A DNA stretch of 64,000 nucleotides from contig JBQTIU010000024.1 in assembly GCA_052387815.1 (NCBI GenBank), positions 3,028 through 67,027 on the forward strand, written 5' to 3'. The DNA is from Pseudomonadota bacterium. Lineage in GTDB: Bacteria > Pseudomonadota > Alphaproteobacteria > CACIAM-22H2. The stretch's first letter is position 1. Each line of letters starts with the position of its first letter. The notes under the pieces were generated by a model. The model was not told the origin of the DNA, made no database searches, and was given only the letters and a program-made list of their open reading frames with translations. The position numbers were made by a program, and so were the translations under genes. Below are positions 1 to 64,000 of the stretch, in pieces.

Positions 1-249
1 CGTCCGAAAGCTTGGCAAGCAACTCGCTCGGCAAGCGCGCCAATAGCCACTCGGCGTCGCTCGACGCGGTCGATGAGTTCGGCATCGATGGGCTCCCTGG
101 CTCGACGGTGGCGACAAGCCAACCCTCGCTGGGAGCGTTTGTCAAGCGCGCGCGCCCCGAGCCAACGCTTCCTTGCCCGCCTCGAATTTGGTTAATTACC
201 CCGAACTCCCGCTTGCCGAGGGCGACCCCGCGAGGCCGGTGTCAAGACG

Positions 250-687
250 ATGCGCGCGCGCTATCTCGAGGATTTCAAGCCGGGGGATACGTTCACGACC
301 CCCCGCCGGATGCTGTCGGGCGATGACATCGCCGATTTCGCCCGCCGCTTCGCGCCGGCGCCCGCGCCGGCCCTCGCCGTCTTTCACCTGCTGGCCTTGA
401 GCTTCCGCCTGATCCTCGATTCGGGCGTGATTTCGGGCACCAACATGGGTGGAGCGGCGGCCGAGGCAATCAGCCTCGAGCGCTCGGTCGGGCCGGGCGA
501 GGCGGTGGCCGTCACGGCCAGCGTGCTCGAAGCCCGGCCCTCCACCTCCAAGCCCGATCGCGGGACGGCCCGCATCCGCTATGAGCTCGGCAACGACGCC
601 GGCGAGACCGTGTTGGGCTTCACCATCACCCACGTGATGCGGCGCCGGCCTCACCCGGTCATGCACAAGCCGCCGGAAACGCTGTAG
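250..687 (+). CDS. MaoC-like (hotdog-fold) acyl dehydratase
   Basis: 145-aa ORF with the hotdog/MaoC dehydratase pattern (EDFKPGDTF...RIRYELGNDAGETVLGFTITHV) and codon usage matching its neighbours. Assignment is by remembered family motifs only. Confidence 0.55.
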   Translation: MRARYLEDFKPGDTFTTPRRMLSGDDIADFARRFAPAPAPALAVFHLLALSFRLILDSGVISGTNMGGAAAEAISLERSVGPGEAVAVTASVLEARPSTSKPDRGTARIRYELGNDAGETVLGFTITHVMRRRPHPVMHKPPETL

Positions 688-698
688 ACCTGCCCGCC

Positions 699-1562
699 TC
701 ACGGCGTGGCGAGCAACACCTGGCCCTTGTCGATCTCCGCACTCACCTCGCGGCGCGGGCCGAACTCGACCGCCGAGGTCGTGTAGCCGATGGCGGCGAA
801 GAACTTGACGGCGTCAGCGAGGGTGCGGTTCACGCGCCGCCAATACGCGGGCTCGTAGAGAAAGAACACCTTGGGCCGGAAGCGCGCCAGGGTCTCGCGG
901 CCGCCCTCCAAGATGTTCCATTCCTCGCCCTGGGCCAGAAGCTTGACGACGTCGAGCCGGGGCACGGGATGGCCGGCGATGAAATCGTCGAGCGAGACGA
1001 CTTCGATCTCGACGCTCGGGGTCGGCCGCCCGACGTTCTCGGCATAAAGGCTGGCGTTGGCGAAGTTGCCGATGCCCTCGTCATGGCTGTAGAAGCGCCG
1101 CCGCTCGCTGTTGGCCGACAGGGCGATCTGGTGGGTGTCGACGAAGTCGAAGCCGTTCAATGCCAGGTTGCGCTTGAGCCTGGCCAAGGGGTGCGGATCG
1201 GGTTCGAAGCATACCACCTTGCCGCTCGTCCCGACGCGGTTGGCCATCACCACGCTGTGCATGCCGATGTTGGCGCCGATGTCGAAGGCGACATGGCCCG
1301 GGCGCAGCATGCGGTTCAAGAGCTTGCTCACCTCCGGGCGGAAGACGCCGTAGAAGAAGATGTACCACTCGCAAAACGATTGCGTGTCGATGTTGAGCAA
1401 CAGGCCGTCGTCGTAATCGACGACGGTGCGGATCGGGCGCGCGTTGCCGGGCGGGTGGATGGCGCGCAGCAGGCGGTCGGTGCCCTTGGGATGGAAGCGC
1501 CGCGTCAGGCGCGCCAGCGCGTGCACGAGGCCGGGCGGGATCGGCGGGGCGGATGGCGGCAT
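699..1562 (-). CDS. FkbM-family SAM-dependent methyltransferase
   Basis: Motif VAFDIGANIGMHS...VVCFEPDP is typical of Methyltransf_21/FkbM. The first 45 residues of the long ORF are Pro-rich shadow sequence, so the start is set at the internal ATG at 1562. The gene is divergent from gdh. Confidence 0.7.
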   Translation of the reverse strand: MPPSAPPIPPGLVHALARLTRRFHPKGTDRLLRAIHPPGNARPIRTVVDYDDGLLLNIDTQSFCEWYIFFYGVFRPEVSKLLNRMLRPGHVAFDIGANIGMHSVVMANRVGTSGKVVCFEPDPHPLARLKRNLALNGFDFVDTHQIALSANSERRRFYSHDEGIGNFANASLYAENVGRPTPSVEIEVVSLDDFIAGHPVPRLDVVKLLAQGEEWNILEGGRETLARFRPKVFFLYEPAYWRRVNRTLADAVKFFAAIGYTTSAVEFGPRREVSAEIDKGQVLLATP

Positions 1563-1702
1563 GGTCGCTCGGCCAGAACTGGGCGTGGGGTCGGGGGGCA
1601 ACTTATTGGGGCGTTCGGGCGGCCTGTCAACCACGCCGCTCCGCTTTCTGCCCGCCGCCGAATCGGCTAGCCTGGGGCAAGCGGGGCCAGGGAGCATCGG
1701 GG

Positions 1703-4700
1703 ATGTCGCCGTCGGATACCGCGCGCAAGGGCGAGATCGTCGAGGAGGTCGCCGGCCTGGCGCGCCGCCGCCTGGGGCCCGACGAGCGCGCCGCCGCCGA
1801 GGGATTCCTGCGGCGCTTCTACGCCAACGTGGCGCTCGACGATCTCGCCGCCCGGCCGGCCGAGGATCTCTACGGCGCCGCCCTCGCCCTGTGGCGGTTC
1901 GCCCGCCGGCGCGCGCCCGGGCAGCCCTTGGTCCGGGTCTACAACCCGCTTGTGGCCGAGCACGGCTGGGCCTCGCGCCATACGGTGGTCGAAATCGTCA
2001 ACGACGACATGCCGTTCCTGGTCGACTCGGTCACCGCCGAGCTCAACCGCCGCGATCTAGCGGTCCATCTCGTCATCCACCCGGTGATGCGGGTCAAGCG
2101 CGCGCAGGCGGGCGAGCTCTCGGGCCTGGCCGAGGATGGCCGACCCGAGTCGTTCATGCATATCGAGATCGACGAACAGGGCGCGGGCGAGGCGCTCGCC
2201 GAGATCGGGCGCGGGATCGAATCGGTGCTCGCCGATGTGCGTGTGGCGGTCGCCGATTGGCGCCCCATGCGCAAGCGGCTCGACGACATCATCGCCGAGC
2301 TCGACGCCAAGCCGCCGCCGGTGCCGGCCGAGGAGATCGCCGCCGCGCGCGGTTTCCTGGCCTGGATATCGGGCGAAAATTTCACCTTGTTGGGGTGCCG
2401 CGAATACAACTTCGGCGGCGCGGATGGCGAGGCGCGCGCCAATATCGTCACGGGGCGCGGGCTCGGGCTGTGCCGCGACGACGGATTCGTCATCTTCGAC
2501 GGCCTGCGCAACCTTGGCGCCTTGCCGCCCGACGTGCAGGACTTCGTCCGCCGGCCGCAGCTCTTGCGGGTGACCAAGGCCAACCGCCGCTCGAGCGTCC
2601 ACCGGCGCGTCTATCTCGACGCCGTCGGCGTCAAGACCTTCGATGCGGCGGGGCGAGTGTCGGGCGAGCGCCTCCTGGTCGGGCTGTTCACCTCCACGGC
2701 CTATACCGCGCGCCCGCGCGACATCCCGCTGCTGGCTGGCAAGATCGAGCACATCCTCGGCCTCGCCGGGTTCGACCCCGCCGGCCATGACGGCAAGGCC
2801 CTGGTCCATATCCTCGAGACCTTCCCGCGCGACGAGCTGTTCCAGGCCACGGCGGACGAGCTTTACGGCGCCGCCCTCGGCGTCCTTGCCCTTCAGGAGC
2901 GCCAGCGGACCGCGCTGTTCGTGCGCCGCGACCCGTTCGAGCGCTTCATCTCCGCCTTAGTCTATGTCCCGCGCGACCGCTTCAACACCGACTTGAGGAT
3001 CCGGTTCCACCGCATCCTGGCCGACGCCTATGAGGGACGCATCACGGCGTTCTACGTCCAGTTCTCCGACGAGTCCTTGCTCGCGCGCGTGCACTACATC
3101 GTCGGCACGACGCCGGGCCGCGTTCCCGAGGTTGCGGTCAAGGACCTCGAGCGGCGGTTGATCGAGGCCGGGCGCAGCTTCGCCGACAAGCTCAAGGACG
3201 CGCTGGTGGGCACCCTGGGCGAGGGGCGGGGACTGGCCACGCTGGCCCGCTACGCCGACGCCTTCCCCGCCGCCTATCGCGACAGTTTTTCGCCCGAGGC
3301 GGCGCTCGCCGACATCGCGCTCGTCGAGCGCGTGCACTCGGGCGCCGAGGCACTGGGCGTCAACCTCTACCGCGCGCTCGACTCGCCGGAGGCCGAGCTG
3401 CGCCTGCGCGTTTTCCACAGCGGCCGGCCGTTGCCGCTCTCGGATATGCTGCCGATGATCGAGAATATGGGCCTCCGGGTGATCAGCGAGCAGCCGTTCC
3501 GGATCGCGCCGGCGGGCGTCGCGGAGCCGGTGTTCATGTACGATTTCGCGATGCTGATGCGCGATGCGGCGGCGATCGACCTCACCCAAGTCAAGCCGGA
3601 ATTCGAGGCGGCCCTCAAGTCGGTGTGGGCCGGGGCGGCGGAAAACGACGGCTTCAACCGGCTGGTGATCGGGGCCGGGCTGTCGGGGGGGGAGGTGACG
3701 GCGTTGCGCGCCTATGCGAAGTACCTGCGCCAGATCGGCATCCCCTTCAGCCAAGCCTATATGGAGGACACGCTGGCGCGCCACCCCATGATCGCGCGCG
3801 CGCTCGTCGATCTGTTCCGCCTGCTCCATGACCCGAGTGCCCCCGCCAGCGCCGAGGCCGCGGGCGCGGCCCGCGCGGGCGAGATCGAGCGCCTGCTCGA
3901 TGCGGTCGCCAATCTCGACGAGGACCGCATCCTGCGCCGCTTCCTCAACCTCGTGCGCGCGACGCTCCGGACCAACTTCTTCCAGCGCGACAAGGACGGA
4001 GCGCCGAAGCGCCACCTGTCCTTGAAGCTCGACAGCCAGGCGATCGACGAGCTGCCGCTGCCGCGACCGCTGGCTGAAATTTTCGTCTATGCGCCCGAGG
4101 TCGAGGCGGTGCACTTGCGCGGCGGGCGCGTGGCCCGCGGCGGCATCCGCTGGTCCGACCGGCGCGAGGATTTCCGCACCGAGATCCTGGGCCTCATGAA
4201 GGCGCAACAGGTCAAGAACGTGGTCATCGTGCCGGTGGGCTCGAAGGGTGGGTTCTTCGTCAAGCGGCCGCCGCCGCCCGAGGCCGGGCGCGAGGCGGCG
4301 CTGGCCGAAGGGATCGCCTGCTACAAGACCATGATGCGCGGCCTGCTCGACCTGACCGACAGCATCGGGCCGGGCGGCGTCGTCCCGCCGCAAGGGGTCG
4401 TGCGCCGCGACGGCGACGATCCCTACCTGGTGGTCGCCGCCGACAAGGGCACCGCGACCTTCTCCGATATCGCCAACGCGGTGGCGCGCGAGTACGGCTT
4501 CTGGCTCGACGACGCGTTCGCCTCGGGCGGCTCGGCGGGCTACGACCACAAGCGCATGGCAATCACCGCGCGCGGCGCCTGGGAGGCGGTCAAGCGCCAT
4601 TTCCGCGAACTCGGCATCGACGTCGAGGCGAGCGACTTCACGGCGGTCGGGGTCGGCGACATGTCGGGCGACGTGTTCGGCAACGCCATGCTGCGCTCGC

Positions 4701-6568
4701 GCCGCATCAGGCTGATCGGCGCCTTCGACCACCGCCACGTCTTCTTCGACCCCGACCCCGACCCCGCTCTCTCCTTCGCCGAGCGGGAGCGCCTGTTCAA
4801 TCTGCCGCGCTCGTCGTGGGCGGATTACGACGCCAAGCTCATCTCCGCGGGCGGCGGGGTGTTCGAGCGCAAGGCGAAGTCGATCAAGCTGTCGCCCGAG
4901 GTGCGGGCGCGCTTCGAGCTCGCGGCCGAGCAGGCCACCCCCGCCGACGTCGTCAAGGCGATGCTGCGCGCCCGGGTCGATCTGCTGTGGCTCGGCGGCA
5001 TCGGCACCTTCGTCAAGGCCGCCCATGAAAGCCACGCCGAAGTCGGCGACCGCGGCAACGACGGGCTGCGCGTTGACGGGCGCGAGCTGCGCGCCCGGGT
5101 CGTCGGCGAGGGCGCCAATCTCGGCTTCACGCAGAACGGGCGCATCGAATACGCGATGGCCGGCGGCGAGGGCGTGGGCGGGCGGATCAACACCGACGCG
5201 ATCGACAACTCGGCCGGCGTTGATACCTCGGACCACGAGGTGAACATAAAGATCCTGCTCGGCGACATCGTGGCGCGCGGCGACATGACCATGAAGCAGC
5301 GCGATGAGCTACTCGCCCGCATGACCGACGAGGTCGCGGCCCTGGTGCTGCGCGACAACTACCGGCAGACGCAGGCGCTGTCGCTCGTCCAAGCGCAAGG
5401 GGCGGCGGCGCTCGACCGCCACGTCCGCCTGATCCGCCGGCTCGAGCGCGCGGGCCGCCTCAACCGCGGGCTCGAATTCCTGCCCGACGACGAGGAGATC
5501 GCCCGGCGCCAGGCGGCGGGCAAGGGCCTGACGCGGCCCGAGCTCGCGATCCTCCTCGCCTATGCCAAGATGTCGCTCTACGACGAGCTGTTGGCGAGCG
5601 ATCTGCCCGACGATCCGACCCTCGCCGACGACCTCAAGAATTATTTCCCGGCCCCGCTCCGCACCCGCCACAAGGACGCCATCCACCGCCATCGCCTGCG
5701 GCGCGAGATCATCGCCACCGCGGTGACCAACAGCGTCGTCAATCGCGCCGGCCCGAGCTTCGTCGGCGACGTTGCCGAGCGCACCGGCTCCCCCGCCGCT
5801 GCCGTCGCCCGCGCTTATCTCGCCGCCCGCCAGGTCTTCGATTTGCGGCGGCTGTGGGCGGCGATCGAGGGCCTCGACAACCGCGTTGCCGCCGCCGTGC
5901 AGACGCAGATGCTGCTCGCGGCGCTCTCGCTCCTCGAGCGGGCCACCCTATGGTTCCTCCGCCATTTCGCGGTCGCGGGCGCGGCGGGGATCGACATTGC
6001 CGCCTCCCTAGCGCGGTTCAAGCCGGGGGTGGACGCGCTCAGGCCGGCGCTCGAGCGCGTCCTCGATCGGGCCCGGGCCGCCGCGCTCGCCGAGCGCGCA
6101 GGCCGGATCGCCAATGACGGCGTGCCCGCCGATCTGGCGGCCGAAATGGCGGGGCTCGACGATCTTGCCGCCGCTCCCGACCTGGTGTCGATCGCCGAGC
6201 GCCTGGCGGCCGGCCAGCCGGGGCCGGTCGAGGCCGTGGCGAAGGTCTATTTCGCGCTCGGCGCGCGGCTCGGCTTCGACTGGCTGCGCGAGGTGGCAGG
6301 CAGGATCAAGGCCGAGACGGCGTGGCAGAAGCGCGCGCTCGAAGCGGTGGTCGACGACCTCTTGGGACAGCAGGCCGAGCTCGCGGCCCACGCCATCGCC
6401 GCTGCCGGCGGCGACCCCGCGGGCGCCGATGGGGCGTGGCTCGGCCGCCACGTCGCCGGGCTCCTGCGGATCGATGCGCTGATCGCCGAACTCAAGGCGG
6501 CGCCTGCCGTCGATCTCGCCGCGCTCACGGTGGCGAGTCGTGAGCTTCGGGCGCTGGTCGCCGGGTGA
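1703..6568 (+). CDS. gdhB: NAD-specific glutamate dehydrogenase (large GdhB/Bac_GDH type, about 1622 aa)
   Basis: About 1620 residues is the hallmark length of bacterial NAD-GDH. The ORF shows conserved blocks such as GGIRWSDRREDFRTEILGLMKAQQVKN and the catalytic-domain pattern. The start is set at ATG 1703, not the ORF-track start at 1553. Confidence 0.9.
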   Translation: MSPSDTARKGEIVEEVAGLARRRLGPDERAAAEGFLRRFYANVALDDLAARPAEDLYGAALALWRFARRRAPGQPLVRVYNPLVAEHGWASRHTVVEIVNDDMPFLVDSVTAELNRRDLAVHLVIHPVMRVKRAQAGELSGLAEDGRPESFMHIEIDEQGAGEALAEIGRGIESVLADVRVAVADWRPMRKRLDDIIAELDAKPPPVPAEEIAAARGFLAWISGENFTLLGCREYNFGGADGEARANIVTGRGLGLCRDDGFVIFDGLRNLGALPPDVQDFVRRPQLLRVTKANRRSSVHRRVYLDAVGVKTFDAAGRVSGERLLVGLFTSTAYTARPRDIPLLAGKIEHILGLAGFDPAGHDGKALVHILETFPRDELFQATADELYGAALGVLALQERQRTALFVRRDPFERFISALVYVPRDRFNTDLRIRFHRILADAYEGRITAFYVQFSDESLLARVHYIVGTTPGRVPEVAVKDLERRLIEAGRSFADKLKDALVGTLGEGRGLATLARYADAFPAAYRDSFSPEAALADIALVERVHSGAEALGVNLYRALDSPEAELRLRVFHSGRPLPLSDMLPMIENMGLRVISEQPFRIAPAGVAEPVFMYDFAMLMRDAAAIDLTQVKPEFEAALKSVWAGAAENDGFNRLVIGAGLSGGEVTALRAYAKYLRQIGIPFSQAYMEDTLARHPMIARALVDLFRLLHDPSAPASAEAAGAARAGEIERLLDAVANLDEDRILRRFLNLVRATLRTNFFQRDKDGAPKRHLSLKLDSQAIDELPLPRPLAEIFVYAPEVEAVHLRGGRVARGGIRWSDRREDFRTEILGLMKAQQVKNVVIVPVGSKGGFFVKRPPPPEAGREAALAEGIACYKTMMRGLLDLTDSIGPGGVVPPQGVVRRDGDDPYLVVAADKGTATFSDIANAVAREYGFWLDDAFASGGSAGYDHKRMAITARGAWEAVKRHFRELGIDVEASDFTAVGVGDMSGDVFGNAMLRSRRIRLIGAFDHRHVFFDPDPDPALSFAERERLFNLPRSSWADYDAKLISAGGGVFERKAKSIKLSPEVRARFELAAEQATPADVVKAMLRARVDLLWLGGIGTFVKAAHESHAEVGDRGNDGLRVDGRELRARVVGEGANLGFTQNGRIEYAMAGGEGVGGRINTDAIDNSAGVDTSDHEVNIKILLGDIVARGDMTMKQRDELLARMTDEVAALVLRDNYRQTQALSLVQAQGAAALDRHVRLIRRLERAGRLNRGLEFLPDDEEIARRQAAGKGLTRPELAILLAYAKMSLYDELLASDLPDDPTLADDLKNYFPAPLRTRHKDAIHRHRLRREIIATAVTNSVVNRAGPSFVGDVAERTGSPAAAVARAYLAARQVFDLRRLWAAIEGLDNRVAAAVQTQMLLAALSLLERATLWFLRHFAVAGAAGIDIAASLARFKPGVDALRPALERVLDRARAAALAERAGRIANDGVPADLAAEMAGLDDLAAAPDLVSIAERLAAGQPGPVEAVAKVYFALGARLGFDWLREVAGRIKAETAWQKRALEAVVDDLLGQQAELAAHAIAAAGGDPAGADGAWLGRHVAGLLRIDALIAELKAAPAVDLAALTVASRELRALVAG

Positions 6569-7830
6569 GCGTCCCCATTGACCGCCGGGCGGTCGCCGCC
6601 TGGTGCCTGTTCGACTGGGCGAACTCGGCCTTTCCGGCGGTCATCACCACCTTCGTGTTCGCCACCTATTTCACCACCGCGGTCGCCGCCGACCCGGTCA
6701 TCGGCACGGCCTTGTGGAGCCAGGCGCTGGCGATCGCCGGGCTGGTCATCGCCGTCGTGAGCCCGGTCCTCGGCTCGGTCGCCGACCTGACCGGCCGGCG
6801 CAAGCTCTGGCTGGGCCTGTTTGCGAGCCTCAACGTGATCGCCGTCGCCGCCCTGTGGTTCGTCCGCCCGTCCCCCGATTGGGTCGTTCCGGCTTTGGTC
6901 GGGATGGCGATCGCCACCGTCGCCTTCGAGGTCGCCATGGTGTTCTACAACGCGCTCCTCCCGGAACTGGCGCCGGCCTCGCATATCGGGCGCGTGTCGG
7001 GCTGGGGCTGGGGCCTCGGCTATATCGGCGGCATCGTCTGCCTGTCCGCCATCCTGGTCCTGTTCGTCGAGGCCGAGCCGCCGCCCTTCGGCCTCGAGCG
7101 CGAGTCGGCCGAGCACGTGCGCATCGCCCAGCCCTTCGCGGCCCTGTGGTACGCGGCCTTCGCCCTACCGCTGTTCTTCCTGGTGCCGGAGCCGCGCGGG
7201 GTAGGCCTGGCGCTGTGGCCCGCGGTCAGGCGCGGGCTCGACGATCTGTGGCGGACCGCCCGCGGGCTGCGCGCGCAGCCGGCGGTCGCCTGGTTCCTGT
7301 TGGCGCAGATGATCTACGCCGACGGGCTGCACACGTTGTTCGCCTTCGGCGGCATCTATGCCGCCGGCACCTTCGGCATGGATTTGAGCGAGGTCATCGT
7401 CTTCGGCATCGCCCTCAACCTCACGGCCGGTCTCGGCGCCTTCGGCTTCGCCTGGGTGGACGACTGGCTCGGGCCCAAGCGCACCATCGCGCTGGCGCTT
7501 GGCGCGCTGACGGTGGTCGGCGCGGCCCTGCTGGTCGTCGACGACAAGGCCTGGTTCTGGGCGTTCGGCCTGCTGCTCGGCGCCTTCTTCGGGCCGGCGC
7601 AGGCGGCGAGCCGGTCGTTGATCGCCCACCTGGCGCCGCCCGCCAGCCGGGCGCAGATGTTCGGGCTGTTCGCGCTCTCGGGCCGGATCACCGCCTTCCT
7701 CGGGCCGGCCGTGCTCGGCTGGGCGACCCATGCCGCCGACAGCCAGCGCGCCGGGATGGCAACCATCCTGGCGTTCTTCCTCGCCGGCCTCGCGATCCTG
7801 TTGTGGAAGGTGCCGGAGCCGGCGCGATAG
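6565..7830 (+). CDS. MFS transporter (UMF1/Atg22-like family)
   Basis: 421 aa with about 12 predicted transmembrane segments and an N-terminus (WCLFDWANSAF) typical of UMF1-family MFS proteins. The GTG start overlaps the gdh stop in a GTGA arrangement. The first in-frame ATG lies about 115 codons downstream, inside the protein. Confidence 0.65.
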   Translation: MSVPIDRRAVAAWCLFDWANSAFPAVITTFVFATYFTTAVAADPVIGTALWSQALAIAGLVIAVVSPVLGSVADLTGRRKLWLGLFASLNVIAVAALWFVRPSPDWVVPALVGMAIATVAFEVAMVFYNALLPELAPASHIGRVSGWGWGLGYIGGIVCLSAILVLFVEAEPPPFGLERESAEHVRIAQPFAALWYAAFALPLFFLVPEPRGVGLALWPAVRRGLDDLWRTARGLRAQPAVAWFLLAQMIYADGLHTLFAFGGIYAAGTFGMDLSEVIVFGIALNLTAGLGAFGFAWVDDWLGPKRTIALALGALTVVGAALLVVDDKAWFWAFGLLLGAFFGPAQAASRSLIAHLAPPASRAQMFGLFALSGRITAFLGPAVLGWATHAADSQRAGMATILAFFLAGLAILLWKVPEPAR

Positions 7831-7859
7831 CCCCCGCCACCGAGATCGAAGGAGATGCC

Positions 7860-8411
7860 ATGACCACCGCTCATCCGCCCCAAGCCACGATCATCGACTA
7901 CGCCGGCAAGCGGCCGCGGGTCGCGCCCGGCGTGTTCATCGCGCCCTCGGCGACACTGATCGGCGACGTCGTGATCGCCGCGCGTGCCAGCATCTGGTTC
8001 AACTGCGTCTTGCGCGGCGACGACACCTATATCCGCATCGGCGAGGGCACCAACGTGCAGGACGGAACGGTGATCCACGTCTTCATGGACACCCACCCGA
8101 CGGTGATCGGCGCCGGCGTGACCATCGGCCACGGCGCCATCCTGCATGGCTGCACGATCGAGGACCGCTCGATGATCGGCATCGGCGCCATCGTCCTCGA
8201 CGGGGTGGTGGTCGAGGAAGGGGCGGTGGTCGCCGCCGGGGCGGTGGTCGCGCCCGGCAAGCGCGTCCGGCGCGGCGAGATGTGGGGCGGCTGCCCGGCC
8301 AAGCCGCTGCGGGCGGTCAAGCCCGAGGAACTCCAGTTCATCGCTAATAACGGCCCCCATTATTCGAGCGTGGCGGAACGCTACCTGCGGGCTGGCGCCG
8401 GCCGGCGTTGA
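7860..8411 (+). CDS. gamma-class carbonic anhydrase / hexapeptide-repeat (LbH) protein
   Basis: 184 aa with left-handed beta-helix hexapeptide repeats (IGDVVIAARASIWFNCVLRGDDTYIRIGEGTNVQDGTVIH...) and His ligands as in the CamH/YrdA family. The start is the in-frame ATG at 7860. Confidence 0.75.
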   Translation: MTTAHPPQATIIDYAGKRPRVAPGVFIAPSATLIGDVVIAARASIWFNCVLRGDDTYIRIGEGTNVQDGTVIHVFMDTHPTVIGAGVTIGHGAILHGCTIEDRSMIGIGAIVLDGVVVEEGAVVAAGAVVAPGKRVRRGEMWGGCPAKPLRAVKPEELQFIANNGPHYSSVAERYLRAGAGRR

Positions 8412-8435
8412 TGGCGGCCGGCTGCGGAAAAAACG

Positions 8436-8500
8436 CGCTTGACAAGATGCCAAGGGAGATGTATTTAACATATAGGTTAATTAGCTGGCTTGTTAAATAG
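8436..8500 (+). promoter_or_regulatory. sigma-70-like promoter with an overlapping palindromic operator upstream of the ArsR regulator
   Basis: This is the only AT-rich stretch nearby. It carries a TTGACA element, then a 17-bp spacer, then TATTTA. It is followed by the inverted repeat TTAAC-ATATAG-GTTAA and further TTAA half-sites, resembling an ArsR/SmtB operator. Confidence 0.35.
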
Positions 8501-8505
8501 AAAAC

Positions 8506-9309
8506 ATGGACTCGCTCAGCGCCACTTGCGCCGCCTTGGCGGACCCGACGCGCCGGGCGATCCTGGCCCGGCTGGCGGCCGGCGTGGCCAATGCCGGCGC
8601 CATCGCCGGTGGCTTCAACATCTCGGCGCCAGCGATCTCGCGCCACCTGCGGGTGCTCGAGGCGGCGCGGCTGATCGACCGCACCAAGGACAAGCAATGG
8701 CGCCGCTGCCGGCTGCGCCCCGAGCCGCTCCAGGAGATGTCCGACTGGCTCGCTCGCTACCGCCGGTTCTGGGACTCCCAGTTCGACGCCCTGGCCGAAT
8801 TTCTGACCCTAACCAAGGAGAAACCGACGATGGCCAATCCGGCGCCCCAAAAGACGGCCGCGGCGGCCGGGTATACCCTCACCCTGGCGCGGGTGTTCAA
8901 GGCGCCGCGCGCGCGGGTCTTCGCCGCGTTCACCGACCCCGAGCTGTTGCGGCTGTGGTGGGGCCCCAAGGGCTTCACCACGCCGGTGGCCGAAATCGAC
9001 CTCAAGGTCGGCGGCCCTTACCGGCTGGAGATGAAATCCCCGGACGGCAAGATCCATCGCCTGTCGGGGGTATACCGCGCCATCGTCCGGCCCGAGCGGC
9101 TGGCGTACACCTTCATCTGGGCCCAAGGGGAGATGGCCGGCCTCAAGACCCAAGTCGTGCTGGAATTCCGGGATCACCCGCAGGGAACCGAACTTATCCT
9201 CACTCATTCCGGCTTGCCGTCGGCCGCGCAGCGCGACGATCACAAGACGGGGTGGACGAGCTCGTTCGACTGCCTCCTCGAGGCGATCGCGGAAGGAAAA
9301 ATCCGCTGA
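8506..9309 (+). CDS. ArsR/SmtB-family HTH regulator fused in frame to an SRPBCC (AhSA1/Aha1-like) domain
   Basis: The N-terminus is an ArsR helix-turn-helix (ALADPTRRAILARL...ISAPAISRHLRVLEAARLI). From MANPAPQ onward the sequence matches the SRPBCC/activator-of-Hsp90-ATPase fold (FTDPELLRLWWGPKGF). There is no stop codon between the two modules. Confidence 0.7.
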   Translation: MDSLSATCAALADPTRRAILARLAAGVANAGAIAGGFNISAPAISRHLRVLEAARLIDRTKDKQWRRCRLRPEPLQEMSDWLARYRRFWDSQFDALAEFLTLTKEKPTMANPAPQKTAAAAGYTLTLARVFKAPRARVFAAFTDPELLRLWWGPKGFTTPVAEIDLKVGGPYRLEMKSPDGKIHRLSGVYRAIVRPERLAYTFIWAQGEMAGLKTQVVLEFRDHPQGTELILTHSGLPSAAQRDDHKTGWTSSFDCLLEAIAEGKIR

Positions 9310-9365
9310 CGATATACGGCGACCGGCGCCGATGTGCGCACGGCGCGGGCGAGGCGAGTGCCGCA

Positions 9366-9392
9366 AACGCAAACGGGGCGGCCATGGGCCGC
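9366..9392 (+). terminator. GC-rich hairpin (9-bp perfect stem), candidate terminator downstream of the ArsR-SRPBCC gene
   Basis: The sequence is GGGGCGGCC-ATG-GGCCGCCCC. It is a perfect inverted repeat but has no U-tract. Confidence 0.25.
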
Positions 9393-9590
9393 CCCGGTTG
9401 CGTGTCGCCGCTCGTCGGCAGTGCCGAATCATCATCGCGTGGCGGCGGGCACGATCGCCCCGGTGAGCCCCGCCGCTATCGCGACAACGCTTCACCCGTC
9501 GTTCTCCAGGGGCACAAGCTTCGATAATTCGACAATGAGCGGCTGGAGATCTTCGCTCACCGTCTGCCAGATCATGTCGTCGTCGATGTT

Positions 9591-9839
9591 CTAATAGTCG
9601 TGCCCGACCTTGTGCCGCATACCGATGATCGCGCGCCAGGGGACATCCGGATGGCGTTCCTGGAAGGAGCGTGGGACTCTTCGTGCGGCCTCGCCGACGA
9701 TCCGGAGCAGGTGCGCCAGCGCCATGCGGTGGTTTTCATCCGCGTCAAAATCCCGGCGCGTCTTGGCCTGAATCTTGCTGACGGCCAAGCGCGCCGTATC
9801 AAGCATGTGGCCGACATAGACCAGGTCATCCTTCGACAT
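9591..9839 (-). CDS. hepT: HepT (DUF86) toxin of a HepT/MntA toxin-antitoxin pair
   Basis: The C-terminus carries the Rx4HxY motif (RHKVGHDY). The gene is small, about 82 aa from ATG 9839, and overlaps the upstream MntA gene by 14 bp. Confidence 0.75.
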   Translation of the reverse strand: MSKDDLVYVGHMLDTARLAVSKIQAKTRRDFDADENHRMALAHLLRIVGEAARRVPRSFQERHPDVPWRAIIGMRHKVGHDY

Positions 9840-10134
9840 ATTGGACCTCGGCCTCCGCCAGGATGCGGTGACGGAGCCTGTGGTTGAGGAACTTCGGCGT
9901 GACCATATCGATCTCATGGCCTCCCGCGAGACCGGAAAGCTGGCGCTCCAAGTCATTCAGGCGCAGGAATCCCGGCACATGGCCCGGCTCGAACTCCACG
10001 AGCACGTCGATATCACTGCCGGGTCGGAAGTCATTGCGCAGCACCGAACCAAAGAGGGACAGCTTGCGGATGTGATGTCGCCGGCAGAACTCGGCGATCT
10101 TGTCCTGTGGGATGTCGATCCGTGCCCGCTTCAT
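9826..10134 (-). CDS. mntA: MntA nucleotidyltransferase antitoxin
   Basis: Carries the GSxxR...SDIDVLV minimal nucleotidyltransferase motif (LFGSVLRNDFRPGSDIDVLVEF). It lies immediately upstream of and overlapping hepT. Confidence 0.75.
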   Translation of the reverse strand: MKRARIDIPQDKIAEFCRRHHIRKLSLFGSVLRNDFRPGSDIDVLVEFEPGHVPGFLRLNDLERQLSGLAGGHEIDMVTPKFLNHRLRHRILAEAEVQYVEG

Positions 10135-10199
10135 CGCTCGCTCCGTCGAATCACGTTACTTTCGAGTCGCGACAAGATCCGCGCTGAACCGGCAGGAGT

Positions 10200-11702
10200 C
10201 TACCGCATCAGGAGCAAAGACGGCACGGAAACGCACACGATGCGCGGGTCGGGAACGCTTACCTCATCGCGCTTGGTGACCAGGATGCCGAAGGGGGCGT
10301 TGTAGACGCTCTTTTCCAGGAAGGCGCGCAAGCCCAGCGTGTCCCGGAGCGGGTCGATTCGTTCCCGGTACTTCACTTCCATGGGTATCCGCCGCTCGCC
10401 GATCGTCAGCACGAAATCGACCTCGGGCTCCGCCGCCCGCTCGGGGAAATGCGCGAGATCGAGGTGCGGCAGGCTGCCCAGGAAATAGCCGACGGCGCTT
10501 TCGGCGAGATGCCCCGCGATGTCCGCGAGATGCGGCGACTCCTGCAGGCCGCCGGGGTCGAGCGGGACGACCTCTTGGAGCCAGCTGGCGCGCAAGCCAT
10601 GGTCGCAGAGGCACAGCTTGTGGTTGCCCTTGCGACGCTTGAGCCGCAGTTCCAGGGGATGGACCAGCGTGCGCAGCATCGCGCCATCGAGGAACCGCAA
10701 ATACGTGAGGATGCGCTGCCACCCGATGTCAGCCGCCAGCGCCTCCCTGATCTCGTTGACGAACACCGCTTGCCCCGGGCTCTGGCCGGCATAGCGGCAG
10801 GCCAGGCGGAACACCTCCTCCAAGAGCTGCGCATCGCGTCTGCGCCCCCGCTGCGCCATTCGCAGGTCATGCCGGATCGCCCGTTGGATGACCGTTTCGT
10901 TGAGTTGATCGGCCACTTCGGGCCACGGCACCTCGGCTCTCGCCTGCGCCATCGGGTAGCCGCCGCGCTCGGAAAATGCGGCGAACGCCCGATCGCGCGC
11001 TTGCCGGTGCGCGCGGCCGGAACTTTGCAAGTCGCGCCAGAACTCCTGCCGCAGCAGAGAGTCCAAGCCGTTTTCGGGCAGTCGAGATTCCAGTCGATCG
11101 CCGAATCGCAGGCCGGCGATCTCGCCCACCAGCAGCGTCCCCATCTCGACCTCGGTGATGCGGCCCGCGAGGCTGTCGCGTCCGGCCTCGATGCGCAGCG
11201 CCGAACTGCCAGTGACCAGGATTTTGATCGTGTGGTGATCGACCAGTGTCTTGAGTTGCGGCGCCCAGTCGGCGAGGTTCTGCACTTCGTCGAGGAACAG
11301 ATAGGCGCCCTGTCCGGACTGCGCCGCCTCGTTGAACGAGGCGCCAAGAACGCGGTCCTCGAACCAGCGCGCCATCGCCAGCACGGGGTCCGCGAGGCCG
11401 CGCAACGACGGCAGCTCGTCGAACTGGACCCGCAGGATGCGATGCGGCGCGACCGCCTCGCAAGAGGTCAAGTGCTCGATCAACTGCTGCTGCAAGGTGG
11501 TCTTGCCGACCTGCCGCGGCCCCCGCAGAACGGTGACGGGAGCAAGCCCGCTATGGAGTTTCTTGAGGGTGGTCGCGAAGGCCCAGCGGCGAAAGGCGGG
11601 CAGCACGGGACCGGGCTTGCCCTTCCACCACGGATTGGTTTGGCGAAGGAACTCGTCCACCGCCGGCGGCAGTCGTTCCCTGTCGAAGATGTCTCGTGCC
11701 AT
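10200..11702 (-). CDS. AAA-family ATPase with C-terminal DUF4143 (COG1373-like ATP-binding protein)
   Basis: Walker A motif GPRQVGKTT and Walker B motif YLFLDEVQ, with a C-terminal DUF4143-like region. The start is set at ATG 11702. The remaining N-terminal 344 aa of the 844-aa ORF are antisense to purH and were discarded. Confidence 0.7.
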   Translation of the reverse strand: MARDIFDRERLPPAVDEFLRQTNPWWKGKPGPVLPAFRRWAFATTLKKLHSGLAPVTVLRGPRQVGKTTLQQQLIEHLTSCEAVAPHRILRVQFDELPSLRGLADPVLAMARWFEDRVLGASFNEAAQSGQGAYLFLDEVQNLADWAPQLKTLVDHHTIKILVTGSSALRIEAGRDSLAGRITEVEMGTLLVGEIAGLRFGDRLESRLPENGLDSLLRQEFWRDLQSSGRAHRQARDRAFAAFSERGGYPMAQARAEVPWPEVADQLNETVIQRAIRHDLRMAQRGRRRDAQLLEEVFRLACRYAGQSPGQAVFVNEIREALAADIGWQRILTYLRFLDGAMLRTLVHPLELRLKRRKGNHKLCLCDHGLRASWLQEVVPLDPGGLQESPHLADIAGHLAESAVGYFLGSLPHLDLAHFPERAAEPEVDFVLTIGERRIPMEVKYRERIDPLRDTLGLRAFLEKSVYNAPFGILVTKRDEVSVPDPRIVCVSVPSLLLMR

Positions 11703-11722
11703 GGACGCGACTTCGTGTTGGC

Positions 11723-13309
11723 TCAATGCCGGAAATGCCGCATGCCCGTGAACACCATGGCGAGGCCGCTTGCATCGGCGGCGGCGATCACCTCGGCGTC
11801 GCGCAGCGAGCCGCCCGGCTGGATGAGCGCGGTGGCGCCCGCCTCGGCGCAGGCGATGAGGCCGTCGGCGAACGGGAAAAAGGCGTCGGAGGCGGCGACC
11901 GAACCCTTGCTGCGGGGCTCGTTCTCGCCGGCCTCGGTGGCCGCCGCGGCGGCCTTGAGCGCGGCCATGCGCGCCGCATCGAGCCGGCTCATCTGGCCGG
12001 CGCCGATGCCGACCGTCGCCCCGTCCTTGGCGAAGACGATGGCGTTCGACTTGACGTGCTTGGCGACCGTGAAGGCGAACAGCAGGTCGGCCGATTCCGC
12101 CGCGCTCGGCGCGCGCTTGGTGACGGTCTTGAGGTCGGACGGCTTGAGCCGGCCGGCATCGCGGCCTTGCACGAGCCAGCCGCCGGCGAGCGACCTCACG
12201 GCGAGGGCCGGCGCGCCCGGGTCGGGCATGGCGCCGGCCACCAGCAGGCGCAGGTTCTTCTTCTCGGCCAGGATGGCGAGCGCCGCCTGGTCGGCGGCCG
12301 GGGCGATGATCACCTCGAGGAAGATTTTGGCGATCTCGGCGGCCGTCGGCCCGTCGAGCGTCCGGTTCAAGGCGACGACGCCACCGAAGGCGCTTATGGG
12401 ATCGCAGGCGAGCGCCTTGGCGTACGCCTCGACCGGCCCCGCCCCCTGCGCCACCCCGCACGGATTGGCATGCTTGACGATCGCCGCCGCCGGCTGGTCG
12501 AACTCGGCCACCAGCTCGAAGGCCGCGTCGGCGTCGTTGAGGTTGTTGTAGCCGAGCTCCTTGCCCTGGACCTGACGCGCGCTGCCGACGCCCGGCCGCG
12601 CGCCGGCCGACGGACTGCCGGCGTAGAAGGCCGCGCCTTGATGCGGGTTCTCGCCGTAGCGCAGGACCTGCCGGAGCTCGCCCGCCAGTAAGAGGCGCCG
12701 CGGCCACGCCTCGCCGGTCGCCGCCCCCAACCACATCGCGATCGCCGCGTCATAGGCGCCGGTCCGCGCATAGGCCCGCGCCGCCAAGCTGCGGCGCAGC
12801 TCGAGGCCGATGGCGCCGCCCTTGGCGTCGAGCGCCGCCATCACTTCGCGGTAGTCCTCGGGGTCGATGACCACGACCACGAACTCGTGGTTCTTGGCGG
12901 CGGCGCGGATCAAGGCCGGCCCGCCGATGTCGATGGTCTCGATCGCGGTCGCGAAGTCCGCGCCCCCGGCGACCGCCGCCTCGAAGGGATAAAGGTTCGC
13001 CGCCACGAGGTCGATGGGAGTGATGGCGTGGGCCTGCATCTCGCTTCCGTGCTCGGGGTTGTTGCGCCGGCCCAGGATGCCGCCGTGAATGGCGGGATGC
13101 AGGGTCTTGACGCGGCCATCCAGGATCTCGGGAAACCCGGTATGACGGCTGACCTCGACGACCGGCACGCCGGCTTGGGCGAGCGCCCGGGCCGAGCCGC
13201 CGGTCGACAGGATTTCGGCGCCGTGCCGGACCAGACAGCGGGCGAGATCGACGAGGCCGGTCTTGTTGGAGACCGAGAGCAGCGCCCGGCAAATCCTGAT
13301 GTCGGTCAT
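11723..13309 (-). CDS. purH: bifunctional AICAR transformylase / IMP cyclohydrolase
   Basis: Full-length PurH signature: MGS-like domain [13 protein letters not shown] followed by the AICARFT domain (KHANPCGVA...). The start is the MTDIRI ATG at 13309. Confidence 0.95.
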
Positions 13310-13502
13310 TCGGGTTCGCCTCACGGAAACGGAGAAAAAGATTCACCGCAGAAGGCGCGGAGGGGATGGCGATGAAATCGCGATCCCGGACAGCGCAGCG
13401 GGGATGATTGCGGCGCTTCGCGCCGCGATGCTTTTCTCCGCGACCTCTGCGCTTCGCGGCGTCCTTCGCGGTAAAATTCCGTGTCGCCGCCGCCCCGGCC
13501 GA

Positions 13503-15431
13503 TCAGTCGGCCGCGCGCGCAGGTTCGCCCGCCGGGGCGGCGGCGCGGAACTCGGGCACCAGCCGTTGCAGCACGGCGCGGGTCGCCGGCTCGTCGCCGG
13601 AGCGCGCGCTCGCTTCGAGCTCGTCGAGCGCGCGGGCGATGAGGGCGTAATCGGCGGTGCGCGGGCTCGCCAACAAGACGCCCTTGACCGCCGTCGGTTG
13701 CAGCGCTTCGGCGGCGTGGAACAGCTCCTCTTTCAGCTTCTCGCCGGGTCGCAGCCCCGTGAACACGATGCCGATGTCGCGATCGGGCCGCAAGCCCGCG
13801 AGCCGGATCATCTGCCGCGCGAGGTCGAGAATGCGGACCGGCTGGCCCATGTCGAGGACGAAGATACGGCCGCTCGATTGCGCCTCGCTGGCGCCGAGCG
13901 CCGAGGCCTGCAGGACGAGCTCGACCGCCTCGCGGACGGTCATGAAATAGCGCTCGACATCGGGATGGGTGACGGTGAGCGGCCCACCGGCGCCGAGCTG
14001 GCGCTGGAACAGCGGCACCACCGAGCCGGTCGAGCCCAGGACGTTGCCGAACCGCACGGTCACGAACCGGGTGCGCCCGCCATCCGCCGGCTGGGCGAGG
14101 CCGAGCGCCTGGCAGGTGTTCTCCGCCAAGCGCTTGGTGGCGCCCATGACGCTCGCCGGATTGACCGCCTTGTCGGTCGACACCAGCACCATCGCCGCCA
14201 CGCCCGCCGCCCGGCAGGCCTCGGCGACGTTGCGCGTGCCGAGGGTGTTGGTCAGCGCCCCCTCGCACGGGTTCGCCTCGACCATCGGCACGTGCTTGAG
14301 GGCGGCGGCGTGGAAGACCAGTTCGGGTCGCTCCTCGGCAAGGAGGGCGGCGATGCGCTCGCGGGCGCGGACATCGGCGAGGATGGCGCGGCGCGGGAAG
14401 GGCTTGCGCCGCTCGCCGAGTTCGAGATCGATCGCATAGAGGTTGAACTCCGAATTGTCGACGAGGACCATTCGCGCCGGGCCAAGTTCGGCCACCTGGC
14501 GCACGAGCTCGGCGCCGATCGTGCCGCCGGCGCCGGTGACCATGACTCGCCGTCCGGCGATCAACCGCTCCATGGCCGAGCGGTCGAGCACGGTCTGCGG
14601 CCGGCCGAGCAAGTCCTCGATGTCGATGGGCCGGACCTCGATCTTGTCGGCCGCGGCGGCGCGGAATTCGGTGAGCTGCGGCAGCCTGGCGACGCTGATC
14701 CCCAGGCGGTCGGCGGCCTCGACCAGGCGCCCGAGCGCCAGCCCGGCGATCTCGGACTTGGCGACGATCAGGCGCTGCGGGGTGAGGTTCCGCGCCGCCA
14801 AACGCTCGACCACCGCCGCAAGGTCGTCGAGCCCGCCCAGCACCTCGTGCCCGCCGAGCCGCCGCCCCACCTGGTAGCTGGCATCGTCGAGGATCCCGAC
14901 CACGCGGTACTCGGCGTAGTCCTTGTGGGCCATCGCCTGGATGAACATCTCGGCGTTGTCGCCCGCGCCGACCAACACCACCTTGACGCGGCGGTCGCGG
15001 CTCGGGTCGTAGGTCAGGTCGAAACGGCCGTCCTTGACCAGCCGGTAGATCACCCGGGGCGCCGACAGCAGGATGATCAGCGCCAGCCAGTTGATGACGA
15101 TCAGCGAGCGCGGCACCTCCTGGAGCCGGGTGACCAGGAACATGGCGGGGAGGAAAATCAGGATGATGAGCGTCACCGCCTGGGCGATCGTCACCAGGTC
15201 GTTGATCGAGGCGTAGCGCCACATGCCGCGGTAGAGGCCCATCCGCCACAGCACCGCCGCCGCAACCAAGGTGAATAGCCCGGTCCCGAGCACGATGAAT
15301 TCCTTGGGATAGGTGAAGACATCGCCGCCGACCCGCAAGTACATCGCCGCGACGAACGAGGCCGCCGCCATGGCAACGTCATGGGCAAAGGCGATGCGCG
15401 GACGGGTCAGGCCGGGAAGGGCGAAGCGCAT
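13503..15431 (-). CDS. membrane-anchored UDP-GlcNAc 4,6-dehydratase (CapD/WbpM/PglF family)
   Basis: N-terminal transmembrane segments followed by two Rossmann motifs (VLVGAGDNA; VMVTGAGGTIGAEL), as in the PglF/WbpM polysaccharide-biosynthesis proteins. Confidence 0.85.
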   Translation of the reverse strand: MRFALPGLTRPRIAFAHDVAMAAASFVAAMYLRVGGDVFTYPKEFIVLGTGLFTLVAAAVLWRMGLYRGMWRYASINDLVTIAQAVTLIILIFLPAMFLVTRLQEVPRSLIVINWLALIILLSAPRVIYRLVKDGRFDLTYDPSRDRRVKVVLVGAGDNAEMFIQAMAHKDYAEYRVVGILDDASYQVGRRLGGHEVLGGLDDLAAVVERLAARNLTPQRLIVAKSEIAGLALGRLVEAADRLGISVARLPQLTEFRAAAADKIEVRPIDIEDLLGRPQTVLDRSAMERLIAGRRVMVTGAGGTIGAELVRQVAELGPARMVLVDNSEFNLYAIDLELGERRKPFPRRAILADVRARERIAALLAEERPELVFHAAALKHVPMVEANPCEGALTNTLGTRNVAEACRAAGVAAMVLVSTDKAVNPASVMGATKRLAENTCQALGLAQPADGGRTRFVTVRFGNVLGSTGSVVPLFQRQLGAGGPLTVTHPDVERYFMTVREAVELVLQASALGASEAQSSGRIFVLDMGQPVRILDLARQMIRLAGLRPDRDIGIVFTGLRPGEKLKEELFHAAEALQPTAVKGVLLASPRTADYALIARALDELEASARSGDEPATRAVLQRLVPEFRAAAPAGEPARAAD

Positions 15432-15453
15432 GGCTGGGTCGGTCTTGACACGA

Positions 15454-16971
15454 CTACGCGAGCCCCGCCTGCCGCGCCAGCATTCGGGCGCAGTGCAGGC
15501 GCTCGATCACGCCGCAGATGTAGTCGATCTCGGCATCCGTCAGGCTCAGCGCGGAGGGCAGAGACAGGCCGTTCGCCGACAGATACGTGGCGGCCGGCAT
15601 GGCGCGGTTGCCGGCATGGGCCAGGTAGGGCGGCATGGCGTGGAGCGGATAGAACAGCGGCCGGGATTCGATGCCGGCCTTCTCCAGCCGGGCCATGAAC
15701 TCATCGCGCGAGATGCCGAGGCGCCGCATGTCGCAGATGATCGAAAACGCCCAGAAGCTGTTGACGAGGCCCTCGATCTCGGCCGGAAGGACCAGTCCCT
15801 CGATCGCCCGCATCCCATTGCGATAGCGCCCGGCGATGCGAAGCTTGGTCGCCAGCAGGCGGTCGAACGCTTCGATCTGGGCGCAGCCGATCGCCGCCTG
15901 CAGGTTGGTCAGCCGGTAATTGTAGCCGATTTCGGTGTGCCAGTAGCGCCGCTTCGGGTCCATCCCGTGGTCGCGCAAGATCCGCGCCCGCTCGGCCGCG
16001 GCCCCATCGCGGAACACAGCCATGCCACCCTCGCCGGTGGTGAGCAGCTTGTTCGAGAAGAAGCTGAATGTCCCGGCCTGCCCGATCGACCCGCAGGCGC
16101 GGCCGCGGTGGGACGAGCCCACCGCCTCGGCCGCGTCCTCGATGACCAGCAGCCGGTGTCGGAGGGCGAGCGCCATGATCGCGTCCATGTCGGCGGGCTG
16201 GCCGTAGAGGTGGACTGGAACGATCGCCCGGGTGCGCGCCGACAGCGCCCCCGCGACGGAAGCGGGATCGATGTTCCAGGTGCCGGGGTCGACATCGACG
16301 ATGATCGGCGTGGCGCCGGCATGGATGACGGTGTTGATCGTGGCCGCGAAGGTGAGGTCGGGGACGATGACCTCGTCGCCCGGCCCGATGCCGAGCGCCA
16401 CCAACGCCAGGTGCAGCGCCGCCGTGCCGTTGGCGACCGCCACCGCGTGCGGGGCCCCGATGAGATTGGCGAAATCGGCCTCGAAGCGGCGCACAAACGC
16501 GCCTTGCGAGGAGATCCAGTTGGTCGCCAGGCACTCGTTGACGTATTTGCTTTCGTTGCCGGTGAGCACCGGCTCGGCCACCGGGATGCGCCGGCGCCGC
16601 GCGGGCGAGATCACATCGATGGGGCGGCGCTCATCGTCGATCAGCGGCACGACCGCGCCCGATCCGTTGATCGTGCGCGCGATGGCGGCCGGCCCGGCAG
16701 CTTCCGGCAGGGCCTCGGGCTCGCGCTGCATGGCGTCCTCGACCGGGGCGGCGAGCGATCCGCCCTGGGCGAGCCAATGGGCAATGCCGCGCGCATCGAG
16801 CCGTCCCGCGAGTCGACCCGCGCCATCGACCGCGAAAACGAGCCCGAGCCCGTTGCGATCGCCGCACTTGAGCGCCGTCAAGACCGGATCGGCGACATTG
16901 ACCAGGACGCCGTCAATCGACATGGATGGAGAACCCTGCAATGCACCCAACCGGCTCATTTCAGCAAACAT
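15454..16971 (-). CDS. CBS-domain-fused DegT/DnrJ/EryC1 family sugar aminotransferase (PglE-like)
   Basis: About 120 aa of N-terminal CBS-pair sequence, then the PLP aminotransferase core (VANGTAALHLAL...FSFFSNKLLTTGEGG), with the lysine in the SNK context. Confidence 0.8.
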   Translation of the reverse strand: MFAEMSRLGALQGSPSMSIDGVLVNVADPVLTALKCGDRNGLGLVFAVDGAGRLAGRLDARGIAHWLAQGGSLAAPVEDAMQREPEALPEAAGPAAIARTINGSGAVVPLIDDERRPIDVISPARRRRIPVAEPVLTGNESKYVNECLATNWISSQGAFVRRFEADFANLIGAPHAVAVANGTAALHLALVALGIGPGDEVIVPDLTFAATINTVIHAGATPIIVDVDPGTWNIDPASVAGALSARTRAIVPVHLYGQPADMDAIMALALRHRLLVIEDAAEAVGSSHRGRACGSIGQAGTFSFFSNKLLTTGEGGMAVFRDGAAAERARILRDHGMDPKRRYWHTEIGYNYRLTNLQAAIGCAQIEAFDRLLATKLRIAGRYRNGMRAIEGLVLPAEIEGLVNSFWAFSIICDMRRLGISRDEFMARLEKAGIESRPLFYPLHAMPPYLAHAGNRAMPAATYLSANGLSLPSALSLTDAEIDYICGVIERLHCARMLARQAGLA

Positions 16972-16980
16972 TTGACCCTG

Positions 16981-17215
16981 TAGGGGCGGATCTCACGACC
17001 CGTCCGGGGGGGTCATAAACCCGCCCCTACGGAACCCGACGATATTGTCCTTGTAGGGGCCGGTTTGAAACCGGCCCGTTTCGAACCCGTCCGGGCGGGT
17101 CATAACCCCGCCCCTACGGAACCCGACGATATTGCCCTTGTAGGGGCCGGTTTGAAACCGGCCCGTTTCGAACCCCGTCCGGGCGGGTCATAAACCCGCC
17201 CCTACGGTCGCCGAT
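16981..17215. repeat. REP-like palindromic repeat array: 2 full units (87-88 bp) plus one partial unit (50 bp)
   Basis: Tandem units span 17031-17117 and 17118-17205, with a partial unit at 16981-17030. Each unit contains the nested inverted repeats GTAGGGGC..GCCCCTAC and GGCCGGTTT-G-AAACCGGCC. The array is intergenic within the minus-strand operon. Confidence 0.6.
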
Positions 17216-19380
17216 CCGGGGTCGAGGGGGAGCATGATCCGCTGGCCGGTTTCGAGCGCCTCGATGACGGCGATGGTGGCGAGGCTGGAGGCCACGAGCT
17301 CGCGTTCCTCGACCGGCGGCGGGCCGCCCGCGCGCACCACGGCGACGAACGCCTCGAGCTCGGCGCGGTGCCCCTTGTCCTGGCCGAGGCGGTCGCGCAT
17401 GGGCCGCGCCTTGCCGTCGACCACTAGCGTGAACTCGCGGAAATCCTCGATCCGCACCACGGTCCCGGCGGCATAGGCCTCGATCTGCTCCTTGGGGAAG
17501 GCCGGGTCGCCGAGCCCGGTATAGGCGATGGTGGCGAGGCTGCCGTCGGCGAACGCCAGCATCGCCGCGACGTCGTCGGCCGCTTCCGGGTCGCGCGCGG
17601 CCGAGGCCTGGACGGATGCGATCGGCGCGCCGGCGAGGAAAGCGGCGAGGTCGACGAAATGGCAGACTTCGCCGAGGATCCGGCCCTCGGCGGCGATCCA
17701 GCCTTCGCGGGGGCGGGGGCGGGGGCCGGCATTGATCCTGAGCACGAGAAAGCGCGGCCCCGGCCGCTTGGCGATGAGCTCGCGCGCCCGTATTGCCATC
17801 GGCGCGAAGCGGCGGTTGAAGCCAACCGTGAAAAAACCCGCCGAGGTCTCGCGCGCGCCGACCACGGCATTGAGCTCCTGGCGAGTGAGCGCCAGCGGCT
17901 TTTCGACGAACACCGCCTTGCCGCGCTCGAGCGCGCGCACGACCAGGTCGGCATGGCTCGAATGCGGCGTGGCGATGATCACCGCGTCGATCTCGGGGTC
18001 ATCGAACACGGCTCCGGCCTCGGTCGCGGCGGCGGCGAAGCCGAAGCGCGCGCGCGCGCTCTCGGCGCTCATGCCGCGGGTCGCGACCACGGTCTTGAGG
18101 GTGACGCCGGAAAGGTCCTTGAGCGCCGGCAGCAGCACCGCGCGGGCGAACGCGCCGGCGCCGATCAAGCCCACGACGCAACTCCCGCGCGCCTTCGGGG
18201 ACGACGAGCGCGCGCGCAACACCGGCACGCGCGCCGGCGGCGCCGCGGGCGGATAGTTGAGGACGACGCCCAGCGAGGGCTCGGGACGGTCGACGACCAG
18301 GGCATAGGCTTGCTCAGCCCGCGCGAAATCGAAGCGATGGCTGATCAGCGGTGCGACCTCGAGGCGCGCGCGGCGCCCTTTCGACATCAATCGGAGGCAG
18401 AGCGCGAGGTTGTCGGTCTCGGTCCAGCGCACGAAGCCGACCGGGTACTTGACGCCGCCCGCCTCGAACTCGTCGTCGTAGCGGCCGGGGCCGTAAGAGC
18501 GCGAGACGACGATCGACAGCTCCTTTTTCATGAACTCGCCGAACGGGAACTCGGTGCCGACCTTGCCCACGAGGCTGATGCGGGCGCGGTCGCGCGCGAT
18601 CTCGGCGGCGAGGACCATGGGCTCGTTGCCCTCGCTGGCGGCCGCGATCAGCACGCCGTCGGCGCCGCGCCCCTCGCTCGAGGCCATCACTGCGGACGCG
18701 ACCCCGCCTGCCGAGAGATCGAGCGCGAGCGCGGCGCCGAGCCGCTTGGCGAGCGCCAGGCGCCCCGGATCGGTATCGATCGCCACCACCTCGACCCCCG
18801 ACAGCGCCAAGAGCTGGACGGCGATCTGGCCGACCAAGCCGACGCCGAGGACGGCGACGACGTCGCCCAGGCAGGGCGCGAGGTTACGCACGCCGTGCAG
18901 CGCGATGGCGGCAACCGTGCCGAAGGCCGCCTCCTCGTCGCCGACGTCGTCGGGGATCGGCGCCGCGAGAGAGCGGGGGACGAGGTTGAACCCGGCGTGG
19001 TTGGCGGCGCCCGCGCCGGCGATGGCGACCCGCTGGCCGACCCGATACACGCCTTCCAGCCCGGCGCCCAGCTCGACGATCTCGCCGGCCGCCGAGTAGC
19101 CCAGCGCCATCGGCTCGTCGAGCCGCGCGCGCACCGCCCGCAAGGTCGCAAACAGGCCGTCGCGCCGCGCCTTGGCCAGCAACTTTTGCATCAGGTCCGG
19201 GCGCGATCGCGCCTTCACGGCCAGGTTCCGGCGCGCGAAATCGACCGCCATGCGCTCGGTGCCGGCGGAGATCAGCGAGGCGGCGGTGCGCACCAACAGG
19301 TGCTGCGCGCGCGCGCCGGGCGCCGGCACCTCGACGAGCGCGAGCTTGCCGGTGCGGGTGCTGTAAATGACTTGCTTCAT
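17188..19380 (-). CDS. two-domain oxidoreductase: zinc-type MDR alcohol dehydrogenase fused to a Gfo/Idh/MocA dehydrogenase
   Basis: The N-terminal half is MDR-like (MKQVIYST...GAGLVGQIAVQL). The C-terminal half is Gfo/Idh/MocA-like (VVGLIGAGAFARAVLLPAL...EKPLAL). The start at ATG 19380 makes an ATGA overlap with the upstream gene's stop, and an AAGGAG sits upstream of a nearby alternative ATG. Confidence 0.75.
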   Translation of the reverse strand: MKQVIYSTRTGKLALVEVPAPGARAQHLLVRTAASLISAGTERMAVDFARRNLAVKARSRPDLMQKLLAKARRDGLFATLRAVRARLDEPMALGYSAAGEIVELGAGLEGVYRVGQRVAIAGAGAANHAGFNLVPRSLAAPIPDDVGDEEAAFGTVAAIALHGVRNLAPCLGDVVAVLGVGLVGQIAVQLLALSGVEVVAIDTDPGRLALAKRLGAALALDLSAGGVASAVMASSEGRGADGVLIAAASEGNEPMVLAAEIARDRARISLVGKVGTEFPFGEFMKKELSIVVSRSYGPGRYDDEFEAGGVKYPVGFVRWTETDNLALCLRLMSKGRRARLEVAPLISHRFDFARAEQAYALVVDRPEPSLGVVLNYPPAAPPARVPVLRARSSSPKARGSCVVGLIGAGAFARAVLLPALKDLSGVTLKTVVATRGMSAESARARFGFAAAATEAGAVFDDPEIDAVIIATPHSSHADLVVRALERGKAVFVEKPLALTRQELNAVVGARETSAGFFTVGFNRRFAPMAIRARELIAKRPGPRFLVLRINAGPRPRPREGWIAAEGRILGEVCHFVDLAAFLAGAPIASVQASAARDPEAADDVAAMLAFADGSLATIAYTGLGDPAFPKEQIEAYAAGTVVRIEDFREFTLVVDGKARPMRDRLGQDKGHRAELEAFVAVVRAGGPPPVEERELVASSLATIAVIEALETGQRIMLPLDPGSATVGAGL

Positions 19381-20333
19381 CGCAAGGACCTGTTCTCCTT
19401 GTACCATGCGGCCGTGGCATCGAGGCCCTCGCGAACGGAAAAGGGCGGGGTCCAGGCGAGCGTGGCGCACCAGGAGCTCGGGTCGAGGGCGAGCGAGCCG
19501 GTCAGGCGCCAGGCCGCCTCCCCGCGCCCGGCGATGGCGCCGGCGAGGCGCAGCGATGCTGCGGGCGCGGCGAACAGGCGGGCCGGGCGGCCGAGCGCCT
19601 CGCGCAGGCGCTTGACGAGCTCGGACGTCGACAGGTCCTCGCCGTCGCCGATCAGCCAGGTCCTTCCCACCGCTTTGTCCGTGCCGAGCGAGCGGGCGAG
19701 CGCCGAGACGAGGTTGCCGAGATAAAGCAGGCTGCGACGGTTGTCGATGCCGCCCAGCGGCAGCGGCCAAGGGGTGTCGCAGAGCCGCAGCAGGTCGAGG
19801 AAATTCGCCCCCACCCCCGGCCCATAGACGAGCGGCGGGCGGACCACCGTCACCGCCAAGCCGGTGCGCCCGGAGATCTCGGCGAGCGCCCGCTCGGCCT
19901 CCCATTTCGAGACCGCGTAAGGACCCTGCGGGGCCGGCTTATCGTCGTCGCCAAAGGGGCGCGGGCTTTCCTCGCCCAGCACTTTGGCGGTCGAGACGAA
20001 GACGAACCGCTTGACGCCGCACGCCGCCGCCGAATCGGCGAGGCGCCTGGTGCCGGCGGCGTTGACGCGGCGGAATTCGACCAGCGGATCGGCGGCCGCA
20101 TCGCGCCCGATATGAACGCGGGCGGCGAGATGGATGACCGCCCACACGTTGTCGAGCCCCACCCGCCATTCGGTGTCGGGGCCGATCTCGCCGGCGACGA
20201 ACGGCCGGCCCGCCAGAGTCTCGGCGGGGCTGGCGCGCGTCGCGGCGACCACCTCGTAGCCGTCGGCCGCCAATTGGCGGCACAGCGCGCGGCCGATGAA
20301 GCCGTTGGCGCCGGTGACGAGGACGCGGCTCAG
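19377..20333 (-). CDS. NAD-dependent epimerase/dehydratase (SDR family)
   Basis: VLVTGANGFIGRAL Rossmann motif and a YxxxK region (YAVSK). There is no in-frame ATG; the reading frame opens at a CTG that forms a CTGA overlap with the upstream GT4 stop. See finding. Confidence 0.65.
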   Translation of the reverse strand: MSRVLVTGANGFIGRALCRQLAADGYEVVAATRASPAETLAGRPFVAGEIGPDTEWRVGLDNVWAVIHLAARVHIGRDAAADPLVEFRRVNAAGTRRLADSAAACGVKRFVFVSTAKVLGEESPRPFGDDDKPAPQGPYAVSKWEAERALAEISGRTGLAVTVVRPPLVYGPGVGANFLDLLRLCDTPWPLPLGGIDNRRSLLYLGNLVSALARSLGTDKAVGRTWLIGDGEDLSTSELVKRLREALGRPARLFAAPAASLRLAGAIAGRGEAAWRLTGSLALDPSSWCATLAWTPPFSVREGLDATAAWYKENRSLR

Positions 20334-21577
20334 CCTCGCCTCGCATCCCCGGCCGCCGCGGCGGCCGCGCGTTCGAGCACGCGCGCCATGTCGCGCGCCT
20401 GGCGCTCGCGGCTGTAGCGCGGCGCGGCGCCAAGTGAAGCGGCGGCGAGCCGGCGCAGCAGGCCGGGATCGTCCGCGAGCCGGCGCGCCGCTCCGGCCAG
20501 CGCGCGCGCGTCTCCGGCCGGGACCCACAGGCCCGCGCCCTCGCCCTCGACGATGGCCGCCGCCTCGCCGCGCGGGGACGCCAGCAGCAGCGGAAGGCCC
20601 ATCGCCATCGCCTCGAACATCTTCGATGGGATGACGTCGGCGAACACCGCCGAATCCTTGAGATGGACGAGCGCCACGTCGCACAGGCTCCACACACGCG
20701 GCATCGTCTCCTTGGGCTGGGGCGGCGCGAACACGACGTTGCGCAAGCCACGGCGCACGGCCTCGGCCATGAGCCCGGCGCGTTCGGCCCCCGGCCCGAC
20801 CAGGAGGAAGCACAAATCCTGGCGCTCGGCGAGACGCGCGGCCGCGACGAGCAGGTTGGCAAGGCCGTGGGCCATGCCGAGCGTCCCGACATAGCCGACC
20901 ACGAACTTGCCGGTAAGGCCCCACTCGGCCGCCAGCCCCTGGTCGCGGGGCCGCGGTGCGTAGCGCGGCAGGTCGACGCCGTTGATCACCACCGCGATCT
21001 TGTCCGCCGCGATGCCGCGGCGCACGACGTCGTCCTTGAAGGCGCGGGTGAGCGCAACCACGCAGGCCGCGCGGCGGTAGAGGAACAGCTCGAGCTTTTC
21101 CACGAGCCGCAAGGCCAGGCCCGGCGCGAGCGCGCCGACCGCGGCGATCGAGGCCGGCCACAGGTCGCCGAGCTCGAAAACGAAGGGCCGGCGGCGGACC
21201 GCCGCCAGCCCCCAACCGGCCACCGCGACGAACAACTGCGGCGAGGTCGCCACCACGATGTCGGGCCGCCGCTCGACCAGCCCGCCCGCGAAACCGGTCG
21301 CCATCAGCGACAGGAAGTCGAGGGTGCGCGCGAGGACGCCCTCGTTTGGCGCCATGAAGGTCTTCATGCGCACGACCCGGATTCCCCCCATGTCCTCGAC
21401 TTGGCGCCAGCGGTTGCGGTAGCCGGGGAAAATCTTGCCGTCGGGGAAATTCGGCGCCGAGGTGATCACGCTGACCTCGTGGCCCCAGCGCACCCAGTAG
21501 CAGGCGCGCTCGAACACCCGGCTCGCCGCGGCGTTGGTCTCGGGCGGAAAGTTCTCGCTCAAGAACAGGATACGCAA
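20330..21577 (-). CDS. GT4-family glycosyltransferase (WbuB-like)
   Basis: MRILFLSENFPPETNAAASRVFE N-terminus and an EX7E-type C-terminal region (FEAMAMGLPLL). Confidence 0.8.
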   Translation of the reverse strand: MRILFLSENFPPETNAAASRVFERACYWVRWGHEVSVITSAPNFPDGKIFPGYRNRWRQVEDMGGIRVVRMKTFMAPNEGVLARTLDFLSLMATGFAGGLVERRPDIVVATSPQLFVAVAGWGLAAVRRRPFVFELGDLWPASIAAVGALAPGLALRLVEKLELFLYRRAACVVALTRAFKDDVVRRGIAADKIAVVINGVDLPRYAPRPRDQGLAAEWGLTGKFVVGYVGTLGMAHGLANLLVAAARLAERQDLCFLLVGPGAERAGLMAEAVRRGLRNVVFAPPQPKETMPRVWSLCDVALVHLKDSAVFADVIPSKMFEAMAMGLPLLLASPRGEAAAIVEGEGAGLWVPAGDARALAGAARRLADDPGLLRRLAAASLGAAPRYSRERQARDMARVLERAAAAAAGDARRG

Positions 21578-21799
21578 AAGCGGGCCACTGCGACGTGCGG
21601 AAGGAACATATTCGCTATCCTCAAGGCATGGATCGAACCGGGGTCTCCGGGACGCCCTTCAGGTCGATCGCGTATTCCGCGCGGGACGGCATGGCTGAAG
21701 CGTGCGGTGAGGACACGAGGCCCACACGCCAACCCGGCGCAGCCGCATCGTTTGACTGTCCGAGACGCTCCGCCTTCGAACCGCGCGAGATAGCACGCG

Positions 21800-22672
21800 T
21801 TGGTCGAGCCGAGCGATGCGTCCATGGCATTGGCGGATGCGGGTCGCCGAGTGGTATACACACATGGCGTGCACTGCGTGGGGCGAGTCCGAATGCGCAA
21901 ACGCCCGGGTCCTTCTTCCGAGCCAAGACCGTTCGAAATCTCCGAGCTAAGCTGGCGCGCTCGCTTTACGTACGTGGCCCATGCGGCAAAGGCGGTTTTC
22001 AAATCGTATCACCACGAGATGAGAACAGCCCTTGGCCCTCTTATCGCGTCCGATGCGGCCGTATTCGACGTCGGCGGCCACGCCGGGCAATTCGCCAAGC
22101 TTTTCGCTCGCTTGGCGCCCAAAGGACAAATTTACGTCTTTGAGCCCGGCGGCTACGCCCTGTCGATCCTGCGCCTCGCCGTCCAGCTCAATCGTCTTAA
22201 GAACGTGCATATCGTGCCCATGGGTCTCGGCGATCGACCCGACCGGCTAATCCTGAACGTACCGATCAAGTCGTCGGGGAGCTACGGCTTTGGTCTAAGC
22301 CACCTCGGCGCCCCGGCCGATAGCCGCCCTCGACGGCGTGAATACATCACCGTCACCACGATGGACCGATTCGTATCCGAATGCGGGCTGAGCCGACTGG
22401 ATCTCATCAAGGCGGACATCGAAGGCTGGGAGTTGCGCATGCTGGTCGGCGGCGCCGCCACGGTCGATAAACTGAGACCCGCGCTGTTGTTGGAAGTCAA
22501 CGATACCGCTTTGCGCCGGGCGGGCGACGATGCGGCCTCGCTGTGGCAATGGCTCACGACGCGCGACTACGTTCCATTCGCGATCGGCGCGGACGGTTCG
22601 CCGAAGCCGGTCGATGCACCCGAGGACGGCGATGTCCTTTGGCTGCCGCGCGAATGTGTCGGGCGCGGGTGA
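21800..22672 (+). CDS. FkbM-family methyltransferase
   Basis: Motif AVFDVGGHAGQFA...IYVFEPGG. It is the only plus-strand gene inside the polysaccharide locus and is convergent with the ligase-family gene. Confidence 0.7.
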   Translation: MVEPSDASMALADAGRRVVYTHGVHCVGRVRMRKRPGPSSEPRPFEISELSWRARFTYVAHAAKAVFKSYHHEMRTALGPLIASDAAVFDVGGHAGQFAKLFARLAPKGQIYVFEPGGYALSILRLAVQLNRLKNVHIVPMGLGDRPDRLILNVPIKSSGSYGFGLSHLGAPADSRPRRREYITVTTMDRFVSECGLSRLDLIKADIEGWELRMLVGGAATVDKLRPALLLEVNDTALRRAGDDAASLWQWLTTRDYVPFAIGADGSPKPVDAPEDGDVLWLPRECVGRG

Positions 22673-22889
22673 GGCGCTCGGTTCTCGATGAGCAAAAAAA
22701 CTCGCAAATTCCTCGCCCGATATCGAAGGAACCCGGTCATTCGCTTGATCGCGGATCGAGCGGAGAAGATCGTCCTCGCGTACAAAAACCTCGGCTACGA
22801 TATTCGATCCGAAGCATTTCTTCGACATCGGCGCAACCGACCGCGGTCGCTGCCAAGAGCGAGCCTGGCCGCGGAGGAGGCGCATCGCG

Positions 22890-24098
22890 CTATGCCGGCC
22901 GGATTCCGCGCAACACCGCCGCCGACAGGCTCGCGGCGATCCACAGCACGGCGATCCACCAGCTTTGCCAGATTCCATAGGACAGCAGCGCCACGCACGC
23001 CATCGACACGGCGGCGGCGCTGGCGGCGGCGAGCACCCAGCGGTCGGGAAGATGCCGGGGGAGCCGCGCCACCGGCCAGGCGAACAGGAAGGCTCCGAGG
23101 AGCGCCGCCGGCAGGCCGAGCTCGACGCGCCACTGGAGGGCCGCGCTGTGCGGATGCAGCGGCAGAATCTCGCCCTGCCCGTCGGCATCCGCGTGCCCGC
23201 CGGGCAGGGCGCGGGCGGCATCGAGGCCCCAGCCGAGCAGCGGCCGCTCGGCGATGCGATCGCGCGCGAACTCCCAGATCATCACGCGGTGATAGGCGGA
23301 CGGCGCCGCCGCGCGCAGGAATTCGGTGACGCCCGGCACCGCCCGGATCGCCCCCGGCGCCAGCGGGGCGAACAGGACGATCGCGGCGACACAAGCCGCG
23401 AGCGCCGCCGGGGCGACCCGGGGCCAGGTGGCGGCCGCCGCGCCGACCGCGAGGCCGAGGACCACGGCCAGGGTCGCGGCATCGCTCTTGAAATTGGCCA
23501 CCACGGCGAGCACGGCGAGGATCAGGACGGCAGCCGCCAGGCGGCCGAAGCGGCCGTGCACGGCATAGGCCGCCGGCCACAGCAGGATCGCCGCCACGGT
23601 GGCGCCGCGGTTGTAGGCCTGGAGCGGGAACGACGCGGCGTCGGGATGGACCAGGTGGTAGATCATCCCTTGGGTCGCGTACTCGAAGACCAGCAGCGCC
23701 AAGGCGACGACGAGGCCGGCGGCCAGCGCCTGGCCGACCCCTTGCCGCCGGTCGCTCGGCATGGTCCGCGCCGCGCCCCACAGCGCCAGCCCGAGGGCGA
23801 ACAACAGCGCCATCTGTCCCGCCTTATAGAGCGACTTGGCGGGATCGAGCGACCACAGCGCGCTCAACAGCCCCAGCGCCAGCAGCCCGAAGAGGGCCAC
23901 GGCGACCGCGCGCGGGGCGCCCGCCGCAAGCGTGCGCGGCGGAACCGCAATGAGTGCCGCGAGCGCAGCCAGCGCCAAGAGCACGGTCGCGCCGTTGGGG
24001 GCGAGCACGCCGACCGGGGCGGCCAAGAACGCCAGCGCGGTCAGCGCCCCGGCGACCAGCCCGGGGGCGAGGCAGCGCCTCACCGGGCGCGCACCCAT
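22890..24098 (-). CDS. O-antigen ligase/polymerase-family (Wzy_C domain) integral membrane protein
   Basis: About 10-12 hydrophobic segments with a large loop, consistent with the WaaL/Wzy_C family. The start at ATG 24098 overlaps the upstream stop by 1 nt (TGATG). Confidence 0.65.
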   Translation of the reverse strand: MGARPVRRCLAPGLVAGALTALAFLAAPVGVLAPNGATVLLALAALAALIAVPPRTLAAGAPRAVAVALFGLLALGLLSALWSLDPAKSLYKAGQMALLFALGLALWGAARTMPSDRRQGVGQALAAGLVVALALLVFEYATQGMIYHLVHPDAASFPLQAYNRGATVAAILLWPAAYAVHGRFGRLAAAVLILAVLAVVANFKSDAATLAVVLGLAVGAAAATWPRVAPAALAACVAAIVLFAPLAPGAIRAVPGVTEFLRAAAPSAYHRVMIWEFARDRIAERPLLGWGLDAARALPGGHADADGQGEILPLHPHSAALQWRVELGLPAALLGAFLFAWPVARLPRHLPDRWVLAAASAAAVSMACVALLSYGIWQSWWIAVLWIAASLSAAVLRGIRPA

Positions 24099-26074
24099 CA
24101 AGTCATCTCGCCGAGCGCGGATTCGGAGGCGGGCCGCGCGGGTCGGCAAGATTCGATCACGTCCGCGAGGCGCCGGGCGGTGTCGACCCACGAGAACAGG
24201 CAAGCGCGGGCGAGCGCCTTGGCGGCCAGCGAGCGGCGCAACGCCGGATCGGTGAGCAGGCGGGTCAGCACTTCCGCGATGTCGGCCGGATCATCGGGGT
24301 CGAAGAACAAGGCCGCGTCGCCGGCCACCTCGGGCATGGCCGCGGCCCGCGAGCTCGCCACCGCGGCGCCGCACGCCATCGCCTCGACCAGCGACAGCCC
24401 GAAGCTCTCGACGCTCGAGGGCATGACGAACACCGTGGCGGCGCGGAACAGCCCAACCAGGGCGTCGGGCGACTGCTCGCCGAGGAACCGCACGTGGGTT
24501 CCAAGGCCGAGGGCGTCAACCTGGTTTTGCAACTCGGCGAGATAGTCGCGGTCGATCGCCCGCCCGGCGATCCAAAGCCTCGCCTCGGGCACGCGCATCG
24601 TCACCTCGACGAAGGCCGCGATCAGTCGGTGGTAGTTCTTCTGCACGTAGATGTCGCCGACGGCGAGCACGAACGGCGGGTCGGCGGGGCCACCGCCCGG
24701 CGTATAGCGGGGATCGACGCCCATCGGGATCACCGCGATGCGGGACCCGAGCCGGCGGCCGAGGCCCAACGGCAGGGCCCGGCGCATGTATTGGCTGGCG
24801 ACCACCGCCCGCCGACAGGTGAGCAGCGACAGCGTCGTGGCGAGGACCAGGGCTCGCCAATACATCCGCTTGGCCTCCCGTCGCTCGATCGCGCCGACGG
24901 CGAGCGCGTTGCGGACCACGATCACCGGGCGGGGCGCCAGGATCGGGCCGTAATTCGCCGGCGACAACGTGACCTCCGCGCCCAGCTTGCGCGCCAGGCG
25001 TGGCAAGGCGATCTGCTCCCAAACGAGGCGACCCCAGAACCCGTGCGGGAGAGCGGTATGGACGCGGATGCGGGAATCAAGCGGACCCAAAGCGTCGCGC
25101 TGCTCGGCCAGCAGCACGAGGTCGAGGTCGAGGCGCGGATCGGCGGCGAGGTGCGGCAGCATGTTGCGCAGGTAAGTGAGCCCCCCGCCGCTGCGCCCGT
25201 GGATGCCGTTGACCAGCAATTTGAGCCGCCGCTTGCTCGGGGCGGCGGCGGGCTTCTCGAACTCGGCCACCAGGTACCAGCCGAAGCGGTGCTTGAGCCA
25301 GGCGTCGAGGAAGCCGGGGACGAGCGGCAGGATTTTTTGCTGCTGCTGGGTGGCGAACAGCCGCACGGGCTTCAATCCGGCCGCCGCGAGGCAGGCGGCC
25401 ATTTCGTTGCGGGTGAAGTGCCGGTGGTAATAGCCGTCGACGTAGAAGTCCTGGACCGTCGCCAACCTGTAGCCGGAAAACAGCTTGCCGCGGGCGACCA
25501 GCCAGAGGAGGCCCTTGAGGTAATAAACCAGGCTCCGCCGGTGATACACCATGAGAAGGCCTCGCGCTCCGGGCTTCAGGACGCGGGCGACCTCGGCGAG
25601 CGCGCGCTCGGTGCTCGGCGAATGGTGCAACACCCCCCATGAGAGCACGTAGTCGAACGCGCAATCGGCCAGGCCCAGGCGCTCGGCGTCGGCGCCCACG
25701 ACGCGCACATCGAGCCCTTGGGCAAGCGCGTTGCGAGCGGCCAGCCGCACACCCCGATCGGTGAGGTCGGCGGCGGTGACCCGGGCGCCTTCCCGCGCCA
25801 GCCGGCAGGCGAGCACGCCGGAGCCGCAGCCGAGATCGAGGACCGCGAGCCCGCACAGCGCCGCGACGTCGAAGCGCTCGCGCAAGAACGGGCTGGCGGC
25901 GAGCAGCGTGCGCTCGATGGACTCGAACTCGGCGCGGGTGCGGGGCAGCCGGTCCTTCGCCTCCCAGGCGGCATAGGTCATCGGCATCGACTCCCACCAC
26001 ATGCGGTTGCGCGCCTGTGCATCGCCCGTCACCTGCTCGGCGGCGTCGCGGGTGCGCTGAAAGACGTTCTTCAT
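24098..26074 (-). CDS. bifunctional class I SAM-methyltransferase (N-terminal) and GT4 glycosyltransferase (C-terminal)
   Basis: The N-terminal 250 aa carry the VLDLGCGSGVLACRLA SAM motif and an acidic-residue-loop motif. The C-terminal 400 aa carry a GT4 EX7E region (FGLSLVEAMACGAAV). Confidence 0.75.
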   Translation of the reverse strand: MKNVFQRTRDAAEQVTGDAQARNRMWWESMPMTYAAWEAKDRLPRTRAEFESIERTLLAASPFLRERFDVAALCGLAVLDLGCGSGVLACRLAREGARVTAADLTDRGVRLAARNALAQGLDVRVVGADAERLGLADCAFDYVLSWGVLHHSPSTERALAEVARVLKPGARGLLMVYHRRSLVYYLKGLLWLVARGKLFSGYRLATVQDFYVDGYYHRHFTRNEMAACLAAAGLKPVRLFATQQQQKILPLVPGFLDAWLKHRFGWYLVAEFEKPAAAPSKRRLKLLVNGIHGRSGGGLTYLRNMLPHLAADPRLDLDLVLLAEQRDALGPLDSRIRVHTALPHGFWGRLVWEQIALPRLARKLGAEVTLSPANYGPILAPRPVIVVRNALAVGAIERREAKRMYWRALVLATTLSLLTCRRAVVASQYMRRALPLGLGRRLGSRIAVIPMGVDPRYTPGGGPADPPFVLAVGDIYVQKNYHRLIAAFVEVTMRVPEARLWIAGRAIDRDYLAELQNQVDALGLGTHVRFLGEQSPDALVGLFRAATVFVMPSSVESFGLSLVEAMACGAAVASSRAAAMPEVAGDAALFFDPDDPADIAEVLTRLLTDPALRRSLAAKALARACLFSWVDTARRLADVIESCRPARPASESALGEMT

Positions 26075-27381
26075 ACCGTGGCCGCCCGCTTGGCGCGAGC
26101 CAACGCCGGACCGGAGGCGATGAGACCCTGATAGTCCGCGGCGATGGTCTCGATGCGGAATCCCGCCACGAAGTCGGCGGCGGTTGCGGGATCGACCGGC
26201 GGCGGATCGAGCACGAAATCGAGGGCCCGCGCCACCGCGGCCGCGGTTGGTGCGCCGCTCGCCGTCAGTGTCATCGCCGCCGGGTAGCGGGCCAGGAACT
26301 CGGCTGCGGTGTCCCCGGGCCCGCTCGCGAGGTTGAGGATCGGCTTGCCGAGGCTCGCATACTCCACCAGCTTGCTGGGCAACTGGTGCGGCGTCGCGTT
26401 GCCGATATTGACCAGCACGTCGGCCTCGCGCATGGCTTGCGCGACCTCCTCGCGCGAGACGAGGCCGTGGAGATGGAGCCGCCTTCCAACCAGCGGCCGG
26501 TAGGGTCGGAACGACTCCGCGGCATCATTGAGGCTGCCGAAGAAATGCAGGTGGAGGCCGTCGTGACGCCGCGCCAGGGCGTCGAACAGCGCCAGCAGGA
26601 AATCGGGCCGCCGCACCCTCCGGTACAGCGTGCCGACATAGACGAGGTGCCGCCCCGCCGCTCCGAGCCGCAAGCGGGCGGACGCTTGCGGCAGCGACAG
26701 CAGCGGCCCGATCACCATGATCCTACCGACGCAAGCGGCGAAGGCCGCCTCGTAGGCCCGCCGGCAGCCTTCGACGGTGACCGCGACCGCGTCCGCGCGC
26801 GCCAGGATCCCGGCTTCGGTGCGGCGGTTGAGCCGGCCGTACAGCACCCGGTTGTTGAGCGCGATATCGTCCGGCAGGCTGAACGGATCGCCGACATCGG
26901 CGAGCCAGCGCAAGGCGGGAAACTTCCGCTTGACGCCGAGCCCGACCAGGTGGCCGGTGAAGGGATGGGAAACGCTGACCAGCGCCTCGAAGTCGATCGC
27001 CTGGGCGAGCCGCCTCGCCGCGCGGAGCGCCGGCCGATACCACAGGCACGCATAGTCCGGCCACAAGACCTGTTTCAAGGTCGCATCGTAGATCGCCTTG
27101 GCCGCCCGGCCGATGAGCGCGCGGGCGGACCCGGGCGGGCTGGCGAGCGCCTCGCCGTGCGGGCGCCGGCCGATGAGGCCGCGCACGGCCTCGAGCGCGC
27201 CGCCGGCGCGGTGGATATGGACGCCGTGGCGGCGCTCGGCGGGCCGGTCGCCGCTTTTCCAGCCGCTCACGACATGGATCTCGTGCCCGCGCCCGGCCCA
27301 GTGCTCGGCGATCGCCGTCCACCGGTAGGCGCGCGGCGCGCGGTCCGGCCAATAGGCGTAGGTGACGATCAGGACCTTCAT
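26071..27381 (-). CDS. GT4-family glycosyltransferase
   Basis: MKVLIVTYAYWP N-terminus and a GT-B C-terminal domain. It has ATGA overlaps at both ends. Confidence 0.75.
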   Translation of the reverse strand: MKVLIVTYAYWPDRAPRAYRWTAIAEHWAGRGHEIHVVSGWKSGDRPAERRHGVHIHRAGGALEAVRGLIGRRPHGEALASPPGSARALIGRAAKAIYDATLKQVLWPDYACLWYRPALRAARRLAQAIDFEALVSVSHPFTGHLVGLGVKRKFPALRWLADVGDPFSLPDDIALNNRVLYGRLNRRTEAGILARADAVAVTVEGCRRAYEAAFAACVGRIMVIGPLLSLPQASARLRLGAAGRHLVYVGTLYRRVRRPDFLLALFDALARRHDGLHLHFFGSLNDAAESFRPYRPLVGRRLHLHGLVSREEVAQAMREADVLVNIGNATPHQLPSKLVEYASLGKPILNLASGPGDTAAEFLARYPAAMTLTASGAPTAAAVARALDFVLDPPPVDPATAADFVAGFRIETIAADYQGLIASGPALARAKRAATV

Positions 27382-29348
27382 CGCTTGAGCAGCACACCGT
27401 AGCCGGGCGAGATCGGAAGCGGTGGCTGGAGGCTCGCACTCGTCTCGTCGCGGCCGGTGCAAACGATCGCGGCGGGCGGTCCGGCATCGGCCTTCTCGGT
27501 GCGGTCCTCGATCACGATCGAGGTCTCGCCGACCGCCACCTGCCGCGTGATGACCTTGCCGAAGCCGCGATGGCTGCCCAAGAACCCGTCGGGCGCGAAG
27601 CGGTGGCAGCACGCCAGCGGGTCGTCGGGCAGCCAGAACAGGCCGCGGTCAAGCCGCGCCGGCTCGGCCGCGCCCAGCCGCGGCGCGAAATGCGCCTTGA
27701 CCGAGCGGTAGCGGTTCCGCGCCTCGGGGTCGGGCGTGTAGACATAGGTGCCGGGGTCGACGATCCAGTCCTCGCCGTCGATCGCCAGCTCGACCGCGAG
27801 CTGATCGTTGTGGGCGTGGCCGCCGCGCCCGCGCTGGCCGATCGCCCCGCAGCGGATGAGCAGGTAGAGCCGGCGCGAGCGATAGAGGTAGAGCCCGAAA
27901 TCGGGGAAGGCTTGCAGCGCGAGGCCGTCGCGCAGGCTGCCGCCCGGGGCGACGATCTCGATGCGGGCGAGCAGGTTGGGCGCGGCCGGGGGCGGCGAAA
28001 GGTCGAGCCGCGGGACGGCGACGGGCGGCGCCGGCGGCAGCGTGCGACCGCCGGCGAGCGCGCGCACGACCGCGGTCTCCAGGCGGTCAGGCGCGGCGTC
28101 GCCGAACAGCCCCGCTACCGCCGCGACCAGGCTGCGATGGTCGAGGGCGTCCTCGTCCCAGTAGGTCGTCCCGGGCGCAAGCCCGTTCCAGTTGGCGAGC
28201 GTGGCATAGCGCCGCTTTGCCTCGGCGACGCTGATGGCGCGATAGACCGGGGCGAGCTTGAGGAACCGGCCGCTGTCGTTGTCGCCGATCTGGGGCGAGC
28301 GGCCCGACGGCTTGGCGATCGCCTGCGTGAACCGGGCCATGCCGGCGAGGCGCCGGATGTGGCGCTCCGAAAAGGGTCCGGGCAGGATCGCGGTCGTGTA
28401 GACGACCATCTCGGCCGACAGCGCGTGATAGCAGGTCGAAGCCTCGAAATTCGAGCCGTCGTCGTTGAACTGGGCCTCGACCTCGGCCGCGAGCTCGCGG
28501 GCGGCGAAGTCGCGCCAAGCGTCGGTCTCGGGGCCGGCCGGCAGCCAGTGGGCGCAAAAGGCCAGGCCGCAAATGTCGGCGAGATAATGGTTGGCGCGCA
28601 AGCTGCCGAGGGTCTCCAGATTGGCGGCGATGTGGCGGGCGTGTTCGCGGATAGAGCGCGCGAGCACGGCCTCGAAGGCGGCATCGAAGCGCGTGCCCGC
28701 GCCCTCCAGGAGCGCGCGCGCGATGAGCCAGTTGACCGCCCGGATCGCCACATCCATGGCTGTGCGCCAGTTGCCGCCGAAGCGCGGCGGGTTGGTGGCG
28801 ATGAAGTCGAGGATCTGGTTGCGGATCTCGCGCGCGTTGGTTCCGGGGGCGGCGAACCCTGGCTCGCCGGAAGCGGCCAGGCGATAGGCGAGCGCCAGTT
28901 GCGGCAGGTGCTGCATGCGCGCGAGTTCCCACGGTACCTTGATGTCGGCGCCGGGCGCATGCCCGAAGGGCACGTCGAGATACCAGCAATCCTCCCGCCA
29001 GCGAGTGCCCGACTTGACATCGAGCTGCCAGTCGATGGGCCGGTAAGCGGGGTCGTCGATCAGCCGCCAGATGCGTTGCGCCTCGGCGAGGTTGGCGGCG
29101 TTGATCCGGCCCTCGAGCCAGGCGGCTGCATCGGCGCCCTCGCGCCCGACCTCCACCCAGCCCGAGCCCAGGAGGTCGAAGCGGTGGGCGAGATAATGCG
29201 GCGTGACCCCGGCGAGCCAGGTGCGGTGGGGGGCAATCGCCGCGAGGGGCGGCGCGAGCGGCCGCTCCAAGAGCATGCCGCCGTCTTTGGCATAAGTGGA
29301 GCGCGCGCCATCGCGCCGCCGGGCCACGAAGGCGCGGGCGTGGCGCAT
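27378..29348 (-). CDS. heparinase II/III-like (alginate-lyase-fold) protein
   Basis: Alpha/alpha-toroid plus beta-sheet pattern typical of the Hepar_II_III family (WELARMQHL..., NHYLADICGLAF..., GHAHNDQLA). The start is uncertain, either ATG 29348 or 29639. Confidence 0.6.
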   Translation of the reverse strand: MRHARAFVARRRDGARSTYAKDGGMLLERPLAPPLAAIAPHRTWLAGVTPHYLAHRFDLLGSGWVEVGREGADAAAWLEGRINAANLAEAQRIWRLIDDPAYRPIDWQLDVKSGTRWREDCWYLDVPFGHAPGADIKVPWELARMQHLPQLALAYRLAASGEPGFAAPGTNAREIRNQILDFIATNPPRFGGNWRTAMDVAIRAVNWLIARALLEGAGTRFDAAFEAVLARSIREHARHIAANLETLGSLRANHYLADICGLAFCAHWLPAGPETDAWRDFAARELAAEVEAQFNDDGSNFEASTCYHALSAEMVVYTTAILPGPFSERHIRRLAGMARFTQAIAKPSGRSPQIGDNDSGRFLKLAPVYRAISVAEAKRRYATLANWNGLAPGTTYWDEDALDHRSLVAAVAGLFGDAAPDRLETAVVRALAGGRTLPPAPPVAVPRLDLSPPPAAPNLLARIEIVAPGGSLRDGLALQAFPDFGLYLYRSRRLYLLIRCGAIGQRGRGGHAHNDQLAVELAIDGEDWIVDPGTYVYTPDPEARNRYRSVKAHFAPRLGAAEPARLDRGLFWLPDDPLACCHRFAPDGFLGSHRGFGKVITRQVAVGETSIVIEDRTEKADAGPPAAIVCTGRDETSASLQPPLPISPGYGVLLKR

Positions 29349-29419
29349 GGCAAAGCCCCCGGCCCGGCGCCAGACGGCGCCGGGCGGCAGGCGCCGGGCC
29401 TTCTCGAGAGTGGCGCGGA

Positions 29420-30253
29420 TCACCGCGGGGCCGCGGTGGCTCGCCAGCGCCGCTCGCTCAAGCGCTTGCGCCACCTGCCCCAGGCGTTGCGCCCCCGCAC
29501 CGCCCCGCTCGGCGGCCCGGCCGGCTCGAGGACGAACATCCAGTCGCTGTTCATCCAATGCGGCAGGCGGTCGGCGATGCGCGCGTTCCAGGCGACGACA
29601 AGCGGCGAGCGCAGCAGCAGGTCGAGCCCCCAGCCGCACAGGAAGGTCGAGGGCGCGTACCGGCGCACCTTGAGGCCGCTCGCCGCGAACAGGCGCACGA
29701 GCCCGCCCATGGAAAAGAAATTGACGTGCGGGCTGGTCGCAAGGGTCATCTCGGGCTCGTTCGCCTGCGGCTCGTCCAAGAGCGCGCGTTTGAGCGCGCG
29801 CAGAGGGCGCGCGAGCCCCGAGAAATGGAGGCCCAATTCGATCAGCGCCATGATCTCGAACGGGCCGTAGCCGTTCGGAGTGGTCAAGACCACGCGCCCG
29901 CTCTGGGCCAAGTTACGGCGCAGGGACACAAGGAAACCGAGCGGGTCCTCGACATGCTCCAGGACTTCGGCGGCGACGATCAGGTCGAAGACGCCGCCCC
30001 CCGGCAGCGCCGCGAAATCGTCAAAGGCGAGGTTGGGAAGCGGCGCCTGCGCGCGCGCCCAGGCGATCGAGCGCGCGTCGGTATCGACGCCGAGCACGGA
30101 GATGCCGGGGAAGGCCTTGGCGAGCGGCCGGGTGAGCTGCGCGCCGGTGCCGCAGCCGACGTCGAGGATGCGGCGGGGCGTGAGCTCGCGCACCGCGCGG
30201 GCGACGAACTCGAGCCGCTTGGCGTGCCCGTAGGCGTTCTCAGGCAGCGACAA
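29420..30253 (-). CDS. class I SAM-dependent methyltransferase
   Basis: ILDVGCGTGAQL motif I and VVLTTPN post-II region. Confidence 0.7.
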   Translation of the reverse strand: MSLPENAYGHAKRLEFVARAVRELTPRRILDVGCGTGAQLTRPLAKAFPGISVLGVDTDARSIAWARAQAPLPNLAFDDFAALPGGGVFDLIVAAEVLEHVEDPLGFLVSLRRNLAQSGRVVLTTPNGYGPFEIMALIELGLHFSGLARPLRALKRALLDEPQANEPEMTLATSPHVNFFSMGGLVRLFAASGLKVRRYAPSTFLCGWGLDLLLRSPLVVAWNARIADRLPHWMNSDWMFVLEPAGPPSGAVRGRNAWGRWRKRLSERRWRATAAPR

Positions 30254-32141
30254 ATCGGCGCCACCACAGGGCGAAGTTCATAAGGTACCAGGCTTGCGGG
30301 CCGCGCCGCCGGGCCAAGAGCCTGGCGACCGCGGCCCGATCGAGGAAGTCGGTCTCGGCGCAAAAGCGGTCCAGCACGGCGCCCATTTCGGCGCCCAGGC
30401 GGCCCTGCATCCAGTCGGCCATCGGCACCGCGAAGCCCTGCTTGCGGCGGTCGATGATCCGGTCGGGAACGAGGCCGCGCACGGCGCGCTTCAAGACCGC
30501 CTTCAATTCGCCGTTGGCGAGCTTCCGGGTCTCGGGGATGCTCATGGCAAGCGTCGCGAACTCGTGGTCGAGGAACGGCACGCGGGCCTCGACGCTCGCC
30601 CCCATGCTCATCTTGTCGACGCGCATGAGAAGCAGCTCGGGCAGGCGCAGCGACAGATCGAGGTAGGTCATCCAGGCGAGCGGCGACTTCTCCCACGCCT
30701 TGGTCTCGAAGCGCCGGCGGATCGGGGCCAGCGCCTCCCACGAGGTGGTGCCGGCGAAGCGCTCTCTGAGCCGCGGCGAGAGGAGCGCCTGCTTCTCGGC
30801 CTCGGTGAAGGCCTCGGCCCCGCCCCAGAAGATCGGCAGCCCGGCGATGCCGCGGCGCAGGTACTCGGTCGCGGCGTGCCCGCCCAAGCCCGCGAGACGC
30901 AAGGCGGCGAGGCCGGCGCGCTTCAAGAACCGGGCAACGGGCAGCGCGTTGGCGCGCTCGAGCCCGCGCATCGCCTTCCAGTAGGGGTAGCCGCAGAACA
31001 GCTCGTCGGCGCCCTCGCCGACCTGCGCGACGATGACGCCGTGCTCGCGCGCCAGCTTCGAGACGTAGTAGACCGGCACGCACACCGGGTCGCCGATCGG
31101 CTCGTCCTGGAGCTCGATCATGCGCGGCAGGAAATCGAGAAGCCGCGCCTGGGTGAGCTCGAGAACGTGGTGCTCGGCGCCCACCTGTTGCGCGATCTGG
31201 CGCGCGTAGGGCATCTCGTCGGCGACGCTCGACTGGTCGCCGGGGAAGGCGATCGAGAAGGCCTTGACGCGGCCACGCTCGCCTTCCGAGAACAGCGCGA
31301 GGTTGGTGCTGGAATCGATGCCGCCCGACAGGAACACGCCGACCGGAACGTCCGAAACCTTTCGCAGCTTGACGGCGACGCGCAGCTCCGCGAGCACCCG
31401 CGCCGCCGTCTCCTGCTCGCTCATGGCGGAGAGCGGGCGCGCGTGGTCGAGCATGTCCCACCACTTTCGTTCGGTCGTCGTTCCGTCAGCGTCGACGCGG
31501 AGCCAGGTTCCGGCCGGCAGCTTGCAGATGCCCTTGAACAGGGTGGCCGGCGCCGGCGCGGTCAAGAACGAGAGGTAGTGGTAGAACGCCTCCTCGCCCA
31601 CCGCGCGCTCGCGCGTGGGATCGGCGAGGATCGCCTTGATCTCGGAGGCGAAGGCGACCCCGCGCGCATCGAGCGCGTAATAGAGCGGCTTGACCCCAAT
31701 GCGGTCGCGCACCAGCCACAGCGCCCGCGCGCGTGCATCCCACAGCGCGAAGGCGAACATGCCGCGCAAGCGCTCCAGGCAGTCGATCCCCCATTCCTCG
31801 AAGGCATGGAGGATGACCTCGGTATCGGCATGGTCGGTCTTCCACCTATGCCCGCCCTTGGCCTCGAGCTCGGCGCGGATCTCGGCGTGGTTGTAGATCT
31901 CGCCGTTGTAGACGATCATGAGCGTGCCGTCCTCGTTCGACATCGGCTGGCTTGCGGCCTCCGAGAGGTCGATGATGGCGAGGCGCCGGTGGGCGAGGCC
32001 GATCCGGCCGTCGGGCGAGCGCCACAGGCCGATGCCGTCGGGGCCGCGATGGGCCATGGTGTCGCGCATGGCGGCGAGCAGAGGCTCGCCGACCGCAAGC
32101 CGCGCCGGGTCGAAGGTCAGGATGCCGGCGATGCCGCACAT
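30240..32141 (-). CDS. asnB: asparagine synthase (glutamine-hydrolysing) family amidotransferase (WbpS/AsnB-like)
   Basis: MCGIAGI N-terminal nucleophile, a GATase-2 domain and the SGGIDSS PP-loop. Confidence 0.9.
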   Translation of the reverse strand: MCGIAGILTFDPARLAVGEPLLAAMRDTMAHRGPDGIGLWRSPDGRIGLAHRRLAIIDLSEAASQPMSNEDGTLMIVYNGEIYNHAEIRAELEAKGGHRWKTDHADTEVILHAFEEWGIDCLERLRGMFAFALWDARARALWLVRDRIGVKPLYYALDARGVAFASEIKAILADPTRERAVGEEAFYHYLSFLTAPAPATLFKGICKLPAGTWLRVDADGTTTERKWWDMLDHARPLSAMSEQETAARVLAELRVAVKLRKVSDVPVGVFLSGGIDSSTNLALFSEGERGRVKAFSIAFPGDQSSVADEMPYARQIAQQVGAEHHVLELTQARLLDFLPRMIELQDEPIGDPVCVPVYYVSKLAREHGVIVAQVGEGADELFCGYPYWKAMRGLERANALPVARFLKRAGLAALRLAGLGGHAATEYLRRGIAGLPIFWGGAEAFTEAEKQALLSPRLRERFAGTTSWEALAPIRRRFETKAWEKSPLAWMTYLDLSLRLPELLLMRVDKMSMGASVEARVPFLDHEFATLAMSIPETRKLANGELKAVLKRAVRGLVPDRIIDRRKQGFAVPMADWMQGRLGAEMGAVLDRFCAETDFLDRAAVARLLARRRGPQAWYLMNFALWWRRFVAA

Positions 32142-32160
32142 GTCATGATCGAACAGGATT

Positions 32161-32212
32161 CGTGGCGGGTTTCCATCTCGCGCAGGCGGGTTGAAAACCC
32201 ACCCCTACCTGG
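32161..32212. repeat. single degenerate copy of the REP-like element
   Basis: GGCGGGTTGAAAACCCACCCCTACC resembles the 3' part of the 16981-17215 units (GGCGGGTCATAAACCCGCCCCTACGG). It is also intergenic in the operon. Confidence 0.35.
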
Positions 32213-33008
32213 TCGCATGGATGGCGATGAACGAGCCGAGCGCCTCGGGGATAAGGCGGCCGAGCCAGCCGAGGTGCTGGCGATCGTAAGGGGTGACGAT
32301 CGGCCACGCCTCCATATCGGCAAAGGCGCCGAACAAGGCGCGGATCTCGGAGAGCGTATAGGCCTTGGTGCCGGGGCTCTCGAAGTGGCTGGCGATGACC
32401 TCGGCAAGGTTGCGGAAGGGGCGGCCGGCGCAGAGAGCGTGTTTCAACCATTCCTTCAAGAACGCGGCCGACCAGCGCTTGTAGAACATGCCGCGGAACT
32501 CGCCGCCCGGCTTGAGCACGCGATGGATTTGGGCGACGACCCGGTCCGGGTGCGGGGCGTGGTGGATCACGCCCCACGACCACACGAGATCGAAGAACTG
32601 GTCCGCGAAGGGCAGGCCTTCGGCGTCCACCCGCTGGAGCTCGGAGGCGAGGCCGTGGAGCGCAAGGCGCCGGCGCGTCGCCTCGACGGCCGCCTCGGTC
32701 AGGTCGACGCCCCAGCACCGGGCGCCGGCCCGCGCCCATTGCAGGTGGTCGGTGCCGGCCCCGACCCCGATCTCGAGCACCCGCTTGCCGCGATAGCGGG
32801 TGAACTGGGCGACCGCGTGGATGAAGGGCTCGTTGGCGTAGCGGCGCTCCTCGACCCGCTCGCACCAGGCGAGGCTGCCGGGCTCGATGCCGCCGGTCAC
32901 CAGGGGGCCGGTCCCGCACGGCTCCTTCTCCCAGAAGGCGCGGACTTGCTCGTTGAGGGTGTCGGCCATGATCGCCCGCGTCCAGGCCCTTACAACCTCA
33001 CCGGCCAT
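32205..33008 (-). CDS. class I SAM-dependent methyltransferase
   Basis: VLEIGVGAGTDHL motif I and a VLKPGG motif. There is an alternative start at 32969. Confidence 0.7.
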   Translation of the reverse strand: MAGEVVRAWTRAIMADTLNEQVRAFWEKEPCGTGPLVTGGIEPGSLAWCERVEERRYANEPFIHAVAQFTRYRGKRVLEIGVGAGTDHLQWARAGARCWGVDLTEAAVEATRRRLALHGLASELQRVDAEGLPFADQFFDLVWSWGVIHHAPHPDRVVAQIHRVLKPGGEFRGMFYKRWSAAFLKEWLKHALCAGRPFRNLAEVIASHFESPGTKAYTLSEIRALFGAFADMEAWPIVTPYDRQHLGWLGRLIPEALGSFIAIHATR

Positions 33009-33336
33009 AAACGAGGCGGCCGTAATGCCGGGCCGTATAGGTCAGGGTGCCGACTTCATCCTTGTAGCGCTCGAACCGCGACCGCCGGCAGGGAAACACG
33101 TCGGCCGCAATCCCGAGCCCGCGCGTGGCCTCGAACCCGGCGATGACGTTGCACTGCTTAGCGGGAGTGTCGTCGGGGACGACGACCAGAAGGTCGTAGT
33201 CGCTATCCCCGCGGGAATCCTCCCGCGCTCTCAAGCCGAACAAATAGACCGCTTCGGCCCGGAATGCCGGCACGATCCGCGCCAACAATCGCTCCAAGTC
33301 TGCGTCGACGTGAGCGGGCGGCGAGTCGATCATCAT
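32998..33336 (-). CDS. nucleotidyltransferase-domain protein (MNT-like, no HepT partner)
   Basis: GLRAREDSRGDSDYDLLVVV nucleotidyltransferase motif. It stands alone, with no adjacent HEPN gene. Confidence 0.5.
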   Translation of the reverse strand: MMIDSPPAHVDADLERLLARIVPAFRAEAVYLFGLRAREDSRGDSDYDLLVVVPDDTPAKQCNVIAGFEATRGLGIAADVFPCRRSRFERYKDEVGTLTYTARHYGRLVYGR

Positions 33337-33382
33337 GCTTCTATTCTACCCGGCAAGATCGCGCCGCGGACAACGTTCCGAG

Positions 33383-34738
33383 TCACGTGTCGGCTGGTTC
33401 CCGCACCGCCGCGATGAGCGCTTCCTGGAAGCGCCGCCGCACCACGCTAGCGTCGTGGTTGGCCAGCGCCACCGCGCGCGCCCGCGCGACCAGGCTCATG
33501 CGCAGGCCGGCGCCGTCGAGCAAGCGCACGATGCCCTCCGCCGCGCGGCCGGGTTCGCCAACCACGTGCGCCCAGCCCTCGCGCTTGGCATAGGCGATTT
33601 GCGCCGTCGCCTCGGGCCCGTAGGCGAGGACCGGCGTCCCGGACACGAGGTAGGCCGGCAGCTTGGTCGGCATGGAGAAGCGGACGAGGCGCACGCTCTC
33701 GGCGTCGAAGTTGACGGGCAGGACGAGGATGTCGGCAGCGCCGATGGCGCCGAAGAATTCCTCGTCATCGGCGATGGTGTCGTGGAGGCGGACGCAGGGC
33801 GCGACCTCGAGCCGGGCGCGGAAGCGCTCGGCGAGGAAGGCGGGGCTGTGGATGTCGAAGCGCAGGCGACGGCCGCCGCGGACGAGCGCGGCGACGGCAT
33901 GGGCGACGTCGATCAAGCTTTGCGCCTGGGCGTTGTCGAAGATCGAGCCCACGTAGAGCACCCGGGCGGGGTCGCCGACCGGCCGTGACGACGGCGGGGT
34001 GCCGGCGCGGATTCCCATATCGACGGCGTTCTGAAAGGCTTGGAACGGGACGCCGTAGCGCGCCGCGTAAGCCCCGGCCATGTCCCCGCCGATGGCAAGC
34101 CGCGCCGCGGCGGTCGCGACCAGCCGTCGGACGAGGGCGCGCATGCGCGCATTCGGCAGCGCCGACAACAGACCGCCGCGATAGAGATACGAGGGCCAGT
34201 CGTCCATGAAGTGGACGACCAGCTTGAGGCCGAAGCGGCGGCGGATCGCCTCGACGAGCTCCATCATGCCGATCGTCCCGAAGGCGGCGTAGATGAGCTC
34301 GGGACGGAAGGCGGCGATCCAACGCTCGAGCTCGAGCGACAGCCGGCCGCTATCCGGCCACGCATTGCCGATCAGCGCGCGCTTGATCTGCCGGGCCACG
34401 CTCGAGTGAGCTTTCGATGTCGGGGCCGCCTCGCCCGCGGCGCCGCCGTTCGCCTCAAGGCTCAGCCAGCGGCCGAGCCCCGGCCAGCGGCCGATCTCGC
34501 GCGCCGACAGGCGATAGAAATGACGGCAAACCTCGCTCGTCACCGGCACCGGGTCGTCGTGCACGGTGGCGAGCCGGTCGGCCGGCCAGGACCGGAACAG
34601 GTTGGAGAAGGTGATTCCGCCGCCGGTCGTGCGGTTGAACGCGGCGGAGGTCACGAACAGGACGCGCGGGCGGGGGTCGGCGGAGGGCTCCGCCACGCCC
34701 GAGCGGCGGTCAGACGAAGTGAAGGTTGTTGACGCCAA
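33383..34738 (-). CDS. GT4-family glycosyltransferase
   Basis: GT-B pattern with a C-terminal E..E region and PRVLFVTSAAF at the N-terminus. Confidence 0.6.
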   Translation of the reverse strand: MASTTFTSSDRRSGVAEPSADPRPRVLFVTSAAFNRTTGGGITFSNLFRSWPADRLATVHDDPVPVTSEVCRHFYRLSAREIGRWPGLGRWLSLEANGGAAGEAAPTSKAHSSVARQIKRALIGNAWPDSGRLSLELERWIAAFRPELIYAAFGTIGMMELVEAIRRRFGLKLVVHFMDDWPSYLYRGGLLSALPNARMRALVRRLVATAAARLAIGGDMAGAYAARYGVPFQAFQNAVDMGIRAGTPPSSRPVGDPARVLYVGSIFDNAQAQSLIDVAHAVAALVRGGRRLRFDIHSPAFLAERFRARLEVAPCVRLHDTIADDEEFFGAIGAADILVLPVNFDAESVRLVRFSMPTKLPAYLVSGTPVLAYGPEATAQIAYAKREGWAHVVGEPGRAAEGIVRLLDGAGLRMSLVARARAVALANHDASVVRRRFQEALIAAVREPADT

Positions 34739-35675
34739 GAGCCAGACGCTTCGCTTGAATCATTATCCGCATCGGGTGCTTGAAAATGGGATCGATGCCG
34801 AACCGAAAGCCGGGGGTTGCCTGGCGCAGACTGTCGATCGCGGCGCGCAGGCTCAGCACGTAGGGGCGGTAGATGTGCCGTGCCGCCTCCGCAGGCACCT
34901 TCATGTGGCCGGCGTAGAGGTCGTACAGCCGCGCCCCGAAGATCTGCAGTCCCTGGAAATGAAAGAGCAGCAGCTCGTCGTCGTCGAGAAAGACGGTTCC
35001 GTCCCGCACCGCGACGCGGTAGCCCTCGATATTCCACGGCGCCGCGTTGAGGCCCTTGTGCGCCGAGGCGTGCACGCCGTCGAACAGTCCGGGCAGTTGC
35101 TCGAGATATTTCTGGTCGCCGCAGGCGTCGGCGGTCGGTACGTTGGGACAGAATTCGAGGCAACGCTCGCCCCACCAGGCGAGCGCGCGCCGAGCTGGCG
35201 GGGAACTGCGGCACGCCACGTAGCCGGCGTTGTAACGGCCCGACGGCCCTTCATGGATGGCAAAGGCGGGGGTCGCGAAGCGATGGGCCGTGAGCACGAC
35301 GTTCGCACCCGCGGCGGCCGCAAGGCCCCGATCCGGATCGCCGAACGCCATCATGTCGCCGTCGAGATAGACGGCCCAGTCCGGCGACGGGTCGCCGGAG
35401 AGTGCGTGCAGCAGGGCGAACGGCTTCGCGGTCCAGCAATACTCGTTGAGGGCGCGGTCGGGCTTGACGGCCCGCAGCGCCTCGGTCTCGAAATCGCGGC
35501 CGCGCACCACCCGCGCCTTGGGCAGGCGCAGGCGCTCGAGGACATCGGCGCAGGGCTCATCCATGCAGTAGAACGCGAAGCGGCGCTCGCCGAGGTACGG
35601 TTCCAGTGACCGGTAGAGGCACAGCGCCCGCGCGGCGTAGTAAACGGTAATGACCGTCAGGTACAGCACCTTCAT
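34710..35675 (-). CDS. hypothetical protein, possible DxD-type sugar transferase
   Basis: 321-aa coding ORF, trimmed from the 665-aa track ORF to ATG 35675 (ATGA overlap). It contains a YLDGDMMAF DxD-like motif. No confident family assignment. Confidence 0.35.
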   Translation of the reverse strand: MKVLYLTVITVYYAARALCLYRSLEPYLGERRFAFYCMDEPCADVLERLRLPKARVVRGRDFETEALRAVKPDRALNEYCWTAKPFALLHALSGDPSPDWAVYLDGDMMAFGDPDRGLAAAAGANVVLTAHRFATPAFAIHEGPSGRYNAGYVACRSSPPARRALAWWGERCLEFCPNVPTADACGDQKYLEQLPGLFDGVHASAHKGLNAAPWNIEGYRVAVRDGTVFLDDDELLLFHFQGLQIFGARLYDLYAGHMKVPAEAARHIYRPYVLSLRAAIDSLRQATPGFRFGIDPIFKHPMRIMIQAKRLALGVNNLHFV

Positions 35676-36634
35676 GGCGCGGTCGGTGCCGTAACCCGGG
35701 CGGCTTCGATGACGCGGTCGATTCCTTCCTCGAGGCCGATTCTCGGCCGCCACCCGGTCGCCGCCGCGATGCGGCGGTTGTCGCCGACCAGCCAGGGCGG
35801 ATCTTCGGCCCGATAGGGAAGGGCGCCGAACTTCAGGAGCTCGGCCGGGGCACCGAGGCGCAAGGCGACCAGCGTTGCCGCCGCACGTACGGTCGTCGCT
35901 CGGCCCGTGCAGACGTTGTAAGCCTCGTAGTCGGCCACCGAGGCGGAGGTCGCGAGCGCCTCGAGCACGGTCGCGACGTCGTCGACGAAGACGAAATCCC
36001 GGACTTGCTCGCCGGGACTGAGGGCGACGGGCTCGCCGCAACGAAGCTGCCGGGCGAGCGCCGACATCAAACGGTGCGGCGCTTCGCTGGGGCCGTAGGT
36101 GAGGAACGGCCGCGCGACCACGAAAGGCAGCCCGAGGGCCCGCGCCCGCGCCGTACCCTCGCGGGTGGCCGCCGCCTTGGCGCCGCCATAGCCACTTTCG
36201 TCCGGCAGCACAAGCGGGGCATCCTCGGCGACCAGGGTGCCCGGCCTTGCGGTCGCGTATTCCGAGCAACTCCCGGCATGCACGAAACGGCGGAGCGGCC
36301 AGCGCGCGCTCGCCTCGATGAGAGCAAGCAACAGATCCGCGTTGCCGGCCCGCAACTCGCGCTCGTCGCGATCGCGCGGGTTGACGCCGTAGGCGGCCAG
36401 ATTGAAGACCGCCTCGGAAAGGTGCCCGGACAGGGCGGCGGCGAGTGTGCGCGGGGCGAACGTGTCGAGCGCGACGACATCGGCGCCGGCGAGCCCGGCG
36501 TGCCGCTCGGGTGCGTAGGAACGGGCGCGCACGAGGCAGACGACGGCCGTGCCGCGCGCCAGCAGCCGCCGGACAAGGACACCGCCGACGAAACCGGTCG
36601 CCCCGCTGACGACCGCCGTTCGTAGCCGCGTCAT
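35672..36634 (-). CDS. NAD-dependent epimerase/dehydratase (SDR), CDP-sugar branch
   Basis: VVSGATGFVGGVLVRRL Rossmann motif and a YGGAK catalytic motif. Confidence 0.75.
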   Translation of the reverse strand: MTRLRTAVVSGATGFVGGVLVRRLLARGTAVVCLVRARSYAPERHAGLAGADVVALDTFAPRTLAAALSGHLSEAVFNLAAYGVNPRDRDERELRAGNADLLLALIEASARWPLRRFVHAGSCSEYATARPGTLVAEDAPLVLPDESGYGGAKAAATREGTARARALGLPFVVARPFLTYGPSEAPHRLMSALARQLRCGEPVALSPGEQVRDFVFVDDVATVLEALATSASVADYEAYNVCTGRATTVRAAATLVALRLGAPAELLKFGALPYRAEDPPWLVGDNRRIAAATGWRPRIGLEEGIDRVIEAARVTAPTAP

Positions 36635-37701
36635 CGAGCGTAGAGGACCGCGGCGAAGGCATCGATCTGCCGCAGCAGGATGGCCCGCGCGCTGGCGCGG
36701 TCAGCAAGGCAGGCCTGGTACCAATCGCAGGTCAGCGCGACCCCATCGTCGAGCGACAGAAGCGGCTGCCAACCGAGCCGGTCGCGCGCCTTCGCGGTGT
36801 CGAGCCTAAGCAGCGTCTGTTCGTGAAAGCTCGCGCTCTCCGGACGCTCCTCGATCAATCCCGTGCCCCAGCGGCGGACCAGCCGTTGGGCGAGATCGCG
36901 GACGGTGATGGCGTCGTCCGGCGGCGGGCCGAAGTTCCAGCCTTCGGCGAAGGCACGGCCTTGGTCGACGAGCGACTTGCCGAGCAGGAGGTAGCCGTGC
37001 AAGGGATCGAGGACGTGCTGCCACGGCCTGGTCGCTTGCGGCCGGCGCAGGACCAGCGACTGGCCGCCGGCGATGGCGCGCACGAAGTCGGGTACCAGGC
37101 GGTGGTGCGACCAGTCGCCGCCGCCGATGACGTTGCCGCTGCGCGCGCTGGCGACGGCGGCGCTGCCCGCGGCGGCGAAGAACGAGCTGCGGTAGGCGTG
37201 CGTCGCCAGCTCGGCGCACGCCTTGCTGGCGCTGTAGGGATCGGCGCCGCCGAGGGGATCGTCCTCGCGATGGGCCCGGCTCGGGTTGCGGTTGTCGTAG
37301 ACCTTGTCGCTGGTCGCCACGACGACGGCCGCCACCGAGGGCGTGTGCCGGGCCGCTTCGAGCACGTTCACCGTGCCGAGGAGGTTGATGGCGAACGTCG
37401 CCTGCGGCTGTTCGTAGGAGCGGCCGACGAGCGACTGCCCGGCGAGATGAAAGACCACCTCCGGCCGGACCTGCGCGAACAGCGCCGCCACACCGTCGCT
37501 GTCGCGCACGTCGCCGATGACCGAGACGCAATCCCGCTCGATTTCGGCCTCGGCGAAGAACTCGCTCTCCGGCGGCAAGGCGAAGCCGACCGTCCGGGCG
37601 CCCAGGCGCGCAAGCCAGGCGACGAGCCATCCGCCCTTGAAGCCGGTGTGCCCGGTCACCAGCACCCGACGGTCGCGATAGGTGCTTGCGAGCGCGTCCA
37701 T
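36631..37701 (-). CDS. rfbG: CDP-glucose 4,6-dehydratase
   Basis: VLVTGHTGFKGGWL and YSASKA motifs and 356 aa, typical of RfbG/DdhB. The start is ATG 37701, 1 nt from the rfbF stop. Confidence 0.8.
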   Translation of the reverse strand: MDALASTYRDRRVLVTGHTGFKGGWLVAWLARLGARTVGFALPPESEFFAEAEIERDCVSVIGDVRDSDGVAALFAQVRPEVVFHLAGQSLVGRSYEQPQATFAINLLGTVNVLEAARHTPSVAAVVVATSDKVYDNRNPSRAHREDDPLGGADPYSASKACAELATHAYRSSFFAAAGSAAVASARSGNVIGGGDWSHHRLVPDFVRAIAGGQSLVLRRPQATRPWQHVLDPLHGYLLLGKSLVDQGRAFAEGWNFGPPPDDAITVRDLAQRLVRRWGTGLIEERPESASFHEQTLLRLDTAKARDRLGWQPLLSLDDGVALTCDWYQACLADRASARAILLRQIDAFAAVLYAR

Positions 37702-38471
37702 CACGCCCAGATCTTCCACGCCGCGCGGCCGCTCGCCCACAGCGCCTCGAGGAGCTGCTTCTCGCGCAGCGTGTCCATGGGCTGCCAGAACCCGTCGTGG
37801 CGGTAGGCCATGAGCTGGCCGTCGTTGGCGAGCCGCTCGAGCGGCTGCTGCTCGAGCATCGCGTCGTCGCCGGCAAGATAGGCGAACACGTCCGGCTCGA
37901 AGACGAAGAAGCCGCCGTTGATCCAGCCCTCGCCGATCTGCGGCTTCTCCGCGAAGCGCTTGACGGTATCGCCTTCGATGTCGAGGCCGCCGAACCTGGC
38001 GGGAGGACGGACCGCCGTCACGGTGGCGAGCTTGCCGTGCCCGAGGTGGAAAGCGAGCAGTTTGCGGAGGTCGATATCGGCGACCCCATCGCCGTAGGTG
38101 ACCATGAACCGGGTCGAGCCCAGAAGGCTCGTCAAGCGCAGGAGCCGGCCGCCGGTCAACGTATCGAGGCCGGTATCGATTACCGTGACCCGCCACTCCA
38201 CCCGATTCGGCGACAAGATCGTCGTCTTGCCCGACTTGAGGTCGATGGTGAAATCGCTGCTGCGCACGAAGAAATCGTGGAAATACTCCTTGATGGCTTC
38301 GGCTTTGAAGCCGCACGCGACGATGAACTCCTTGAAGCCGTGGGCGGCATAGATGTTCATGATGTGCCAGAGCATCGGCTTGCCGCCGATCTCGACCATC
38401 GGTTTTGGCCGCGCCGACGTCTCCTCGGCCAGGCGCGAGCCGGTGCCGCCGGCGAGAATGACGACTTTCAT
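37701..38471 (-). CDS. rfbF: glucose-1-phosphate cytidylyltransferase
   Basis: MKVVILAGGTGSRL...KPMVEIGGKP N-terminus and 256 aa, typical of RfbF/DdhA. Confidence 0.85.
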   Translation of the reverse strand: MKVVILAGGTGSRLAEETSARPKPMVEIGGKPMLWHIMNIYAAHGFKEFIVACGFKAEAIKEYFHDFFVRSSDFTIDLKSGKTTILSPNRVEWRVTVIDTGLDTLTGGRLLRLTSLLGSTRFMVTYGDGVADIDLRKLLAFHLGHGKLATVTAVRPPARFGGLDIEGDTVKRFAEKPQIGEGWINGGFFVFEPDVFAYLAGDDAMLEQQPLERLANDGQLMAYRHDGFWQPMDTLREKQLLEALWASGRAAWKIWA

Positions 38472-39403
38472 CGATCGAGGTTCATGGCAACGGCCTTCCG
38501 GAACACGGCGAGATGCGATTCGCCGGCGAGTCCGTGGCGCTGGAGCTCGAACGCGATCGGCGCAAGCGCATCGACGGCGAGCCGCCGCGCGAAATTGCTG
38601 CATTTGTGGAGAATCGCGCCCCTGCCGGCGGGGCGGGCATGGCGCAAAAGATACAGTTTATATTGCGCGCGGTTGATCGGCTCAGTCCGGTAGTCGATGA
38701 AGTCAAGGCCGAACCGTTCGGCCGCGACCTCGAAGCAAGACTTGCGCCACAGTGTGGCATGGTGAGGCGGCAGGTTGAGGTAGTTGCCGACCAGCTCTCC
38801 CACGAACCCGTCCTGGTTCGGCAGGGAGACCAGGAGGAATCCATCGGCCGCGAGCTTAGCGGCACCGGCGCGGAAAAACGCGGCCGGATCGGCAAGATGC
38901 TCGACGACGTGGAACGCCACGATGGCCTCCTGTCCCGGTTCGACCGATTCGAGCGCATGATCGGAGACCGGGAGGTCGACCTTACGAGCTGCGGCGACAG
39001 CGGCAGGGTTGAACTCTAGCCCCTCGACCCTCGCAATGGCGTGCCGCGCCTGGTTCAGAAAATCGCCGCGCCCGGCACCGAGTTCCAGCACGCTATCGAC
39101 TCCCGCCTGGACCAGGACCTCGATCGCTACCGCCCATTCCCATCTCCCCGCGCTGTAATAGGGCGCCCAATCGGAAAGCCGCGCGTAGAGAGACGCCGGT
39201 CCAATCATCGCGGGAACGAACCGGTGCAGGCCGCAGCCCGCGCACCGCCGTTGTTCGAGCGCCGGCGGCAAGTCGGGAAAATCCGCATCGATGTCGTAGC
39301 CGAATCCGCGCCAATAGGTACGAATGCCGGCGACCGGGACCGGCGGTTCGCCGACATAAGCAGGGCTCCCGCACAGCGGACACAACGACCCGTCAGCTGG
39401 CAT
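38468..39403 (-). CDS. class I SAM-methyltransferase with an N-terminal CxxC...CxxC zinc ribbon
   Basis: CPLCGS...CAGCG zinc ribbon followed by a LELGAGRGDF SAM motif. The start is ATG 39403. Confidence 0.6.
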   Translation of the reverse strand: MPADGSLCPLCGSPAYVGEPPVPVAGIRTYWRGFGYDIDADFPDLPPALEQRRCAGCGLHRFVPAMIGPASLYARLSDWAPYYSAGRWEWAVAIEVLVQAGVDSVLELGAGRGDFLNQARHAIARVEGLEFNPAAVAAARKVDLPVSDHALESVEPGQEAIVAFHVVEHLADPAAFFRAGAAKLAADGFLLVSLPNQDGFVGELVGNYLNLPPHHATLWRKSCFEVAAERFGLDFIDYRTEPINRAQYKLYLLRHARPAGRGAILHKCSNFARRLAVDALAPIAFELQRHGLAGESHLAVFRKAVAMNLDR

Positions 39404-41087
39404 CGGCCGCCGCGGCCTCGATATAGTCCACGTCCCCGCCTTGCGCCCACCTGCTGAAGCGCTCAAGATCGCCGTTGCGCCTTGCCTCGTCGAGGGAGCG
39501 CGCCACCGCGACCAGGTTGTGATCGAGCGGATGCCCGCCGCGTTCGGTGTGGTCGAGGAACGCCGACTTGAAGCTGCGCATGCGCCAGGGCCGCAGCACG
39601 AAGGCGGCATGGGCGTGGCGGCGCGCGAGCTCGCGTTCGGCCTCGGTCATGGGCGCAAGCAAGTGCAGCCGCGCGAGGCGCTCGAGGTACTCTGCCGCGG
39701 ACGCCGAATCGACCGTGAAGCCGAGTCCTGAATAACGGCCCGTGCCGGCGGTGAGCGTCGGCTTGCCCAAGCAGGGGAGTTCCATGCCGGCGGTCCCGCG
39801 CACGGTCACCCCGTAATCGGCGAATTCGAACAGCGAGCGCGTCGAGATGTCGCTGTCGGGATAGAGCAACTTGACGTGGGGGGGCAGGGCGCCCACGCGC
39901 GCGCGGATGAGGCCGAGCTCCGAGTATTCGCCCTCGACCCCCTCGCGCGCCCGCTTCCACAGATTGGCCGGGTGGAGCTTGACGAGCCAGTTGAGGTTGG
40001 GGTTGGCCGCGAGCGCCCGGACCGTCTCAGCGAACCAGTCGCCGTAGTCCTCGAACAGATCCTCGCCGAAGAACAGGTTAGCATCCCACAGCACGGGCGA
40101 GAACACGACGGCCGTTTTCTTCGCCGGGTCCAGGGTGAGGCGTGCGCCGATCGCGGCCCGGTGGGCGTCGCGCACCCCGGGCTGGTTGCGGCTTTGCAGG
40201 AACCATTTGCCGCTGTAGCGGTCGGCGAACATGCGGTCGACCTCATCGTCCTCGCGCGCCGTCCACGGCCGCCGCAGCACGGCTTTGAAGGTGGCGGGCG
40301 ATACCGAGGACGGATGCATGCGGCGCGTCTCGGCGGTCAAGCGCTTCAGCGTCAGCGCGTCGTCGCGCCACGGCTGGACCACCTGGATGACGCCCGCTCC
40401 GTCGGCGATCAGGCGGTCGACGACCGGGCCGTTGGTGGCGTAATTCGCCTCGATGACCAGGCCCAATTCCGCGCGCACGGCCGCGACCAGGCGTTCGGCC
40501 ACCACGACGCGGGCAAGGAGCCCCGGCAGCGTGGCGGCGATCTCGGCGTGCGTGCCGGGCTGGCGCGGGTCGGGCGCGCCCTCGTGGCGCTGGCGCGATA
40601 CGGTGGCCAGGATCTGGGGCCCGATCCACGAGCCCTCGAACCGCCACTGCTTGACCGCCTGGAACGACATGTCGCCGGCGAGGAGCCGCGTCGCCTCCGC
40701 GGCGGCGCGTTCCCGCTCGGCGTCGGCGGGCGGGAACTCGTCGAGATAGACGAAATCGCCGATGCCGAAGGCGCGGAAGTAGCGCTGCGCCCGGGTGTTG
40801 GTCCGCGAGTTGGTCAGCACGACCGGCCGCCAGCCTTCAAGCTTTAGGGCCGCCCCCAGCATCGCCTCAAGCTTCATCTGGTAGACCATGTCGGTGTTCG
40901 ACACGATCAACAGGCGCTTGGCCGCGGCTGGCGGCTCGGGCATTGCCGACCTCAGCCAGGCGATTTCGGCCACGGTCTTGAGATAGTCGGCGCGCACGGC
41001 CCGTTCCGTCTCCGGATCGCGAAGCCCGCGCGCGAGATCGATGAGGGCGGGCCCGAGGATCGGCACCCGGGCGATGTGCCTACGCAT
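39393..41087 (-). CDS. Capsule_synth-family protein (KpsC/KpsS-like putative Kdo/nonulosonate transferase)
   Basis: 564 aa with a WLVKLHP...motif and overall architecture resembling PF05159 capsule-biosynthesis (beta-Kdo transferase) proteins. It is adjacent to the NeuA/B/C homologues. Family assignment is from memory only. Confidence 0.4.
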   Translation of the reverse strand: MRRHIARVPILGPALIDLARGLRDPETERAVRADYLKTVAEIAWLRSAMPEPPAAAKRLLIVSNTDMVYQMKLEAMLGAALKLEGWRPVVLTNSRTNTRAQRYFRAFGIGDFVYLDEFPPADAERERAAAEATRLLAGDMSFQAVKQWRFEGSWIGPQILATVSRQRHEGAPDPRQPGTHAEIAATLPGLLARVVVAERLVAAVRAELGLVIEANYATNGPVVDRLIADGAGVIQVVQPWRDDALTLKRLTAETRRMHPSSVSPATFKAVLRRPWTAREDDEVDRMFADRYSGKWFLQSRNQPGVRDAHRAAIGARLTLDPAKKTAVVFSPVLWDANLFFGEDLFEDYGDWFAETVRALAANPNLNWLVKLHPANLWKRAREGVEGEYSELGLIRARVGALPPHVKLLYPDSDISTRSLFEFADYGVTVRGTAGMELPCLGKPTLTAGTGRYSGLGFTVDSASAAEYLERLARLHLLAPMTEAERELARRHAHAAFVLRPWRMRSFKSAFLDHTERGGHPLDHNLVAVARSLDEARRNGDLERFSRWAQGGDVDYIEAAAADAS

Positions 41088-41796
41088 GGCGGGCGTGCCG
41101 GCGCGCGGCGATCAGCAGCTCGGCGAGGCGCAGGTCCCAGGGGTCGTCGATGTCGAGCGAATCGCGTTCGTCCATGACGTAGCCGACCGAAGGATTCCCA
41201 TAGAGCGCGCCGCGGCCGAGTACGGCCGAGCGCACGATCAGGATCGCCGGCCCGTTGCGGGCGAACACCCTGGGCTTGTCCTGGCGGCGCAGGAGCTCGG
41301 GGCCGGGCCGGAACGGGGAGAGCACGCCGTCCTTCATGGTCAGTATCGAGACCGGATTGAAGCGGTGCGGCACCTCGACGACGCTGACCACGGTCTCCGC
41401 GCCGGCCCGCTCCATGAGCTCGATCGCCTCGTCGATATGCCGGCTCTCTCGCATGGGCGAGGTCGGCTGCAACAGCGCCACGGCCTCGACCTCGAGGCCC
41501 TCGCCGCGGGCCCAATCGAGGGCGTGGCGCATCACCGGCAGCATCGGCGCCTCGTCGCGGGCGAGCTCGGGCGGCCGCAGGAACGGCACCTCGAGCCCGA
41601 GCGAGCGCCCCACTGCCGCGATCTCGGGATCGTCGGTGGACAAGAGCACGCGGCCTAGGCGCTTGGCGGCGAGCGCCGCCTCGACGGTGTAGGCGAGAAG
41701 CGGCCGGCCGGCCAAGGGCGCCACGTTCTTGCGCGGGATCGCCTTCGAGCCGCCGCGCGCCGGGATGAGGCCGAGGACAGCGGAGCCGTCAATCAT
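41080..41796 (-). CDS. neuA: CMP-nonulosonate (acylneuraminate) cytidylyltransferase family
   Basis: LIPARGGSKAIPRKN P-loop-like motif as in NeuA/PseF/LegF, and 238 aa. Confidence 0.8.
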   Translation of the reverse strand: MIDGSAVLGLIPARGGSKAIPRKNVAPLAGRPLLAYTVEAALAAKRLGRVLLSTDDPEIAAVGRSLGLEVPFLRPPELARDEAPMLPVMRHALDWARGEGLEVEAVALLQPTSPMRESRHIDEAIELMERAGAETVVSVVEVPHRFNPVSILTMKDGVLSPFRPGPELLRRQDKPRVFARNGPAILIVRSAVLGRGALYGNPSVGYVMDERDSLDIDDPWDLRLAELLIAARRHARHA

Positions 41797-42903
41797 AAAG
41801 CCGTCGGCCGCGCAAGACGTTGCGCAGGCCCATCAGCGGCCGCTCGGCGGCGGCATGAACCAGCGTTGAAGCCGCGAGGGTTACGAGGAAAACGAATGCG
41901 AAGGCGATCGGTCCTGCAAGCGAGAGAAAAACCGAAATAGAAATGATCGGCACATGCAACAGGTAAACCGCGTAGGTGACGTCGCCGAGGCGCCGGTCGA
42001 CAAGCTTGACCCTGTCGGAAGGCGGAACGGCGATCAGAGCGCACAGCAAGGCGACGCCGGCGACAAACAAAACGGTTGTGGTCACGCTGTCGATCATGGG
42101 CGCATGGAGATTGTATTGGTAGTAGTGGTGCCCCGCCTGTACCAACGCGAAGAAGCCCAACAGAAACATGTGAAACCGGCGGCGCGTGGCATAGAAATAC
42201 ACCGCTGAGCCAAGGAGAAAATAGGGCGCGAACTGCAGGATGCCGTAGAACCTCACATAGCCGTTCATCCACCAGACGAAAGGGTAGAACGCGAGCGCCG
42301 CGACCGCCACGGCGCCCAAGCACCACTGGCGATCGGCGAGCGCGAACACGAGCCCGGCGAGAATGTAGAAGATGAGCTCGATGACGACCCAGCCGGCGAT
42401 CGGGATCACCAGGAGGTTGTTGCCTTGGCGCAGATAGGCGGGCAGCAGCGTCATATTGACGAAAAGCGCCCAGGGGTCGACACGTATAGGGAGCAACCCT
42501 ATGTCGATCGTGGGTATTCCCAACCCGATGAAAAGCGCATAGGCGAGAGCGGCGGCGACCCACCAAGTGGGGTAGATTCTGAGGAACCGATTGACGAGAA
42601 ACCGGCCGAACGACTTGCAATAGAACAGATCGAGGGCCTCGGATATGACGAAGCCGGAGACGACCAGGAACAGAAAACGCCAATGTTCCCCAAAGCCAAC
42701 GGTCGCAGATTCCCGGGCAGATACCCGCTCGTGTGGCTTACGAACACGAGCATCGCAAGCAGGAACCGGAACGAGCCGAGGAACCGGTAAGGATGGGCGA
42801 CGAAGCCAGCTCCGCGGAGGTCGGCAGGGGTCGCCGCCGGGATGTCTTCTTTCTTTATGGCAAGCGTGGCGTCCTTCGAAAGACTCATGGGTCCGGGCGT
42901 CAA
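41789..42903 (-). pseudogene. acyltransferase-3 (OafA-like O-acyltransferase) gene interrupted by a frameshift at an A4/T4 homopolymer near 42674-42677
   Basis: The N-terminal 75 codons (MTPG...LGNIGVF) are in one frame (ORF 42499..42903). The rest (FLFLVVSGFVISE...RIYPTWW, about 296 codons) is in another frame (ORF 41789..43054). Joined, they give a normal acyltransferase-3 of about 370 aa. Confidence 0.6.
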
Positions 42904-44051
42904 TACGCGATCCGCTTCTGGATGCCGACGGTCTTGGTCGACAGGATGTCGGCGATCCGCTGGCCGGCGTTGCCGTCGCCGTAGATCGCGTCCATGGCGT
43001 AGCGGCCGTGCTGGACCTGGCGGCGGATCGCAGCGGCGATCGCGCCCCGCTCATGGGGCGCGTCGATGACGTTGTGGCCGCGCTCGCGTCCCGCCTGCCG
43101 GGTGCCGATGTTGGCCACCGGCGCGCCGATATAGGCGCCCTCGCGGATGCCGCTCGACGAGTTGCCCACCAGGCACGCGGCGCGGGCCATCAGGCCGATA
43201 TAGGTCTCGGCCGGCAGGTTCTTGAAGAAATGCATGCCCCGGGCAAGGCCCCGCTCGCGCCACTTGCGGATGCCGCGGGCGATGTGCTCGGACCCGGCAT
43301 CGGCGTTGGGCCACAGGACGATGGCGGGGAGCCCCGTATCGCTGACCGCTTCGAGGCTCGCCGTGATCTGGCGCTCGCCCTCGCCGTATTCGGTCGTCAC
43401 CGGATGCTGGGCCACCACCAGGAACGGCCGCTCGAGGTCGAAACGCTCGCCGACCCCCAGCCTGAAAATGTCGGGACCAAGCGCCGCCTCGCCGTTGGCC
43501 AGGGTCTCGGCCACGAGATCGACGCGCGGGCACCCCACGAGGTGGACGTCCTCCGCGCGCTCGCCCAGCCTGATGATGCGCTCGCGCGCCCCGGGGCTGG
43601 CCGGGAAATGGATGTGGGCGAACTTGGTGACGGCATGCCGGATGCTCTCGTCGATCGTCCCCGAAACCTCGCCGCCCATGGTGTGCGCGATCGGGATGTT
43701 CATGTAAGCGGCGGCGAGGGTGGTCGCCATGGTCTCGAAGCGGTCGCCGACCGTGAGCACGATGTCGGGCTTCAGGCTCTCGAACACGGTGGGGAGTTCG
43801 AGCAGCCCGAGGCCGGTCGACTTGGCCATGGTCGCGGGCGTCTCGCCCTCGATCAGCATGTGGACCTTGGCCGCCGCCTCGAAGCCGTCGCGCTCGATCA
43901 GGTCGACGACCGCCCCGTAGCGGTCCAAGAGCGCCGAGGCGCCGACCACGACCTGGAGCGTCAAGTCGGGATGGGCCGCGATCGCCCGCATCGCCGACTT
44001 GATGGAGCTGTAGTTGGCGCGCGAGCCGACGACGACGCAAATCTTTCTCAA
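42900..44051 (-). CDS. neuC: UDP-N-acetylglucosamine 2-epimerase (hydrolysing), NeuC/LegG family
   Basis: RKICVVVGSRANYSS...HTMGGEVSG...HLVGCP motifs. There is no in-frame ATG; the predicted TTG start at 44051 forms a TTGA overlap with the neuB stop. Confidence 0.8.
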   Translation of the reverse strand: MRKICVVVGSRANYSSIKSAMRAIAAHPDLTLQVVVGASALLDRYGAVVDLIERDGFEAAAKVHMLIEGETPATMAKSTGLGLLELPTVFESLKPDIVLTVGDRFETMATTLAAAYMNIPIAHTMGGEVSGTIDESIRHAVTKFAHIHFPASPGARERIIRLGERAEDVHLVGCPRVDLVAETLANGEAALGPDIFRLGVGERFDLERPFLVVAQHPVTTEYGEGERQITASLEAVSDTGLPAIVLWPNADAGSEHIARGIRKWRERGLARGMHFFKNLPAETYIGLMARAACLVGNSSSGIREGAYIGAPVANIGTRQAGRERGHNVIDAPHERGAIAAAIRRQVQHGRYAMDAIYGDGNAGQRIADILSTKTVGIQKRIAY

Positions 44052-45040
44052 CTCAAATCCGTCCGTGCGAGCTTGTGGTCGGCGGGCAGCGCCCGGGCGG
44101 CGCGCCGGCCGACGACGTCCTGCCAACGGGCGGCCGAGATGCCGTCGCCCGGCTTCTTGAAGGCGAGGTCGGCGCGCGTCAGCGCCGTGCCGGCCGGGAT
44201 GGGCCGCGCGGTGACGATGCTCTTTTCGAAGATGCGCTTCATGTCGCGATAGGGGCCGAGGTCGTCCTTGTCGACGGGATGGCCCAGCATCGCCCACACG
44301 TCCCGCAAGGCCTCGGCGAGGCGCTTGAAGTCGGCGGGCTCCATGGCATTCGCCGCGTCGCTGCCATACATCAGGCGCGAGAAGGTGAAATGCTTCTCGA
44401 TGACCGTGGCGCCGAGCGCCGCGGCGGCGAGCGCGGCGGCGGGGCCGTCGGTGTGGTCGGAAAAGCCGACCGCCACCCCGTAGCGGGCCCGCATTTCGCC
44501 AAGCACGTTCAAGCCGACGCGCTCGGGCGGACAGGGGTAGAGCGAGCTGCATTGCAGGACGACGAGCGGCCCGCCGCGCCGCAACACCGCGACCGCGGCG
44601 TCGAGCTCCGCCCAGTCGCTCATGCCCGAGGACAACAGAACCGGCTTGCCGGTGGCGGCAATCCGTTCGAGGAGCGGCAGGTTGGTGACCTCGCCCGAGG
44701 GAATCTTGTAGGCGCCGACTCCGACCTCCTCCAGGAGGTCGACCGCCTCGAGGCTGAACGGCGAGGACAGGAACTCGACCTTGTGCGATTCCGCATGCGC
44801 CTTCAAGGCCCTCCACTGGTCGAGGGAAAACGCCGTGCGGCGGAAATAGGCGGCGCGCGGCTCGGCCTGGAAATAGGGCGGCGGCGGCGCGTCGGCGAGC
44901 GTCTCGGCCGCGGCGATGTGGGTCTGGAACTTGACCGCGTCGGCCCCGCACGAGGCCGCCGCCTCGATGAGCCTCGAGGCGTTGCCGAACGAGCCGTCAT
45001 GGACCGAACCGAGCTCGGCGATGAGCGAGCATGGGCGCAT
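44048..45040 (-). CDS. neuB: N-acetylneuraminate synthase family (NeuB/LegI/PseI)
   Basis: TIM-barrel NeuB motifs (IAELGSVHDGS, KFQTH) and a C-terminal antifreeze-like (SAF) domain. Confidence 0.85.
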   Translation of the reverse strand: MRPCSLIAELGSVHDGSFGNASRLIEAAASCGADAVKFQTHIAAAETLADAPPPPYFQAEPRAAYFRRTAFSLDQWRALKAHAESHKVEFLSSPFSLEAVDLLEEVGVGAYKIPSGEVTNLPLLERIAATGKPVLLSSGMSDWAELDAAVAVLRRGGPLVVLQCSSLYPCPPERVGLNVLGEMRARYGVAVGFSDHTDGPAAALAAAALGATVIEKHFTFSRLMYGSDAANAMEPADFKRLAEALRDVWAMLGHPVDKDDLGPYRDMKRIFEKSIVTARPIPAGTALTRADLAFKKPGDGISAARWQDVVGRRAARALPADHKLARTDLS

Positions 45041-45049
45041 GGGGATGCC

Positions 45050-46087
45050 CTAGGCGCGACCGAGAATCCGCCGCAAGCCTCCATAGACGGCATAAGGGAC
45101 CTTCTGCCAGGTGCGGTTGAGCCAGCGCTCGATGGGCGGGCGGGAGAGCGCACCTTCGATCGCCCGGATGTCCGCCTCGGGCGTCAGTCGGGCCTCCTCC
45201 ATGAGGCCGATGGCGAACGAATTGAAGCCGTAGACGAGCGCGATCGCGGCGAGGCGCTGGCGCGTCTCGGCCGACAAGTCCGTCCGCTCGGGATCGATGA
45301 CGAAGATGGCGTCGCCGGCGTGGATCAGGCGCCGGTCCGCCATGGCGGACAGCCTCGTGGGCGCGCGCGTATAGGCCTGATGGCCGAGCTCGAGGTCGAT
45401 GAGGCGCATCCCGTGGTCGCGGAGATAGACGTGCTGGTCGCCGAGCAGCGGGTGCTCCCGGTAGTAGGGGACGGCGACGAACTCGGTATACACGAACAGG
45501 ATGCGGCCGCGCTCGAGCAGGCCCTCGGCGCCTTTGAGGACCCTGAGTTCCGCCCCCTCGGTGTCGATTTTCAGGAAATCCACGGTCGCCTCGGGGTCGA
45601 GCACCCGGTCCAGCCGCCGGCACCGCATCGGCAAGGTGCGGTTGACCTTTCCGTGCACCTCGAGGAACGACTTGCCGGACCGGCGGTCCTTGCGTGGATA
45701 GGTCTGAAAGATGCGCACGCCGATCTCCGGCTGGGTCTCGCCCATCATGGTGCAGGCGCCGGGGCCCGCGGTGACGTAGAAGGGGCGCTCCTCCTCGCGA
45801 TCCCAGGCCGCGCAGTCGAAGTAGCGCAGCGAGCGGAAGGCCGGCATCCTCATGCCCGCCTTCATGGCATCGGTGTCGCCAGCCACCAGCTTGCGGTACT
45901 CCTCAGGGTTCGGTTCGAAGCCGATCAAGTCCGCGCGGCGGGTATAGGAGGCGGGGAGGAAGAACATGCCGTTGCGGGCGCCGACATCGACGACGGTCGG
46001 CGCGATTTTGGCCTCCTCCAGCGGCGCGAACACGATGTCGCCGACCGTCCGTCCGGTGGCCGTGCGGTAATCGAGGCTGTTCAGCAT
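45050..46087 (-). CDS. FkbM-family methyltransferase
   Basis: VDVGARNGMFF...IGFEPNP motif. The start is ATG 46087, preceded by GGGAGG; the alternative is GTG 46171. Confidence 0.65.
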   Translation of the reverse strand: MLNSLDYRTATGRTVGDIVFAPLEEAKIAPTVVDVGARNGMFFLPASYTRRADLIGFEPNPEEYRKLVAGDTDAMKAGMRMPAFRSLRYFDCAAWDREEERPFYVTAGPGACTMMGETQPEIGVRIFQTYPRKDRRSGKSFLEVHGKVNRTLPMRCRRLDRVLDPEATVDFLKIDTEGAELRVLKGAEGLLERGRILFVYTEFVAVPYYREHPLLGDQHVYLRDHGMRLIDLELGHQAYTRAPTRLSAMADRRLIHAGDAIFVIDPERTDLSAETRQRLAAIALVYGFNSFAIGLMEEARLTPEADIRAIEGALSRPPIERWLNRTWQKVPYAVYGGLRRILGRA

Positions 46088-46121
46088 GCGGGCAAACCTC
46101 CCAAGATCGTTGCCCTTAAGC

Positions 46122-47099
46122 TCAGGTCGCCTTGAGGCGCAAAGTTGGCTGCGCCTTGACGGAGGTGGCACCGAGCGCCCGCAGAACGTCGTTGCCGTCG
46201 AGCGCGAATTCGTCGGGGTTCGGCGGGATGGCAGCCTCGGTCGGCGCGCGCTCGCGCACCACCACGGTGGCCGGAAGGGCGGCGCGCCAAATCGCCAACT
46301 GTAGCTGGTGGCTCAGTCGGTTGGTGCTGCGCGAATCGTCGAGCACCACGAGCCGCAAGGTGGCGGCGACGTCGTCGAGGATCGGGGTCCAGTCGTCGAT
46401 GAGCAGGCCGTTCACGGAAAACAGGGAGGCCCGCATCCCCTTCTCCGCCATCTGCCGGGCGAGCCGGCGGCCTTGCGGGAAGGCGAGATTGAAGCAGACG
46501 ATGGTGGCGTCGGGCCCGCTCGCATAGCGGAACAGGGCGCCGTCGCCGAAGCACTCGACCGGTCCCTCGACGGCCTCGATCTCGTGGCGCAACAGCCGCT
46601 GGCTCACGGCGATGATCCGGAAGCCGGGGGCGACGAGATGCCGGCCGAAGATGGCGTCGGCGTCGTGACGGTTGCTCACCGTATAGGCGGGGATGCGGGC
46701 CATCGAACAGAAATCCCCGAGATTGTTGAGGCGCGATTGCGGCCCCTCGAAGCCGCTGTCGACGACGGCGGCGACGATGGAAAAGGACGCCCGCGGGGGA
46801 TAGAGCCGCACCATGTTGTAGGTGTTGACCAGATGGTCCGTCGACAGCAGGAGGAAATCCTGCTGCTTCATGAAAAAGGCCGAATCGACCCCTTCCAGCA
46901 TCAACCCGAAGCCCATGCCGACCAGCGCGTTCTCGCAGTTGGGCGTGTTGATGACCTTGAGCCCGTCACGGCTCTCCAGCCCCGCGGTCAGCCCAGCCAG
47001 CCGGCTGCCGGCGGCGATGTTCTGGCCGTAGAGTACGAAGGGCGCGCGGCCGGCCAGGAGCTTGCGGACCAGCGCGTTGAGGTAGCCGACGTAAGTCAT
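46122..47099 (-). CDS. TPP-enzyme E1 beta-subunit-like (transketolase C-terminal-like) protein
   Basis: MTYVGYLNALVRKLL...FVLYGQNIAAG pattern of 2-oxoacid dehydrogenase E1-beta and split transketolases. ATGA overlap with the alpha-like gene. Confidence 0.7.
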   Translation of the reverse strand: MTYVGYLNALVRKLLAGRAPFVLYGQNIAAGSRLAGLTAGLESRDGLKVINTPNCENALVGMGFGLMLEGVDSAFFMKQQDFLLLSTDHLVNTYNMVRLYPPRASFSIVAAVVDSGFEGPQSRLNNLGDFCSMARIPAYTVSNRHDADAIFGRHLVAPGFRIIAVSQRLLRHEIEAVEGPVECFGDGALFRYASGPDATIVCFNLAFPQGRRLARQMAEKGMRASLFSVNGLLIDDWTPILDDVAATLRLVVLDDSRSTNRLSHQLQLAIWRAALPATVVVRERAPTEAAIPPNPDEFALDGNDVLRALGATSVKAQPTLRLKAT

Positions 47100-48022
47100 T
47101 GCATCTCGACCTGCAGGCGCGCGAGCAGCGAGTCGGAAAGCGCCGCGATCTCGGCGACGCCGAACCGCTGCCCGAGCGCGTAGACCGGGTCGCCGTCGTC
47201 CTCGCGGATGATCGGCGGCGAGCACAGCATCACGCTCGGCGCGACGCCGTGATGGTAGTTGACGTGGCGGCCGGGACGGCCGGGTTCCTCGATGATCCAG
47301 TCGCCGAGGGTGTGGAGCAAGACCTCGACGAGGACGGGTGTGCGCCCGGCGATCGCCGCCGCGCGCAGCGCCGAGAGCGCCTCGCGATAGGCGCACACGT
47401 CGTTGCCGGCAAGCCGCCGGTAGGGGACGCCGAGGCCGCTGCCCAGGCGCTCGACGTCGATCGGGCAGCGGCGCTCCTCGATGCGCGTGTACATCGACCA
47501 CTGGTTGTTCTCGATCACCACCAGGGCCGGCAGCGCGAAGCTTTTCAAGAGCAGCAGGGACTCGTAGAACTGGCCTTCCTCCATGGCGCCGTCGCCGCTC
47601 ACCACGACGGTGATCCCCGGCCGGCCGGCCATCTGCCCGCCGAGCGCGACGCCGGCCCCGACGCCGAGATTGTTGCCGAGGACGCTCGAAGTGTAGACGA
47701 TCCCGGCCGCCGGATTGGCGAGGTTCATGGAGCCGAGCCGGCCCCCCGCTAGCCCTGAGGGCAGCAGGCGATATTCGTCGATCTCGGCGCGCAGCGAGGG
47801 TTGGCGGGCGAGGTTGTAATGGATATTGCGGTGGCTGAGCAGCAGGCGGTCCTCCTCGGCGAGCGCGGCGACCACGGCCACCGCCACCGCCTCGTGGCCG
47901 AGCCCGAGATGGACGGGGACCGGGAAATCGCGCGCCTTGTTGCGCTCGTTCACCAGCATCTGGGCGAGGCGCACGCGCACGACCTCCGCCGCCAACGCGC
48001 GATCGGCGTCAGAAACCGCCAT
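47096..48022 (-). CDS. TPP-binding E1 alpha-subunit-like protein
   Basis: GDGAMEEGQFYESL TPP-binding motif (GDG...N) and HLGLGHEAV region. Confidence 0.7.
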   Translation of the reverse strand: MAVSDADRALAAEVVRVRLAQMLVNERNKARDFPVPVHLGLGHEAVAVAVVAALAEEDRLLLSHRNIHYNLARQPSLRAEIDEYRLLPSGLAGGRLGSMNLANPAAGIVYTSSVLGNNLGVGAGVALGGQMAGRPGITVVVSGDGAMEEGQFYESLLLLKSFALPALVVIENNQWSMYTRIEERRCPIDVERLGSGLGVPYRRLAGNDVCAYREALSALRAAAIAGRTPVLVEVLLHTLGDWIIEEPGRPGRHVNYHHGVAPSVMLCSPPIIREDDGDPVYALGQRFGVAEIAALSDSLLARLQVEMQ

Positions 48023-48563
48023 GGGTCGCCTTGAAGGTCCTGAAATCGGGGTACGCCGCGTGCGCCGCCGAGACGAGCGGCCTGGCCTCGGGGGCGAGCG
48101 GCCAGTCGATGGCGAGGGTCGGATCGTTCCAGGCGATGCCGGCGCCCGAGGCGGCGGCATAGATGTTGTCGGCGGTGATCGCCAGGGCGGCGCCGTCGGT
48201 GAGCGACAAGGTCCCGTTGGCGAAGCCGCGCGGCACGAACAGCGCCCGCGGGCTATCGGCCGACAGCTCGAAGCCCTGCCAGGCGCCGAACCGCCCGTCG
48301 CGGCGCAGATCGACGACGACCCAGAACGTTCGCCCGCTCAAGGGCACGATCAGCTTCGCCTCGACATGGGGTGGCAACTGGACGTAGAGCCCCCTAAGCG
48401 TATTGGCCCGCGCCGTCCATTGGTAGATGCATTGCCGGACGCCCAAGTCGATGCCGGCCGGCGCCAGTTCCTCGGCATCGAAGGTGTGCACGAGCCATCC
48501 CCGCTCGTCGCGGAAGGGATCGAGCGGGACGAGCCGGGCGTGGTCGGGGCGGGTCATGCGCAT
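48009..48563 (-). CDS. RmlC-like cupin sugar-nucleotide 3,5-epimerase
   Basis: dTDP-4-dehydrorhamnose 3,5-epimerase fold pattern (FRDERGWL...RGLYVQ...FVPRGFANG). The start is ATG 48563. Confidence 0.65.
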   Translation of the reverse strand: MRMTRPDHARLVPLDPFRDERGWLVHTFDAEELAPAGIDLGVRQCIYQWTARANTLRGLYVQLPPHVEAKLIVPLSGRTFWVVVDLRRDGRFGAWQGFELSADSPRALFVPRGFANGTLSLTDGAALAITADNIYAAASGAGIAWNDPTLAIDWPLAPEARPLVSAAHAAYPDFRTFKATHGGF

Positions 48564-48630
48564 CCGGGCGCCGCAGAGCGGTCGAAGATCCGGAAACCGG
48601 GATCGGCGCACGGCATTGAGACCGCTTGCG

Positions 48631-49548
48631 TCATCGGGACGGCGCCAGCTCGAGATAATCGACGACCGTCTTGACGCCCATTCCAAGATCGATGCGCGCA
48701 CTCCAGCCGAGACGCGCGCGGGCCTTGTCGTCCGAGACCGGCCGGATGCTGGGGTTGTCGGGGTCGCGCTCGATCACGCGCGGGCGCCGGCCGAGCAGCC
48801 CAGCAGCGGTATCGATCACCTCGCCGAGCGAGACCAGTCGGGGTCCCTGGATGTTGAAGACCTCGAATCCGGGCACCCCGAGCACTGCCAGCACCGCGCC
48901 GGCGACGTCCTCGACATGGATGAACCTTCGCGCGGTGGCGCGCGATCCGATCGTCACGGCGTCCTTGGTCGCGACCTCATGGACCAGGGTGTCGACCGCC
49001 GACCAGTTGTCCCGGTGGGGTCCGTAGAGGATGCCGAAGCGCAACACGGTCGCCGGGCAGAAGCCCTGGGCGTGGCGCTGGCGCAAATTCGCTTCGCTGA
49101 CCAGCTTGGAAAGCGCGTATTCGGAGGAAAGGCGCGCCGGGTCGATGGCGTCGGTCTCCTTGCGGGGCGCGTCCATGGGGAAGGAATCGTAGACCCATTC
49201 GCTCGACGCGAAGACGAACTGGCGAGCCCCGCGCGCCGCCGCCGCGTCCATGAGGGCGAGATTGCCGATGACGTTGACCTCGAAGCAGGCCCTCGCGCGG
49301 CCGCGGCATTCCGAATCGCGCGCCAGCGCCGCAAGATTGACCACGGCATCGACGCCTTCCGGTATGAGGTCGGCGATCCGCTGGTCCCTGATGTCGGCAA
49401 CATGGCAGTCGGGGCGGCCGGTGGGCTTGAGATCGACGCCGCTCACCGCGATTCCGGCAGCATCGCACTGGGCGAGCAGGCGCCGGCCGACGAAGCTTGC
49501 GGCGCCGGCCACGAAGATGCGCTTGGGCTCGGCGGCGGTCCCGGTCAT
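48631..49548 (-). CDS. NAD-dependent epimerase/dehydratase (SDR)
   Basis: IFVAGAASFVGRRL Rossmann motif and a YALSK catalytic motif. Confidence 0.7.
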   Translation of the reverse strand: MTGTAAEPKRIFVAGAASFVGRRLLAQCDAAGIAVSGVDLKPTGRPDCHVADIRDQRIADLIPEGVDAVVNLAALARDSECRGRARACFEVNVIGNLALMDAAAARGARQFVFASSEWVYDSFPMDAPRKETDAIDPARLSSEYALSKLVSEANLRQRHAQGFCPATVLRFGILYGPHRDNWSAVDTLVHEVATKDAVTIGSRATARRFIHVEDVAGAVLAVLGVPGFEVFNIQGPRLVSLGEVIDTAAGLLGRRPRVIERDPDNPSIRPVSDDKARARLGWSARIDLGMGVKTVVDYLELAPSR

Positions 49549-50468
49549 CGTCCCACCATCGCGCCGATTTCGCGCACGATCAGCTCCATCGATCCCTTCC
49601 TTGGCGCATAGCCGATCTTCGCCGCCGCGTCATGGCGGCTGATGGTCGCCGGCTTGACGAGATCGCGATCGGCGAAATCCGCCGCGCCCTCGATCCGGAA
49701 TTCGAGCCCGTAGCGCTGGGCCAGCACTTCGATGACCTCGACCTTGGTGACCGGCGCGGCGCTGCAAATATCATAGGCGTTGTTCGGCGCTCCGGCCGCG
49801 ACCAAAAGCCGGATCAGGTGCGCGAGATCGTCGGCGCCGACAAAGTCGCGCACGAAATTGTGGGCCGAGGTCAGGAACCGTTGCCCGTTGACGAGGCAGT
49901 TGGCAAGTTCGGCGAGGAAGAACCCGCCGTCGAGATCGATCTGCCGGCTGAAATAGCCGAACACCCGGATGTCGGCAATCCTAAACTGCGACAGGGCGCG
50001 ATGCCTCGCCTCGGCCACGAGCTTGGCGAGCGCGTAGACATGCCGCGGCCCCAGCCGATTGACCGGCAGGCGGGCTTCCGAGTCGGGTCCCGCCGCCTCG
50101 CCCTCGGCGAGGGAATAGATGGCCCCGGTGCTGAGGAAGACATAGATCGTCGCCGGGCGTCGCGCCACATAGTCGAGGACCAGATCGTCGACCTTAGCGG
50201 TCCAGCCCAAGAGCTCGGCGCCGGCCCTGTCGATCGCGCGCGGGTCGCCCGGGCCGGCGGCATTGATCACGACCTCGCACTCGGCGCCCGCGAAGGCCGC
50301 GTAGGGGCCGACCTCGATCCCGCGCCGGTCGGCCAGGTTGGCGTCGAGGTAGGCCTCGATCGAGCGCGGGTTGCGGGCGAACAGGGACAGGCGCGCCTGG
50401 TCGCGGAACTCGCCGACCAGTCCCTTGGCGATGTGGCCCGAGGCGCCGAGGATGGCGATGGTTCGCAT
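49545..50468 (-). CDS. NAD(P)-dependent sugar reductase/epimerase (SDR-like)
   Basis: IAILGASGHIAKGL Rossmann motif and a YALAK motif. The start is ATG 50468. Confidence 0.6.
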   Translation of the reverse strand: MRTIAILGASGHIAKGLVGEFRDQARLSLFARNPRSIEAYLDANLADRRGIEVGPYAAFAGAECEVVINAAGPGDPRAIDRAGAELLGWTAKVDDLVLDYVARRPATIYVFLSTGAIYSLAEGEAAGPDSEARLPVNRLGPRHVYALAKLVAEARHRALSQFRIADIRVFGYFSRQIDLDGGFFLAELANCLVNGQRFLTSAHNFVRDFVGADDLAHLIRLLVAAGAPNNAYDICSAAPVTKVEVIEVLAQRYGLEFRIEGAADFADRDLVKPATISRHDAAAKIGYAPRKGSMELIVREIGAMVGR

Positions 50469-50652
50469 CGGCTCGTTCGTGGCCGAGGGAGGCCGCCCTG
50501 GGGCGCTCACCCGCACGCGGCGCTATGCCTACGCCTTCGCGGCCGGCGAAAGCCGACGCTTGATCGACTGTCCACTGCCCGGTCTTCCATCAAAAGTGGG
50601 CGGTTTCACGGGCAAAGTCGGCTGACCGCTCCTTGCACATACATCGCGTCCT

Positions 50653-51417
50653 TCAGCGAATGCGTCGCACAAAACCACCCCGCCAATAAGTCACCCACCG
50701 GTCGACCTGACCCTCGTTAAACGCAAACGGCGGCTCTACGATCGCGAAGTCAGGGTTTAGCGCCACGAATGCCTCCGCCGCCGCTTTCGGATGGTTCCAA
50801 CTCCAATCAGGTGCGGTTCGCGGGCCGCCCGCGACCAACTCTTTGATCCCGTCGGCAGCAATAATGTACGACCCAACGGAGACCAGGGAGGCATAAGCTT
50901 CGAGTTCGGCCAACACGTGATCCTTGGTGTGATTGCTGTCGAGGATGACCAGCACTTTTTCTCCGGGGGCAACCAATCGGCAGACTCGATCGACTGTGGC
51001 TGGAGCAATCGAACTACCCTCAACCAATGTGATGAACGGGAACAACTCATGCGCTTGGATCGCGACGAGATTGTGCGGCCGAATCTCGATGTCGATGCCG
51101 ATGACGCGACCACGTCCAATCAGCCGACAAAGGCTGGCATAGAACACCAGCGAGCCTCCGTGCGCGATTCCCGTCTCGACGATCACGTCGGGCTTGATCG
51201 AATAGACCACCTCCTGCATCCTGACCAGGTCCTCGGCAAGCTGAATGATCGGACGGCCGAGCCACGTGAAGCTATACACGTGCTTAACGTCCCAGCCACA
51301 ACGCAGCCACGCTTCTGACGCCAAAGCGAAGGCCTCCGGCGAGCTCATCGGATAGACGACTTCAGTACCGTCGCTTTCGACGATCACCACTGACCGCTCC
51401 GAGTCGATTTTGATCAC
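50653..51417 (-). CDS. CmcI/cephalosporin-hydroxylase-family class I methyltransferase (sugar O-methyltransferase-like)
   Basis: VIVETGIAHGGSLVFYA motif as in CmcI/rhamnosyl O-MT family. GC content is clearly lower than in neighbouring genes. Confidence 0.7.
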   Translation of the reverse strand: MIKIDSERSVVIVESDGTEVVYPMSSPEAFALASEAWLRCGWDVKHVYSFTWLGRPIIQLAEDLVRMQEVVYSIKPDVIVETGIAHGGSLVFYASLCRLIGRGRVIGIDIEIRPHNLVAIQAHELFPFITLVEGSSIAPATVDRVCRLVAPGEKVLVILDSNHTKDHVLAELEAYASLVSVGSYIIAADGIKELVAGGPRTAPDWSWNHPKAAAEAFVALNPDFAIVEPPFAFNEGQVDRWVTYWRGGFVRRIR

Positions 51418-51562
51418 GGTTCTTCAACCTCTCTCGAAATGCGGCCACCAGAGATTCAAAGTCATCCAGGCGGCGCTTCGGACGGCGCCCAAACTCATCA
51501 CGCAGCGGTCGGGCAGCGCGCTGCCCGCCAGCCAAAAATTAACCCGCTCGTGAATAATTCGG

Positions 51563-53470
51563 CTAGGCCTCGAATACCAAATCTTCGTACCGGCGCTCGT
51601 CCCGCGGCGGCTGGCCGGGCAGGAGGCGCGGGATTTCCTTGCCCTTAAAGTCGCGGGTCCGCAAGTCGTCGACCGCCAACCCGAACGCCTCGAGCCGTTC
51701 GCGCCAATAGTTCGAGCCGTCGAGCTTCGCCTGCAGCCGGTCGATGACGCCGGGCTCGATCGTGCCGTCGAGCTTGTGCTGCAGATAGCCGATGAAATAC
51801 AAGGCCAGGCCGTGCTCGGGCGAGATGACGTCGCGAAGCGTGTTCAGGTTCTTGAGCTGCTGCTCGATCTTCGCCGGCCGGTCCTCGGAGAACAGGCGGT
51901 GAAAATTGAGGTGATAATTCATGTAGAACCAGATGTCGGTGATTTGCTGCGGCGTCGGCACCGCATCCATGGGGATGGCGCAAAACGCCTCTTCGAACCC
52001 GACGGTCGCCAGGCGCAGGCCGAGGTCGATCTCGTCCTGTTTGCCGTAGCCCCCGGCCATGAATCGCACTTCCGAGCTGCCGACGTTCTGGATGAGCCCC
52101 TGCTCGACCATCGAGTCGTAGATGGGCGTGTTGGGAAGTGGCTGGAGCGGCGTGATCCCGCACCAGTCGAGGTCCATGTGGCGCGCGACGTTGATGGTGT
52201 CGTTGATCATCGCCAGGGTCTCGCCCGGGAACCCGATCATCAGGAACACGCGGGAGTGGATCTGCTCGTAGCGCCGCAGGACCTCGGCCGCGGCGAGGAA
52301 GGTGCGCACCGTGCCCGGCTTCTTGATCTGCCGCAGGACCACCGGGTTTCCGGATTCCATCCCGATGTTGAGCGCGATGCAGCCGCTTTCGGCCATGGCG
52401 TGCACGATCTCATCGGTGCACGAGGCGGCGATCAGCCCGTTGGTCGCATCCCAGGTCATGCCCAGCCGGCGTTTGACCATGCCGTTGAACAGGGCGATCG
52501 CGCGGGCGTGGTCCTTCAACAGATCGTCGTCGAGCCAGACGAAATGGCCGATGCCGTGCTCGTTTTTCAACAACTCGAGCTCGTCGAGCACCGAATCGAC
52601 CGAACGCTGCCGGACCGCCTTGCCGTTGAAATTCCGTACGCTGCAGAAAGTGCACTGGGCACGGCAGCCGCGGTTCGAGAGCACGGTGGCAAAACGCGTG
52701 CCGGGCGGCTTGAAGCCGTGGAAATTGCCGATGACGCCGACCTTAGAGAGATCGCGGACGTTGAACAGATCGTAGGCCGGGATGACGTCAATTTCCCCGG
52801 CCGTGGGCTGGCACTGGGCAAGGAACCGGAACCGTTCCCGCCCATCGTCGAGGATCACCTGCCCGAGACCGGTCGGTCCGAGTTCGCCGCCGACCGCCCG
52901 GCAGAACAGCTTGATGGCGACATCGCCCTCCCGCAGGAAGGCGATCCGTGCCGCCTTGATGTCGTCGAGCACGCGCTCGACGTCGTTGTTCACATGCACC
53001 CCGCCGATGGCCACCGGGATGCCCGAAAGCGCCGCATGTTCGCACACGCGCTTCAACGAGGCGTGCGTCATGGTGAACATGCACGTCACGCCGATCAAAT
53101 CCGGCTTGAAGCCCGCGATGGCGTCGTCCAGGGCCGCCTGCCAAGTGCGGTCGAAATCGAACTCCCGCTTCGAGGCGGCGGCGCGCGCCGCCTTCAGGAC
53201 CTCGTCGTTCAGGTTGACGATCTTGGGCTCGACGCCGATCGCGCGCAGGTGCTGCGCCAGCACGCCCAAGCCATAGGGCGGATAGTTGGGATAGCGCTTG
53301 CGCCGTGCCGTCGCAAAGCGGAACAGGCCGGACTCGCCGTCGGGCGGGTTGACCAACAGGACGCGCTCGATCTTGCCGCGCGGGAAATGGCGAGCGAAAA
53401 AGGCCTCCACCGCCGCCGCGTCGTGCGGCACCGACAAGGGATCGACGGCAACCGATGCGCACCCGCTCAT
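51563..53470 (-). CDS. B12-binding-domain radical SAM protein (class B radical SAM methyltransferase-like)
   Basis: N-terminal cobalamin-binding Rossmann region, then a CxxxCxxC cluster motif (RGCRAQCTFCSV). 635 aa from ATG 53470. Confidence 0.8.
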   Translation of the reverse strand: MSGCASVAVDPLSVPHDAAAVEAFFARHFPRGKIERVLLVNPPDGESGLFRFATARRKRYPNYPPYGLGVLAQHLRAIGVEPKIVNLNDEVLKAARAAASKREFDFDRTWQAALDDAIAGFKPDLIGVTCMFTMTHASLKRVCEHAALSGIPVAIGGVHVNNDVERVLDDIKAARIAFLREGDVAIKLFCRAVGGELGPTGLGQVILDDGRERFRFLAQCQPTAGEIDVIPAYDLFNVRDLSKVGVIGNFHGFKPPGTRFATVLSNRGCRAQCTFCSVRNFNGKAVRQRSVDSVLDELELLKNEHGIGHFVWLDDDLLKDHARAIALFNGMVKRRLGMTWDATNGLIAASCTDEIVHAMAESGCIALNIGMESGNPVVLRQIKKPGTVRTFLAAAEVLRRYEQIHSRVFLMIGFPGETLAMINDTINVARHMDLDWCGITPLQPLPNTPIYDSMVEQGLIQNVGSSEVRFMAGGYGKQDEIDLGLRLATVGFEEAFCAIPMDAVPTPQQITDIWFYMNYHLNFHRLFSEDRPAKIEQQLKNLNTLRDVISPEHGLALYFIGYLQHKLDGTIEPGVIDRLQAKLDGSNYWRERLEAFGLAVDDLRTRDFKGKEIPRLLPGQPPRDERRYEDLVFEA

Positions 53471-53706
53471 GATCCGGAACCCCGAGTCATTCGCTGTTGT
53501 CGTCCTTGGGCCGACCCGCCCGTTTGCCGCGCCTTCGGCCGTCACCCCGATCTCTTGGGAATAGTACGGCGAACCGCCCGGCGGAACAAGCGATTACCCG
53601 AATGGAGCGTCCACATATCCAAGAACATACCTAGAAATGGCTATATTCGAACACCGACTTGCCCGCTGTTGCCAATACCTTTCCGGGCCACCCGGCGAGG
53701 GCCCGC

Positions 53707-54930
53707 TCAAATCTCCCGCACGTCGGGGACCGGCACCAGGAAGCGCCCGCCTCGGCGCCGGTACTCCGCCTGCTGGGCGACGATCTCCTCGGCGAAGTTC
53801 CAGGCCAGGATCAAGAGGTAATCCGGCCGGTCGGCGAGCAATCGATCGGGCGCCACGACCTCGATATGGGTGCCGGGGGTCAACCGGCCCTGCTTCAACG
53901 GGTTGCGGTCGGCGATATAGTCGATGTCCGCCGGCCCCAGCTCGAGAAAGCTTAGCAGGGTGTTGCCCTTGGCCGGCGCCCCGTAGCCCGCGACCCGGCC
54001 GCCGGCCCGGCGGATGCGTTCGAGCCGCGCCCTCAGGTTCGATTTGTTGGCAAGGATGCGCTGGGCGAAGCCCCGGTAGGTCCCGATGTCGCGCAGGCCG
54101 CGGCGCTCTTCCATGGCGAGCAGCGCGGCCACCCCCGGATCAGGCCTCGCCCGTCCCTGGCGCCGTATCCATGCCCTGAGCTGGCCGTGATGGATCGCCA
54201 AGCGCTCGACGGCGACGATCTCGAAGCCGTGGAGCTGGAACAAACGCTGCATGGGCCCGAGCGACCAATACGACACGTGCTCGTGGTAAATGGTGTCGAA
54301 CGCCAACATGTCGAGGAGGTCCGTGAGGTAATGCGCCTCGAGCACCACCACGCCGTCGGGAGCGAGCGCGAGATCGATGCCGTCGAGGAACCCGTGCAGG
54401 TCGGGGATGTGGGGAAAGGTGTTGGTGAACGCGAACACCCGGACCGGGCCGTGGTCGTCGCGGATGCGGCGCGCCGTCTCGGGGTTGAAGAACGCGGTCA
54501 TGACCTCGATGCCGTTCAAGCGGGCGAACGGCGCGAGATTGGCGGCCGGATCCACCCCCAGCGTGCGCGCCGGGCACGCCCGGCGAAAGCCGTCGAGCAG
54601 CGTGCCGTCGTTGCAGCCGATATCGACGACCAAATCGCCGGGCCCAAGCGGGATTCGCTCGGCGGCCGCGCCGGCGAGAGAGCGCAGATGCTGGGTGAGC
54701 GTGTCGGATGCCGACGACACGTAGAGGTAGTCCTCGAACATGGCCGCGGGCGGGACACGCTCGGTCAACTGGACGTGGCCGCAATCATGGCAGTACCCGA
54801 TCCTGAGCGGGAATTTCGGCTCCGCGGCGGCGGCCAGCTCGGCGGCGGTCACGAACTTGTTCGCCAACGCCATCGGCCCCAAGTCGAGGAACGTCTCGAC
54901 GGTGGCGGAACGGCATACGATGCAGCTCAT
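53707..54930 (-). CDS. NDP-hexose C-methyltransferase (TylC3/EvaC-like, zinc-ribbon N-terminus)
   Basis: CxxC...CxxC N-terminus (MSCIVCRS...CHDCGH), SAM motif VVDIGCNDGTLL, and a C-terminal C-methyltransferase domain. Confidence 0.75.
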   Translation of the reverse strand: MSCIVCRSATVETFLDLGPMALANKFVTAAELAAAAEPKFPLRIGYCHDCGHVQLTERVPPAAMFEDYLYVSSASDTLTQHLRSLAGAAAERIPLGPGDLVVDIGCNDGTLLDGFRRACPARTLGVDPAANLAPFARLNGIEVMTAFFNPETARRIRDDHGPVRVFAFTNTFPHIPDLHGFLDGIDLALAPDGVVVLEAHYLTDLLDMLAFDTIYHEHVSYWSLGPMQRLFQLHGFEIVAVERLAIHHGQLRAWIRRQGRARPDPGVAALLAMEERRGLRDIGTYRGFAQRILANKSNLRARLERIRRAGGRVAGYGAPAKGNTLLSFLELGPADIDYIADRNPLKQGRLTPGTHIEVVAPDRLLADRPDYLLILAWNFAEEIVAQQAEYRRRGGRFLVPVPDVREI

Positions 54931-54947
54931 CGCCGGTGCTCGCCCCC

Positions 54948-55949
54948 CTACTCGACGACCGCGTTGATCACCCGCACGCCTTGCGGCTCATAGCCGACCG
55001 CGAGCTCGAGGAGCTCGCCGAGCGAGCGCCGGATCGGGGCGTGGCGCTCCGGGGCCGCGATGAACATCAGGAAGCCGCCCCCGCCCGCCCCGCAAATCTT
55101 GCCGCCATAGGCCCCGGCCGCCATCGCGCGGGCGTACCAGTCGTCGATGCGGTCGTTGGTGATGGTCGAGGCGAGGCCGCGCTTGATCTCCCAGCCCCGG
55201 CCGAGCGCGGCGCCGAAGGCGGCCGGATCGAAGTCGCCGTTCAAGAGGTTGCGCAGCTCGTGCGCCTGGTCGCGCAGGCTCGCCAGGCGGTCGAAGTTGC
55301 GAGGCACGCCCTGCTTCTGCTCGTCGAGAATCTCGCCGGCATCGCGCTCGATCCCGGTCCAGAATACCAGCACGTAGTCGAACAGGCGCTCCATCTGGGA
55401 GGCGGGCAGCGGCAGCGGCTCGATCGCCACCTGGTCGTTCGGGTAGAACAAGATCAGGTTGAGGCCGCCGAAGGCGGCGGCGAAATGGTCCTGCTTGCCG
55501 ATCGGGCGGCCGAGCAGGGTCATCTCGACGTGGGCGGCCTCCTTGGCGATCTCGGCGCTCGAGACGCGCTCGTTGCGCATGACGTGCAGCGCCTGCAAGA
55601 GGCCGACGGCGAAGCTGCTCGACGAGCCGAGGCCGGAGCTCGCCGGCACGTCGCCGATCGTCGCGATATAGAGCGGCGGGTCGACCGACACCAGCCGCAG
55701 GCATTCGCGCGCGATGCTGTTCTTGATGTCGTCGAGCCGGTCGACGTTCTCGGACTCCGAATAGTTGAGCCGGTAGCGGCGATTGAACAGCTCGCTCACC
55801 CGCTTCACGGTTACGAACACGCGCTTGTCGATCGCCGTGCTCAACACGGCGCCGGTCTCGCGGCGATAGAAGTCGGGCAGGTCGGTGCCGCCGCCGGCGA
55901 AGCTCAAGCGCAACGGGGCGCAGGTGGTGACGTAGTTGACGACCGGCAT
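54948..55949 (-). CDS. hddA: GHMP kinase, D-glycero-alpha-D-manno-heptose 7-phosphate kinase-like
   Basis: PLRLSFAGGGTD and GLGSSSSFAV GHMP motifs. It sits in the heptose gene block. Confidence 0.75.
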   Translation of the reverse strand: MPVVNYVTTCAPLRLSFAGGGTDLPDFYRRETGAVLSTAIDKRVFVTVKRVSELFNRRYRLNYSESENVDRLDDIKNSIARECLRLVSVDPPLYIATIGDVPASSGLGSSSSFAVGLLQALHVMRNERVSSAEIAKEAAHVEMTLLGRPIGKQDHFAAAFGGLNLILFYPNDQVAIEPLPLPASQMERLFDYVLVFWTGIERDAGEILDEQKQGVPRNFDRLASLRDQAHELRNLLNGDFDPAAFGAALGRGWEIKRGLASTITNDRIDDWYARAMAAGAYGGKICGAGGGGFLMFIAAPERHAPIRRSLGELLELAVGYEPQGVRVINAVVE

Positions 55950-55951
55950 GC

Positions 55952-56401
55952 TCAGCCGTGCCTTACCGACCAGTCATAGGGGATGTCGTTCTTGAACGGG
56001 TCGATATAGATGAGCTCCTCGCGATCGTAGGGCAGGGTCGCGCAGTTGGCGAGGATCGCCATCTTGTCGCCGTACGCCTTGTAACCGTTGGTGATGCCGG
56101 GCGGGATCTGGACCAGGCAGTAATTGTGCTCGCCGATGAACAGCTCGACGAGCGCGTTGCGGGTGGGCGAAGCCTCGCGTCCGTCGAACAGCACCAGCTT
56201 GATCATGCCGGCGATGCAGCAGTTGTTGAGCGTCATCCGCTTGTGGATGTGCCAGGCCTTCACCACCCCGGGATAGCCGCACGAGAAATAGATCTCCCCG
56301 AACTCGAGGAAGTGCGGGTCGGTGCGCTTGAGCATGTGCATGACCATGCCCCGCTCGTCGGGGATCCTGGGCAAGGGAATGACCTTCACGCCGTCGATCA
56401 T
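55952..56401 (-). CDS. RmlC-like cupin epimerase (GDP-4-keto-6-deoxyheptose 3,5-epimerase-like)
   Basis: 149-aa cupin (DERGMV...GEHNYCLVQIPPGITNGY). ATGA overlap with the dehydratase gene. Confidence 0.65.
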   Translation of the reverse strand: MIDGVKVIPLPRIPDERGMVMHMLKRTDPHFLEFGEIYFSCGYPGVVKAWHIHKRMTLNNCCIAGMIKLVLFDGREASPTRNALVELFIGEHNYCLVQIPPGITNGYKAYGDKMAILANCATLPYDREELIYIDPFKNDIPYDWSVRHG

Positions 56402-57411
56402 GCTTGCTCTCGTTGGCGGGGAATGGCGCCGGCGCGCATTTGCTGGCGCCAGTAGTCGAGCGTGTCGGAGAGAATCTGCTCGAACGGGATGTTCGGCACC
56501 CAGCCGGTCGCCTGCCGGAACTTGGCGGTGTCGGCGATCAGCCGCGGCACGTTGGTCGGCCGTACGTAGCGCGGGTCGGTCTCGTAGGCGATGCCCTTGA
56601 CGCTCGACATGGCGATCAGCCGCTCGAGGGCCTGGCGAAAGGTATGGATGCTGGCCTCGTCCTCCGAGCCGATCAGATAGAGCTCGCCCGGCGCGCATTT
56701 CTCGACCGCCAGCCAATAGGCTTCGACGATGTCGCGGACGTGCGTGAAATTGCGCCGGTCGTCGAGATGGCCGACCTTGAGCATCTTGTCCTGCCGGCCG
56801 GCCTCGACGCGGGCGATCTGGTAGGCGTACCAGGGAATGCCGAACGCCTTGTCGCGGCGCGGCCCCTCGTGGTTGAAGGCGCGCGTGCGGATGACGTTGA
56901 GGCCGTAGGAGCGGAAGTAGACGTAGCCGATCAGGTCCTGCGCGATCTTGGTCACGGCGTAGGGGTTGACGGGGCGCAGCACGGTGGACTCGAGGATCGG
57001 GATCTCGTGCTCCAGGATGTCGCCGTATTCCTCGCCCGAGCCGGGGATCAGCAGGCGCGCCTTCGAGCCCGCCTGGCGCAACGCCTCGAGGAGGTTGACC
57101 GTGCCGTTGTAGTTGACCGCCATGTAGCGGTGCGGGTTGTTCCACGACGGGCTGACGAAGCTCTCGGCGGCGAAATGCAGCACCATTTCGGGTGCCGCCT
57201 CGTCGAGCGCGGCGCGGGTGGCCACCGGGTCGGTCAAGTCGCAATCGACCCAGCGGATCCGATCCTCGATGTGGCGCACGTTGTCCAGGCGCGACAGATG
57301 CCAGCGCTTGGTGCCCCAAAGTTCCGCCGCGCCGCCGGCGGACAACAGATAGTCGGCGGCGTGCGAGCCGACGAAGCCGGTGATGCCGGTGATCAGGACG
57401 CGTCGAGCCAC
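56398..57411 (-). CDS. GDP-mannose / GDP-heptose 4,6-dehydratase family
   Basis: RVLITGITGFVGSHAADYLL and YAVTK motifs, resembling GMD/DmhA. No in-frame ATG; the predicted GTG start at 57411 has GGAG 7 nt upstream. Confidence 0.75.
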   Translation of the reverse strand: MARRVLITGITGFVGSHAADYLLSAGGAAELWGTKRWHLSRLDNVRHIEDRIRWVDCDLTDPVATRAALDEAAPEMVLHFAAESFVSPSWNNPHRYMAVNYNGTVNLLEALRQAGSKARLLIPGSGEEYGDILEHEIPILESTVLRPVNPYAVTKIAQDLIGYVYFRSYGLNVIRTRAFNHEGPRRDKAFGIPWYAYQIARVEAGRQDKMLKVGHLDDRRNFTHVRDIVEAYWLAVEKCAPGELYLIGSEDEASIHTFRQALERLIAMSSVKGIAYETDPRYVRPTNVPRLIADTAKFRQATGWVPNIPFEQILSDTLDYWRQQMRAGAIPRQREQA

Positions 57412-58646
57412 GGGCGCTCCTGCGGGTGCGCGGGGTCGGCGATCAGGCGAGCGACGATGTCGAGGAGACCCGTTCCCTCCTCGACCATGGCGAAGGGAGC
57501 GCCGGCGCGCCGGGCGGCCTCGCCGTCGCGTGGGTCGTCGCCCACGAACAGGGTGCGCGAGAGGTCGAGCGCGAAGTCGCGTTGCGCCTGGAACAGCATG
57601 CCGGGCGCGGGCTTGCGGCACCAGCAGCCCTCGTCCCAGTCGTGCGGGCAGTGGTAGACGGCATCGATGCGGCCGCCGGCCGCCGCGGCTTCCCTTAGCA
57701 TCCGCTCGTGGATCGCCTCGAGGTCGGCAAGGGTCATGAAAGAGCGCGCGATCCCGGACTGGTTGGTCACCACGATCACGCGATAACCGGACTCGGCGAG
57801 CAGCCGCAGCGCGTCGAGCGCGCCGGGCAGCCAGCGCCAATCCCGCCACGAGGTCACGTACCGGCCGCCGCGCGCCTTGCGATTGAGGACACCGTCGCGA
57901 TCGACCAGGATCGTCTTGGGGCGAGCGAGGAAGCGCCCGGTCTCGTCCAGCCGTTCGATCGTCCCGACGCTGTAATAGCGATGGTCGGTCTCGAAGGCGC
58001 GGAGCTGCCGGGCCGCGACCAGCCGCGGATAGACCGCTGCCTCGAAGGAGGGATTGAGATCCTCGGGCAGGAGATCGAGCACCGCGCGCTCGGCGATCAG
58101 GAAGCCGATATCGACTCCCGCGAGCCCGGTCGCGGCCCGCTGTTTGTCGTAGAGGTCGACGAACCCGTCGGCGCCGACGCTGAGGTTGCCGCGGGTGTAG
58201 CCGTCGCGGTTGCGGTAGACCGCGACCTGCGCCATCGCGCCGCCGGCGCGATAGGCGTCCCACATGTCGGCGAACGGCATCGGCCAGTAATTATCGCAAT
58301 ACGCCAGGAGGAACCGCGGCTCGATCATCGGGGCCGCGAGCTTGAGGCGCCGGCCGGTGTCGTCCTCGACGCCGCTGAGCGCGTACTCGATCTCGACCCC
58401 GAGGGGTCGTCCGTCCCCGAAATAGCCGCTGATCGCCTCGGGCAGATAGCCGAGGAGCAAGAGGAAGCGCTCGAAACCCTGGTCGCGCAGCATTTCGATC
58501 AGGTACTCGAGGAAGGGCCGGCCGTGGAATTCGATCATCGGCTTGGGGCGCGTCTCGGTGAGCGGGCGCAGGCGCATCCCCCGCCCGCCGGCGAGGATGA
58601 CCGCCTGGCGCGGCCGTTCGAACGCGACGCCGGTGCTGTTGCTCAC
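57393..58646 (-). CDS. bifunctional D-glycero-alpha-D-manno-heptose-1-phosphate guanylyltransferase (HddC-like) and D,D-heptose 1,7-bisphosphate phosphatase (GmhB-like)
   Basis: N-terminal AVILAGGRGMRLRPLTETRPKPM nucleotidyltransferase domain. C-terminal HAD domain (ILVDRDGVLN...CWCRKP..GDDPRD). Confidence 0.8.
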   Translation of the reverse strand: MSNSTGVAFERPRQAVILAGGRGMRLRPLTETRPKPMIEFHGRPFLEYLIEMLRDQGFERFLLLLGYLPEAISGYFGDGRPLGVEIEYALSGVEDDTGRRLKLAAPMIEPRFLLAYCDNYWPMPFADMWDAYRAGGAMAQVAVYRNRDGYTRGNLSVGADGFVDLYDKQRAATGLAGVDIGFLIAERAVLDLLPEDLNPSFEAAVYPRLVAARQLRAFETDHRYYSVGTIERLDETGRFLARPKTILVDRDGVLNRKARGGRYVTSWRDWRWLPGALDALRLLAESGYRVIVVTNQSGIARSFMTLADLEAIHERMLREAAAAGGRIDAVYHCPHDWDEGCWCRKPAPGMLFQAQRDFALDLSRTLFVGDDPRDGEAARRAGAPFAMVEEGTGLLDIVARLIADPAHPQERPWLDAS

Positions 58647-59242
58647 CGACCGTCAACGCCCTTGGTTCGTCGCTGGCCAAGGTCGAGCACCGCATGGCAG
58701 AGGGCAAGGTGGGACACTTCGACGAAGCCGTATTCCGCCGCGCCGACATGGAAGTTGAGGTCGCCCATGCGGCGCAACGGATTGTCCGCCGAAAAACCGC
58801 TGAGCGTGGCGACGAAGCAGTCCTTGGCCCGCGCCGCCTCGACCGCGCGCAGGATATTGGCCGAGCGCCCCGAGCTCGAAATGGCGATCAGCATGTCGCC
58901 CGGGCGGGCATGAAATTCGATCTGCTTGGCGAACACGCTCTCGTAGCCGAGATCGTTGCCAAGACAGGTCAGCGCCGCGCCGTCGTTGAAGGCAAGCGCG
59001 CGCAGGCCGCCGTTCTTCGAGTAGTCGATGGCGAGATGGCTGGCGATGCCGGCGCTGCCGCCGTTGCCTACGAACATCAGCTTGTTGCCCCGGCCATGCG
59101 CCGTCCGCGCCGCGCCGGCGAAATGGGAAAAAGCCACCTCGATGCCGATCGGCCGGCCCGCGCCGTCGCTCGCCGCGGTCTCCTCGAGGCAGCGATGCAG
59201 GGTCGCGAAATAGTCGGTGATGCGATCGAGCGGGATATCCAT
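58643..59242 (-). CDS. gmhA: SIS-domain phosphoheptose isomerase
   Basis: FVGNGGSAGIASH and SSSGRS motifs. The start is ATG 59242; an upstream in-frame TTG at 59281 is the alternative. Confidence 0.8.
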   Translation of the reverse strand: MDIPLDRITDYFATLHRCLEETAASDGAGRPIGIEVAFSHFAGAARTAHGRGNKLMFVGNGGSAGIASHLAIDYSKNGGLRALAFNDGAALTCLGNDLGYESVFAKQIEFHARPGDMLIAISSSGRSANILRAVEAARAKDCFVATLSGFSADNPLRRMGDLNFHVGAAEYGFVEVSHLALCHAVLDLGQRRTKGVDGR

Positions 59243-59327
59243 GTCGCGGTCCAAGGGTTCGAGGGGGGTCCTGTCAGGCAAAGCGCTGCGTGACCCGGCC
59301 GAGATATTGCGCGCAGTCGAAGATGTC
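59112..59327. repeat. direct repeat copy 1 (216 bp, about 97% identical to 60341-60556): gmhA 5' end plus GT2 3' end junction
   Basis: Base-by-base comparison shows about 6 mismatches over 216 bp. Homology continues at protein level into the GT2-like remnant. Confidence 0.7.
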
Positions 59328-59474
59328 GTTCAGTCCAAGCCTGTGGGCCTCGACGAACAGCCGGCCGGCACGCTCGCGCAAGAGCGCGAGCTTGCCCGCG
59401 AGGCGCTCGATCGCGTCGGCGTCGAGCTCGCGGTTGATGCGGCTCGCCTGCTTGAGATAGGTGCGAGCGTGGCT
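59274..59474 (-). pseudogene. remnant 3' end of a GT2 glycosyltransferase gene (C-terminal 66 codons only)
   Basis: It encodes ...INRELDADAIERLAGKLALLRERAGRLFVEAHRLGLNDIFDCAQYLGRVTQRFA. This aligns with the C-terminus of the GT2 at 60503..61717 (...INRALDGAPRRLVDALHFRFRRPSDRLWVEAQKLGLQDIFDCAQYLGRVTQRFA). Confidence 0.45.
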
Positions 59475-59506
59475 CATTCCGGTCTTCGCTGTCGTCCGCC
59501 GCCGGC

Positions 59507-60277
59507 TCAGGCGGCCGGGTCGTCCTCGATATAGGCGATGAAGGACTGGCCCCACCACCCCACCGACAGGTGGGGCGCGAAGCGAAAGCGGCTGCGGCGG
59601 CAAAATTCGCGGAAGGCCCGCGCGACGCCCTTGGCCGGCGAGCCCTTGTAGCCGGCGAACAGGTCGTCCATGTAAAGCACCGAGCCCTCCTGCAAGAGCG
59701 GCTCGATGAACTTGAACACCGGCACGGCCGACTCGTAGAGATCGCAATCGATAGTTGCGAGCGCGACCTTGTTCCCCTGGTCCAGGAAGCGGCGCTGCAA
59801 TTCGGGGGTCAGGCTATCGGCATAGAAGCCCGCGATCGGGTGGACGCGTTCCGACCAGATGCCGTGCGCCTGCACCATCCTCATGAAGTCCTCGACCGAG
59901 GTGGCCAGCGCGCCGCGTCGCCAAATTTCGTTGACCGGATTCGAGGTCGGCTGCGGCAGCCCTTCGAAGCTGTCGAAGGCGAAGAACTTCATCTCGGAAA
60001 AGTTGTAGCGGCGCGCCTCGGTCAAGGCCATGCGGAATGTCCGGCAGCGGTGGCAGCCATATTCGTGATAATCGCCAGTGATCCGATTCTCGCGGAGGAA
60101 GTCGAAGACTCGGCGGAAGAACAGGTACTTCTCGGTTTGCCGACTCATATGGGTATCAGCGATCTCCTGCTCGCGCCCCCAGTCCCGGAGCTCCGGCCCC
60201 GTCGCGAGCCGCACCCAGGGCTCGCCGTCCTGGGCCTCGATCCGCACCGGGGGCAAGTCGCGCCTCGGCTCGTTCAT
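59507..60277 (-). CDS. TylF/MycF-family (macrocin O-methyltransferase-like) sugar O-methyltransferase
   Basis: TylF-family pattern (YHEYGCHRCRTF...ATIDCDLYES...LYMDD) and 256 aa. Confidence 0.8.
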   Translation of the reverse strand: MNEPRRDLPPVRIEAQDGEPWVRLATGPELRDWGREQEIADTHMSRQTEKYLFFRRVFDFLRENRITGDYHEYGCHRCRTFRMALTEARRYNFSEMKFFAFDSFEGLPQPTSNPVNEIWRRGALATSVEDFMRMVQAHGIWSERVHPIAGFYADSLTPELQRRFLDQGNKVALATIDCDLYESAVPVFKFIEPLLQEGSVLYMDDLFAGYKGSPAKGVARAFREFCRRSRFRFAPHLSVGWWGQSFIAYIEDDPAA

Positions 60278-60471
60278 GGTATCCGTCTCCGCTTGGGTTC
60301 AGCTCTTGAGTGCCTGGGCCACTTGCATGGCCTGGTCGCCGCGCCGGCGAAACGGGAAAAAGCCACCTCGATGCCGATCGGCCGGCCCGCGCTGTCGCTC
60401 GCCGCGGTCTCCTCGAGGCAGCGATGGAGGATCGCGAAATAGTCGGTGATGCGATCGAGCGGGATGTCCAT
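60274..60471 (-). pseudogene. duplicated 5' fragment of gmhA (first about 50 codons) read through to a stop overlapping the TylF-family MT start
   Basis: It encodes MDIPLDRITDYFAILHRCLEETAASDSAGRPIGIEVAFSRFAGAA, then non-homologous sequence. It terminates at 60274, overlapping the ATG at 60277. Confidence 0.4.
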
Positions 60472-60556
60472 GTCGCGGTCCAAGGGTTCGAGGGGGGTCC
60501 TGTCAGGCAAAGCGCTGCGTGACCCGGCCGAGATATTGCGCGCAGTCGAAGATGTC
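60341..60556. repeat. direct repeat copy 2 (216 bp)
   Basis: See copy 1 at 59112..59327. Confidence 0.7.
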
Positions 60557-61717
60557 CTGCAAACCCAGCTTTTGGGCCTCCACCCACAGCCTGTCGGACG
60601 GACGCCGAAAGCGAAAGTGCAGCGCGTCGACGAGGCGCCGCGGCGCCCCGTCAAGCGCCCGGTTGATCGCCCGCGCCGCCGATCGCAGGGCCCCACGCGC
60701 CGGCGTCCCGGCCGCGACCCCCGCCGCCACCGCAGCCTGGATTTCGGCCGGCGCCTCGCCGAGCGCCGCGTGCCAGGCCGCCATTTCGGCGGCAACGTCG
60801 CGGCCCATCCCCTGCATCTCGCGGATGCCGCGCCAGCACGCGAGGAAATAATTGGCAAGGTCGAGGCGGTACGACCCCAGCCGTTCCGGCATGGCCGCCT
60901 GCAGGCGCAGAATCGTGTCCGCGCCGTCGGAGGGGAAAACGCTCATCAGCTTGATCGGCGCGCGCTCGATCCGCATGCCCGCCGTCATGCGAGTAAAGGT
61001 CCGGGGATCGGCGACATGGCCGCCCGAGGAATCGGGCGGGGCGCCGAGGACGGTGAGCGGCAAGTCGAGGCGCAGATGCTTGTGGCTGAAGGCGAGCGCG
61101 GCGGCGGCGGCCGAGGTCATGGGATCGATCGGCAGGAACAGCGCGCCGTCCAGGCGCTCGCGGATGCGCGCGATGAGCTCTCGCCGGTAGACGGCAAAGG
61201 GAAACAACGGCAGCTTGCGTTTCACGGCACCGGCCTTGCCGGTCCCCGAGGCGAACATCTCGGCCAGGAGCTCGGAAGCCTCGTAGACGAAACGCTGGCC
61301 GGAAAACGCGTTGTAACCGAAACGGATCGCGCCGCCGTTCCGCTGGCCGGGGCCTTCCATGTACCCCGCATGCGTCCACGAGACCGTGTCGATGTCGGCA
61401 TGGTCGCTAAGCTCGCGGTCGAGGATGGACAGCAGGTTCGGCGCGATCGCGTCATCTTCGCACAACAACACGTGGGCCTCGCCCCCGGCATGGGCGAACG
61501 CGAAGTTCCAGTGGTCGATGAGCGTCAGGTATTCGGACGGTCGCACGTAGCGGACCCGCGGGTCGGCGAAGCCGCGCACGAGGGCCTCGCAGCCCTCGTC
61601 GCTGTTGTCGGAGACCACCACCTCGAAGTCCTGGAAGCTCTGGGCGAGCGCGGAGCGAATCGCGCACGGCAACAGGCGCGGTCGCGTGGTCGTGATGACG
61701 ATCGAGAACTTAGCCAT
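60503..61717 (-). CDS. GT2-family glycosyltransferase
   Basis: MAKFSIVITTTRPRLLPCAIRSALAQSFQDFEVVVSDNSDEGC N-terminus with a DxD region, as in GT-A/GT2. Confidence 0.8.
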   Translation of the reverse strand: MAKFSIVITTTRPRLLPCAIRSALAQSFQDFEVVVSDNSDEGCEALVRGFADPRVRYVRPSEYLTLIDHWNFAFAHAGGEAHVLLCEDDAIAPNLLSILDRELSDHADIDTVSWTHAGYMEGPGQRNGGAIRFGYNAFSGQRFVYEASELLAEMFASGTGKAGAVKRKLPLFPFAVYRRELIARIRERLDGALFLPIDPMTSAAAAALAFSHKHLRLDLPLTVLGAPPDSSGGHVADPRTFTRMTAGMRIERAPIKLMSVFPSDGADTILRLQAAMPERLGSYRLDLANYFLACWRGIREMQGMGRDVAAEMAAWHAALGEAPAEIQAAVAAGVAAGTPARGALRSAARAINRALDGAPRRLVDALHFRFRRPSDRLWVEAQKLGLQDIFDCAQYLGRVTQRFA

Positions 61718-61753
61718 GGAGTGCTCCTCGGTCCGCGGTAGCGGAGGGTCGCC

Positions 61754-63097
61754 TCATCGGATGACAGGCTCGCCGGTCGTCGCGACCGCGCGGGCCTCGG
61801 CCCTGGCGGGGTCTGCGAGCCGCAGCCAGGCTGGCGAGATGCGCGATTCGGCGAGGGCGTACCAGAGGTGGTCGTGCGGCCTGACAATCTGCTCGATGGG
61901 CACGCCGTAGGGAATATCGGTCGCGATGCCGTCGAGGAAATCGCGGACCGCCGCCTCGATCTCGGCAGCGGCGTTCGACCGTACCGCGTATCCGTCGTGG
62001 CGGTACGACTGCGAGAGGTGCCTGAACGCGCGACGCGGGTCCACGGCCTGGCCCGCGGGGTCCTCCCAAAACTTGAAGAAGACGGTCGCGCGATAGCGCG
62101 TCTGGAAATAGGGGAAATTGTTGACGATCAGGGTCGGGATGCCGTTCACCCCGGGAAGCCAGGAGCCGCCGCCCGACTCGCCGACGAACAGATCCGCCTC
62201 CGTAGCAGCGAACAGCGAGAACAGAAATGGATCCTGTCCGAGGATGCGCGCATCGGCGAGCCAGCCCTCCGTCTCGCGCGCAAACTCGTCGGGAAGGTAT
62301 CGGTCCCCGATCATCAGGCATTGGTAGCCCGCATGAATGAGCGAACGGATCGCCGGCATCCACTCGATCACCACGGAACCCGACCGGCTGCCGGACTCCA
62401 ATTCCTGCTCCGATCCCTTCCATCGCAGATAAAGGCAGCAGAGCTTTCGCGCCTTGCGCTCCGACCGCGCGACCAGCCGGTCGAGCGCCACGCGGATCGG
62501 CTCGACGAGCGGCGCGGGGAGCCGTACCGGCGGGGCGGCCCGAGTACTGAGGAGGCGGAAATAGGCATGGACCGTATGCACCGAACGCGACTCCCGGGTC
62601 GGGTCGGCCTCGCCGTCGCCGCCGAAGCCGACGGACCGCAGCATCGCGAAGTGCAAATCCATCGCCGAGGCAAGGACGATCTTGTTCGGCCACAGCTTTC
62701 GTATCGCCGGAGCCAACAAGCCGCACAGCCATTCCTGAACGCGATATGGCACGCTCAGCGGCGGCCACCGGCCGCTGCGCCCAAGCTTGAAGCCGAAGGG
62801 CAGGAGATGGAGGCGCGGCACGGTCCACAACCTTGGCAGATACCAGTTCTGCACCTCCGGACTCGCGGCGAACAGGAGCGTGACCCGACGCCCCGGGTAC
62901 AGCCGCCGCAAGGCGTCAGGAAACACTATGAGATGCCCGAACCCGCCGCCTTCATTGATGACCACCACTTCCGCGCTCCGTATGTCGCGCCAGGCCCGGC
63001 ATACGCCGTACGCGACCCGCAGCAGGCTCACGGGAAGGACCAGCCACCGCGCCACCCCGTTCAGGCGCCAGCCGACAGCATGCAGAATCCGTCTCAT
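61754..63097 (-). CDS. hypothetical protein, possibly a GT-B (GT9 heptosyltransferase-like) glycosyltransferase
   Basis: 447 aa from ATG 63097. It has a weak GT9-like pattern (VVVINEGGGFGHLIVFPDALRRL ... FVGESGGGSWLPGVNGIPTLIV). The overlapping ORF 61710..62828 was rejected. Confidence 0.35.
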   Translation of the reverse strand: MRRILHAVGWRLNGVARWLVLPVSLLRVAYGVCRAWRDIRSAEVVVINEGGGFGHLIVFPDALRRLYPGRRVTLLFAASPEVQNWYLPRLWTVPRLHLLPFGFKLGRSGRWPPLSVPYRVQEWLCGLLAPAIRKLWPNKIVLASAMDLHFAMLRSVGFGGDGEADPTRESRSVHTVHAYFRLLSTRAAPPVRLPAPLVEPIRVALDRLVARSERKARKLCCLYLRWKGSEQELESGSRSGSVVIEWMPAIRSLIHAGYQCLMIGDRYLPDEFARETEGWLADARILGQDPFLFSLFAATEADLFVGESGGGSWLPGVNGIPTLIVNNFPYFQTRYRATVFFKFWEDPAGQAVDPRRAFRHLSQSYRHDGYAVRSNAAAEIEAAVRDFLDGIATDIPYGVPIEQIVRPHDHLWYALAESRISPAWLRLADPARAEARAVATTGEPVIR

Positions 63098-63099
63098 TG

Positions 63100-63249
63100 C
63101 TAGGTCGCGAACGGCCGGTAAATCGGGCCCCGCCGTCCTTCCTTCAGCAGCAGCATGGCGCCGTAGGCGAGCGGCAGCGCCAGGCGCCGGTAGCCGACAA
63201 GCCCCGCCATGCGGTCGAGGAAGCGCAGGAGCACGGGGTTCGACGCCAT
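63100..63249 (-). CDS. small ORF (49 aa) between the radical SAM gene and the GT9-like gene
   Basis: MASNPVLLRFLDRMAGLVGYRRLALPLAYGAMLLLKEGRRGPIYRPFAT. It has GAGGTG immediately upstream and its TAG stop is 2 nt before the next ATG. Whether it is really coding is uncertain. Confidence 0.2.
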   Translation of the reverse strand: MASNPVLLRFLDRMAGLVGYRRLALPLAYGAMLLLKEGRRGPIYRPFAT

Positions 63250-63338
63250 CACCTCGACCGAACCCTGGAACCGGTCGCGATGGAGCGGCTGGTCCGACAA
63301 ATACTTGTCGCAGAACCGGACGGTCTTGTCGGCTAAGG

Positions 63339-64000
63339 CTAGATTTCCCGCGGCGGGCGTTCCGCCGCATCGCCCCAGTGCTCGCCCGCCTTGTAGCAGC
63401 CCTGGCAGACCTTGGGGATGCGGCCGTCGAGATGGGCCTGGCGGAACGCCTCGTAGGCGGGGCCGAACCACGTTTTGGCGAAGCCGTCCGCGGCGCTGCC
63501 GATCTCCATCACGTCTGGGCTGCCGACATAGCAGCACGGCACGGTGCGCAGGTCCGACGACACGTAGGCCCGCTCGAACGGCCACGGGCACAGCGTGTTG
63601 AGTGACTCGATGCGGTACTTCTCGGTCACGTTCCAGAACCGGACCAGAAGGCCGAGCGCTGCCCCGCGGTCGACGAGCCTCAAGAGAGAATCCGGATCGA
63701 GCCGGTCGTCGACGGTGACCGCCTTGTTGCGCTCGCTCCAGCTCTCGACCCCAAAGTCGCTCAAGTTGAGCGAGAACACGAGCTGCGGGAAGCCGAGCTC
63801 CGCACCGAGGTCGACGAGGTTTTCGAGTTGCCGTACGTTGTCGTGCTGCACCACGACCCACATCTTGGTCCGCAGCCGGTCGACTCGGCGGGCGTAGTCG
63901 TTGACCGTCCGGCAGTTGGCAACGACGCGCCCGAACACCGAGCCGCGGCGGATCTTCTCGAAGGTTGCCTTGTCGGCGCCGTCGATCGAGATCTGCAGCT
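63339..64000 (-). CDS. radical SAM protein with C-terminal SPASM domain (5' end beyond the window)
   Basis: Cys-rich SPASM tail (CPWPF...VPCCYVGSPD...CQGCYKAGEHW). The ORF continues upstream to the window edge (...LQISIDGADKATFEKIRRGSVF). Confidence 0.55.
   Translation of the reverse strand, partial: LQISIDGADKATFEKIRRGSVFGRVVANCRTVNDYARRVDRLRTKMWVVVQHDNVRQLENLVDLGAELGFPQLVFSLNLSDFGVESWSERNKAVTVDDRLDPDSLLRLVDRGAALGLLVRFWNVTEKYRIESLNTLCPWPFERAYVSSDLRTVPCCYVGSPDVMEIGSAADGFAKTWFGPAYEAFRQAHLDGRIPKVCQGCYKAGEHWGDAAERPPREI

Follow-up and report, generated by a model that had tools for sequence, protein, structure and literature searches.

Gene Content of the Locus

The window, a stretch of 64,000 nucleotides, belongs to the metagenome-assembled genome of an uncultured soil alphaproteobacterium. 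From 13,503 to 64,000 it holds a contiguous array of approximately 45 coding regions, 44 of them on the minus strand according to GC3-based gene calls (Table 1), and near-identical Logan contigs, whose genes were called independently, show the array as well. The cluster measures approximately 50 kb. Since purH sits directly downstream, the left border is sound; at the other end the locus runs on past the window.

Domain and family searches (Pfam, NCBIfam) confirmed the glycosyltransferases, Wzy_C protein, AsnB and methyltransferases that a preliminary description had listed, with seven glycosyltransferases and one each of Wzy_C and AsnB. The ten methyltransferase-type genes backed by these searches match the claimed number of about ten. 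Nine are SAM methyltransferases and the tenth is a B12-radical-SAM enzyme; by family they are two FkbM, four Methyltransf_11/23 (one fused to a GT4), CmcI, TylF, a C-methyltransferase and the B12-radical-SAM protein. NCBIfam curated cut-offs were passed by RfbF, RfbG, NeuC, AsnB and the FkbM domains, and equivalog cut-offs were missed by most heptose and NeuB/NeuA matches. Hydrophobic-segment prediction found only three membrane proteins. As previously described, no Wzx, Wzz or ABC exporter was found within the window by Pfam, NCBIfam and membrane-segment searches, nor was an initiating phosphoglycosyltransferase or a WaaL-specific marker.

Table 1. Predicted coding features of the locus. L008 and L009 are loci of relatives; bit scores are set against model cut-offs.
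Coordinates	Strand	Product	Evidence
13503..15431	-	PglF/WbpM-type membrane-anchored NDP-sugar 4,6-dehydratase, last locus gene	Polysacc_synt_2 E 6e-105; CoA_binding_3
15454..16971	-	DegT-family sugar 4-aminotransferase, perosamine-synthase/LegC-like	DegT E 2e-120
17188..19380	-	Zinc-type (MDR) dehydrogenase + Gfo/Idh/MocA oxidoreductase fusion (ADH-GFO)	ADH_zinc_N; GFO_IDH_MocA
19377..20273	-	SDR epimerase/reductase	Epimerase E 4e-26
20330..21577	-	GT4 glycosyltransferase, WcaI-like	Pfam GT4; WcaI family 174 bits, below 276
21893/21974..22672	+	FkbM methyltransferase	Methyltransf_21 E 4e-15; fkbM_fam 93 bits, above 37.7
22890..24098	-	Wzy_C-domain membrane protein	Wzy_C E 4e-10; 10 hydrophobic segments
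24098..26074	-	Methyltransferase-GT4 fusion	Methyltransf_11 (79-171); Glycos_transf_1 (463-620)
26071..27381	-	GT4 glycosyltransferase (backbone)	Glyco_trans_1_4; L008/L009 orthologues 54-56% identical
27378..29423	-	Heparinase II/III-like protein (HepP-like)	Hepar_II_III_N and _C; L008/L009 orthologues 49-50% identical
29420..30253	-	SAM methyltransferase (backbone)	Methyltransf_23 E 4e-22; orthologues in relatives
30240..32141	-	Glutamine-hydrolysing AsnB-type amidotransferase (backbone)	Asn_synthase; GATase_7; TIGR01536 480 bits, above 267
32205..32969	-	SAM methyltransferase (backbone)	Methyltransf_11 E 7e-23; orthologues 61-65% identical
32998..33333	-	Small nucleotidyltransferase-fold protein	Polbeta/NTP_transf_2, weak
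33383..34696	-	Divergent GT4-like transferase (backbone)	Glyco_transf_4/Glyco_trans_1_4, weak; orthologues 46-51% identical
34710..35675	-	321-aa protein, family unassigned	ATGA overlap with CDP-sugar genes
35672..36634	-	SDR epimerase/reductase, CDP-sugar cassette	Epimerase E 3e-39
36631..37740	-	CDP-glucose 4,6-dehydratase (RfbG)	TIGR02622 424 bits, above 278
37701..38471	-	Glucose-1-phosphate cytidylyltransferase (RfbF)	TIGR02623 366 bits, above 300
38468..39403	-	SAM methyltransferase	Methyltransf_23 E 3e-14; L008 orthologue 50% identical
39393..41087	-	KpsC-like GT-B-fold protein, 564 aa	AlphaFold2 model; family context
41080..41796	-	CMP-ulosonate synthetase (NeuA-like)	CTP_transf_3 E 3e-18; PseF model 146 bits, below 206
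41789..42850	-	O-acyltransferase, frameshifted near 42,680	Acyl_transf_3
42900..44051	-	Hydrolysing UDP-GlcNAc 2-epimerase (NeuC)	TIGR03568 392 bits, above 236
44048..45040	-	Nonulosonate synthase (NeuB)	NeuB; SAF; TIGR03569 348 bits, below 400
45050..46087	-	FkbM methyltransferase	Methyltransf_21 E 6e-19
46122..47099	-	2-oxo-acid dehydrogenase E1 beta-like subunit	PDB 1um9_B E 9e-12
47096..48022	-	Thiamine-diphosphate E1 alpha-like subunit	E1_dh E 1e-29
48009..48557	-	RmlC-like 3,5-epimerase	dTDP_sugar_isom E 1e-37
48631..49548	-	SDR epimerase/reductase	Epimerase E 5e-36
49545..50468	-	SDR epimerase/reductase	Epimerase E 3e-12
50653..51417	-	CmcI/rhamnosyl-O-methyltransferase-family enzyme	RMNT_CmcI E 2e-66
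51563..53470	-	B12-binding radical-SAM enzyme	B12-binding; Radical_SAM
53707..54930	-	NDP-sugar C-methyltransferase	Methyltransf_13; Methyltransf_14 E 2e-53
54948..55949	-	GHMP kinase, HddA-like heptose-7-phosphate kinase	GHMP domains; best model HddA, 159 bits vs 600
55952..56401	-	Short cupin epimerase (RmlC-like)	dTDP_sugar_isom E 6e-11
56398..57411	-	GDP-sugar 4,6-dehydratase-like SDR	GDP_Man_Dehyd E 2e-73; gmd model 135 bits, below 415
57393..58646	-	Sugar-1-phosphate nucleotidyltransferase (HddC-like) + GmhB phosphatase fusion	NTP_transferase; HAD
58643..59281	-	Sedoheptulose-7-phosphate isomerase-like protein (GmhA)	SIS_2; gmhA models best but under cut-offs
59274..59477		Doubtful 67-aa ORF
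59507..60277	-	TylF-family O-methyltransferase	TylF E 4e-11
60503..61717	-	GT2 glycosyltransferase	Glycos_transf_2 E 6e-12
61754..63097	-	Possible glycosyltransferase (TIGR04372-like)	TIGR04372 40 bits, below 45
63339..64000	-	SPASM/twitch radical-SAM protein, C-terminal part, cut by window end	SPASM E 6e-7; twitch-domain radical-SAM model

Gene Junctions and Transcription

Nearly all junctions had been said to overlap; in fact only about half of the 43 same-strand junctions do (12 four-base overlaps, 1 one-base overlap and 9 others), and the ATGA, GTGA, TTGA or TGATG form occurs in 13 of 43. The remainder are gaps, 11 of at most 40 nt, 4 of 41-100 nt and 6 above 100 nt, with a seventh above 100 nt should the doubtful 67-aa ORF be spurious. 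One long gap is a 1.3-kb break in the minus-strand array which holds the plus-strand FkbM gene, and the Logan contig gene call (259 aa) likewise places it on the opposite strand. Six gaps above 100 nt, one of them with an opposing gene, make it unlikely that the array forms just one or two very long operons, as proposed earlier, and the locus is probably transcribed as several units.

Nucleotide-Sugar Pathways and Tailoring Enzymes

Three of the four nucleotide-sugar pathways previously claimed were supported: CDP-6-deoxyhexose by RfbF and RfbG above their NCBIfam curated cut-offs, CMP-nonulosonate by NeuC above its cut-off with NeuB and the CMP-transferase adjoining, and GDP-heptose by all five activities together in one tight gene set. 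In the last, the GmhB model scored 163 bits on the HddC-GmhB fusion against a cut-off of 178, and the fusion has more than 3,000 homologues. Against PDB chains, NeuC matched human GNE (260 bits) and a LegG-type enzyme (210 bits), and NeuB matched N. meningitidis NeuB (157 bits).

The fourth pathway, UDP-4-amino-4,6-dideoxy-HexNAc, is doubtful, because the aminotransferase resembles perosamine synthase and Pfam/NCBIfam searches found no sugar N-acetyltransferase in the window. The aminotransferase's best PDB match was Caulobacter GDP-perosamine synthase 3bn1 (386 bits); a PglE-type chain reached 168 bits and PseC 110. The best NCBIfam model was the GDP-sugar LegC family (358 bits, cut-off of 420 not reached), and an N-terminal extension of approximately 110 aa has coding-type GC3 and no family match. 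The sole hexapeptide protein in the window is gamma-carbonic-anhydrase-like. The neighboring PglF-type dehydratase carries three N-terminal hydrophobic segments.

The 564-aa protein that comes after NeuA in all four loci compared had no Pfam match; its family has more than 1,200 members, some matching PF05159. A confident AlphaFold2 model (pLDDT 89.8) has a GT-B fold whose top targets are KpsC Kdo transferases (TM-scores 0.49-0.52), and the protein is a probable nonulosonate transferase. Between NeuA and NeuC lies the O-acyltransferase, whose orthologue matches frame -2 over residues 6-58 and frame -1 over residues 54-368, with a T-run at the junction that is identical in Logan contig L001. 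This gene and the thiamine-dependent E1 alpha/beta pair were absent from the earlier gene list. E1 beta had no Pfam match and was recognized through the PDB.

GC content drops at the acyltransferase gene and again at the CmcI gene, which sits in a 58% GC patch; both drops are consistent with a mosaic origin. The B12-binding radical-SAM enzyme falls far under the cut-off of every NCBIfam model and is a probable C- or O-methylase. Pfam, NCBIfam and PDB searches gave no match for the 321-aa protein, nor did Pfam and PDB searches for the TIGR04372-like protein. The small nucleotidyltransferase-fold protein is probably not a glycan enzyme.

Comparison With Related Loci

Contigs from Stellaceae, Rhodospirillales and soil metagenomes were found to share a syntenic backbone (46-81% protein identity) of NeuBCA, the KpsC-like transferase, GT4 glycosyltransferases, AsnB (64-65% identical), methyltransferases and the heparinase-like protein. 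The L009 orthologue of the methyltransferase-GT4 fusion has 367 aa and matches the GT4 half only. The CDP-sugar genes and heptose cassette were absent from the relatives' stretches that were read (approximately 20 kb each), which exclude the downstream genes of this locus, namely the second GT4 set, Wzy_C, ADH-GFO fusion, aminotransferase and PglF-type dehydratase. Individually the cassettes are widespread. Relatives number in the hundreds to thousands for each of three proteins, the ADH-GFO fusion (more than 531 at full length), the heptose fusion and the KpsC-like transferase. With the backbone recurring in related genomes as well, the combination had been overstated as unusual. In 20 of 34 other loci the WcaI-like GT4 adjoins the ADH-GFO fusion.

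The Wzy_C protein has diverged much faster than its neighbors; its nearest relatives, labeled ExoQ or O-antigen ligase, are at most 45% identical. Such fast divergence is usual for Wzy polymerases. The protein is a candidate Wzy/ExoQ-like polymerase, ligase or O-oligosaccharyltransferase, three functions which the tools used do not separate.

Two proteins have counterparts in the P. aeruginosa PA14 O-antigen region. These are the HepP-like protein (PMC3406104) and the ADH-GFO fusion, whose domain layout is that of ZbdP (PMC5732420).

Proposed Function

With a probability of roughly 0.7, the locus is a mosaic surface-glycan biosynthesis cluster of a Rhodospirillales/Stellaceae-related host, most likely making an LPS O-antigen or a capsule/EPS-type polymer by a Wzy-type route. 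An ABC-dependent route may apply instead, because a fused ABC transporter adjoins NeuB in one relative. The backbone would make and transfer a sialic-acid-like nonulosonate and build an amidated, methylated repeat. The CDP-sugar cassette would convert CDP-glucose to CDP-4-keto-6-deoxyglucose and then to a 6-deoxyhexose, and the E1 pair, with an epimerase and reductases, could place a two-carbon branch on a keto-sugar. These cassettes, like several O-methyltransferases, are located beside or within the backbone. We infer that all modules feed one single glycan, presumably attached to lipid A-core; enzyme substrates and the pairing of tailoring enzymes with particular sugars are likewise predicted. 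The locus is unusually large and methyltransferase-rich, yet it is built from gene cassettes common in other bacteria, which makes it a large representative of a commonplace type of locus.

Layout of the Locus

The very large cluster of glycan biosynthesis genes between 13,503 and 64,000 is real. It is a mosaic surface-polysaccharide locus of an ordinary kind, most probably of the O-antigen or capsule type. The G+C content of the window is ~69%, so raw ORF lists are crowded with spurious frames. Genes were called from third-position GC and frame plots, and start codons were adjusted using independent gene calls on three Logan contigs (run SRR34758880) that are 99.97-99.98% identical to the window. 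About 45 coding regions were found, of which 44 lie on the minus strand. Three further ORFs were considered and are probably not genes, having poor GC3 signal and no matches. The left border is clean: purH is the next gene downstream, and beyond it come an AAA ATPase gene, a HepT/MNT toxin-antitoxin pair and housekeeping genes. The right border is outside the window, whose end at 64,000 truncates a SPASM/twitch radical-SAM gene. The Logan contig with HddA is only 5.4 kb, and a scan of genome contigs with the SPASM fragment gave just two, one from Rhodospirillales that lacks synteny and one from Oscillospiraceae that is unrelated. No tRNA gene flanks the locus.

Genes on the same strand meet at 43 junctions. 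Four-base overlaps (ATGA, GTGA or TTGA) account for 12 of these, TGATG for one and longer overlaps for nine, and the others are gaps of up to 40 nt (11), 41-100 nt (four) or more than 100 nt (six). The preliminary description had nearly all junctions overlapping and the array forming one or two very long polycistronic units. Both statements were too strong, the first because four-base or TGATG junctions make up 13 of the 43 and gaps 21, and the second because of the six long gaps and one FkbM methyltransferase gene on the opposite strand. The long gaps separate GT2 from TylF (225 nt), the C-methyltransferase from the B12-radical-SAM gene (236 nt), the latter from CmcI (145 nt), CmcI from an SDR (184 nt), a dehydrogenase-oxidoreductase fusion (ADH-GFO) from the aminotransferase (216 nt for a start at 16,971 or 264 nt for a start at 16,923) and the Wzy_C gene from a GT4 gene (1,312 nt). 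The last is a 1.3-kb break in the minus-strand array, and the plus-strand FkbM gene within it has a weaker codon-position GC signal than its neighbours. The tight packing resembles that of many high-GC operons, and the flanking housekeeping genes have the same four-base overlaps. A consensus promoter and terminator scan of 13-33 kb gave a site count no higher than in shuffled sequence and was thus unable to define transcription units. The last locus gene ends 193 nt before purH begins, and this spacer contains a 10-bp GC-rich hairpin that may terminate transcription of the locus.

Coordinates of features in and around the locus (window positions unless a related locus is named)
Feature	Coordinates	Strand	Remark
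Third FkbM-family methyltransferase	699-1,634	-	12 kb outside the locus; adjoins a large NAD-specific glutamate dehydrogenase gene
Hexapeptide protein	7,860-8,411		sole hexapeptide protein in the window
HepT-like RNase / MNT nucleotidyltransferase pair	9,591-10,134	-	toxin-antitoxin pair just outside the locus
purH	11,723-13,309		left border
Hairpin	13,407-13,429		
Aminotransferase	15,454-16,971		
Aminotransferase N-terminal extension	16,600-16,971	-	
ADH-GFO fusion	17,188-19,380	-	
Break in minus-strand array	21,577-22,890		
FkbM methyltransferase	21,893/21,974-22,672	+	in the 1.3-kb break
Rejected ORF	22,295-23,221		
Methyltransferase-GT4 fusion	24,098-26,074	-	
Small nucleotidyltransferase-fold gene	32,998-33,333	-	stands alone between a GT4-like gene and a methyltransferase; missing from related loci
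564-aa KpsC-like protein	39,393-41,087	-	
Acyl_transf_3 gene	41,789-42,850	-	frameshifted near 42,680
Acyltransferase, orthologue residues 6-58	42,834-42,676	-	first frame
Acyltransferase, orthologue residues 54-368	42,691-41,792	-	second frame
Rejected 421-aa ORF	41,789-43,054		
Low-GC segment at acyltransferase	41,800-43,000		GC 0.60
325-aa E1 beta-like protein	46,122-47,099		
CmcI	50,653-51,417		GC 0.58
Rejected ORF	59,274-59,747		
Rejected ORF	63,100-63,861		
367-aa GT4 product, L009	20,547-21,650		Rhodospirillales relative
Sulfate-activation genes, L008	6,529-9,241		between NeuC and NeuA
Sulfate-activation genes, L009	6,578-9,278		between NeuC and NeuA

Enzyme Inventory and Assembly Functions

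Every called gene was scanned against Pfam and NCBIfam, and the gene list of the preliminary description was mostly borne out. Nucleotide-sugar genes are clustered with glycosyltransferases, in three or four sugar modules with seven transferases (four GT4, one GT2, one weak TIGR04372-like and one KpsC-like). The methyltransferase-type genes number 10: two FkbM, four Methyltransf_11/23 (one fused to GT4), CmcI, TylF, a Methyltransf_13/14 C-methyltransferase and a B12-binding radical-SAM gene. The 367-aa product of a Rhodospirillales relative matches only the GT4 half of the fused protein, so its methyltransferase domain seems, from this comparison, to be a lineage-specific fusion. Sequence searches of the PDB with the 321-aa, 538-aa and 564-aa proteins gave no match.

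Only three proteins of the locus are membrane proteins: the PglF-like enzyme (at its N-terminus), the Wzy_C protein and the acyltransferase. The earlier claim that the window holds no Wzx, Wzz or ABC exporter agrees with the domain scans and with a check of membrane segments. Between 13.5 and 64 kb there was no Polysacc_synt or Wzz match and no further multi-spanning membrane protein, and no Wzm/Wzt or KpsM/KpsT exporter was found within the window. Wzx and Wzz genes may lie outside it. An initiating phosphoglycosyltransferase of the WecA, WbaP or PglC type was not found in the locus either, there being no Bac_transf or Glycos_transf_4 match; partial matches of the PglF-like protein to the WbaP model span only its N-terminal non-catalytic region. 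The single Wzy_C protein has 10 hydrophobic segments and no relative above 45% identity, and the gene context of a Stellaceae homologue was unrelated to the locus.

The Wzy_C domain is common to WaaL and PglL as well, and it is carried by the PglL/PilO O-oligosaccharyltransferases. From this, it can be proposed that the locus is the variable part of a general protein O-glycosylation system like those of Tannerella, Neisseria and Burkholderia, in which the Wzy_C protein, as a PglL-type enzyme, would transfer a methylated, nonulosonate-capped oligosaccharide to S-layer or other surface proteins. Seven transferases would be as suitable for an oligosaccharide as for a repeat unit. Moreover, the general protein O-glycosylation cluster of T. 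forsythia is a 27-kb polycistronic array of glycosyltransferases with three methyltransferases (PMC6120980), and a candidate nonulosonate transferase is located just downstream of its CMP-nonulosonate locus (PMC5420450). The window shares with it a long same-strand array of glycosyltransferases and several methyltransferases, and the joint placement of CMP-nonulosonate and transferase genes (PMC6120980, PMC5420450). The two differ in that the locus here exceeds 50 kb, the T. forsythia system is a Bacteroidota system attaching its glycan to proteins, and its nonulosonate transferases (442-445 aa, with a DXD motif; PMC5420450) are not of the KpsC-like family found in the window. The Wzy_C homologues are named ExoQ or O-antigen ligase, although these are annotation names only, and neither a target protein nor a flippase is present in the window. 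A ZbdP/HepP-like pair and a PglF/WbpM-type terminal gene are, moreover, features of O-antigen regions. The protein O-glycosylation reading is considered quite improbable, and a polysaccharide of the O-antigen or capsule type is preferred.

Nucleotide-Sugar Modules

The CDP-6-deoxyhexose pathway proposed in the preliminary description is supported. RfbF (glucose-1-phosphate cytidylyltransferase) scored 366 bits against an NCBIfam equivalog cut-off of 300, and RfbG (CDP-glucose 4,6-dehydratase) 424 bits against 278. An SDR and the 321-aa protein of unknown family are linked to them by ATGA overlaps. The RfbH (E1) dehydrase and RfbI (E3) reductase, which carry out the 3-deoxygenation for CDP-3,6-dideoxyhexoses, were not found in the window; no E3-type gene is present, and the sole DegT-family protein is perosamine-synthase-like and reaches just 187 bits with the RfbH model (cut-off 423). 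The product would therefore be a 6-deoxyhexose rather than a 3,6-dideoxyhexose. The CDP-glucose branch of the Salmonella and Yersinia rfb loci thus has RfbF and RfbG in common with the window, which differs in lacking RfbH and RfbI and in the added 321-aa protein.

A UDP-4-amino-4,6-dideoxy-HexNAc product had also been proposed. A PglF-type 4,6-dehydratase is present, but the C4 aminotransferase falls in the Per/LegC clade and not in the PglE clade. Against the PDB it scored 386 bits with Caulobacter GDP-perosamine synthase, 168 with a PglE-type chain (1o61) and 110 with PseC, and among NCBIfam models the GDP-sugar LegC family matched it best. No PglD/LegH-type N-acetyltransferase was found within the window. 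A hexapeptide protein outside the locus was considered for this role and rejected as gamma-carbonic-anhydrase/CaiE/PaaY-like. Given the affinity of the aminotransferase and the missing N-acetyltransferase, the UDP-linked product is not well supported. The aminotransferase may instead act on a GDP-4-keto-6-deoxy sugar, of the kind the locus is read as making. It also has an N-terminal extension of ~110 residues before the DegT domain, with coding-type third-position GC and no Pfam or NCBIfam match, which was likened by eye to a putative nucleotide-binding regulatory domain.

The nonulosonate module consists of NeuC, NeuB and a CMP-transferase. NeuC matched the hydrolysing UDP-GlcNAc 2-epimerase model TIGR03568 at 392 bits (cut-off 236), while NeuB reached 348 bits, under its NCBIfam cut-off of 400, and the CMP-transferase that completes the set had PseF as its best model at 146 bits, under a cut-off of 206. 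Leptospira also has documented nonulosonate clusters (PMC3438082). The sugar made would be of the Neu5Ac or the legionaminic kind; PDB matches of NeuB do not separate Neu from Leg. If the PglF-type dehydratase and the aminotransferase at the 3' end were to feed NeuC-NeuB-NeuA, a 5,7-diamino nonulosonate would result, and two of the pathways first listed, the amino-dideoxy-HexNAc and CMP-nonulosonate ones, would be one pathway. The LegC-family match of the aminotransferase points this way, as does a match of NeuC to a hydrolysing diNAcBac 2-epimerase at 210 bits. Legionaminic acid in Legionella and Campylobacter is, moreover, accompanied by AsnB-type amidotransferases, methyltransferases and an Acyl_transf_3 O-acetyltransferase. 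However, NeuC scores higher, at 260 bits, with the UDP-GlcNAc epimerase domain of human GNE, 25 kb separates the two gene sets, NeuB-NeuC-NeuA occur in three related loci with no dehydratase or aminotransferase within 10 kb, and the PglD/LegH-type step is missing from the window. A legionaminic product is accordingly rated somewhat unlikely; the affinity of NeuC and the composition of the related loci favour a Neu5Ac-type sugar.

An Acyl_transf_3 gene lies between NeuC and NeuA and is frameshifted at a short T-run (GTTTTCTG), a feature missed by the preliminary description. The two parts of an orthologue align in different frames. The sequence at this point is identical in the Logan contig, so either the gene is truly a pseudogene or both sequences share an error at the level of the reads. 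A 421-aa ORF was rejected as an intact acyltransferase, its first ~125 codons being out-of-frame sequence that overlaps NeuC.

The heptose genes form one packed set of a SIS isomerase, a fused nucleotidyltransferase-GmhB phosphatase, a GDP-mannose-dehydratase-like SDR, a small cupin epimerase and a GHMP kinase. By domain, all five GDP-6-deoxyheptose activities are thus present in one block, with the pathway models under their equivalog cut-offs. The best NCBIfam models were GmhA for the isomerase, GmhB for the phosphatase and HddA for the kinase; for the nucleotidyltransferase half, HddC was only a lower-ranking model, and for the dehydratase a dTDP-glucose dehydratase model stood slightly above gmd. 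As the HddA, HddC and GmhA matches are all under cut-off, GDP is the presumed nucleotide. The capsule loci of Campylobacter jejuni encode the GDP-6-deoxy-heptose route with the same set of GmhA, HddA, GmhB, guanylyltransferase, 4,6-dehydratase, cupin C3/C5 epimerase and C4 reductases (PMC10680097). In the window, unlike C. jejuni, the nucleotidyltransferase and phosphatase are fused, GmhB is within the locus, and C-methyltransferase and B12-radical-SAM genes adjoin the block. Relatives of the HddC-GmhB fusion number more than 3,000 and are spread over several phyla, and the nearest lies in the same GmhA-fusion-dehydratase-kinase core.

A second feature missed by the preliminary description is a pair of E1 alpha-like and beta-like genes joined by an ATGA overlap. 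The beta-like 325-aa protein has no Pfam match but matches an E1 beta subunit (PDB 1um9_B, E 9e-12). In the biosynthesis of antibiotics, E1-type pairs such as AviB1/AviB2 extend keto-sugars by a two-carbon branch.

The KpsC-Like Protein and the ADH-GFO Cassette

The 564-aa protein has no Pfam or NCBIfam match, and a profile of its family also gave none in the PDB. More than 1,200 family members were detected, some of which match PF05159 (Capsule_synth); the closest, 65-71% identical, were found in soil metagenomes and in metagenome genomes of Rhodospirillales and Stellaceae. An AlphaFold2 model built with 23 family members (pLDDT 89.8, pTM 0.90) has a GT-B fold, and its highest target-normalised TM-scores, 0.49-0.52 (query-normalised ~0.3, Foldseek probability 1.0), were with KpsC beta-Kdo transferases. 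The gene overlaps the NeuA stop codon in the window and follows NeuA in all relatives examined. From the modelled fold and this gene context, we infer a putative nonulosonate transferase. It shares with KpsC/KpsS (PF05159) the GT-B fold, and its gene is translationally coupled to that of a CMP-ulosonate synthetase. The protein differs in matching KpsC in the PDB neither by sequence nor by family profile, in being ~240 residues longer than one KpsC domain, and in its donor, which would be CMP-nonulosonate and not CMP-Kdo.

The ADH-GFO fusion, of ~720 aa, joins a zinc-type (MDR) dehydrogenase to a Gfo/Idh/MocA domain. Its full-length relatives, 41-61% identical, number more than 531. The fusion occurs very widely in metagenomes from soil, peat and marine habitats (L010-L089), usually flanked by a WcaI-like GT4 and by AsnB-like genes, of which there are one or two. 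Together these form a conserved cassette whose chemistry seems uncharacterised. A metagenome scan with the fusion gave 80 loci and no close syntenic relative of the window. The PA14 O-antigen region presumably also holds an AsnB-type gene and ends with the PglF-type wbpM. In P. aeruginosa PA14, the genes for a ZbdP-type MDR-Gfo fusion and for the heparinase-like HepP share an operon (PMC5732420), a predicted transcription unit assigned to O-antigen biosynthesis (PMC3406104). Compared by domain layout, the window likewise encodes a heparinase II/III-like protein and a ~715-730-aa MDR-Gfo fusion whose domains are placed alike. The zbdP (PA14_23420) and hepP (PA14_23430) genes are 8 bp apart, whereas the two genes here are not adjacent but 8 kb apart, in reverse order and with six genes between them. 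The PA14 region is also far smaller and lacks nonulosonate, CDP-sugar and heptose modules.

Relatives, Mosaic Origin and Number of Glycans

Identical copies of the 564-aa, Wzy_C and HddC-GmhB proteins occur in an NCBI metagenome genome labelled 'Pseudomonadota bacterium', on a contig of 71,577 bp. Five related loci (L003-L005, L008 and L009) share the order NeuB-NeuC-[variable]-NeuA-558/560-aa protein-[methyltransferase]-GT4-GT-[methyltransferase]-AsnB-methyltransferase-heparinase-like-GT4-GT4, with 46-81% protein identity of this backbone to the window. Their variable slots hold an acyltransferase, sulfate-activation genes (PAPS_reduct and a fused GTPase/APS-kinase) or an extra AsnB or C-methyltransferase, and in one relative a fused ABC transporter (ABC_membrane+ABC_tran) adjoins NeuB. 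The sulfate-activation genes of L008 and L009 stand at or beside the place of the window's acyltransferase, a hint that this glycan family may include sulfated variants. The CDP-sugar cassette and all window genes upstream of NeuB (FkbM, the E1 pair and the heptose block) were missing from the 20-kb stretches of the relatives that were read. Local GC falls at CmcI and at the acyltransferase, against ~0.69 for the window. These dips suggest more recent acquisition and fit assembly from separate cassettes.

Such a mosaic may encode one glycan or several. As one glycan, its repeat unit would combine a sialic-acid-like nonulosonate with a 6-deoxyheptose and/or 6-deoxyhexose, that sugar being C-methylated by TylC3-type and B12-radical-SAM enzymes and given a two-carbon branch by the E1 pair; a probability of about 0.2 is assigned to this reading. 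C-methyl and two-carbon-branch tailoring are known mainly from antibiotic deoxysugars, so if the reading is true, a soil alphaproteobacterium would be applying chemistry of that type to a primary polymer of its cell envelope. Alternatively, the backbone (~13.5-45 kb) could make a nonulosonate O-antigen-like polymer, and 45-64 kb another heptose- or branched-sugar glycan with its own GT2 and TIGR04372-like transferases. The gaps above 100 nt cluster at 50-60 kb, GC is lower at 50-54 kb, and the GT2 and a possible GT at 60.5-63.1 kb adjoin the heptose block. In addition, the relatives share the backbone while content upstream of NeuB differs in each, with no heptose gene seen, and the heptose core cassette is found independently in many phyla. 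However, orientation and tight spacing are kept across the 45-kb join (FkbM to NeuB, 9 nt), the window has a single polymerase/ligase-type gene and no second export gene set, and the right-hand block continues past the window end. A division into two or more loci is considered unlikely on this balance.

These findings leave the current understanding of polysaccharide assembly unchanged, and their value is that of a catalogue entry and of a pool from which candidate enzymes can be drawn. What is notable is how many methylating enzymes the locus has, along with its E1 pair, the presence of radical-SAM genes between sugar genes and a KpsC-like family that is uncharacterised. Three metagenome-abundant, poorly characterised families are flagged: the KpsC-like 564-aa protein, the ADH-GFO fusion, and radical-SAM/E1-type enzymes among nucleotide-sugar genes. 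The locus illustrates the diversity of surface glycans in an uncultured soil Rhodospirillales-like lineage, in which a conserved nonulosonate/AsnB/methyltransferase backbone is found beside sugar cassettes that are widespread in other bacteria.

Follow-up and report, generated by a model that had tools for sequence, protein, structure and literature searches.

Positions 41789-42903 on the minus strand of the window (64,000 nucleotides of DNA from a Pseudomonadota bacterium) carry one acyltransferase-3 gene (AT3, PF01757) which, according to six-frame translation, lies in two reading frames (Table 1). The gene is part of a large surface-polysaccharide locus that spans ~13.5-64 kb (45-50 kb around AT3). 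This locus holds a PglF-like dehydratase and a DegT aminotransferase, both upstream of the AT3 module, a Wzy_C protein, several GT4 and GT2 glycosyltransferases and, furthermore, many methyltransferases, a B12-radical SAM enzyme and genes of the CDP-glucose and heptose pathways. Of the nonulosonic acid (NulO) module, the hydrolysing 2-epimerase, NulO synthase and CMP-NulO synthetase-like genes are encoded together. Genes of this module are tightly packed: the epimerase stop codon TGA (42902-42900) overlaps TTG 42903, one of two candidate AT3 start codons, and the AT3 stop shares an 8-nt overlap (ATGATTGA) with the cytidylyltransferase ATG (41796-41794), an arrangement that suggests translational coupling. 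The 564-aa protein that follows the cytidylyltransferase has no match in Pfam, NCBIfam or PDB.

Table 1. Features of the split AT3 gene and of its neighbours, in window coordinates.
Feature	Coordinates	Strand	Remarks
FkbM methyltransferase	45050-46171	(-)	
NeuB-family nonulosonic acid synthase	44048..45040	(-)	PF03102 1-238 of 241 plus SAF domain; TIGR03569 348 bits, under equivalog cutoff of 400
Hydrolysing UDP-sugar 2-epimerase, NeuC/NnaA type	42900..44051	(-)	TIGR03568 392 bits (cutoff 236), full length; PF02350 2-346 of 347
AT3 5' part, frame A	42673..42903	(-)	TM1 with R41-X10-H52 and first half of TM2; last residues ...LGNIGVF
AT3 frameshift junction	42673..42678	(-)	GTTTTC (42678-42673); plus-strand AAAA at 42674-42677
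Out-of-frame tail of AT3 N-terminal ORF	42499..42672	(-)	57 Ser/Pro-rich codons, then TAG (42501-42499)
AT3 3' part, frame B	41789..42673	(-)	294 codons plus TGA (41791-41789); RFLR (R101-xx-R104), remaining TM segments
CMP-nonulosonate synthetase-like cytidylyltransferase (CTP_transf_3)	41080..41796	(-)	PF02348; PseF-like TIGR03584 146 bits, below cutoff
564-aa conserved protein, follows cytidylyltransferase	39393..41087	(-)	In syntenic module; 560-aa gene at the same place in L002 and L003
Methyltransferase	38468-39610	(-)	In tight minus-strand operon

Frame A opens either at TTG 42903 or at ATG 42888, and its product, MSLSKD...AHPYRFLGSFRFLLAMLVFVSHTSGYLPGNLRPLALGNIGVF with the internal stretch ...AHPYRFLGSFRFLLAMLVFVSH...LGNIGVF, extends to the codon TTC at 42675-42673, which amounts to 72 in-frame amino acids from ATG and 77 from TTG. 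Frame B starts at CTG 42673, reads LFLVVSGF... (LFLVVSGFVISEALD... / LFLVVSGFVISEALDLFY...) and ends in the subfamily motif ...LRGRRLYD. C42673 is shared between the frames, being the last base of the frame A Phe codon and the first base of the frame B CTG codon. Insertion of one A on the plus strand yields an ORF of 366 aa containing GVFLFLVVSGF, and the peptide that spans the junction in this full-length product is GNIGVFLFLVVSGF. The original prediction of one OafA-like AT3 gene, in which a frameshift of one base at the A4 run (42674-42677) separates two ORFs and an extra A restores GVFLFLVVSGF, is thus borne out, coordinates included, by retranslation and by the PF01757 and homologue matches given below. 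Its fragment sizes of 75 aa and about 296 aa need adjustment to 72 or 77 aa and 294 aa, respectively.

The identity of the missing base is ambiguous, as either a T (T5 to T4, from GTT TTT CTG) or the adjoining C (CC to C, from GTT TTC CTG) may have been lost. The observed GGC GTT TTC TGT... is converted by both repairs into G-V-F-L-F-L, and hence into the same protein; the present allele reads GTTTTCTG, the repaired one GTTTTTCTG or GTTTTCCTG. The missing A proposed earlier therefore holds insofar as one base repairs the gene, but loss of the neighbouring C/G is just as possible. Because codon usage prefers TTC over TTT, with 24 vs 7 occurrences in the AT3 gene (the inserted base counted as TTT) and 344 vs 33 across 18 further long genes in the window, the reading CC to C is favoured on this count, while mutation bias favours the opposite, homopolymer reading (T5 to T4). 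Loss of 1 bp within GTTTT(T/C)CTG is the most fitting description.

That both ORFs belong to one gene is far beyond chance. The repaired protein matches PF01757 with 53.1 bits (cutoff 31) over profile positions 6-324 of 326, and the C-terminal ORF alone reaches 42.1 bits over positions 50-324 of 326; the N-terminal ORF alone has no Pfam match. In BLASTP comparisons with an intact homologue of 369 aa (P0004), residues 27-72 of the N-terminal ORF align to residues 15-60 (70% identity, E 3e-18) and the C-terminal ORF aligns to residues 60-369 (E 9e-64), so that the two matches abut. An alignment of 20 sequences (A1), composed of the repaired AT3 and 19 intact homologues of 40-47% identity (with P0033 as an outlier at 30%), is collinear and free of gaps at the junction, which is flanked by the invariant residues G67, G70 and V71 on one side and F74, V76, V77, S78 and G79 on the other. 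GC3-only ORF heuristics were too noisy for frameshift detection and codon-usage Viterbi segmentation was used instead: the HMM, run over the whole window, places a frame switch at 42705/42706, 207 nt ahead of the stop codon of the upstream frame.

Three motifs, R/K-X10-H, RXXR and VxxFFx[IVL]SG[FWY], are given as functionally important for AT3 proteins (PMC9558356). The repaired AT3 carries the R/K-X10-H motif, which holds the catalytic His, in TM1 (R41-FLLAMLVFVS-H52), with both residues invariant in the alignment (n=20), and the RXXR motif of the first cytoplasmic loop as R101-F-L-R104, where the homologues mostly have RxxK. The third motif is broken as encoded, the frame being lost after V71-F72. 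Upon repair it reads V71FLFLVVSGF80, a 9/10 match in which the second F is replaced by L; the homologues possess V[FLM][LC]F[FL]VVSG[FA] at this place, mostly VLLFFVVSGF. A Ser-to-Leu change in this motif is reported to abolish the activity of Lag-1 (PMC9558356). A crude hydropathy scan of the repaired protein returned seven distinct strongly hydrophobic segments (eight window peaks, two of them overlapping) besides weaker ones, where about 10 transmembrane helices are expected of an AT3 protein, and the frameshift falls into the second of these segments (residues 66-82), the predicted TM2. Because the break lies inside a conserved motif in predicted TM2, the encoded 72-aa stub, which covers TM1 and half of TM2 and is followed by a nonsense tail, is predicted to be incapable of activity, and a restart in frame B could not supply TM1 with its His.

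Two intact AT3 homologues lie in the gene order FkbM methyltransferase / NeuB / NeuC / (extra 280-aa gene) / AT3 / cytidylyltransferase / 560-aa protein / methyltransferase / AsnB-like. P0028 has it on a Stellaceae-type contig (L002 and L003) and P0004 in L001, where the order is fragmented. Because it recurs around intact homologues, AT3 is, judged by synteny, a conserved member of the nonulosonic-acid module. No NCBIfam model matches the AT3 subfamily, and a sequence search of PDB returned no useful relative. An AT3 subfamily that is still uncharacterised is defined by the locus; its mark is AHPYRFLG...LRGxRLYD, its genes are consistently flanked by neuC-like and neuA-like ones in MAGs from soil and from Alphaproteobacteria, and it is a reasonable candidate for a nonulosonic-acid O-acyltransferase.

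Neither an intact allele nor a second representative of the organism turned up among the GTDB species genomes, whether with a degenerate-peptide scan or with an exact variable-gap DNA pattern, and the variable-gap pattern had no match in the JGI metagenomes. Exact look-up of the annotated protein (P0001) retrieved no contig, and its cluster has one member. Among plasmids, megablast gave no match and tblastn only one of 26% identity. Exact-protein look-ups of the neighbouring genes, in turn, retrieved the Logan assembly of SRR34758880, in which the junction on a contig of 15.9 kb (SRR34758880_4948) is likewise GTTTTCTG, and no more than an AT3 fragment of 221 aa is called. This contig differs from the window by two SNPs in 9 kb (at 47350 and 40723) and, because of these differences, represents its own consensus rather than a duplicate of what was deposited.

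A sequencing or assembly error, with one base of an intact gene (T5 or CC) dropped in the consensus, would fit the position of the break in a short homopolymer, the origin of the sequence from a MAG (MGQ0663092.1, "MAG: ... Pseudomonadota bacterium") and the otherwise undamaged ORF, which has no internal stops, still scores as coding and keeps all motifs; one leftover indel per 64 kb is, moreover, what a polished long-read assembly may contain. Yet the sequence is the same in the second assembly, for which another assembler was used, although both assemblies may stem from one run, in which case systematic misreads, or an intact allele in the minority, may still be behind the break. The reading frames of the window argue further against an error. 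According to the codon-usage HMM (~52 genes), all same-strand frame changes in 64 kb coincide with a stop codon except the one in AT3, leaving ~60 kb of coding sequence without any other frame break; most other genes have near-full-length Pfam or NCBIfam matches and none appears cut short by a frame break. Coding homopolymers comprise 12 runs of 6-8 bases (including G8 and G7), 74 of 5 and 389 of 4 bases, and the only one out of frame is the AT3 A4, all 12 of the longest runs and the other 388 four-base runs being in frame. Homopolymer-prone platforms are expected to fail first at long runs. A locus that is indel-noisy (L001, with fragmented NeuC and NeuA-like calls) looks unlike the window. 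We regard an error as unlikely; judged from two consensus assemblies and window-wide frame integrity, the frameshift is probably real, and a real frameshift of either sort, plain loss of function or reversible polymorphism, is strongly favoured overall.

A reversible polymorphism would imply that O-acylation is switched on and off by slipped-strand mispairing at T4/T5 and that the sampled population is mostly "off". Surface-glycan O-acetyltransferases are classic phase-variable genes and a 1-bp indel is revertible in principle, but known switches depend on repeat tracts, with tetranucleotide units in H. influenzae oafA (PMC9558356) and a heptanucleotide VNTR in neuO of E. coli K1 (PMC3046976). 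Tandem repeats are absent from the AT3 gene, its longest run is A5, and the run at the site has 4 bases (5 when repaired). Nor is this run kept in the intact homologues, which read GTC TTC CTG or GTC CTC CTT at the junction, without any run, and both consensus assemblies are "off". Contingency-type phase variation is unsupported because there is no hypermutable tract; on its sequence the site is not a contingency locus, reversion would be possible only at ordinary mutation rates, and we consider such switching very unlikely. Programmed -1 ribosomal frameshifting, in which tRNA-Phe would slip from UUC to UUU on G-UUU-UC and then read CUG, would deliver full-length enzyme at a set ratio, and a slip at U_UUC would indeed yield exactly the consensus peptide GVFLFL. 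A 121-nt segment around the site also folds with z = -3.1. This fold, however, relies on pairing with upstream sequence; the downstream 90 nt have z = -1.5, a value that the spread of other AT3 windows (-2.4 to +2.3) includes, and the hairpin GGCUUCG/CGAGGCC stems from the SGFVISEA codons, which are largely conserved in intact homologues, whose corresponding segments have z near 0. C-GUU-UUC is, furthermore, not an X-XXY-YYZ heptamer, which leaves slippage of a single tRNA on U-UUC as the sole conceivable mode. Transcriptional slippage would need a longer run than T4, and the relatives have no frameshift, 36/36 other family members found being called as single ORFs of nearly always 340-381 aa. 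Programmed frameshifting is hence scarcely credible. It is also extremely doubtful that the break serves as a regulatory device, whereby low-level -1 slippage of tRNA-Phe on G-UUU-UC would provide a small fixed output of full-length protein, restore coupling to the cytidylyltransferase and so tune sugar acylation and supply, or, in a milder version, on/off alleles would revert at the short run. Of the three causes that the original prediction had left open, a true frameshift allele is thus favoured over a sequencing error, and contingency-type phase variation, with a tract of 4-5 bases, lacks support.

The composition of AT3 bears on the age of the lesion. Its GC3 is 0.73-0.78 vs 0.90-0.93 in the flanking genes, and the two AT3 segments are among the four lowest in GC3 of 53 coding segments scored; intact AT3 homologues match their own neighbours in GC3. 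At near-invariant alignment columns AT3 deviates in 15 of 94 cases vs 6-8 for equally diverged homologues, an excess that could hint at relaxed constraint. Long-standing pseudogene decay was considered and rejected because stop codons and further indels are absent; by a rough estimate, a 14-point drop in GC3 should have left several stops and more indels. The composition is better explained if the gene is of foreign origin or weakly codon-biased and has only recently suffered its one deletion. Apart from the single indel AT3 appears healthy, a state that fits a very recent mutation and fits an error equally well.

In the likely explanation, a membrane O-acyltransferase of the AT3-only type has truly lost its function in this allele. 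When intact, the enzyme (366 aa, presumably with about 10 TM segments) would transfer an acyl group, probably acetyl supplied by acetyl-CoA, onto a nonulosonic-acid (sialic/legionaminic-like) residue of the surface polysaccharide made by the surrounding locus; by analogy, its role is likely the O-acylation of nonulosonic acid within the glycan, either finished or still lipid-linked. Deletion of one base from GTT TT(T/C) CTG would shift the frame after residue 72 and lead to a stop 57 codons on, leaving a stub with only TM1 and its His, and O-acylation would be lost. Ribosomes would stop at 42499, ~700 nt before the start of the cytidylyltransferase, with a presumable loss of translational coupling, and Rho-type polarity on downstream genes is conceivable. 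We infer the acceptor sugar and the acyl group with its donor from the gene neighbourhood and the analogy with Lag-1; the loss of O-acylation and the polarity are inferred as well.

Lag-1 of Legionella pneumophila is an AT3-only protein that 8-O-acetylates legionaminic acid of the O-antigen (PMC9558356; PMC3766260). The protein described here resembles it, by motifs and locus and not by direct alignment, in its single AT3 domain, the VxxFFx[IVL]SG[FWY] motif and the His in TM1. Both genes are associated with a polysaccharide locus with neuC/neuB/neuA-type genes, and natural inactivation, including a 1-bp deletion frameshift, occurs in both. Of the minor lag-1 alleles 10/40 are predicted to be full length and most are predicted pseudogenes; among the natural knock-outs one strain has a 1-bp deletion frameshift, and others have IS insertions, premature stops or His28Leu (PMC8660822). 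In contrast to lag-1, which is located in a variable Legionella region away from neuABC, AT3 is here flanked by neuC and neuA, and the stop and start codons of adjacent genes overlap. With OafA of H. influenzae and OafA/OafB/Oac of Salmonella/Shigella phages it shares PF01757, R/K-X10-H and RXXR, a likeness at the Pfam family level only; unlike H. influenzae oafA, which switches by its tetranucleotide repeat and was first seen in strain Rd as a frameshifted gene (PMC9558356), AT3 has no repeat here, and unlike Salmonella OafA/OafB with their fused SGNH domain it is an AT3-only protein of 366 aa. NeuO (E. coli K1), OatC/OatWY (N. meningitidis) and NeuD are functional analogues which O-acetylate sialic-acid-type capsule sugars, but their folds are unrelated to AT3 (soluble left-handed beta-helix or alpha/beta-hydrolase), and the heptanucleotide VNTR behind the frameshift-based on/off state of NeuO (PMC3046976) is absent from AT3 here.

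Natural AT3 knock-outs such as those of lag-1 are documented, and the break is most likely another natural inactivation of an AT3 O-acetyltransferase, in an uncharacterised subfamily: a normal and well-precedented micro-evolutionary event that involves no new mechanism. If real, it means that an uncultured, soil-type Pseudomonadota population recently lost one decoration, probably O-acetylation, of its nonulosonic-acid-containing surface polysaccharide. Pathogens that undergo such a change come to differ in serotype, phage susceptibility and complement resistance. The defect is hidden in the public record: MGQ0663092.1 (P0001) annotates an intact protein of 371 aa from an ATT start, the first 76 residues of which come from the wrong frame. 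This N-terminus is spurious, and the entry should be flagged as frameshifted.

The split acyltransferase-3 gene (AT3, 41789-42888) is a compositional outlier relative to its flanking genes. Its GC content is 59% and its GC3 0.73-0.78, whereas the neuC-, neuB- and neuA-like genes on either side reach a GC3 of 0.90-0.93. The intact AT3 homologues of the syntenic contigs L001 and L002 equal their own neighbours in GC3. The odd composition in the window points less to decay than to a foreign source or the replacement of a cassette. The polysaccharide locus of the window looks mosaic, with two intact methyltransferase genes likewise low in GC3 (table); in one of these, RMNT_CmcI, the codon-usage model scarcely recognises coding.

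In the public record the AT3 frameshift is concealed. The deposited protein MGQ0663092.1 (P0001; window 41789-42901) is a 371-aa 'acyltransferase family protein' with an ATT start, and its residues 1-76 are a wrong-frame translation. The clean window can usefully be set against L001 (ena:ERZ25039543 contig_87978), whose syntenic locus contains numerous broken-up gene calls (Epimerase_2 of 288 aa, CTP_transf_3 of 117 aa, split methyltransferases), a pattern typical of an indel-noisy assembly, and the AT3 gene is whole despite these fragmented neighbours.

The Logan contig of SRR34758880, a separate assembly with the same frameshifted AT3 sequence, departs from the window at two single bases over 9 kb, which indicate strain-level polymorphism or another read set. 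The difference at 40723 is probably the reason why an exact look-up of the 564-aa protein gave no match. This protein, 560-564 aa long, is conserved: all syntenic loci encode it after the cytidylyltransferase. Sequence searches against Pfam, NCBIfam and PDB yielded no match, and it is a candidate for the as yet unassigned transferase or polymerase of the nonulosonic-acid module.

The polysaccharide locus is unusually large, with about 50 kb on one strand (~13500-64000). It contains genes for at least nine methyltransferases, the CDP-glucose and heptose-type pathways and an AsnB-like amidotransferase, as well as those for the B12-binding radical SAM enzyme, the sugar C-methyltransferase and the heparinase II/III-like protein listed in the table. 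The DegT/DnrJ aminotransferase ORF possesses ~137 residues N-terminal of its Pfam domain; according to the codon-usage model the coding signal spans almost all of the ORF, and the N-terminal stretch may be a fused domain of unassigned nature.

Coordinates of features (window positions unless a contig is named)
Feature	Position	Remark
DegT/DnrJ aminotransferase ORF	15454-16971	Pfam domain
Heparinase II/III-like protein	27378-29639	within polysaccharide locus
Methyltransf_23 methyltransferase gene	38468-39397	intact; GC3 0.75
564-aa protein gene	39393-41087	3' of cytidylyltransferase gene
Counterpart of 564-aa protein gene	L002 and L003, 7771-9453	3' of cytidylyltransferase gene
Single-base difference, window/Logan contig	40723	A/G
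Single-base difference, window/Logan contig	47350	G/A
RMNT_CmcI methyltransferase gene	50653-51417	intact; GC3 0.69
B12-binding radical SAM enzyme	51563-53545	within polysaccharide locus
Sugar C-methyltransferase	53707-54930	within polysaccharide locus

Follow-up and report, generated by a model that had tools for sequence, protein, structure and literature searches.

A split pair of proteins resembling the α and β subunits of 2-oxoacid dehydrogenase E1, encoded in the 64-kb stretch of DNA analysed here (the window), would on balance constitute a stand-alone heterodimeric ThDP carboligase that is not a dehydrogenase. By analogy with sugar-branching enzymes, it would act on a ketosugar derived from GDP-heptose, likely adding a two-carbon branch. 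Its sequence is best read as that of a descendant of 2-oxoacid dehydrogenase E1 that no longer serves a lipoyl-E2. The operon carrying the pair is widespread and, if this reading is true, builds a modified seven-carbon nucleotide sugar (Table 1). The locus was compared with 78 related genome loci, including a subset of 41 with at least 8 kb of flanking sequence on both sides (full loci).

Table 1. Genes of the E1-like pair, its neighbours and the RfbF/RfbG-like group in the window
Feature	Position	Strand	Length or supporting match
SDR near rfbF/rfbG	35672-36634	same as pair	
RfbG-like gene	36631-37750	same as pair	
RfbF-like gene	37701-38471	same as pair	
FkbM-family methyltransferase	45050..46087	(-)	Methyltransf_21 7.7e-19
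E1β-like subunit, Pyr domain and C-terminal domain	46122..47099	(-)	325 aa
E1α-like subunit, ThDP diphosphate-binding PP domain	47096..48022	(-)	308 aa
RmlC-like NDP-4-ketosugar 3,5-epimerase	48009..48566 (ORF extends to 48701)	(-)	dTDP_sugar_isom 1e-37
SDR1, extended SDR	48631..49548	(-)	Epimerase 4.5e-36
SDR2, divergent extended SDR	49545..50516 (probable start 50468)	(-)	Epimerase 3.1e-12
CmcI/rhamnosyl-O-methyltransferase-family methyltransferase	50653..51417	(-)	RMNT_CmcI 1.6e-66
B12-binding radical SAM enzyme	51563..53545	(-)	Radical_SAM 2.1e-20, B12-binding 4.8e-11
NDP-ketosugar C-methyltransferase, TylC3-type architecture	53707..54930	(-)	Methyltransf_14 1.6e-53, Methyltransf_13 zinc domain 3.5e-20
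HddA/WcbL-like GHMP kinase, heptose-7-phosphate 1-kinase type	54948..55949	(-)	PDB heptose kinases 3k85, 4usk, 4n3o
Small cupin, sugar isomerase/epimerase-like, highly conserved	55952..56410	(-)	PDB 3ejk 'dTDP sugar isomerase' 3.2e-29
GDP-sugar-type extended SDR, 4,6-dehydratase or 4-reductase	56398..57420 (start codon uncertain)	(-)	GDP_Man_Dehyd 1.5e-73
Sugar-1-phosphate nucleotidyltransferase fused to GmhB-type HAD phosphatase	57393..58646	(-)	NTP_transferase and HAD domains
GmhA-like SIS isomerase	58643..59281	(-)	SIS_2 1.1e-12

Gene calls and domain matches agree with a preliminary description of this DNA that placed an RmlC-like epimerase and two SDRs next to the split pair: five genes were confirmed at 46122-50468 (E1β-like, E1α-like, RmlC-like epimerase and two SDRs), all on the minus strand and with high GC3. 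The E1α stop and E1β start overlap in the sequence ATGA and the pair is translationally coupled; the 4-nt overlap recurs in 37 related loci. E1α matches Pfam E1_dh (1.1e-29) and human PDH E1α (1.8e-20), and its AF2 model (pLDDT 91.5) reaches a TM score of 0.80; its sole TPP_enzyme match is short and partial, on the C-terminal ThDP-binding motif. E1β has no Pfam match even at E=10, and was matched to PDB 1um9_B (E=9.4e-12) and a family profile (7.1e-21), with an AF2 model (pLDDT 84.9) superposing on the E1β chain 1um9_B at TM 0.76 (Foldseek). The ThDP motif noted earlier in the α-like subunit was found as GDG-X26-NN (G143, D144, G145, N172 and N173), invariant in 22 homologues, and the catalytic (activating) Glu56 of E1β, in TPNxEN, is likewise invariant. 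The histidine of the HSQ motif (His146-β′ in human BCKDH; PDB titles 1ols and 1olx) is replaced, the conserved family motif being GPQS. As read from the sequence, E1β is thus missing the β-subunit histidine used for lipoyl acylation (reductive acylation).

The conclusion that the pair is not the E1 of a dehydrogenase complex is supported by several observations. Adjacent E2/E3 genes, named in the preliminary description as the finding that would speak for a true dehydrogenase, were found neither in the window, where no annotated ORF contains a lipoyl, 2-oxoacid_dh or Pyr_redox domain, nor in those recurrent neighbour clusters that were annotated across the 78 related loci. The pair shares with the α2β2 E1 of pyruvate, acetoin and branched-chain 2-oxoacid dehydrogenases its fold, ThDP/Mg motif, activating β glutamate, αβ gene order and translational coupling, and its best PDB matches point to E1, while some source annotations label homologues as acetoin or BCKDH E1. 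Nevertheless, it is highly improbable that this is the true E1 of such a dehydrogenase, lying by chance in a polysaccharide locus, given the absent β histidine, an E1β outside Pfam, and the obligate synteny and fusions of the pair with sugar-nucleotide enzymes. Scores of the pair also fall below all curated E1 cutoffs, far below in the case of PDH E1 models (E1α, 118 bits against TIGR03182, cutoff 394), and E1α is approximately 50-60 residues shorter than canonical E1α, with no confident alignment past the last core strand.

The companions of the pair in related loci are the GmhA-like isomerase, HddA-like kinase, GmhB-fused nucleotidyltransferase, GDP-type SDR, C-methyltransferase and CmcI methyltransferase. 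E1β is present in 40 of the 41 full loci, SDR1, the GHMP kinase and the GDP-type SDR in 37 each, the C-methyltransferase in 33, the nucleotidyltransferase-HAD fusion in 31 and CmcI in 30. The most faithful neighbour of E1α is SDR1, a candidate ketosugar-forming oxidase or branch ketoreductase, with clustered orthologues in 62 of the 78 loci (tblastn matches in 65) on the same strand at a median of 1 kb upstream. An RmlC-like gene occurs in 51/78 loci, mostly directly upstream of E1α; the window's copy matches RmlC (3ryk, 1.1e-27) and also the GDP-4-keto-heptose epimerases 8dcl and 8db5. Across the 78 loci, the kinase is found in 55, the C-methyltransferase in 47, CmcI in 46, the small cupin in 33 (median identity 66%) and the SIS isomerase in 25. 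The B12-binding radical SAM enzyme, which probably methylates an unactivated carbon, is rarer (tblastn matches in 13/78 loci; clustered family c16 in 15/78), as is SDR2 (relatives in only 7/78 loci; cluster c45 is similar by eye). The FkbM methyltransferase directly downstream of E1β is window-specific and outside the conserved module, with a counterpart in none of the 78 loci. The gene association persists down to 32% E1α identity, in SAR11 and Prochlorococcus, and the operon type is present in at least 15 phyla, with hosts among Proteobacteria, Nitrospirae, Acidobacteria, CPR bacteria, Cyanobacteria, archaea and others.

The activation genes of the module are of heptose type. The kinase matches the PDB heptose kinases listed in Table 1 at 1e-40 to 1e-42, with galactokinase as the next class (1e-16); the nucleotidyltransferase-HAD fusion matches GmhB (4pnh, 5.8e-35, through its HAD domain) and HddC (6jq8, 2.7e-17). 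The GDP-type SDR is nearer to the 4-reductase 2pk3 (GDP-6-deoxy-D-lyxo-4-hexulose reductase, 1.9e-61) than to the GDP-D-glycero-D-manno-heptose 4,6-dehydratase 7us5 (3.3e-44). By homology, the first step would therefore convert sedoheptulose-7-phosphate into an NDP-heptose, probably GDP-D-glycero-α-D-manno-heptose, through the GmhA-like isomerase, the HddA-like kinase and the GmhB-nucleotidyltransferase fusion. Because these proteins all score below their NCBIfam equivalog cutoffs (HddA, 2.1e-46; GmhB, 163 bits with a cutoff of 178; gmhA TIGR00441, 2.4e-25), the activated sugar may differ from D-glycero-D-manno-heptose. Only 15/41 full loci encode the dedicated SIS isomerase, so most must use the housekeeping GmhA and ordinary sedoheptulose-7-phosphate.

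Two natural fusions bear on the stage at which the pair acts. In P0243, E1α is joined to an SDR1 domain (48% identical to SDR1, E=6e-93), whereas P0244, located within the same operon type, joins E1α to a nucleotidyltransferase domain similar (34% identity, E=9e-38) to the one in the window's GmhB-fused enzyme; two further contigs carry another member of the cluster with a fusion of the latter type. The nucleotidyltransferase-E1α fusion ties the pair to the nucleotide stage. Alternatively, the pair could act early, in the manner of transketolase or DXP synthase, to make an unusual ketose phosphate (e.g. octulose phosphate), which divergent GmhA-, HddA- and GmhB-like enzymes would then activate. 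Lincosamide octose synthesis, through LmbR-LmbN-LmbP-LmbK-LmbO, offers a parallel for this. Structure comparison shows a common fold for E1, transketolase and DXPS, and the tight co-occurrence of the pair with activation genes that all lie below the cutoffs of true heptose enzymes is also consistent with such a route. An early role is unlikely, however, as the nearest, the fused and the best conserved neighbours (SDR1 and RmlC) are NDP-sugar-stage enzymes, the P0244-type fusion points to the same stage, and the SIS isomerase is too sparsely distributed for most loci to do without the housekeeping enzyme.

The preliminary description had also embedded the pair in a CDP-6-deoxyhexose branch, contiguous with rfbF and rfbG. 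These genes instead fall outside 46122-50468: the RfbF/RfbG-like genes (36631-38471) lie 7.6 kb downstream of E1β, with seven genes between (FkbM methyltransferase, NeuB, NeuC, an acyltransferase, a NeuA-like gene, a 564-aa unknown and a methyltransferase). Neither they nor NeuB travel with the pair across the 78 loci, of which only five contain an RfbF relative above 40% identity and only three an RfbG match at 39% or more. As rfbF/rfbG are rare and heptose-type genes common in related loci, the likely scaffold is a GDP-heptose-derived sugar; the proposed branching mechanism remains plausible, but the CDP-6-deoxyhexose scaffold is probably wrong. It is accordingly quite unlikely that the pair branches a CDP-4-keto-6-deoxyhexose supplied by rfbF/rfbG to give a yersiniose-like octose. 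This alternative draws on the presence of both genes and an SDR in the same locus and on the same strand, and on the RfbF relatives (44-57% identity) in loci L054, L039, L052, L033 and L041; conversely, a NeuABC module separates these genes from the pair, the kinase is far more frequent, and the E1α fusion partner resembles the nucleotidyltransferase domain with which it was compared, that of the GmhB-fused enzyme.

In the GDP-heptose-based pathway favoured here, the second step would yield a ketosugar, possibly through 4,6-dehydration by the GDP-type SDR or oxidation by SDR1. This ketosugar may then be modified by the C-methyltransferase and by either the RmlC-like enzyme or the small cupin. 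By analogy with AviB1/B2, Pau11/12 and KbDH-α/β, E1αβ would decarboxylate pyruvate to hydroxyethylidene-ThDP and add it to the ring carbonyl, giving a tertiary alcohol with an acetyl branch. A neighbouring SDR could reduce the acetyl group to 1-hydroxyethyl before methyltransferases finish the sugar. The predicted product is a branched sugar of nonose size, not a yersiniose-like octose; no sugar of this structure was found in the literature consulted, and to our knowledge none is known. It is also conceivable, though rather unlikely, that the pair carries out some other ThDP chemistry, with the nucleotide sugar or a side-chain precursor as substrate, using hydroxypyruvate, 2-oxobutyrate or a longer 2-oxoacid as donor, supplying an aldehyde by decarboxylation or cleaving a C-C bond. 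Sequence does not reveal donor specificity, YerE-type enzymes take C2 to C8 donors (PMC9306805), and additional tailoring genes (PhyH dioxygenase, rSAM-SPASM and B12-rSAM) recur beside E1β. However, a 2025 review lists only C2-branched products as attributed so far to E1-like (αKADH2) sugar-branching enzymes, the donor being pyruvate in those tested (PMC12247030), and no aldolase or 2-oxoacid-forming genes recur among annotated neighbours in the related loci.

Upstream of the pair, the module uses the same enzyme families as the GDP-6-deoxy-heptose pathways of Campylobacter jejuni, Yersinia pseudotuberculosis and Burkholderia pseudomallei capsules and O-antigens (GmhA, HddA/WcbL, GmhB, HddC, DmhA/WcbK, epimerases and reductases), and these very proteins are the best PDB matches of its activation enzymes. 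It adds to them E1αβ, the C-methyltransferase, CmcI and often radical-SAM enzymes; those pathways are not known to include a ThDP enzyme. The actinomycete precedent invoked in the preliminary description is real, in that PDH-E1-like αβ pairs of the αKADH2 group (AviB1/AviB2, Pau11/Pau12, KbDH-α/β and the aldgamycin and kosinostatin enzymes) add C2 branches to ketosugars (PMC4425429, PMC4753412, PMC12247030). For KbDH-α/β this is reported in vitro, where pyruvate served as donor and the acceptors were ketone sugar analogues (PMC12247030). For avilamycin and paulomycin, branching has been proposed to follow glycosyl transfer rather than to occur at the NDP-sugar stage (PMC4425429), which counts against the NDP-sugar-stage branching proposed here. 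The likeness to this group lies in subunit size (325 aa for Pau11 and 345 aa for Pau12; window 308 and 325 aa), split subunits, the lack of an E2/E3 partner, a setting among deoxysugar tailoring genes beside a 3,5-epimerase and reductases, and the expected chemistry, in which pyruvate donates a C2 unit to the ketone of a sugar. The window-type pair differs in its E1β, too divergent for Pfam recognition, its heptose-type upstream pathway (GHMP kinase, GmhB-nucleotidyltransferase and GDP-type SDR) in place of dTDP-glucose, its surface or flagellar glycan loci in place of antibiotic gene clusters, and its hosts in many phyla, whereas the branched-sugar antibiotic producers in reviews are Actinobacteria.

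YerE and ErwE, which act in yersiniose and erwiniose synthesis for Gram-negative O-antigens, share the proposed outcome: a nucleotide-activated deoxysugar destined for a surface polysaccharide receives an acyl branch at a ring ketone, after which an NAD(P)H reductase acts (PMC9306805). As the preliminary description noted, YerE is a different TPP enzyme; it is a single-chain flavoprotein of the decarboxylase (acetolactate-synthase-like) superfamily acting on CDP-3,6-dideoxy-4-keto-glucose, in contrast to an E1-type heterodimer with a proposed GDP-heptose-derived substrate. By analogy, the window pair is best read as the PDH-E1-like sugar-branching type known from actinomycete antibiotics, placed in a heptose-type glycan setting.

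The two genes of the E1 pair belong to a run of five closely packed genes that fill positions 46122-50516, where, as the preliminary description reported, they are accompanied by an RmlC-like epimerase and two SDR enzymes, the extended SDR1 and the divergent SDR2. The window has a G+C content of ~69%, and all genes on which this account rests are minus-strand genes rich in GC at third codon positions; the stop codon of E1-alpha overlaps the start codon of E1-beta in an ATGA. The pair had further been placed next to rfbF and rfbG, embedded in a CDP-6-deoxyhexose branch. The finding is real, but this description needs correcting: the pair lies outside the rfbF/rfbG branch. The RfbF-like and RfbG-like genes are found 7.6 kb beyond E1-beta, with seven genes between E1-beta and the RfbF-like gene (FkbM methyltransferase, NeuB, NeuC, acyltransferase, NeuA-like cytidylyltransferase, a 564-aa protein without Pfam match and a methyltransferase). 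Among 78 related loci, obtained with 10-kb flanks by scanning one genome per species, relatives of RfbF with >40% identity occur in five and RfbG matches with at least 39% identity in three.

Positions of the E1 pair, the genes upstream of it and other features of the window, with occurrence at the full related loci where counted
Feature	Position	Strand	Size	Match	Full loci
Housekeeping flank	1397-6568	plus			
Housekeeping flank	11723-13342	minus			
Heparinase II/III-like protein	27378-29912	minus			
ORF without Pfam match	34710-35660	minus	~316 aa		
CDP-6-deoxyhexose module	35672-38471	minus			
RfbG-like	36631-37750	minus			
RfbF-like	37701-38471	minus			
ORF without Pfam match	39393-41087	minus	564 aa		
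Nonulosonic-acid module	41080-45040	minus			
E1-beta-like	46122-47099	minus	325 aa	PDB 1um9_B, 9.4e-12	40/41
E1-alpha-like	47096-48022	minus	308 aa	Pfam E1_dh, 1.1e-29	
RmlC-like epimerase	48009-48566	minus	185 aa	dTDP_sugar_isom, 1e-37	
SDR1, extended SDR	48631-49548	minus	305 aa	Epimerase, 4.5e-36	37/41
SDR2, divergent SDR	49545-50468/50516	minus	323 aa (ORF)	Epimerase, 3e-12	
CmcI-family methyltransferase	50653-51417	minus			30/41
B12-radical SAM enzyme	51563-53545	minus			
TylC3-type sugar C-methyltransferase	53707-54930	minus			33/41
GHMP kinase	54948-55949	minus			37/41
Small cupin	55952-56410	minus	152 aa	closest structure 3ejk, uncharacterised 'dTDP sugar isomerase'	
GDP_Man_Dehyd-type SDR	56398-57420	minus			37/41
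NT-HAD (nucleotidyltransferase + HAD phosphatase)	57393-58646	minus			31/41
SIS isomerase	58643-59281	minus			
ORF without Pfam match	61754-63100	minus	~448 aa		

Both subunits have the fold and cofactor sites of split E1-type enzymes. E1-alpha matches human PDH E1-alpha (1.8e-20), and its AlphaFold model (pLDDT 91.5) superposes on that protein with a TM of 0.80. E1-beta has no Pfam match even at E=10, yet is an E1-beta nonetheless, because phmmer pairs it with a Thermus 2-oxoacid dehydrogenase beta subunit (9.4e-12), the family profile matches it (7.1e-21) and its model (pLDDT 84.9) reaches a TM of 0.76. The GDG...N motif noted earlier in the alpha subunit is confirmed as a ThDP/Mg motif, GDG...NN (G143-D144-G145 ... 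N172-N173), invariant across 22 homologues, and 24 homologues likewise all keep the ThDP-activating Glu of E1-beta (E56, in TPNxEN). The alpha subunit has the PP domain with GDG-X25-30-N, and the beta subunit the Pyr domain with the activating Glu, that are expected of split E1-type enzymes. The single-chain TPP_enzyme_N/M/C arrangement of YerE-type enzymes was not found, with E1-alpha giving E1_dh and a partial TPP_enzyme_C match (residues 115-186).

Matches of this kind would also be given by a bona fide acetoin or pyruvate dehydrogenase E1, the alternative raised in the preliminary description. Lipoyl, 2-oxoacid acyltransferase and dihydrolipoamide dehydrogenase domains are absent from the annotated window ORFs, as are E2 and E3 from the Pfam-annotated recurrent neighbour clusters of the 78 related loci. 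The scores against curated dehydrogenase families fall far under their cutoffs, at 118.5 bits for E1-alpha against TIGR03182 (cutoff 393.85) and 23.8 bits for E1-beta against PRK11892 (cutoff 454). In dehydrogenase E1 enzymes, the His of the HSQ loop of E1-beta serves the reductive acylation of lipoamide, while the catalytic His of the alpha subunit is His291-alpha in BCKDH and His263 in PDH. The HSQ His corresponds to His146-beta' of human BCKDH, to which the titles of PDB entries 1ols and 1olx give a role in reductive acylation. In the present family the loop is a conserved GPQS, and this lipoyl-related His is lost in all three alignments. At the position of the alpha catalytic His the methods disagree, with W242 placed there by phmmer and an invariant NYH257 by MAFFT, and the profile alignment ending earlier. 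Given that no E2/E3 was found, that the scores lie far under the curated cutoffs and that the HSQ His is absent, the pair is in all likelihood not a dehydrogenase E1.

The family is widely distributed. More than 120 database relatives of E1-alpha share 49-59% identity with it, nearly all of 300-327 aa, in Magnetospirillum, Magnetococcales, Nitrospirae, Chloroflexi and others; relatives of E1-beta have a like distribution and are mostly annotated 'hypothetical protein'. The 78 loci come from Proteobacteria, Nitrospirae, Omnitrophota, Planctomycetes, Acidobacteria, Chloroflexi, Verrucomicrobia, Lentisphaerae, Gemmatimonadetes, Actinomycetota, Marinimicrobia, Saccharibacteria, Prochlorococcus, SAR11 and archaea. 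They were analyzed both by tblastn of every window protein and by window-independent clustering of all locus ORFs, and both analyses recovered a single recurrent same-strand operon. Its first block encodes a SIS isomerase, an extended SDR (ORF cluster c9), a C-methyltransferase, a small cupin or RmlC, the GDP-type SDR, NT-HAD and the GHMP kinase; its second block encodes CmcI, an adh_short protein (c11), SDR1, a methyltransferase (c14), RmlC, E1-alpha and E1-beta, frequently with a PhyH dioxygenase, B12-rSAM enzyme or rSAM-SPASM enzyme after them. Occurrence was counted at the 41 full loci, whose flanks both extend for 8 kb or more (see table), and the association is kept in the most distant members, from SAR11 and Prochlorococcus, at 32-35% identity. 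The E1 pair closes this conserved operon, which probably tailors a heptose. The FkbM methyltransferase occurs at none of the 78 related loci. NeuB was considered as a functional partner of the pair and rejected; it is found at four of the 78 loci, which makes it improbable that the pair decarboxylates a ulosonic acid with ThDP.

Gene fusions tie E1-alpha directly to nucleotide-sugar enzymes. When 1.84 billion representatives were searched with a profile, 313 clusters matched at E<=1e-30, and two fusion proteins, P0243 and P0244, were among the best matches. P0243 (606 aa) joins a full SDR1 orthologue in frame to a family E1-alpha, its SDR part sharing 48% identity with the window SDR1 (E=6e-93). 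In P0244 (543 aa, Candidatus Giovannonibacteria), a family E1-alpha is fused with a nucleotidyltransferase domain that shares 34% identity with that of the window NT-HAD (E=9e-38); this fusion recurs in a second cluster member, on two further contigs, and sits in the same operon type, where the next gene is an E1-beta without Pfam match. Only these two database proteins were accepted as fusions. Long ORFs in the E1-alpha and E1-beta clusters were judged to be N-terminal over-extensions in GC-rich genomes and left uncounted. More canonical-looking E1_dh domains are joined to an extended SDR in P0370 (653 aa) and to a cytidylyltransferase-like domain in P0355 (483 aa), and on account of these fusions E1-alpha may have been recruited into nucleotide-linked metabolism more than once. 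That the E1 pair acts in nucleotide-sugar metabolism is regarded as highly probable.

The nature of this sugar is indicated by the eight genes directly upstream of the five, which share their strand and mostly overlap or lie a few bases apart. The GHMP kinase is closest to D-glycero-D-manno-heptose-7-phosphate kinases (3k85, WcbL 4usk and 4n3o; 1e-40 to 1e-42), with galactokinase as the next class at 1e-16. In NT-HAD, the HAD part matches GmhB (5.8e-35) and the nucleotidyltransferase part matches HddC among others. The SDR at 56398 matches the GDP-D-glycero-D-manno-heptose 4,6-dehydratase DmhA (7us5; 3.3e-44), though GDP-6-deoxy-D-lyxo-4-hexulose reductase (2pk3; 1.9e-61) is closer, and the RmlC-like protein also matches Campylobacter GDP-4-keto-heptose epimerases. 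GmhA, HddA, GmhB and HddC enzyme types are all present, with heptose enzymes as their nearest structural relatives, and NCBIfam assigns families named GmhA, HddA and GmhB, with all scores under the equivalog cutoff. From these kinase, HAD/nucleotidyltransferase, SDR, RmlC-like and NCBIfam matches, a GDP-heptose-type scaffold is the best-supported reading; the exact sugar is a prediction, as every NCBIfam score is under the equivalog cutoff. A heptose-derived substrate, rather than a CDP-6-deoxyhexose, is considered likely. The cluster also contains a C-methyltransferase and an RmlC, both enzyme types that act on 4-ketosugars, and SDR1 could be the oxidase that gives the ketosugar acceptor; the motif before YxxxK draws no distinction between dehydratase and reductase among the SDRs. 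In related loci the RmlC-like gene alternates with the small cupin at one operon position, and the small cupin is unusually conserved across phyla (median identity 66%, compared with 37-50% for its neighbours).

The operon is part of one large surface-polysaccharide locus that extends from ~13.5 kb to the window end. This locus encodes a PglF-like dehydratase, a DegT aminotransferase, a GFO/IDH oxidoreductase, GT4 and GT2 glycosyltransferases, a Wzy_C-like membrane protein, the heparinase II/III-like protein (N- and C-terminal domains, amid glycosyltransferases), an asparagine synthase, several methyltransferases, an RfbF/RfbG/SDR trio and a NeuABC module. The trio forms a separate CDP-6-deoxyhexose module of an RfbF-like glucose-1-P cytidylyltransferase, an RfbG-like CDP-glucose 4,6-dehydratase and an adjoining SDR. 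The nonulosonic-acid module between it and the E1 pair is complete, with NeuB, a hydrolysing NeuC-type 2-epimerase, a CMP-sugar synthetase-like protein and an Acyl_transf_3 O-acyltransferase, and is not co-conserved with the pair. Three ORFs without Pfam match, of which those at 39393 and 61754 have GC3 of at least 0.90, may be unrecognised glycosyltransferases or polymerases. The housekeeping flanks include an NAD-specific glutamate dehydrogenase (1723 aa), an MFS/Atg22-like transporter, an ArsR-AHSA1 regulator and PurH.

Neighbours of the module vary among the related loci. It adjoins flagellar genes at five loci of Alphaproteobacteria (L013, L021, L028, L032 and L050) and five of Acidobacteria/Bryobacterales (L055, L060, L069, L070 and L072), where a flagellin-like protein (Flagellin_C) or FliD is accompanied by large TPR-glycosyltransferases, either TPR+GT41 (866 aa) or TPR+GT9-like (651 aa, directly after E1-beta). 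The TPR+GT41 architecture is also that of the flagellin glycosyltransferase FlmG. The adjoining flagellar and TPR-glycosyltransferase genes suggest that the product sugar glycosylates flagellin in the lineages of these ten loci. B12-binding radical SAM enzymes, one of which is encoded in the window, and rSAM-SPASM enzymes are repeatedly encoded near the E1 pair (clusters c16, c21 and c46), a hint that unactivated carbons of the sugar or its branch undergo methylation or other radical chemistry. A PhyH-family Fe(II)/2-oxoglutarate dioxygenase directly follows E1-beta at 13 loci (cluster c19; e.g. 11922-12665 of L079), and its gene is absent from the window. In avilamycin biosynthesis, the non-haem iron enzyme AviO2 has been implicated alongside AviB1/B2 in two-carbon branch formation (PMC4425429).

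In the pathway proposed here, an NDP-heptose, probably GDP-linked, would be formed by the GmhA-, HddA-, GmhB- and nucleotidyltransferase-like enzymes, and a ring ketone would be introduced by an SDR. The ketosugar would then be worked on by RmlC or the small cupin and by the C-methyltransferase. By analogy with actinomycete carboligases, E1-alpha-beta would decarboxylate pyruvate and transfer the C2 unit onto the carbonyl, giving an acetyl-branched tertiary alcohol that an adjacent SDR could reduce to the hydroxyethyl form; CmcI, the radical-SAM enzyme and the FkbM methyltransferase would add the final decoration. On balance, we favour C2 branching of a ketosugar as the reaction of the pair. 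The analysis shows the enzyme families, the intact cofactor sites, the lost lipoyl-related His, the synteny and the fusions; the reaction is predicted by analogy. A bolder proposal, advanced tentatively and with some doubt, is that the E1-like clade marks a widespread undescribed pathway in at least 15 phyla, whose product would be a 6-deoxyheptose with a C-acetyl or C-(1-hydroxyethyl) branch, in most cases C- and O-methylated too and of at least nonose size, displayed on LPS, capsule or S-layer and, in some lineages, flagellin. The carriers take in SAR11, Prochlorococcus, magnetotactic bacteria, Acidobacteria, CPR bacteria and archaea. A tblastn of E1-alpha against 72,556 plasmids gave no match at 1e-10 and yielded no annotated actinomycete homologue.

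If this is correct, E1-type sugar branching would for the first time be known from outside the antibiotic pathways of actinomycetes, and for the first time on a GDP-heptose scaffold. From a distinct E1-like clade tied to heptose activation one would expect cell surfaces and flagella, those of abundant marine bacteria included, to carry a new class of branched higher-carbon sugars. Such a clade would widen the substrate range of tertiary-alcohol-forming ThDP carboligases, which are sought biocatalysts. It would also follow, as an annotation rule, that acetoin/pyruvate dehydrogenase names should be dropped for such genes. Cultured carriers, namely Magnetospirillum sp. SS-4, Paramagnetospirillum magnetotacticum MS-1 and Jiella sp. 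LLJ827, allow a direct test.

No description of this module was found in the literature on heptose/thiamine branched sugars, and the C2-branching E1-like enzymes found there, whether characterised or proposed, all belong to actinomycete antibiotic pathways. A bioinformatic survey by Krug et al. 2024 reportedly covered ~120 gene clusters with E1-like enzymes. The background given in the preliminary description on AviB1/AviB2-type pairs and YerE agrees with published work (PMC4425429, PMC4753412, PMC12247030, PMC9306805). In actinomycete antibiotics, C2 branching of ketosugars is accepted to be the work of PDH-E1-like alpha/beta pairs (PMC4425429, PMC4753412, PMC12247030), AviB1/AviB2 being one such pair and Pau11 (325 aa)/Pau12 (345 aa) another that is backed by knockout and complementation (PMC4425429, PMC4753412). 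KbDH-alpha/beta used pyruvate and ketone sugar analogues in vitro, an E1-like sugar-branching enzyme is predicted in ~120 gene clusters, and no experimental structure of one exists (PMC12247030). In the publications consulted, the only type described from Gram-negative surface glycans, O-antigens among them, is the unrelated single-chain YerE/ErwE (PMC9306805). Like the actinomycete carboligases, the window pair is split into alpha and beta subunits, was found without E2/E3 and lies amid sugar-nucleotide tailoring genes. In a comparison of gene context, it differs from them in its probable scaffold, where heptose-type activation takes the place of dTDP- or CDP-glucose, in its setting in surface glycan loci and in its taxonomic breadth.
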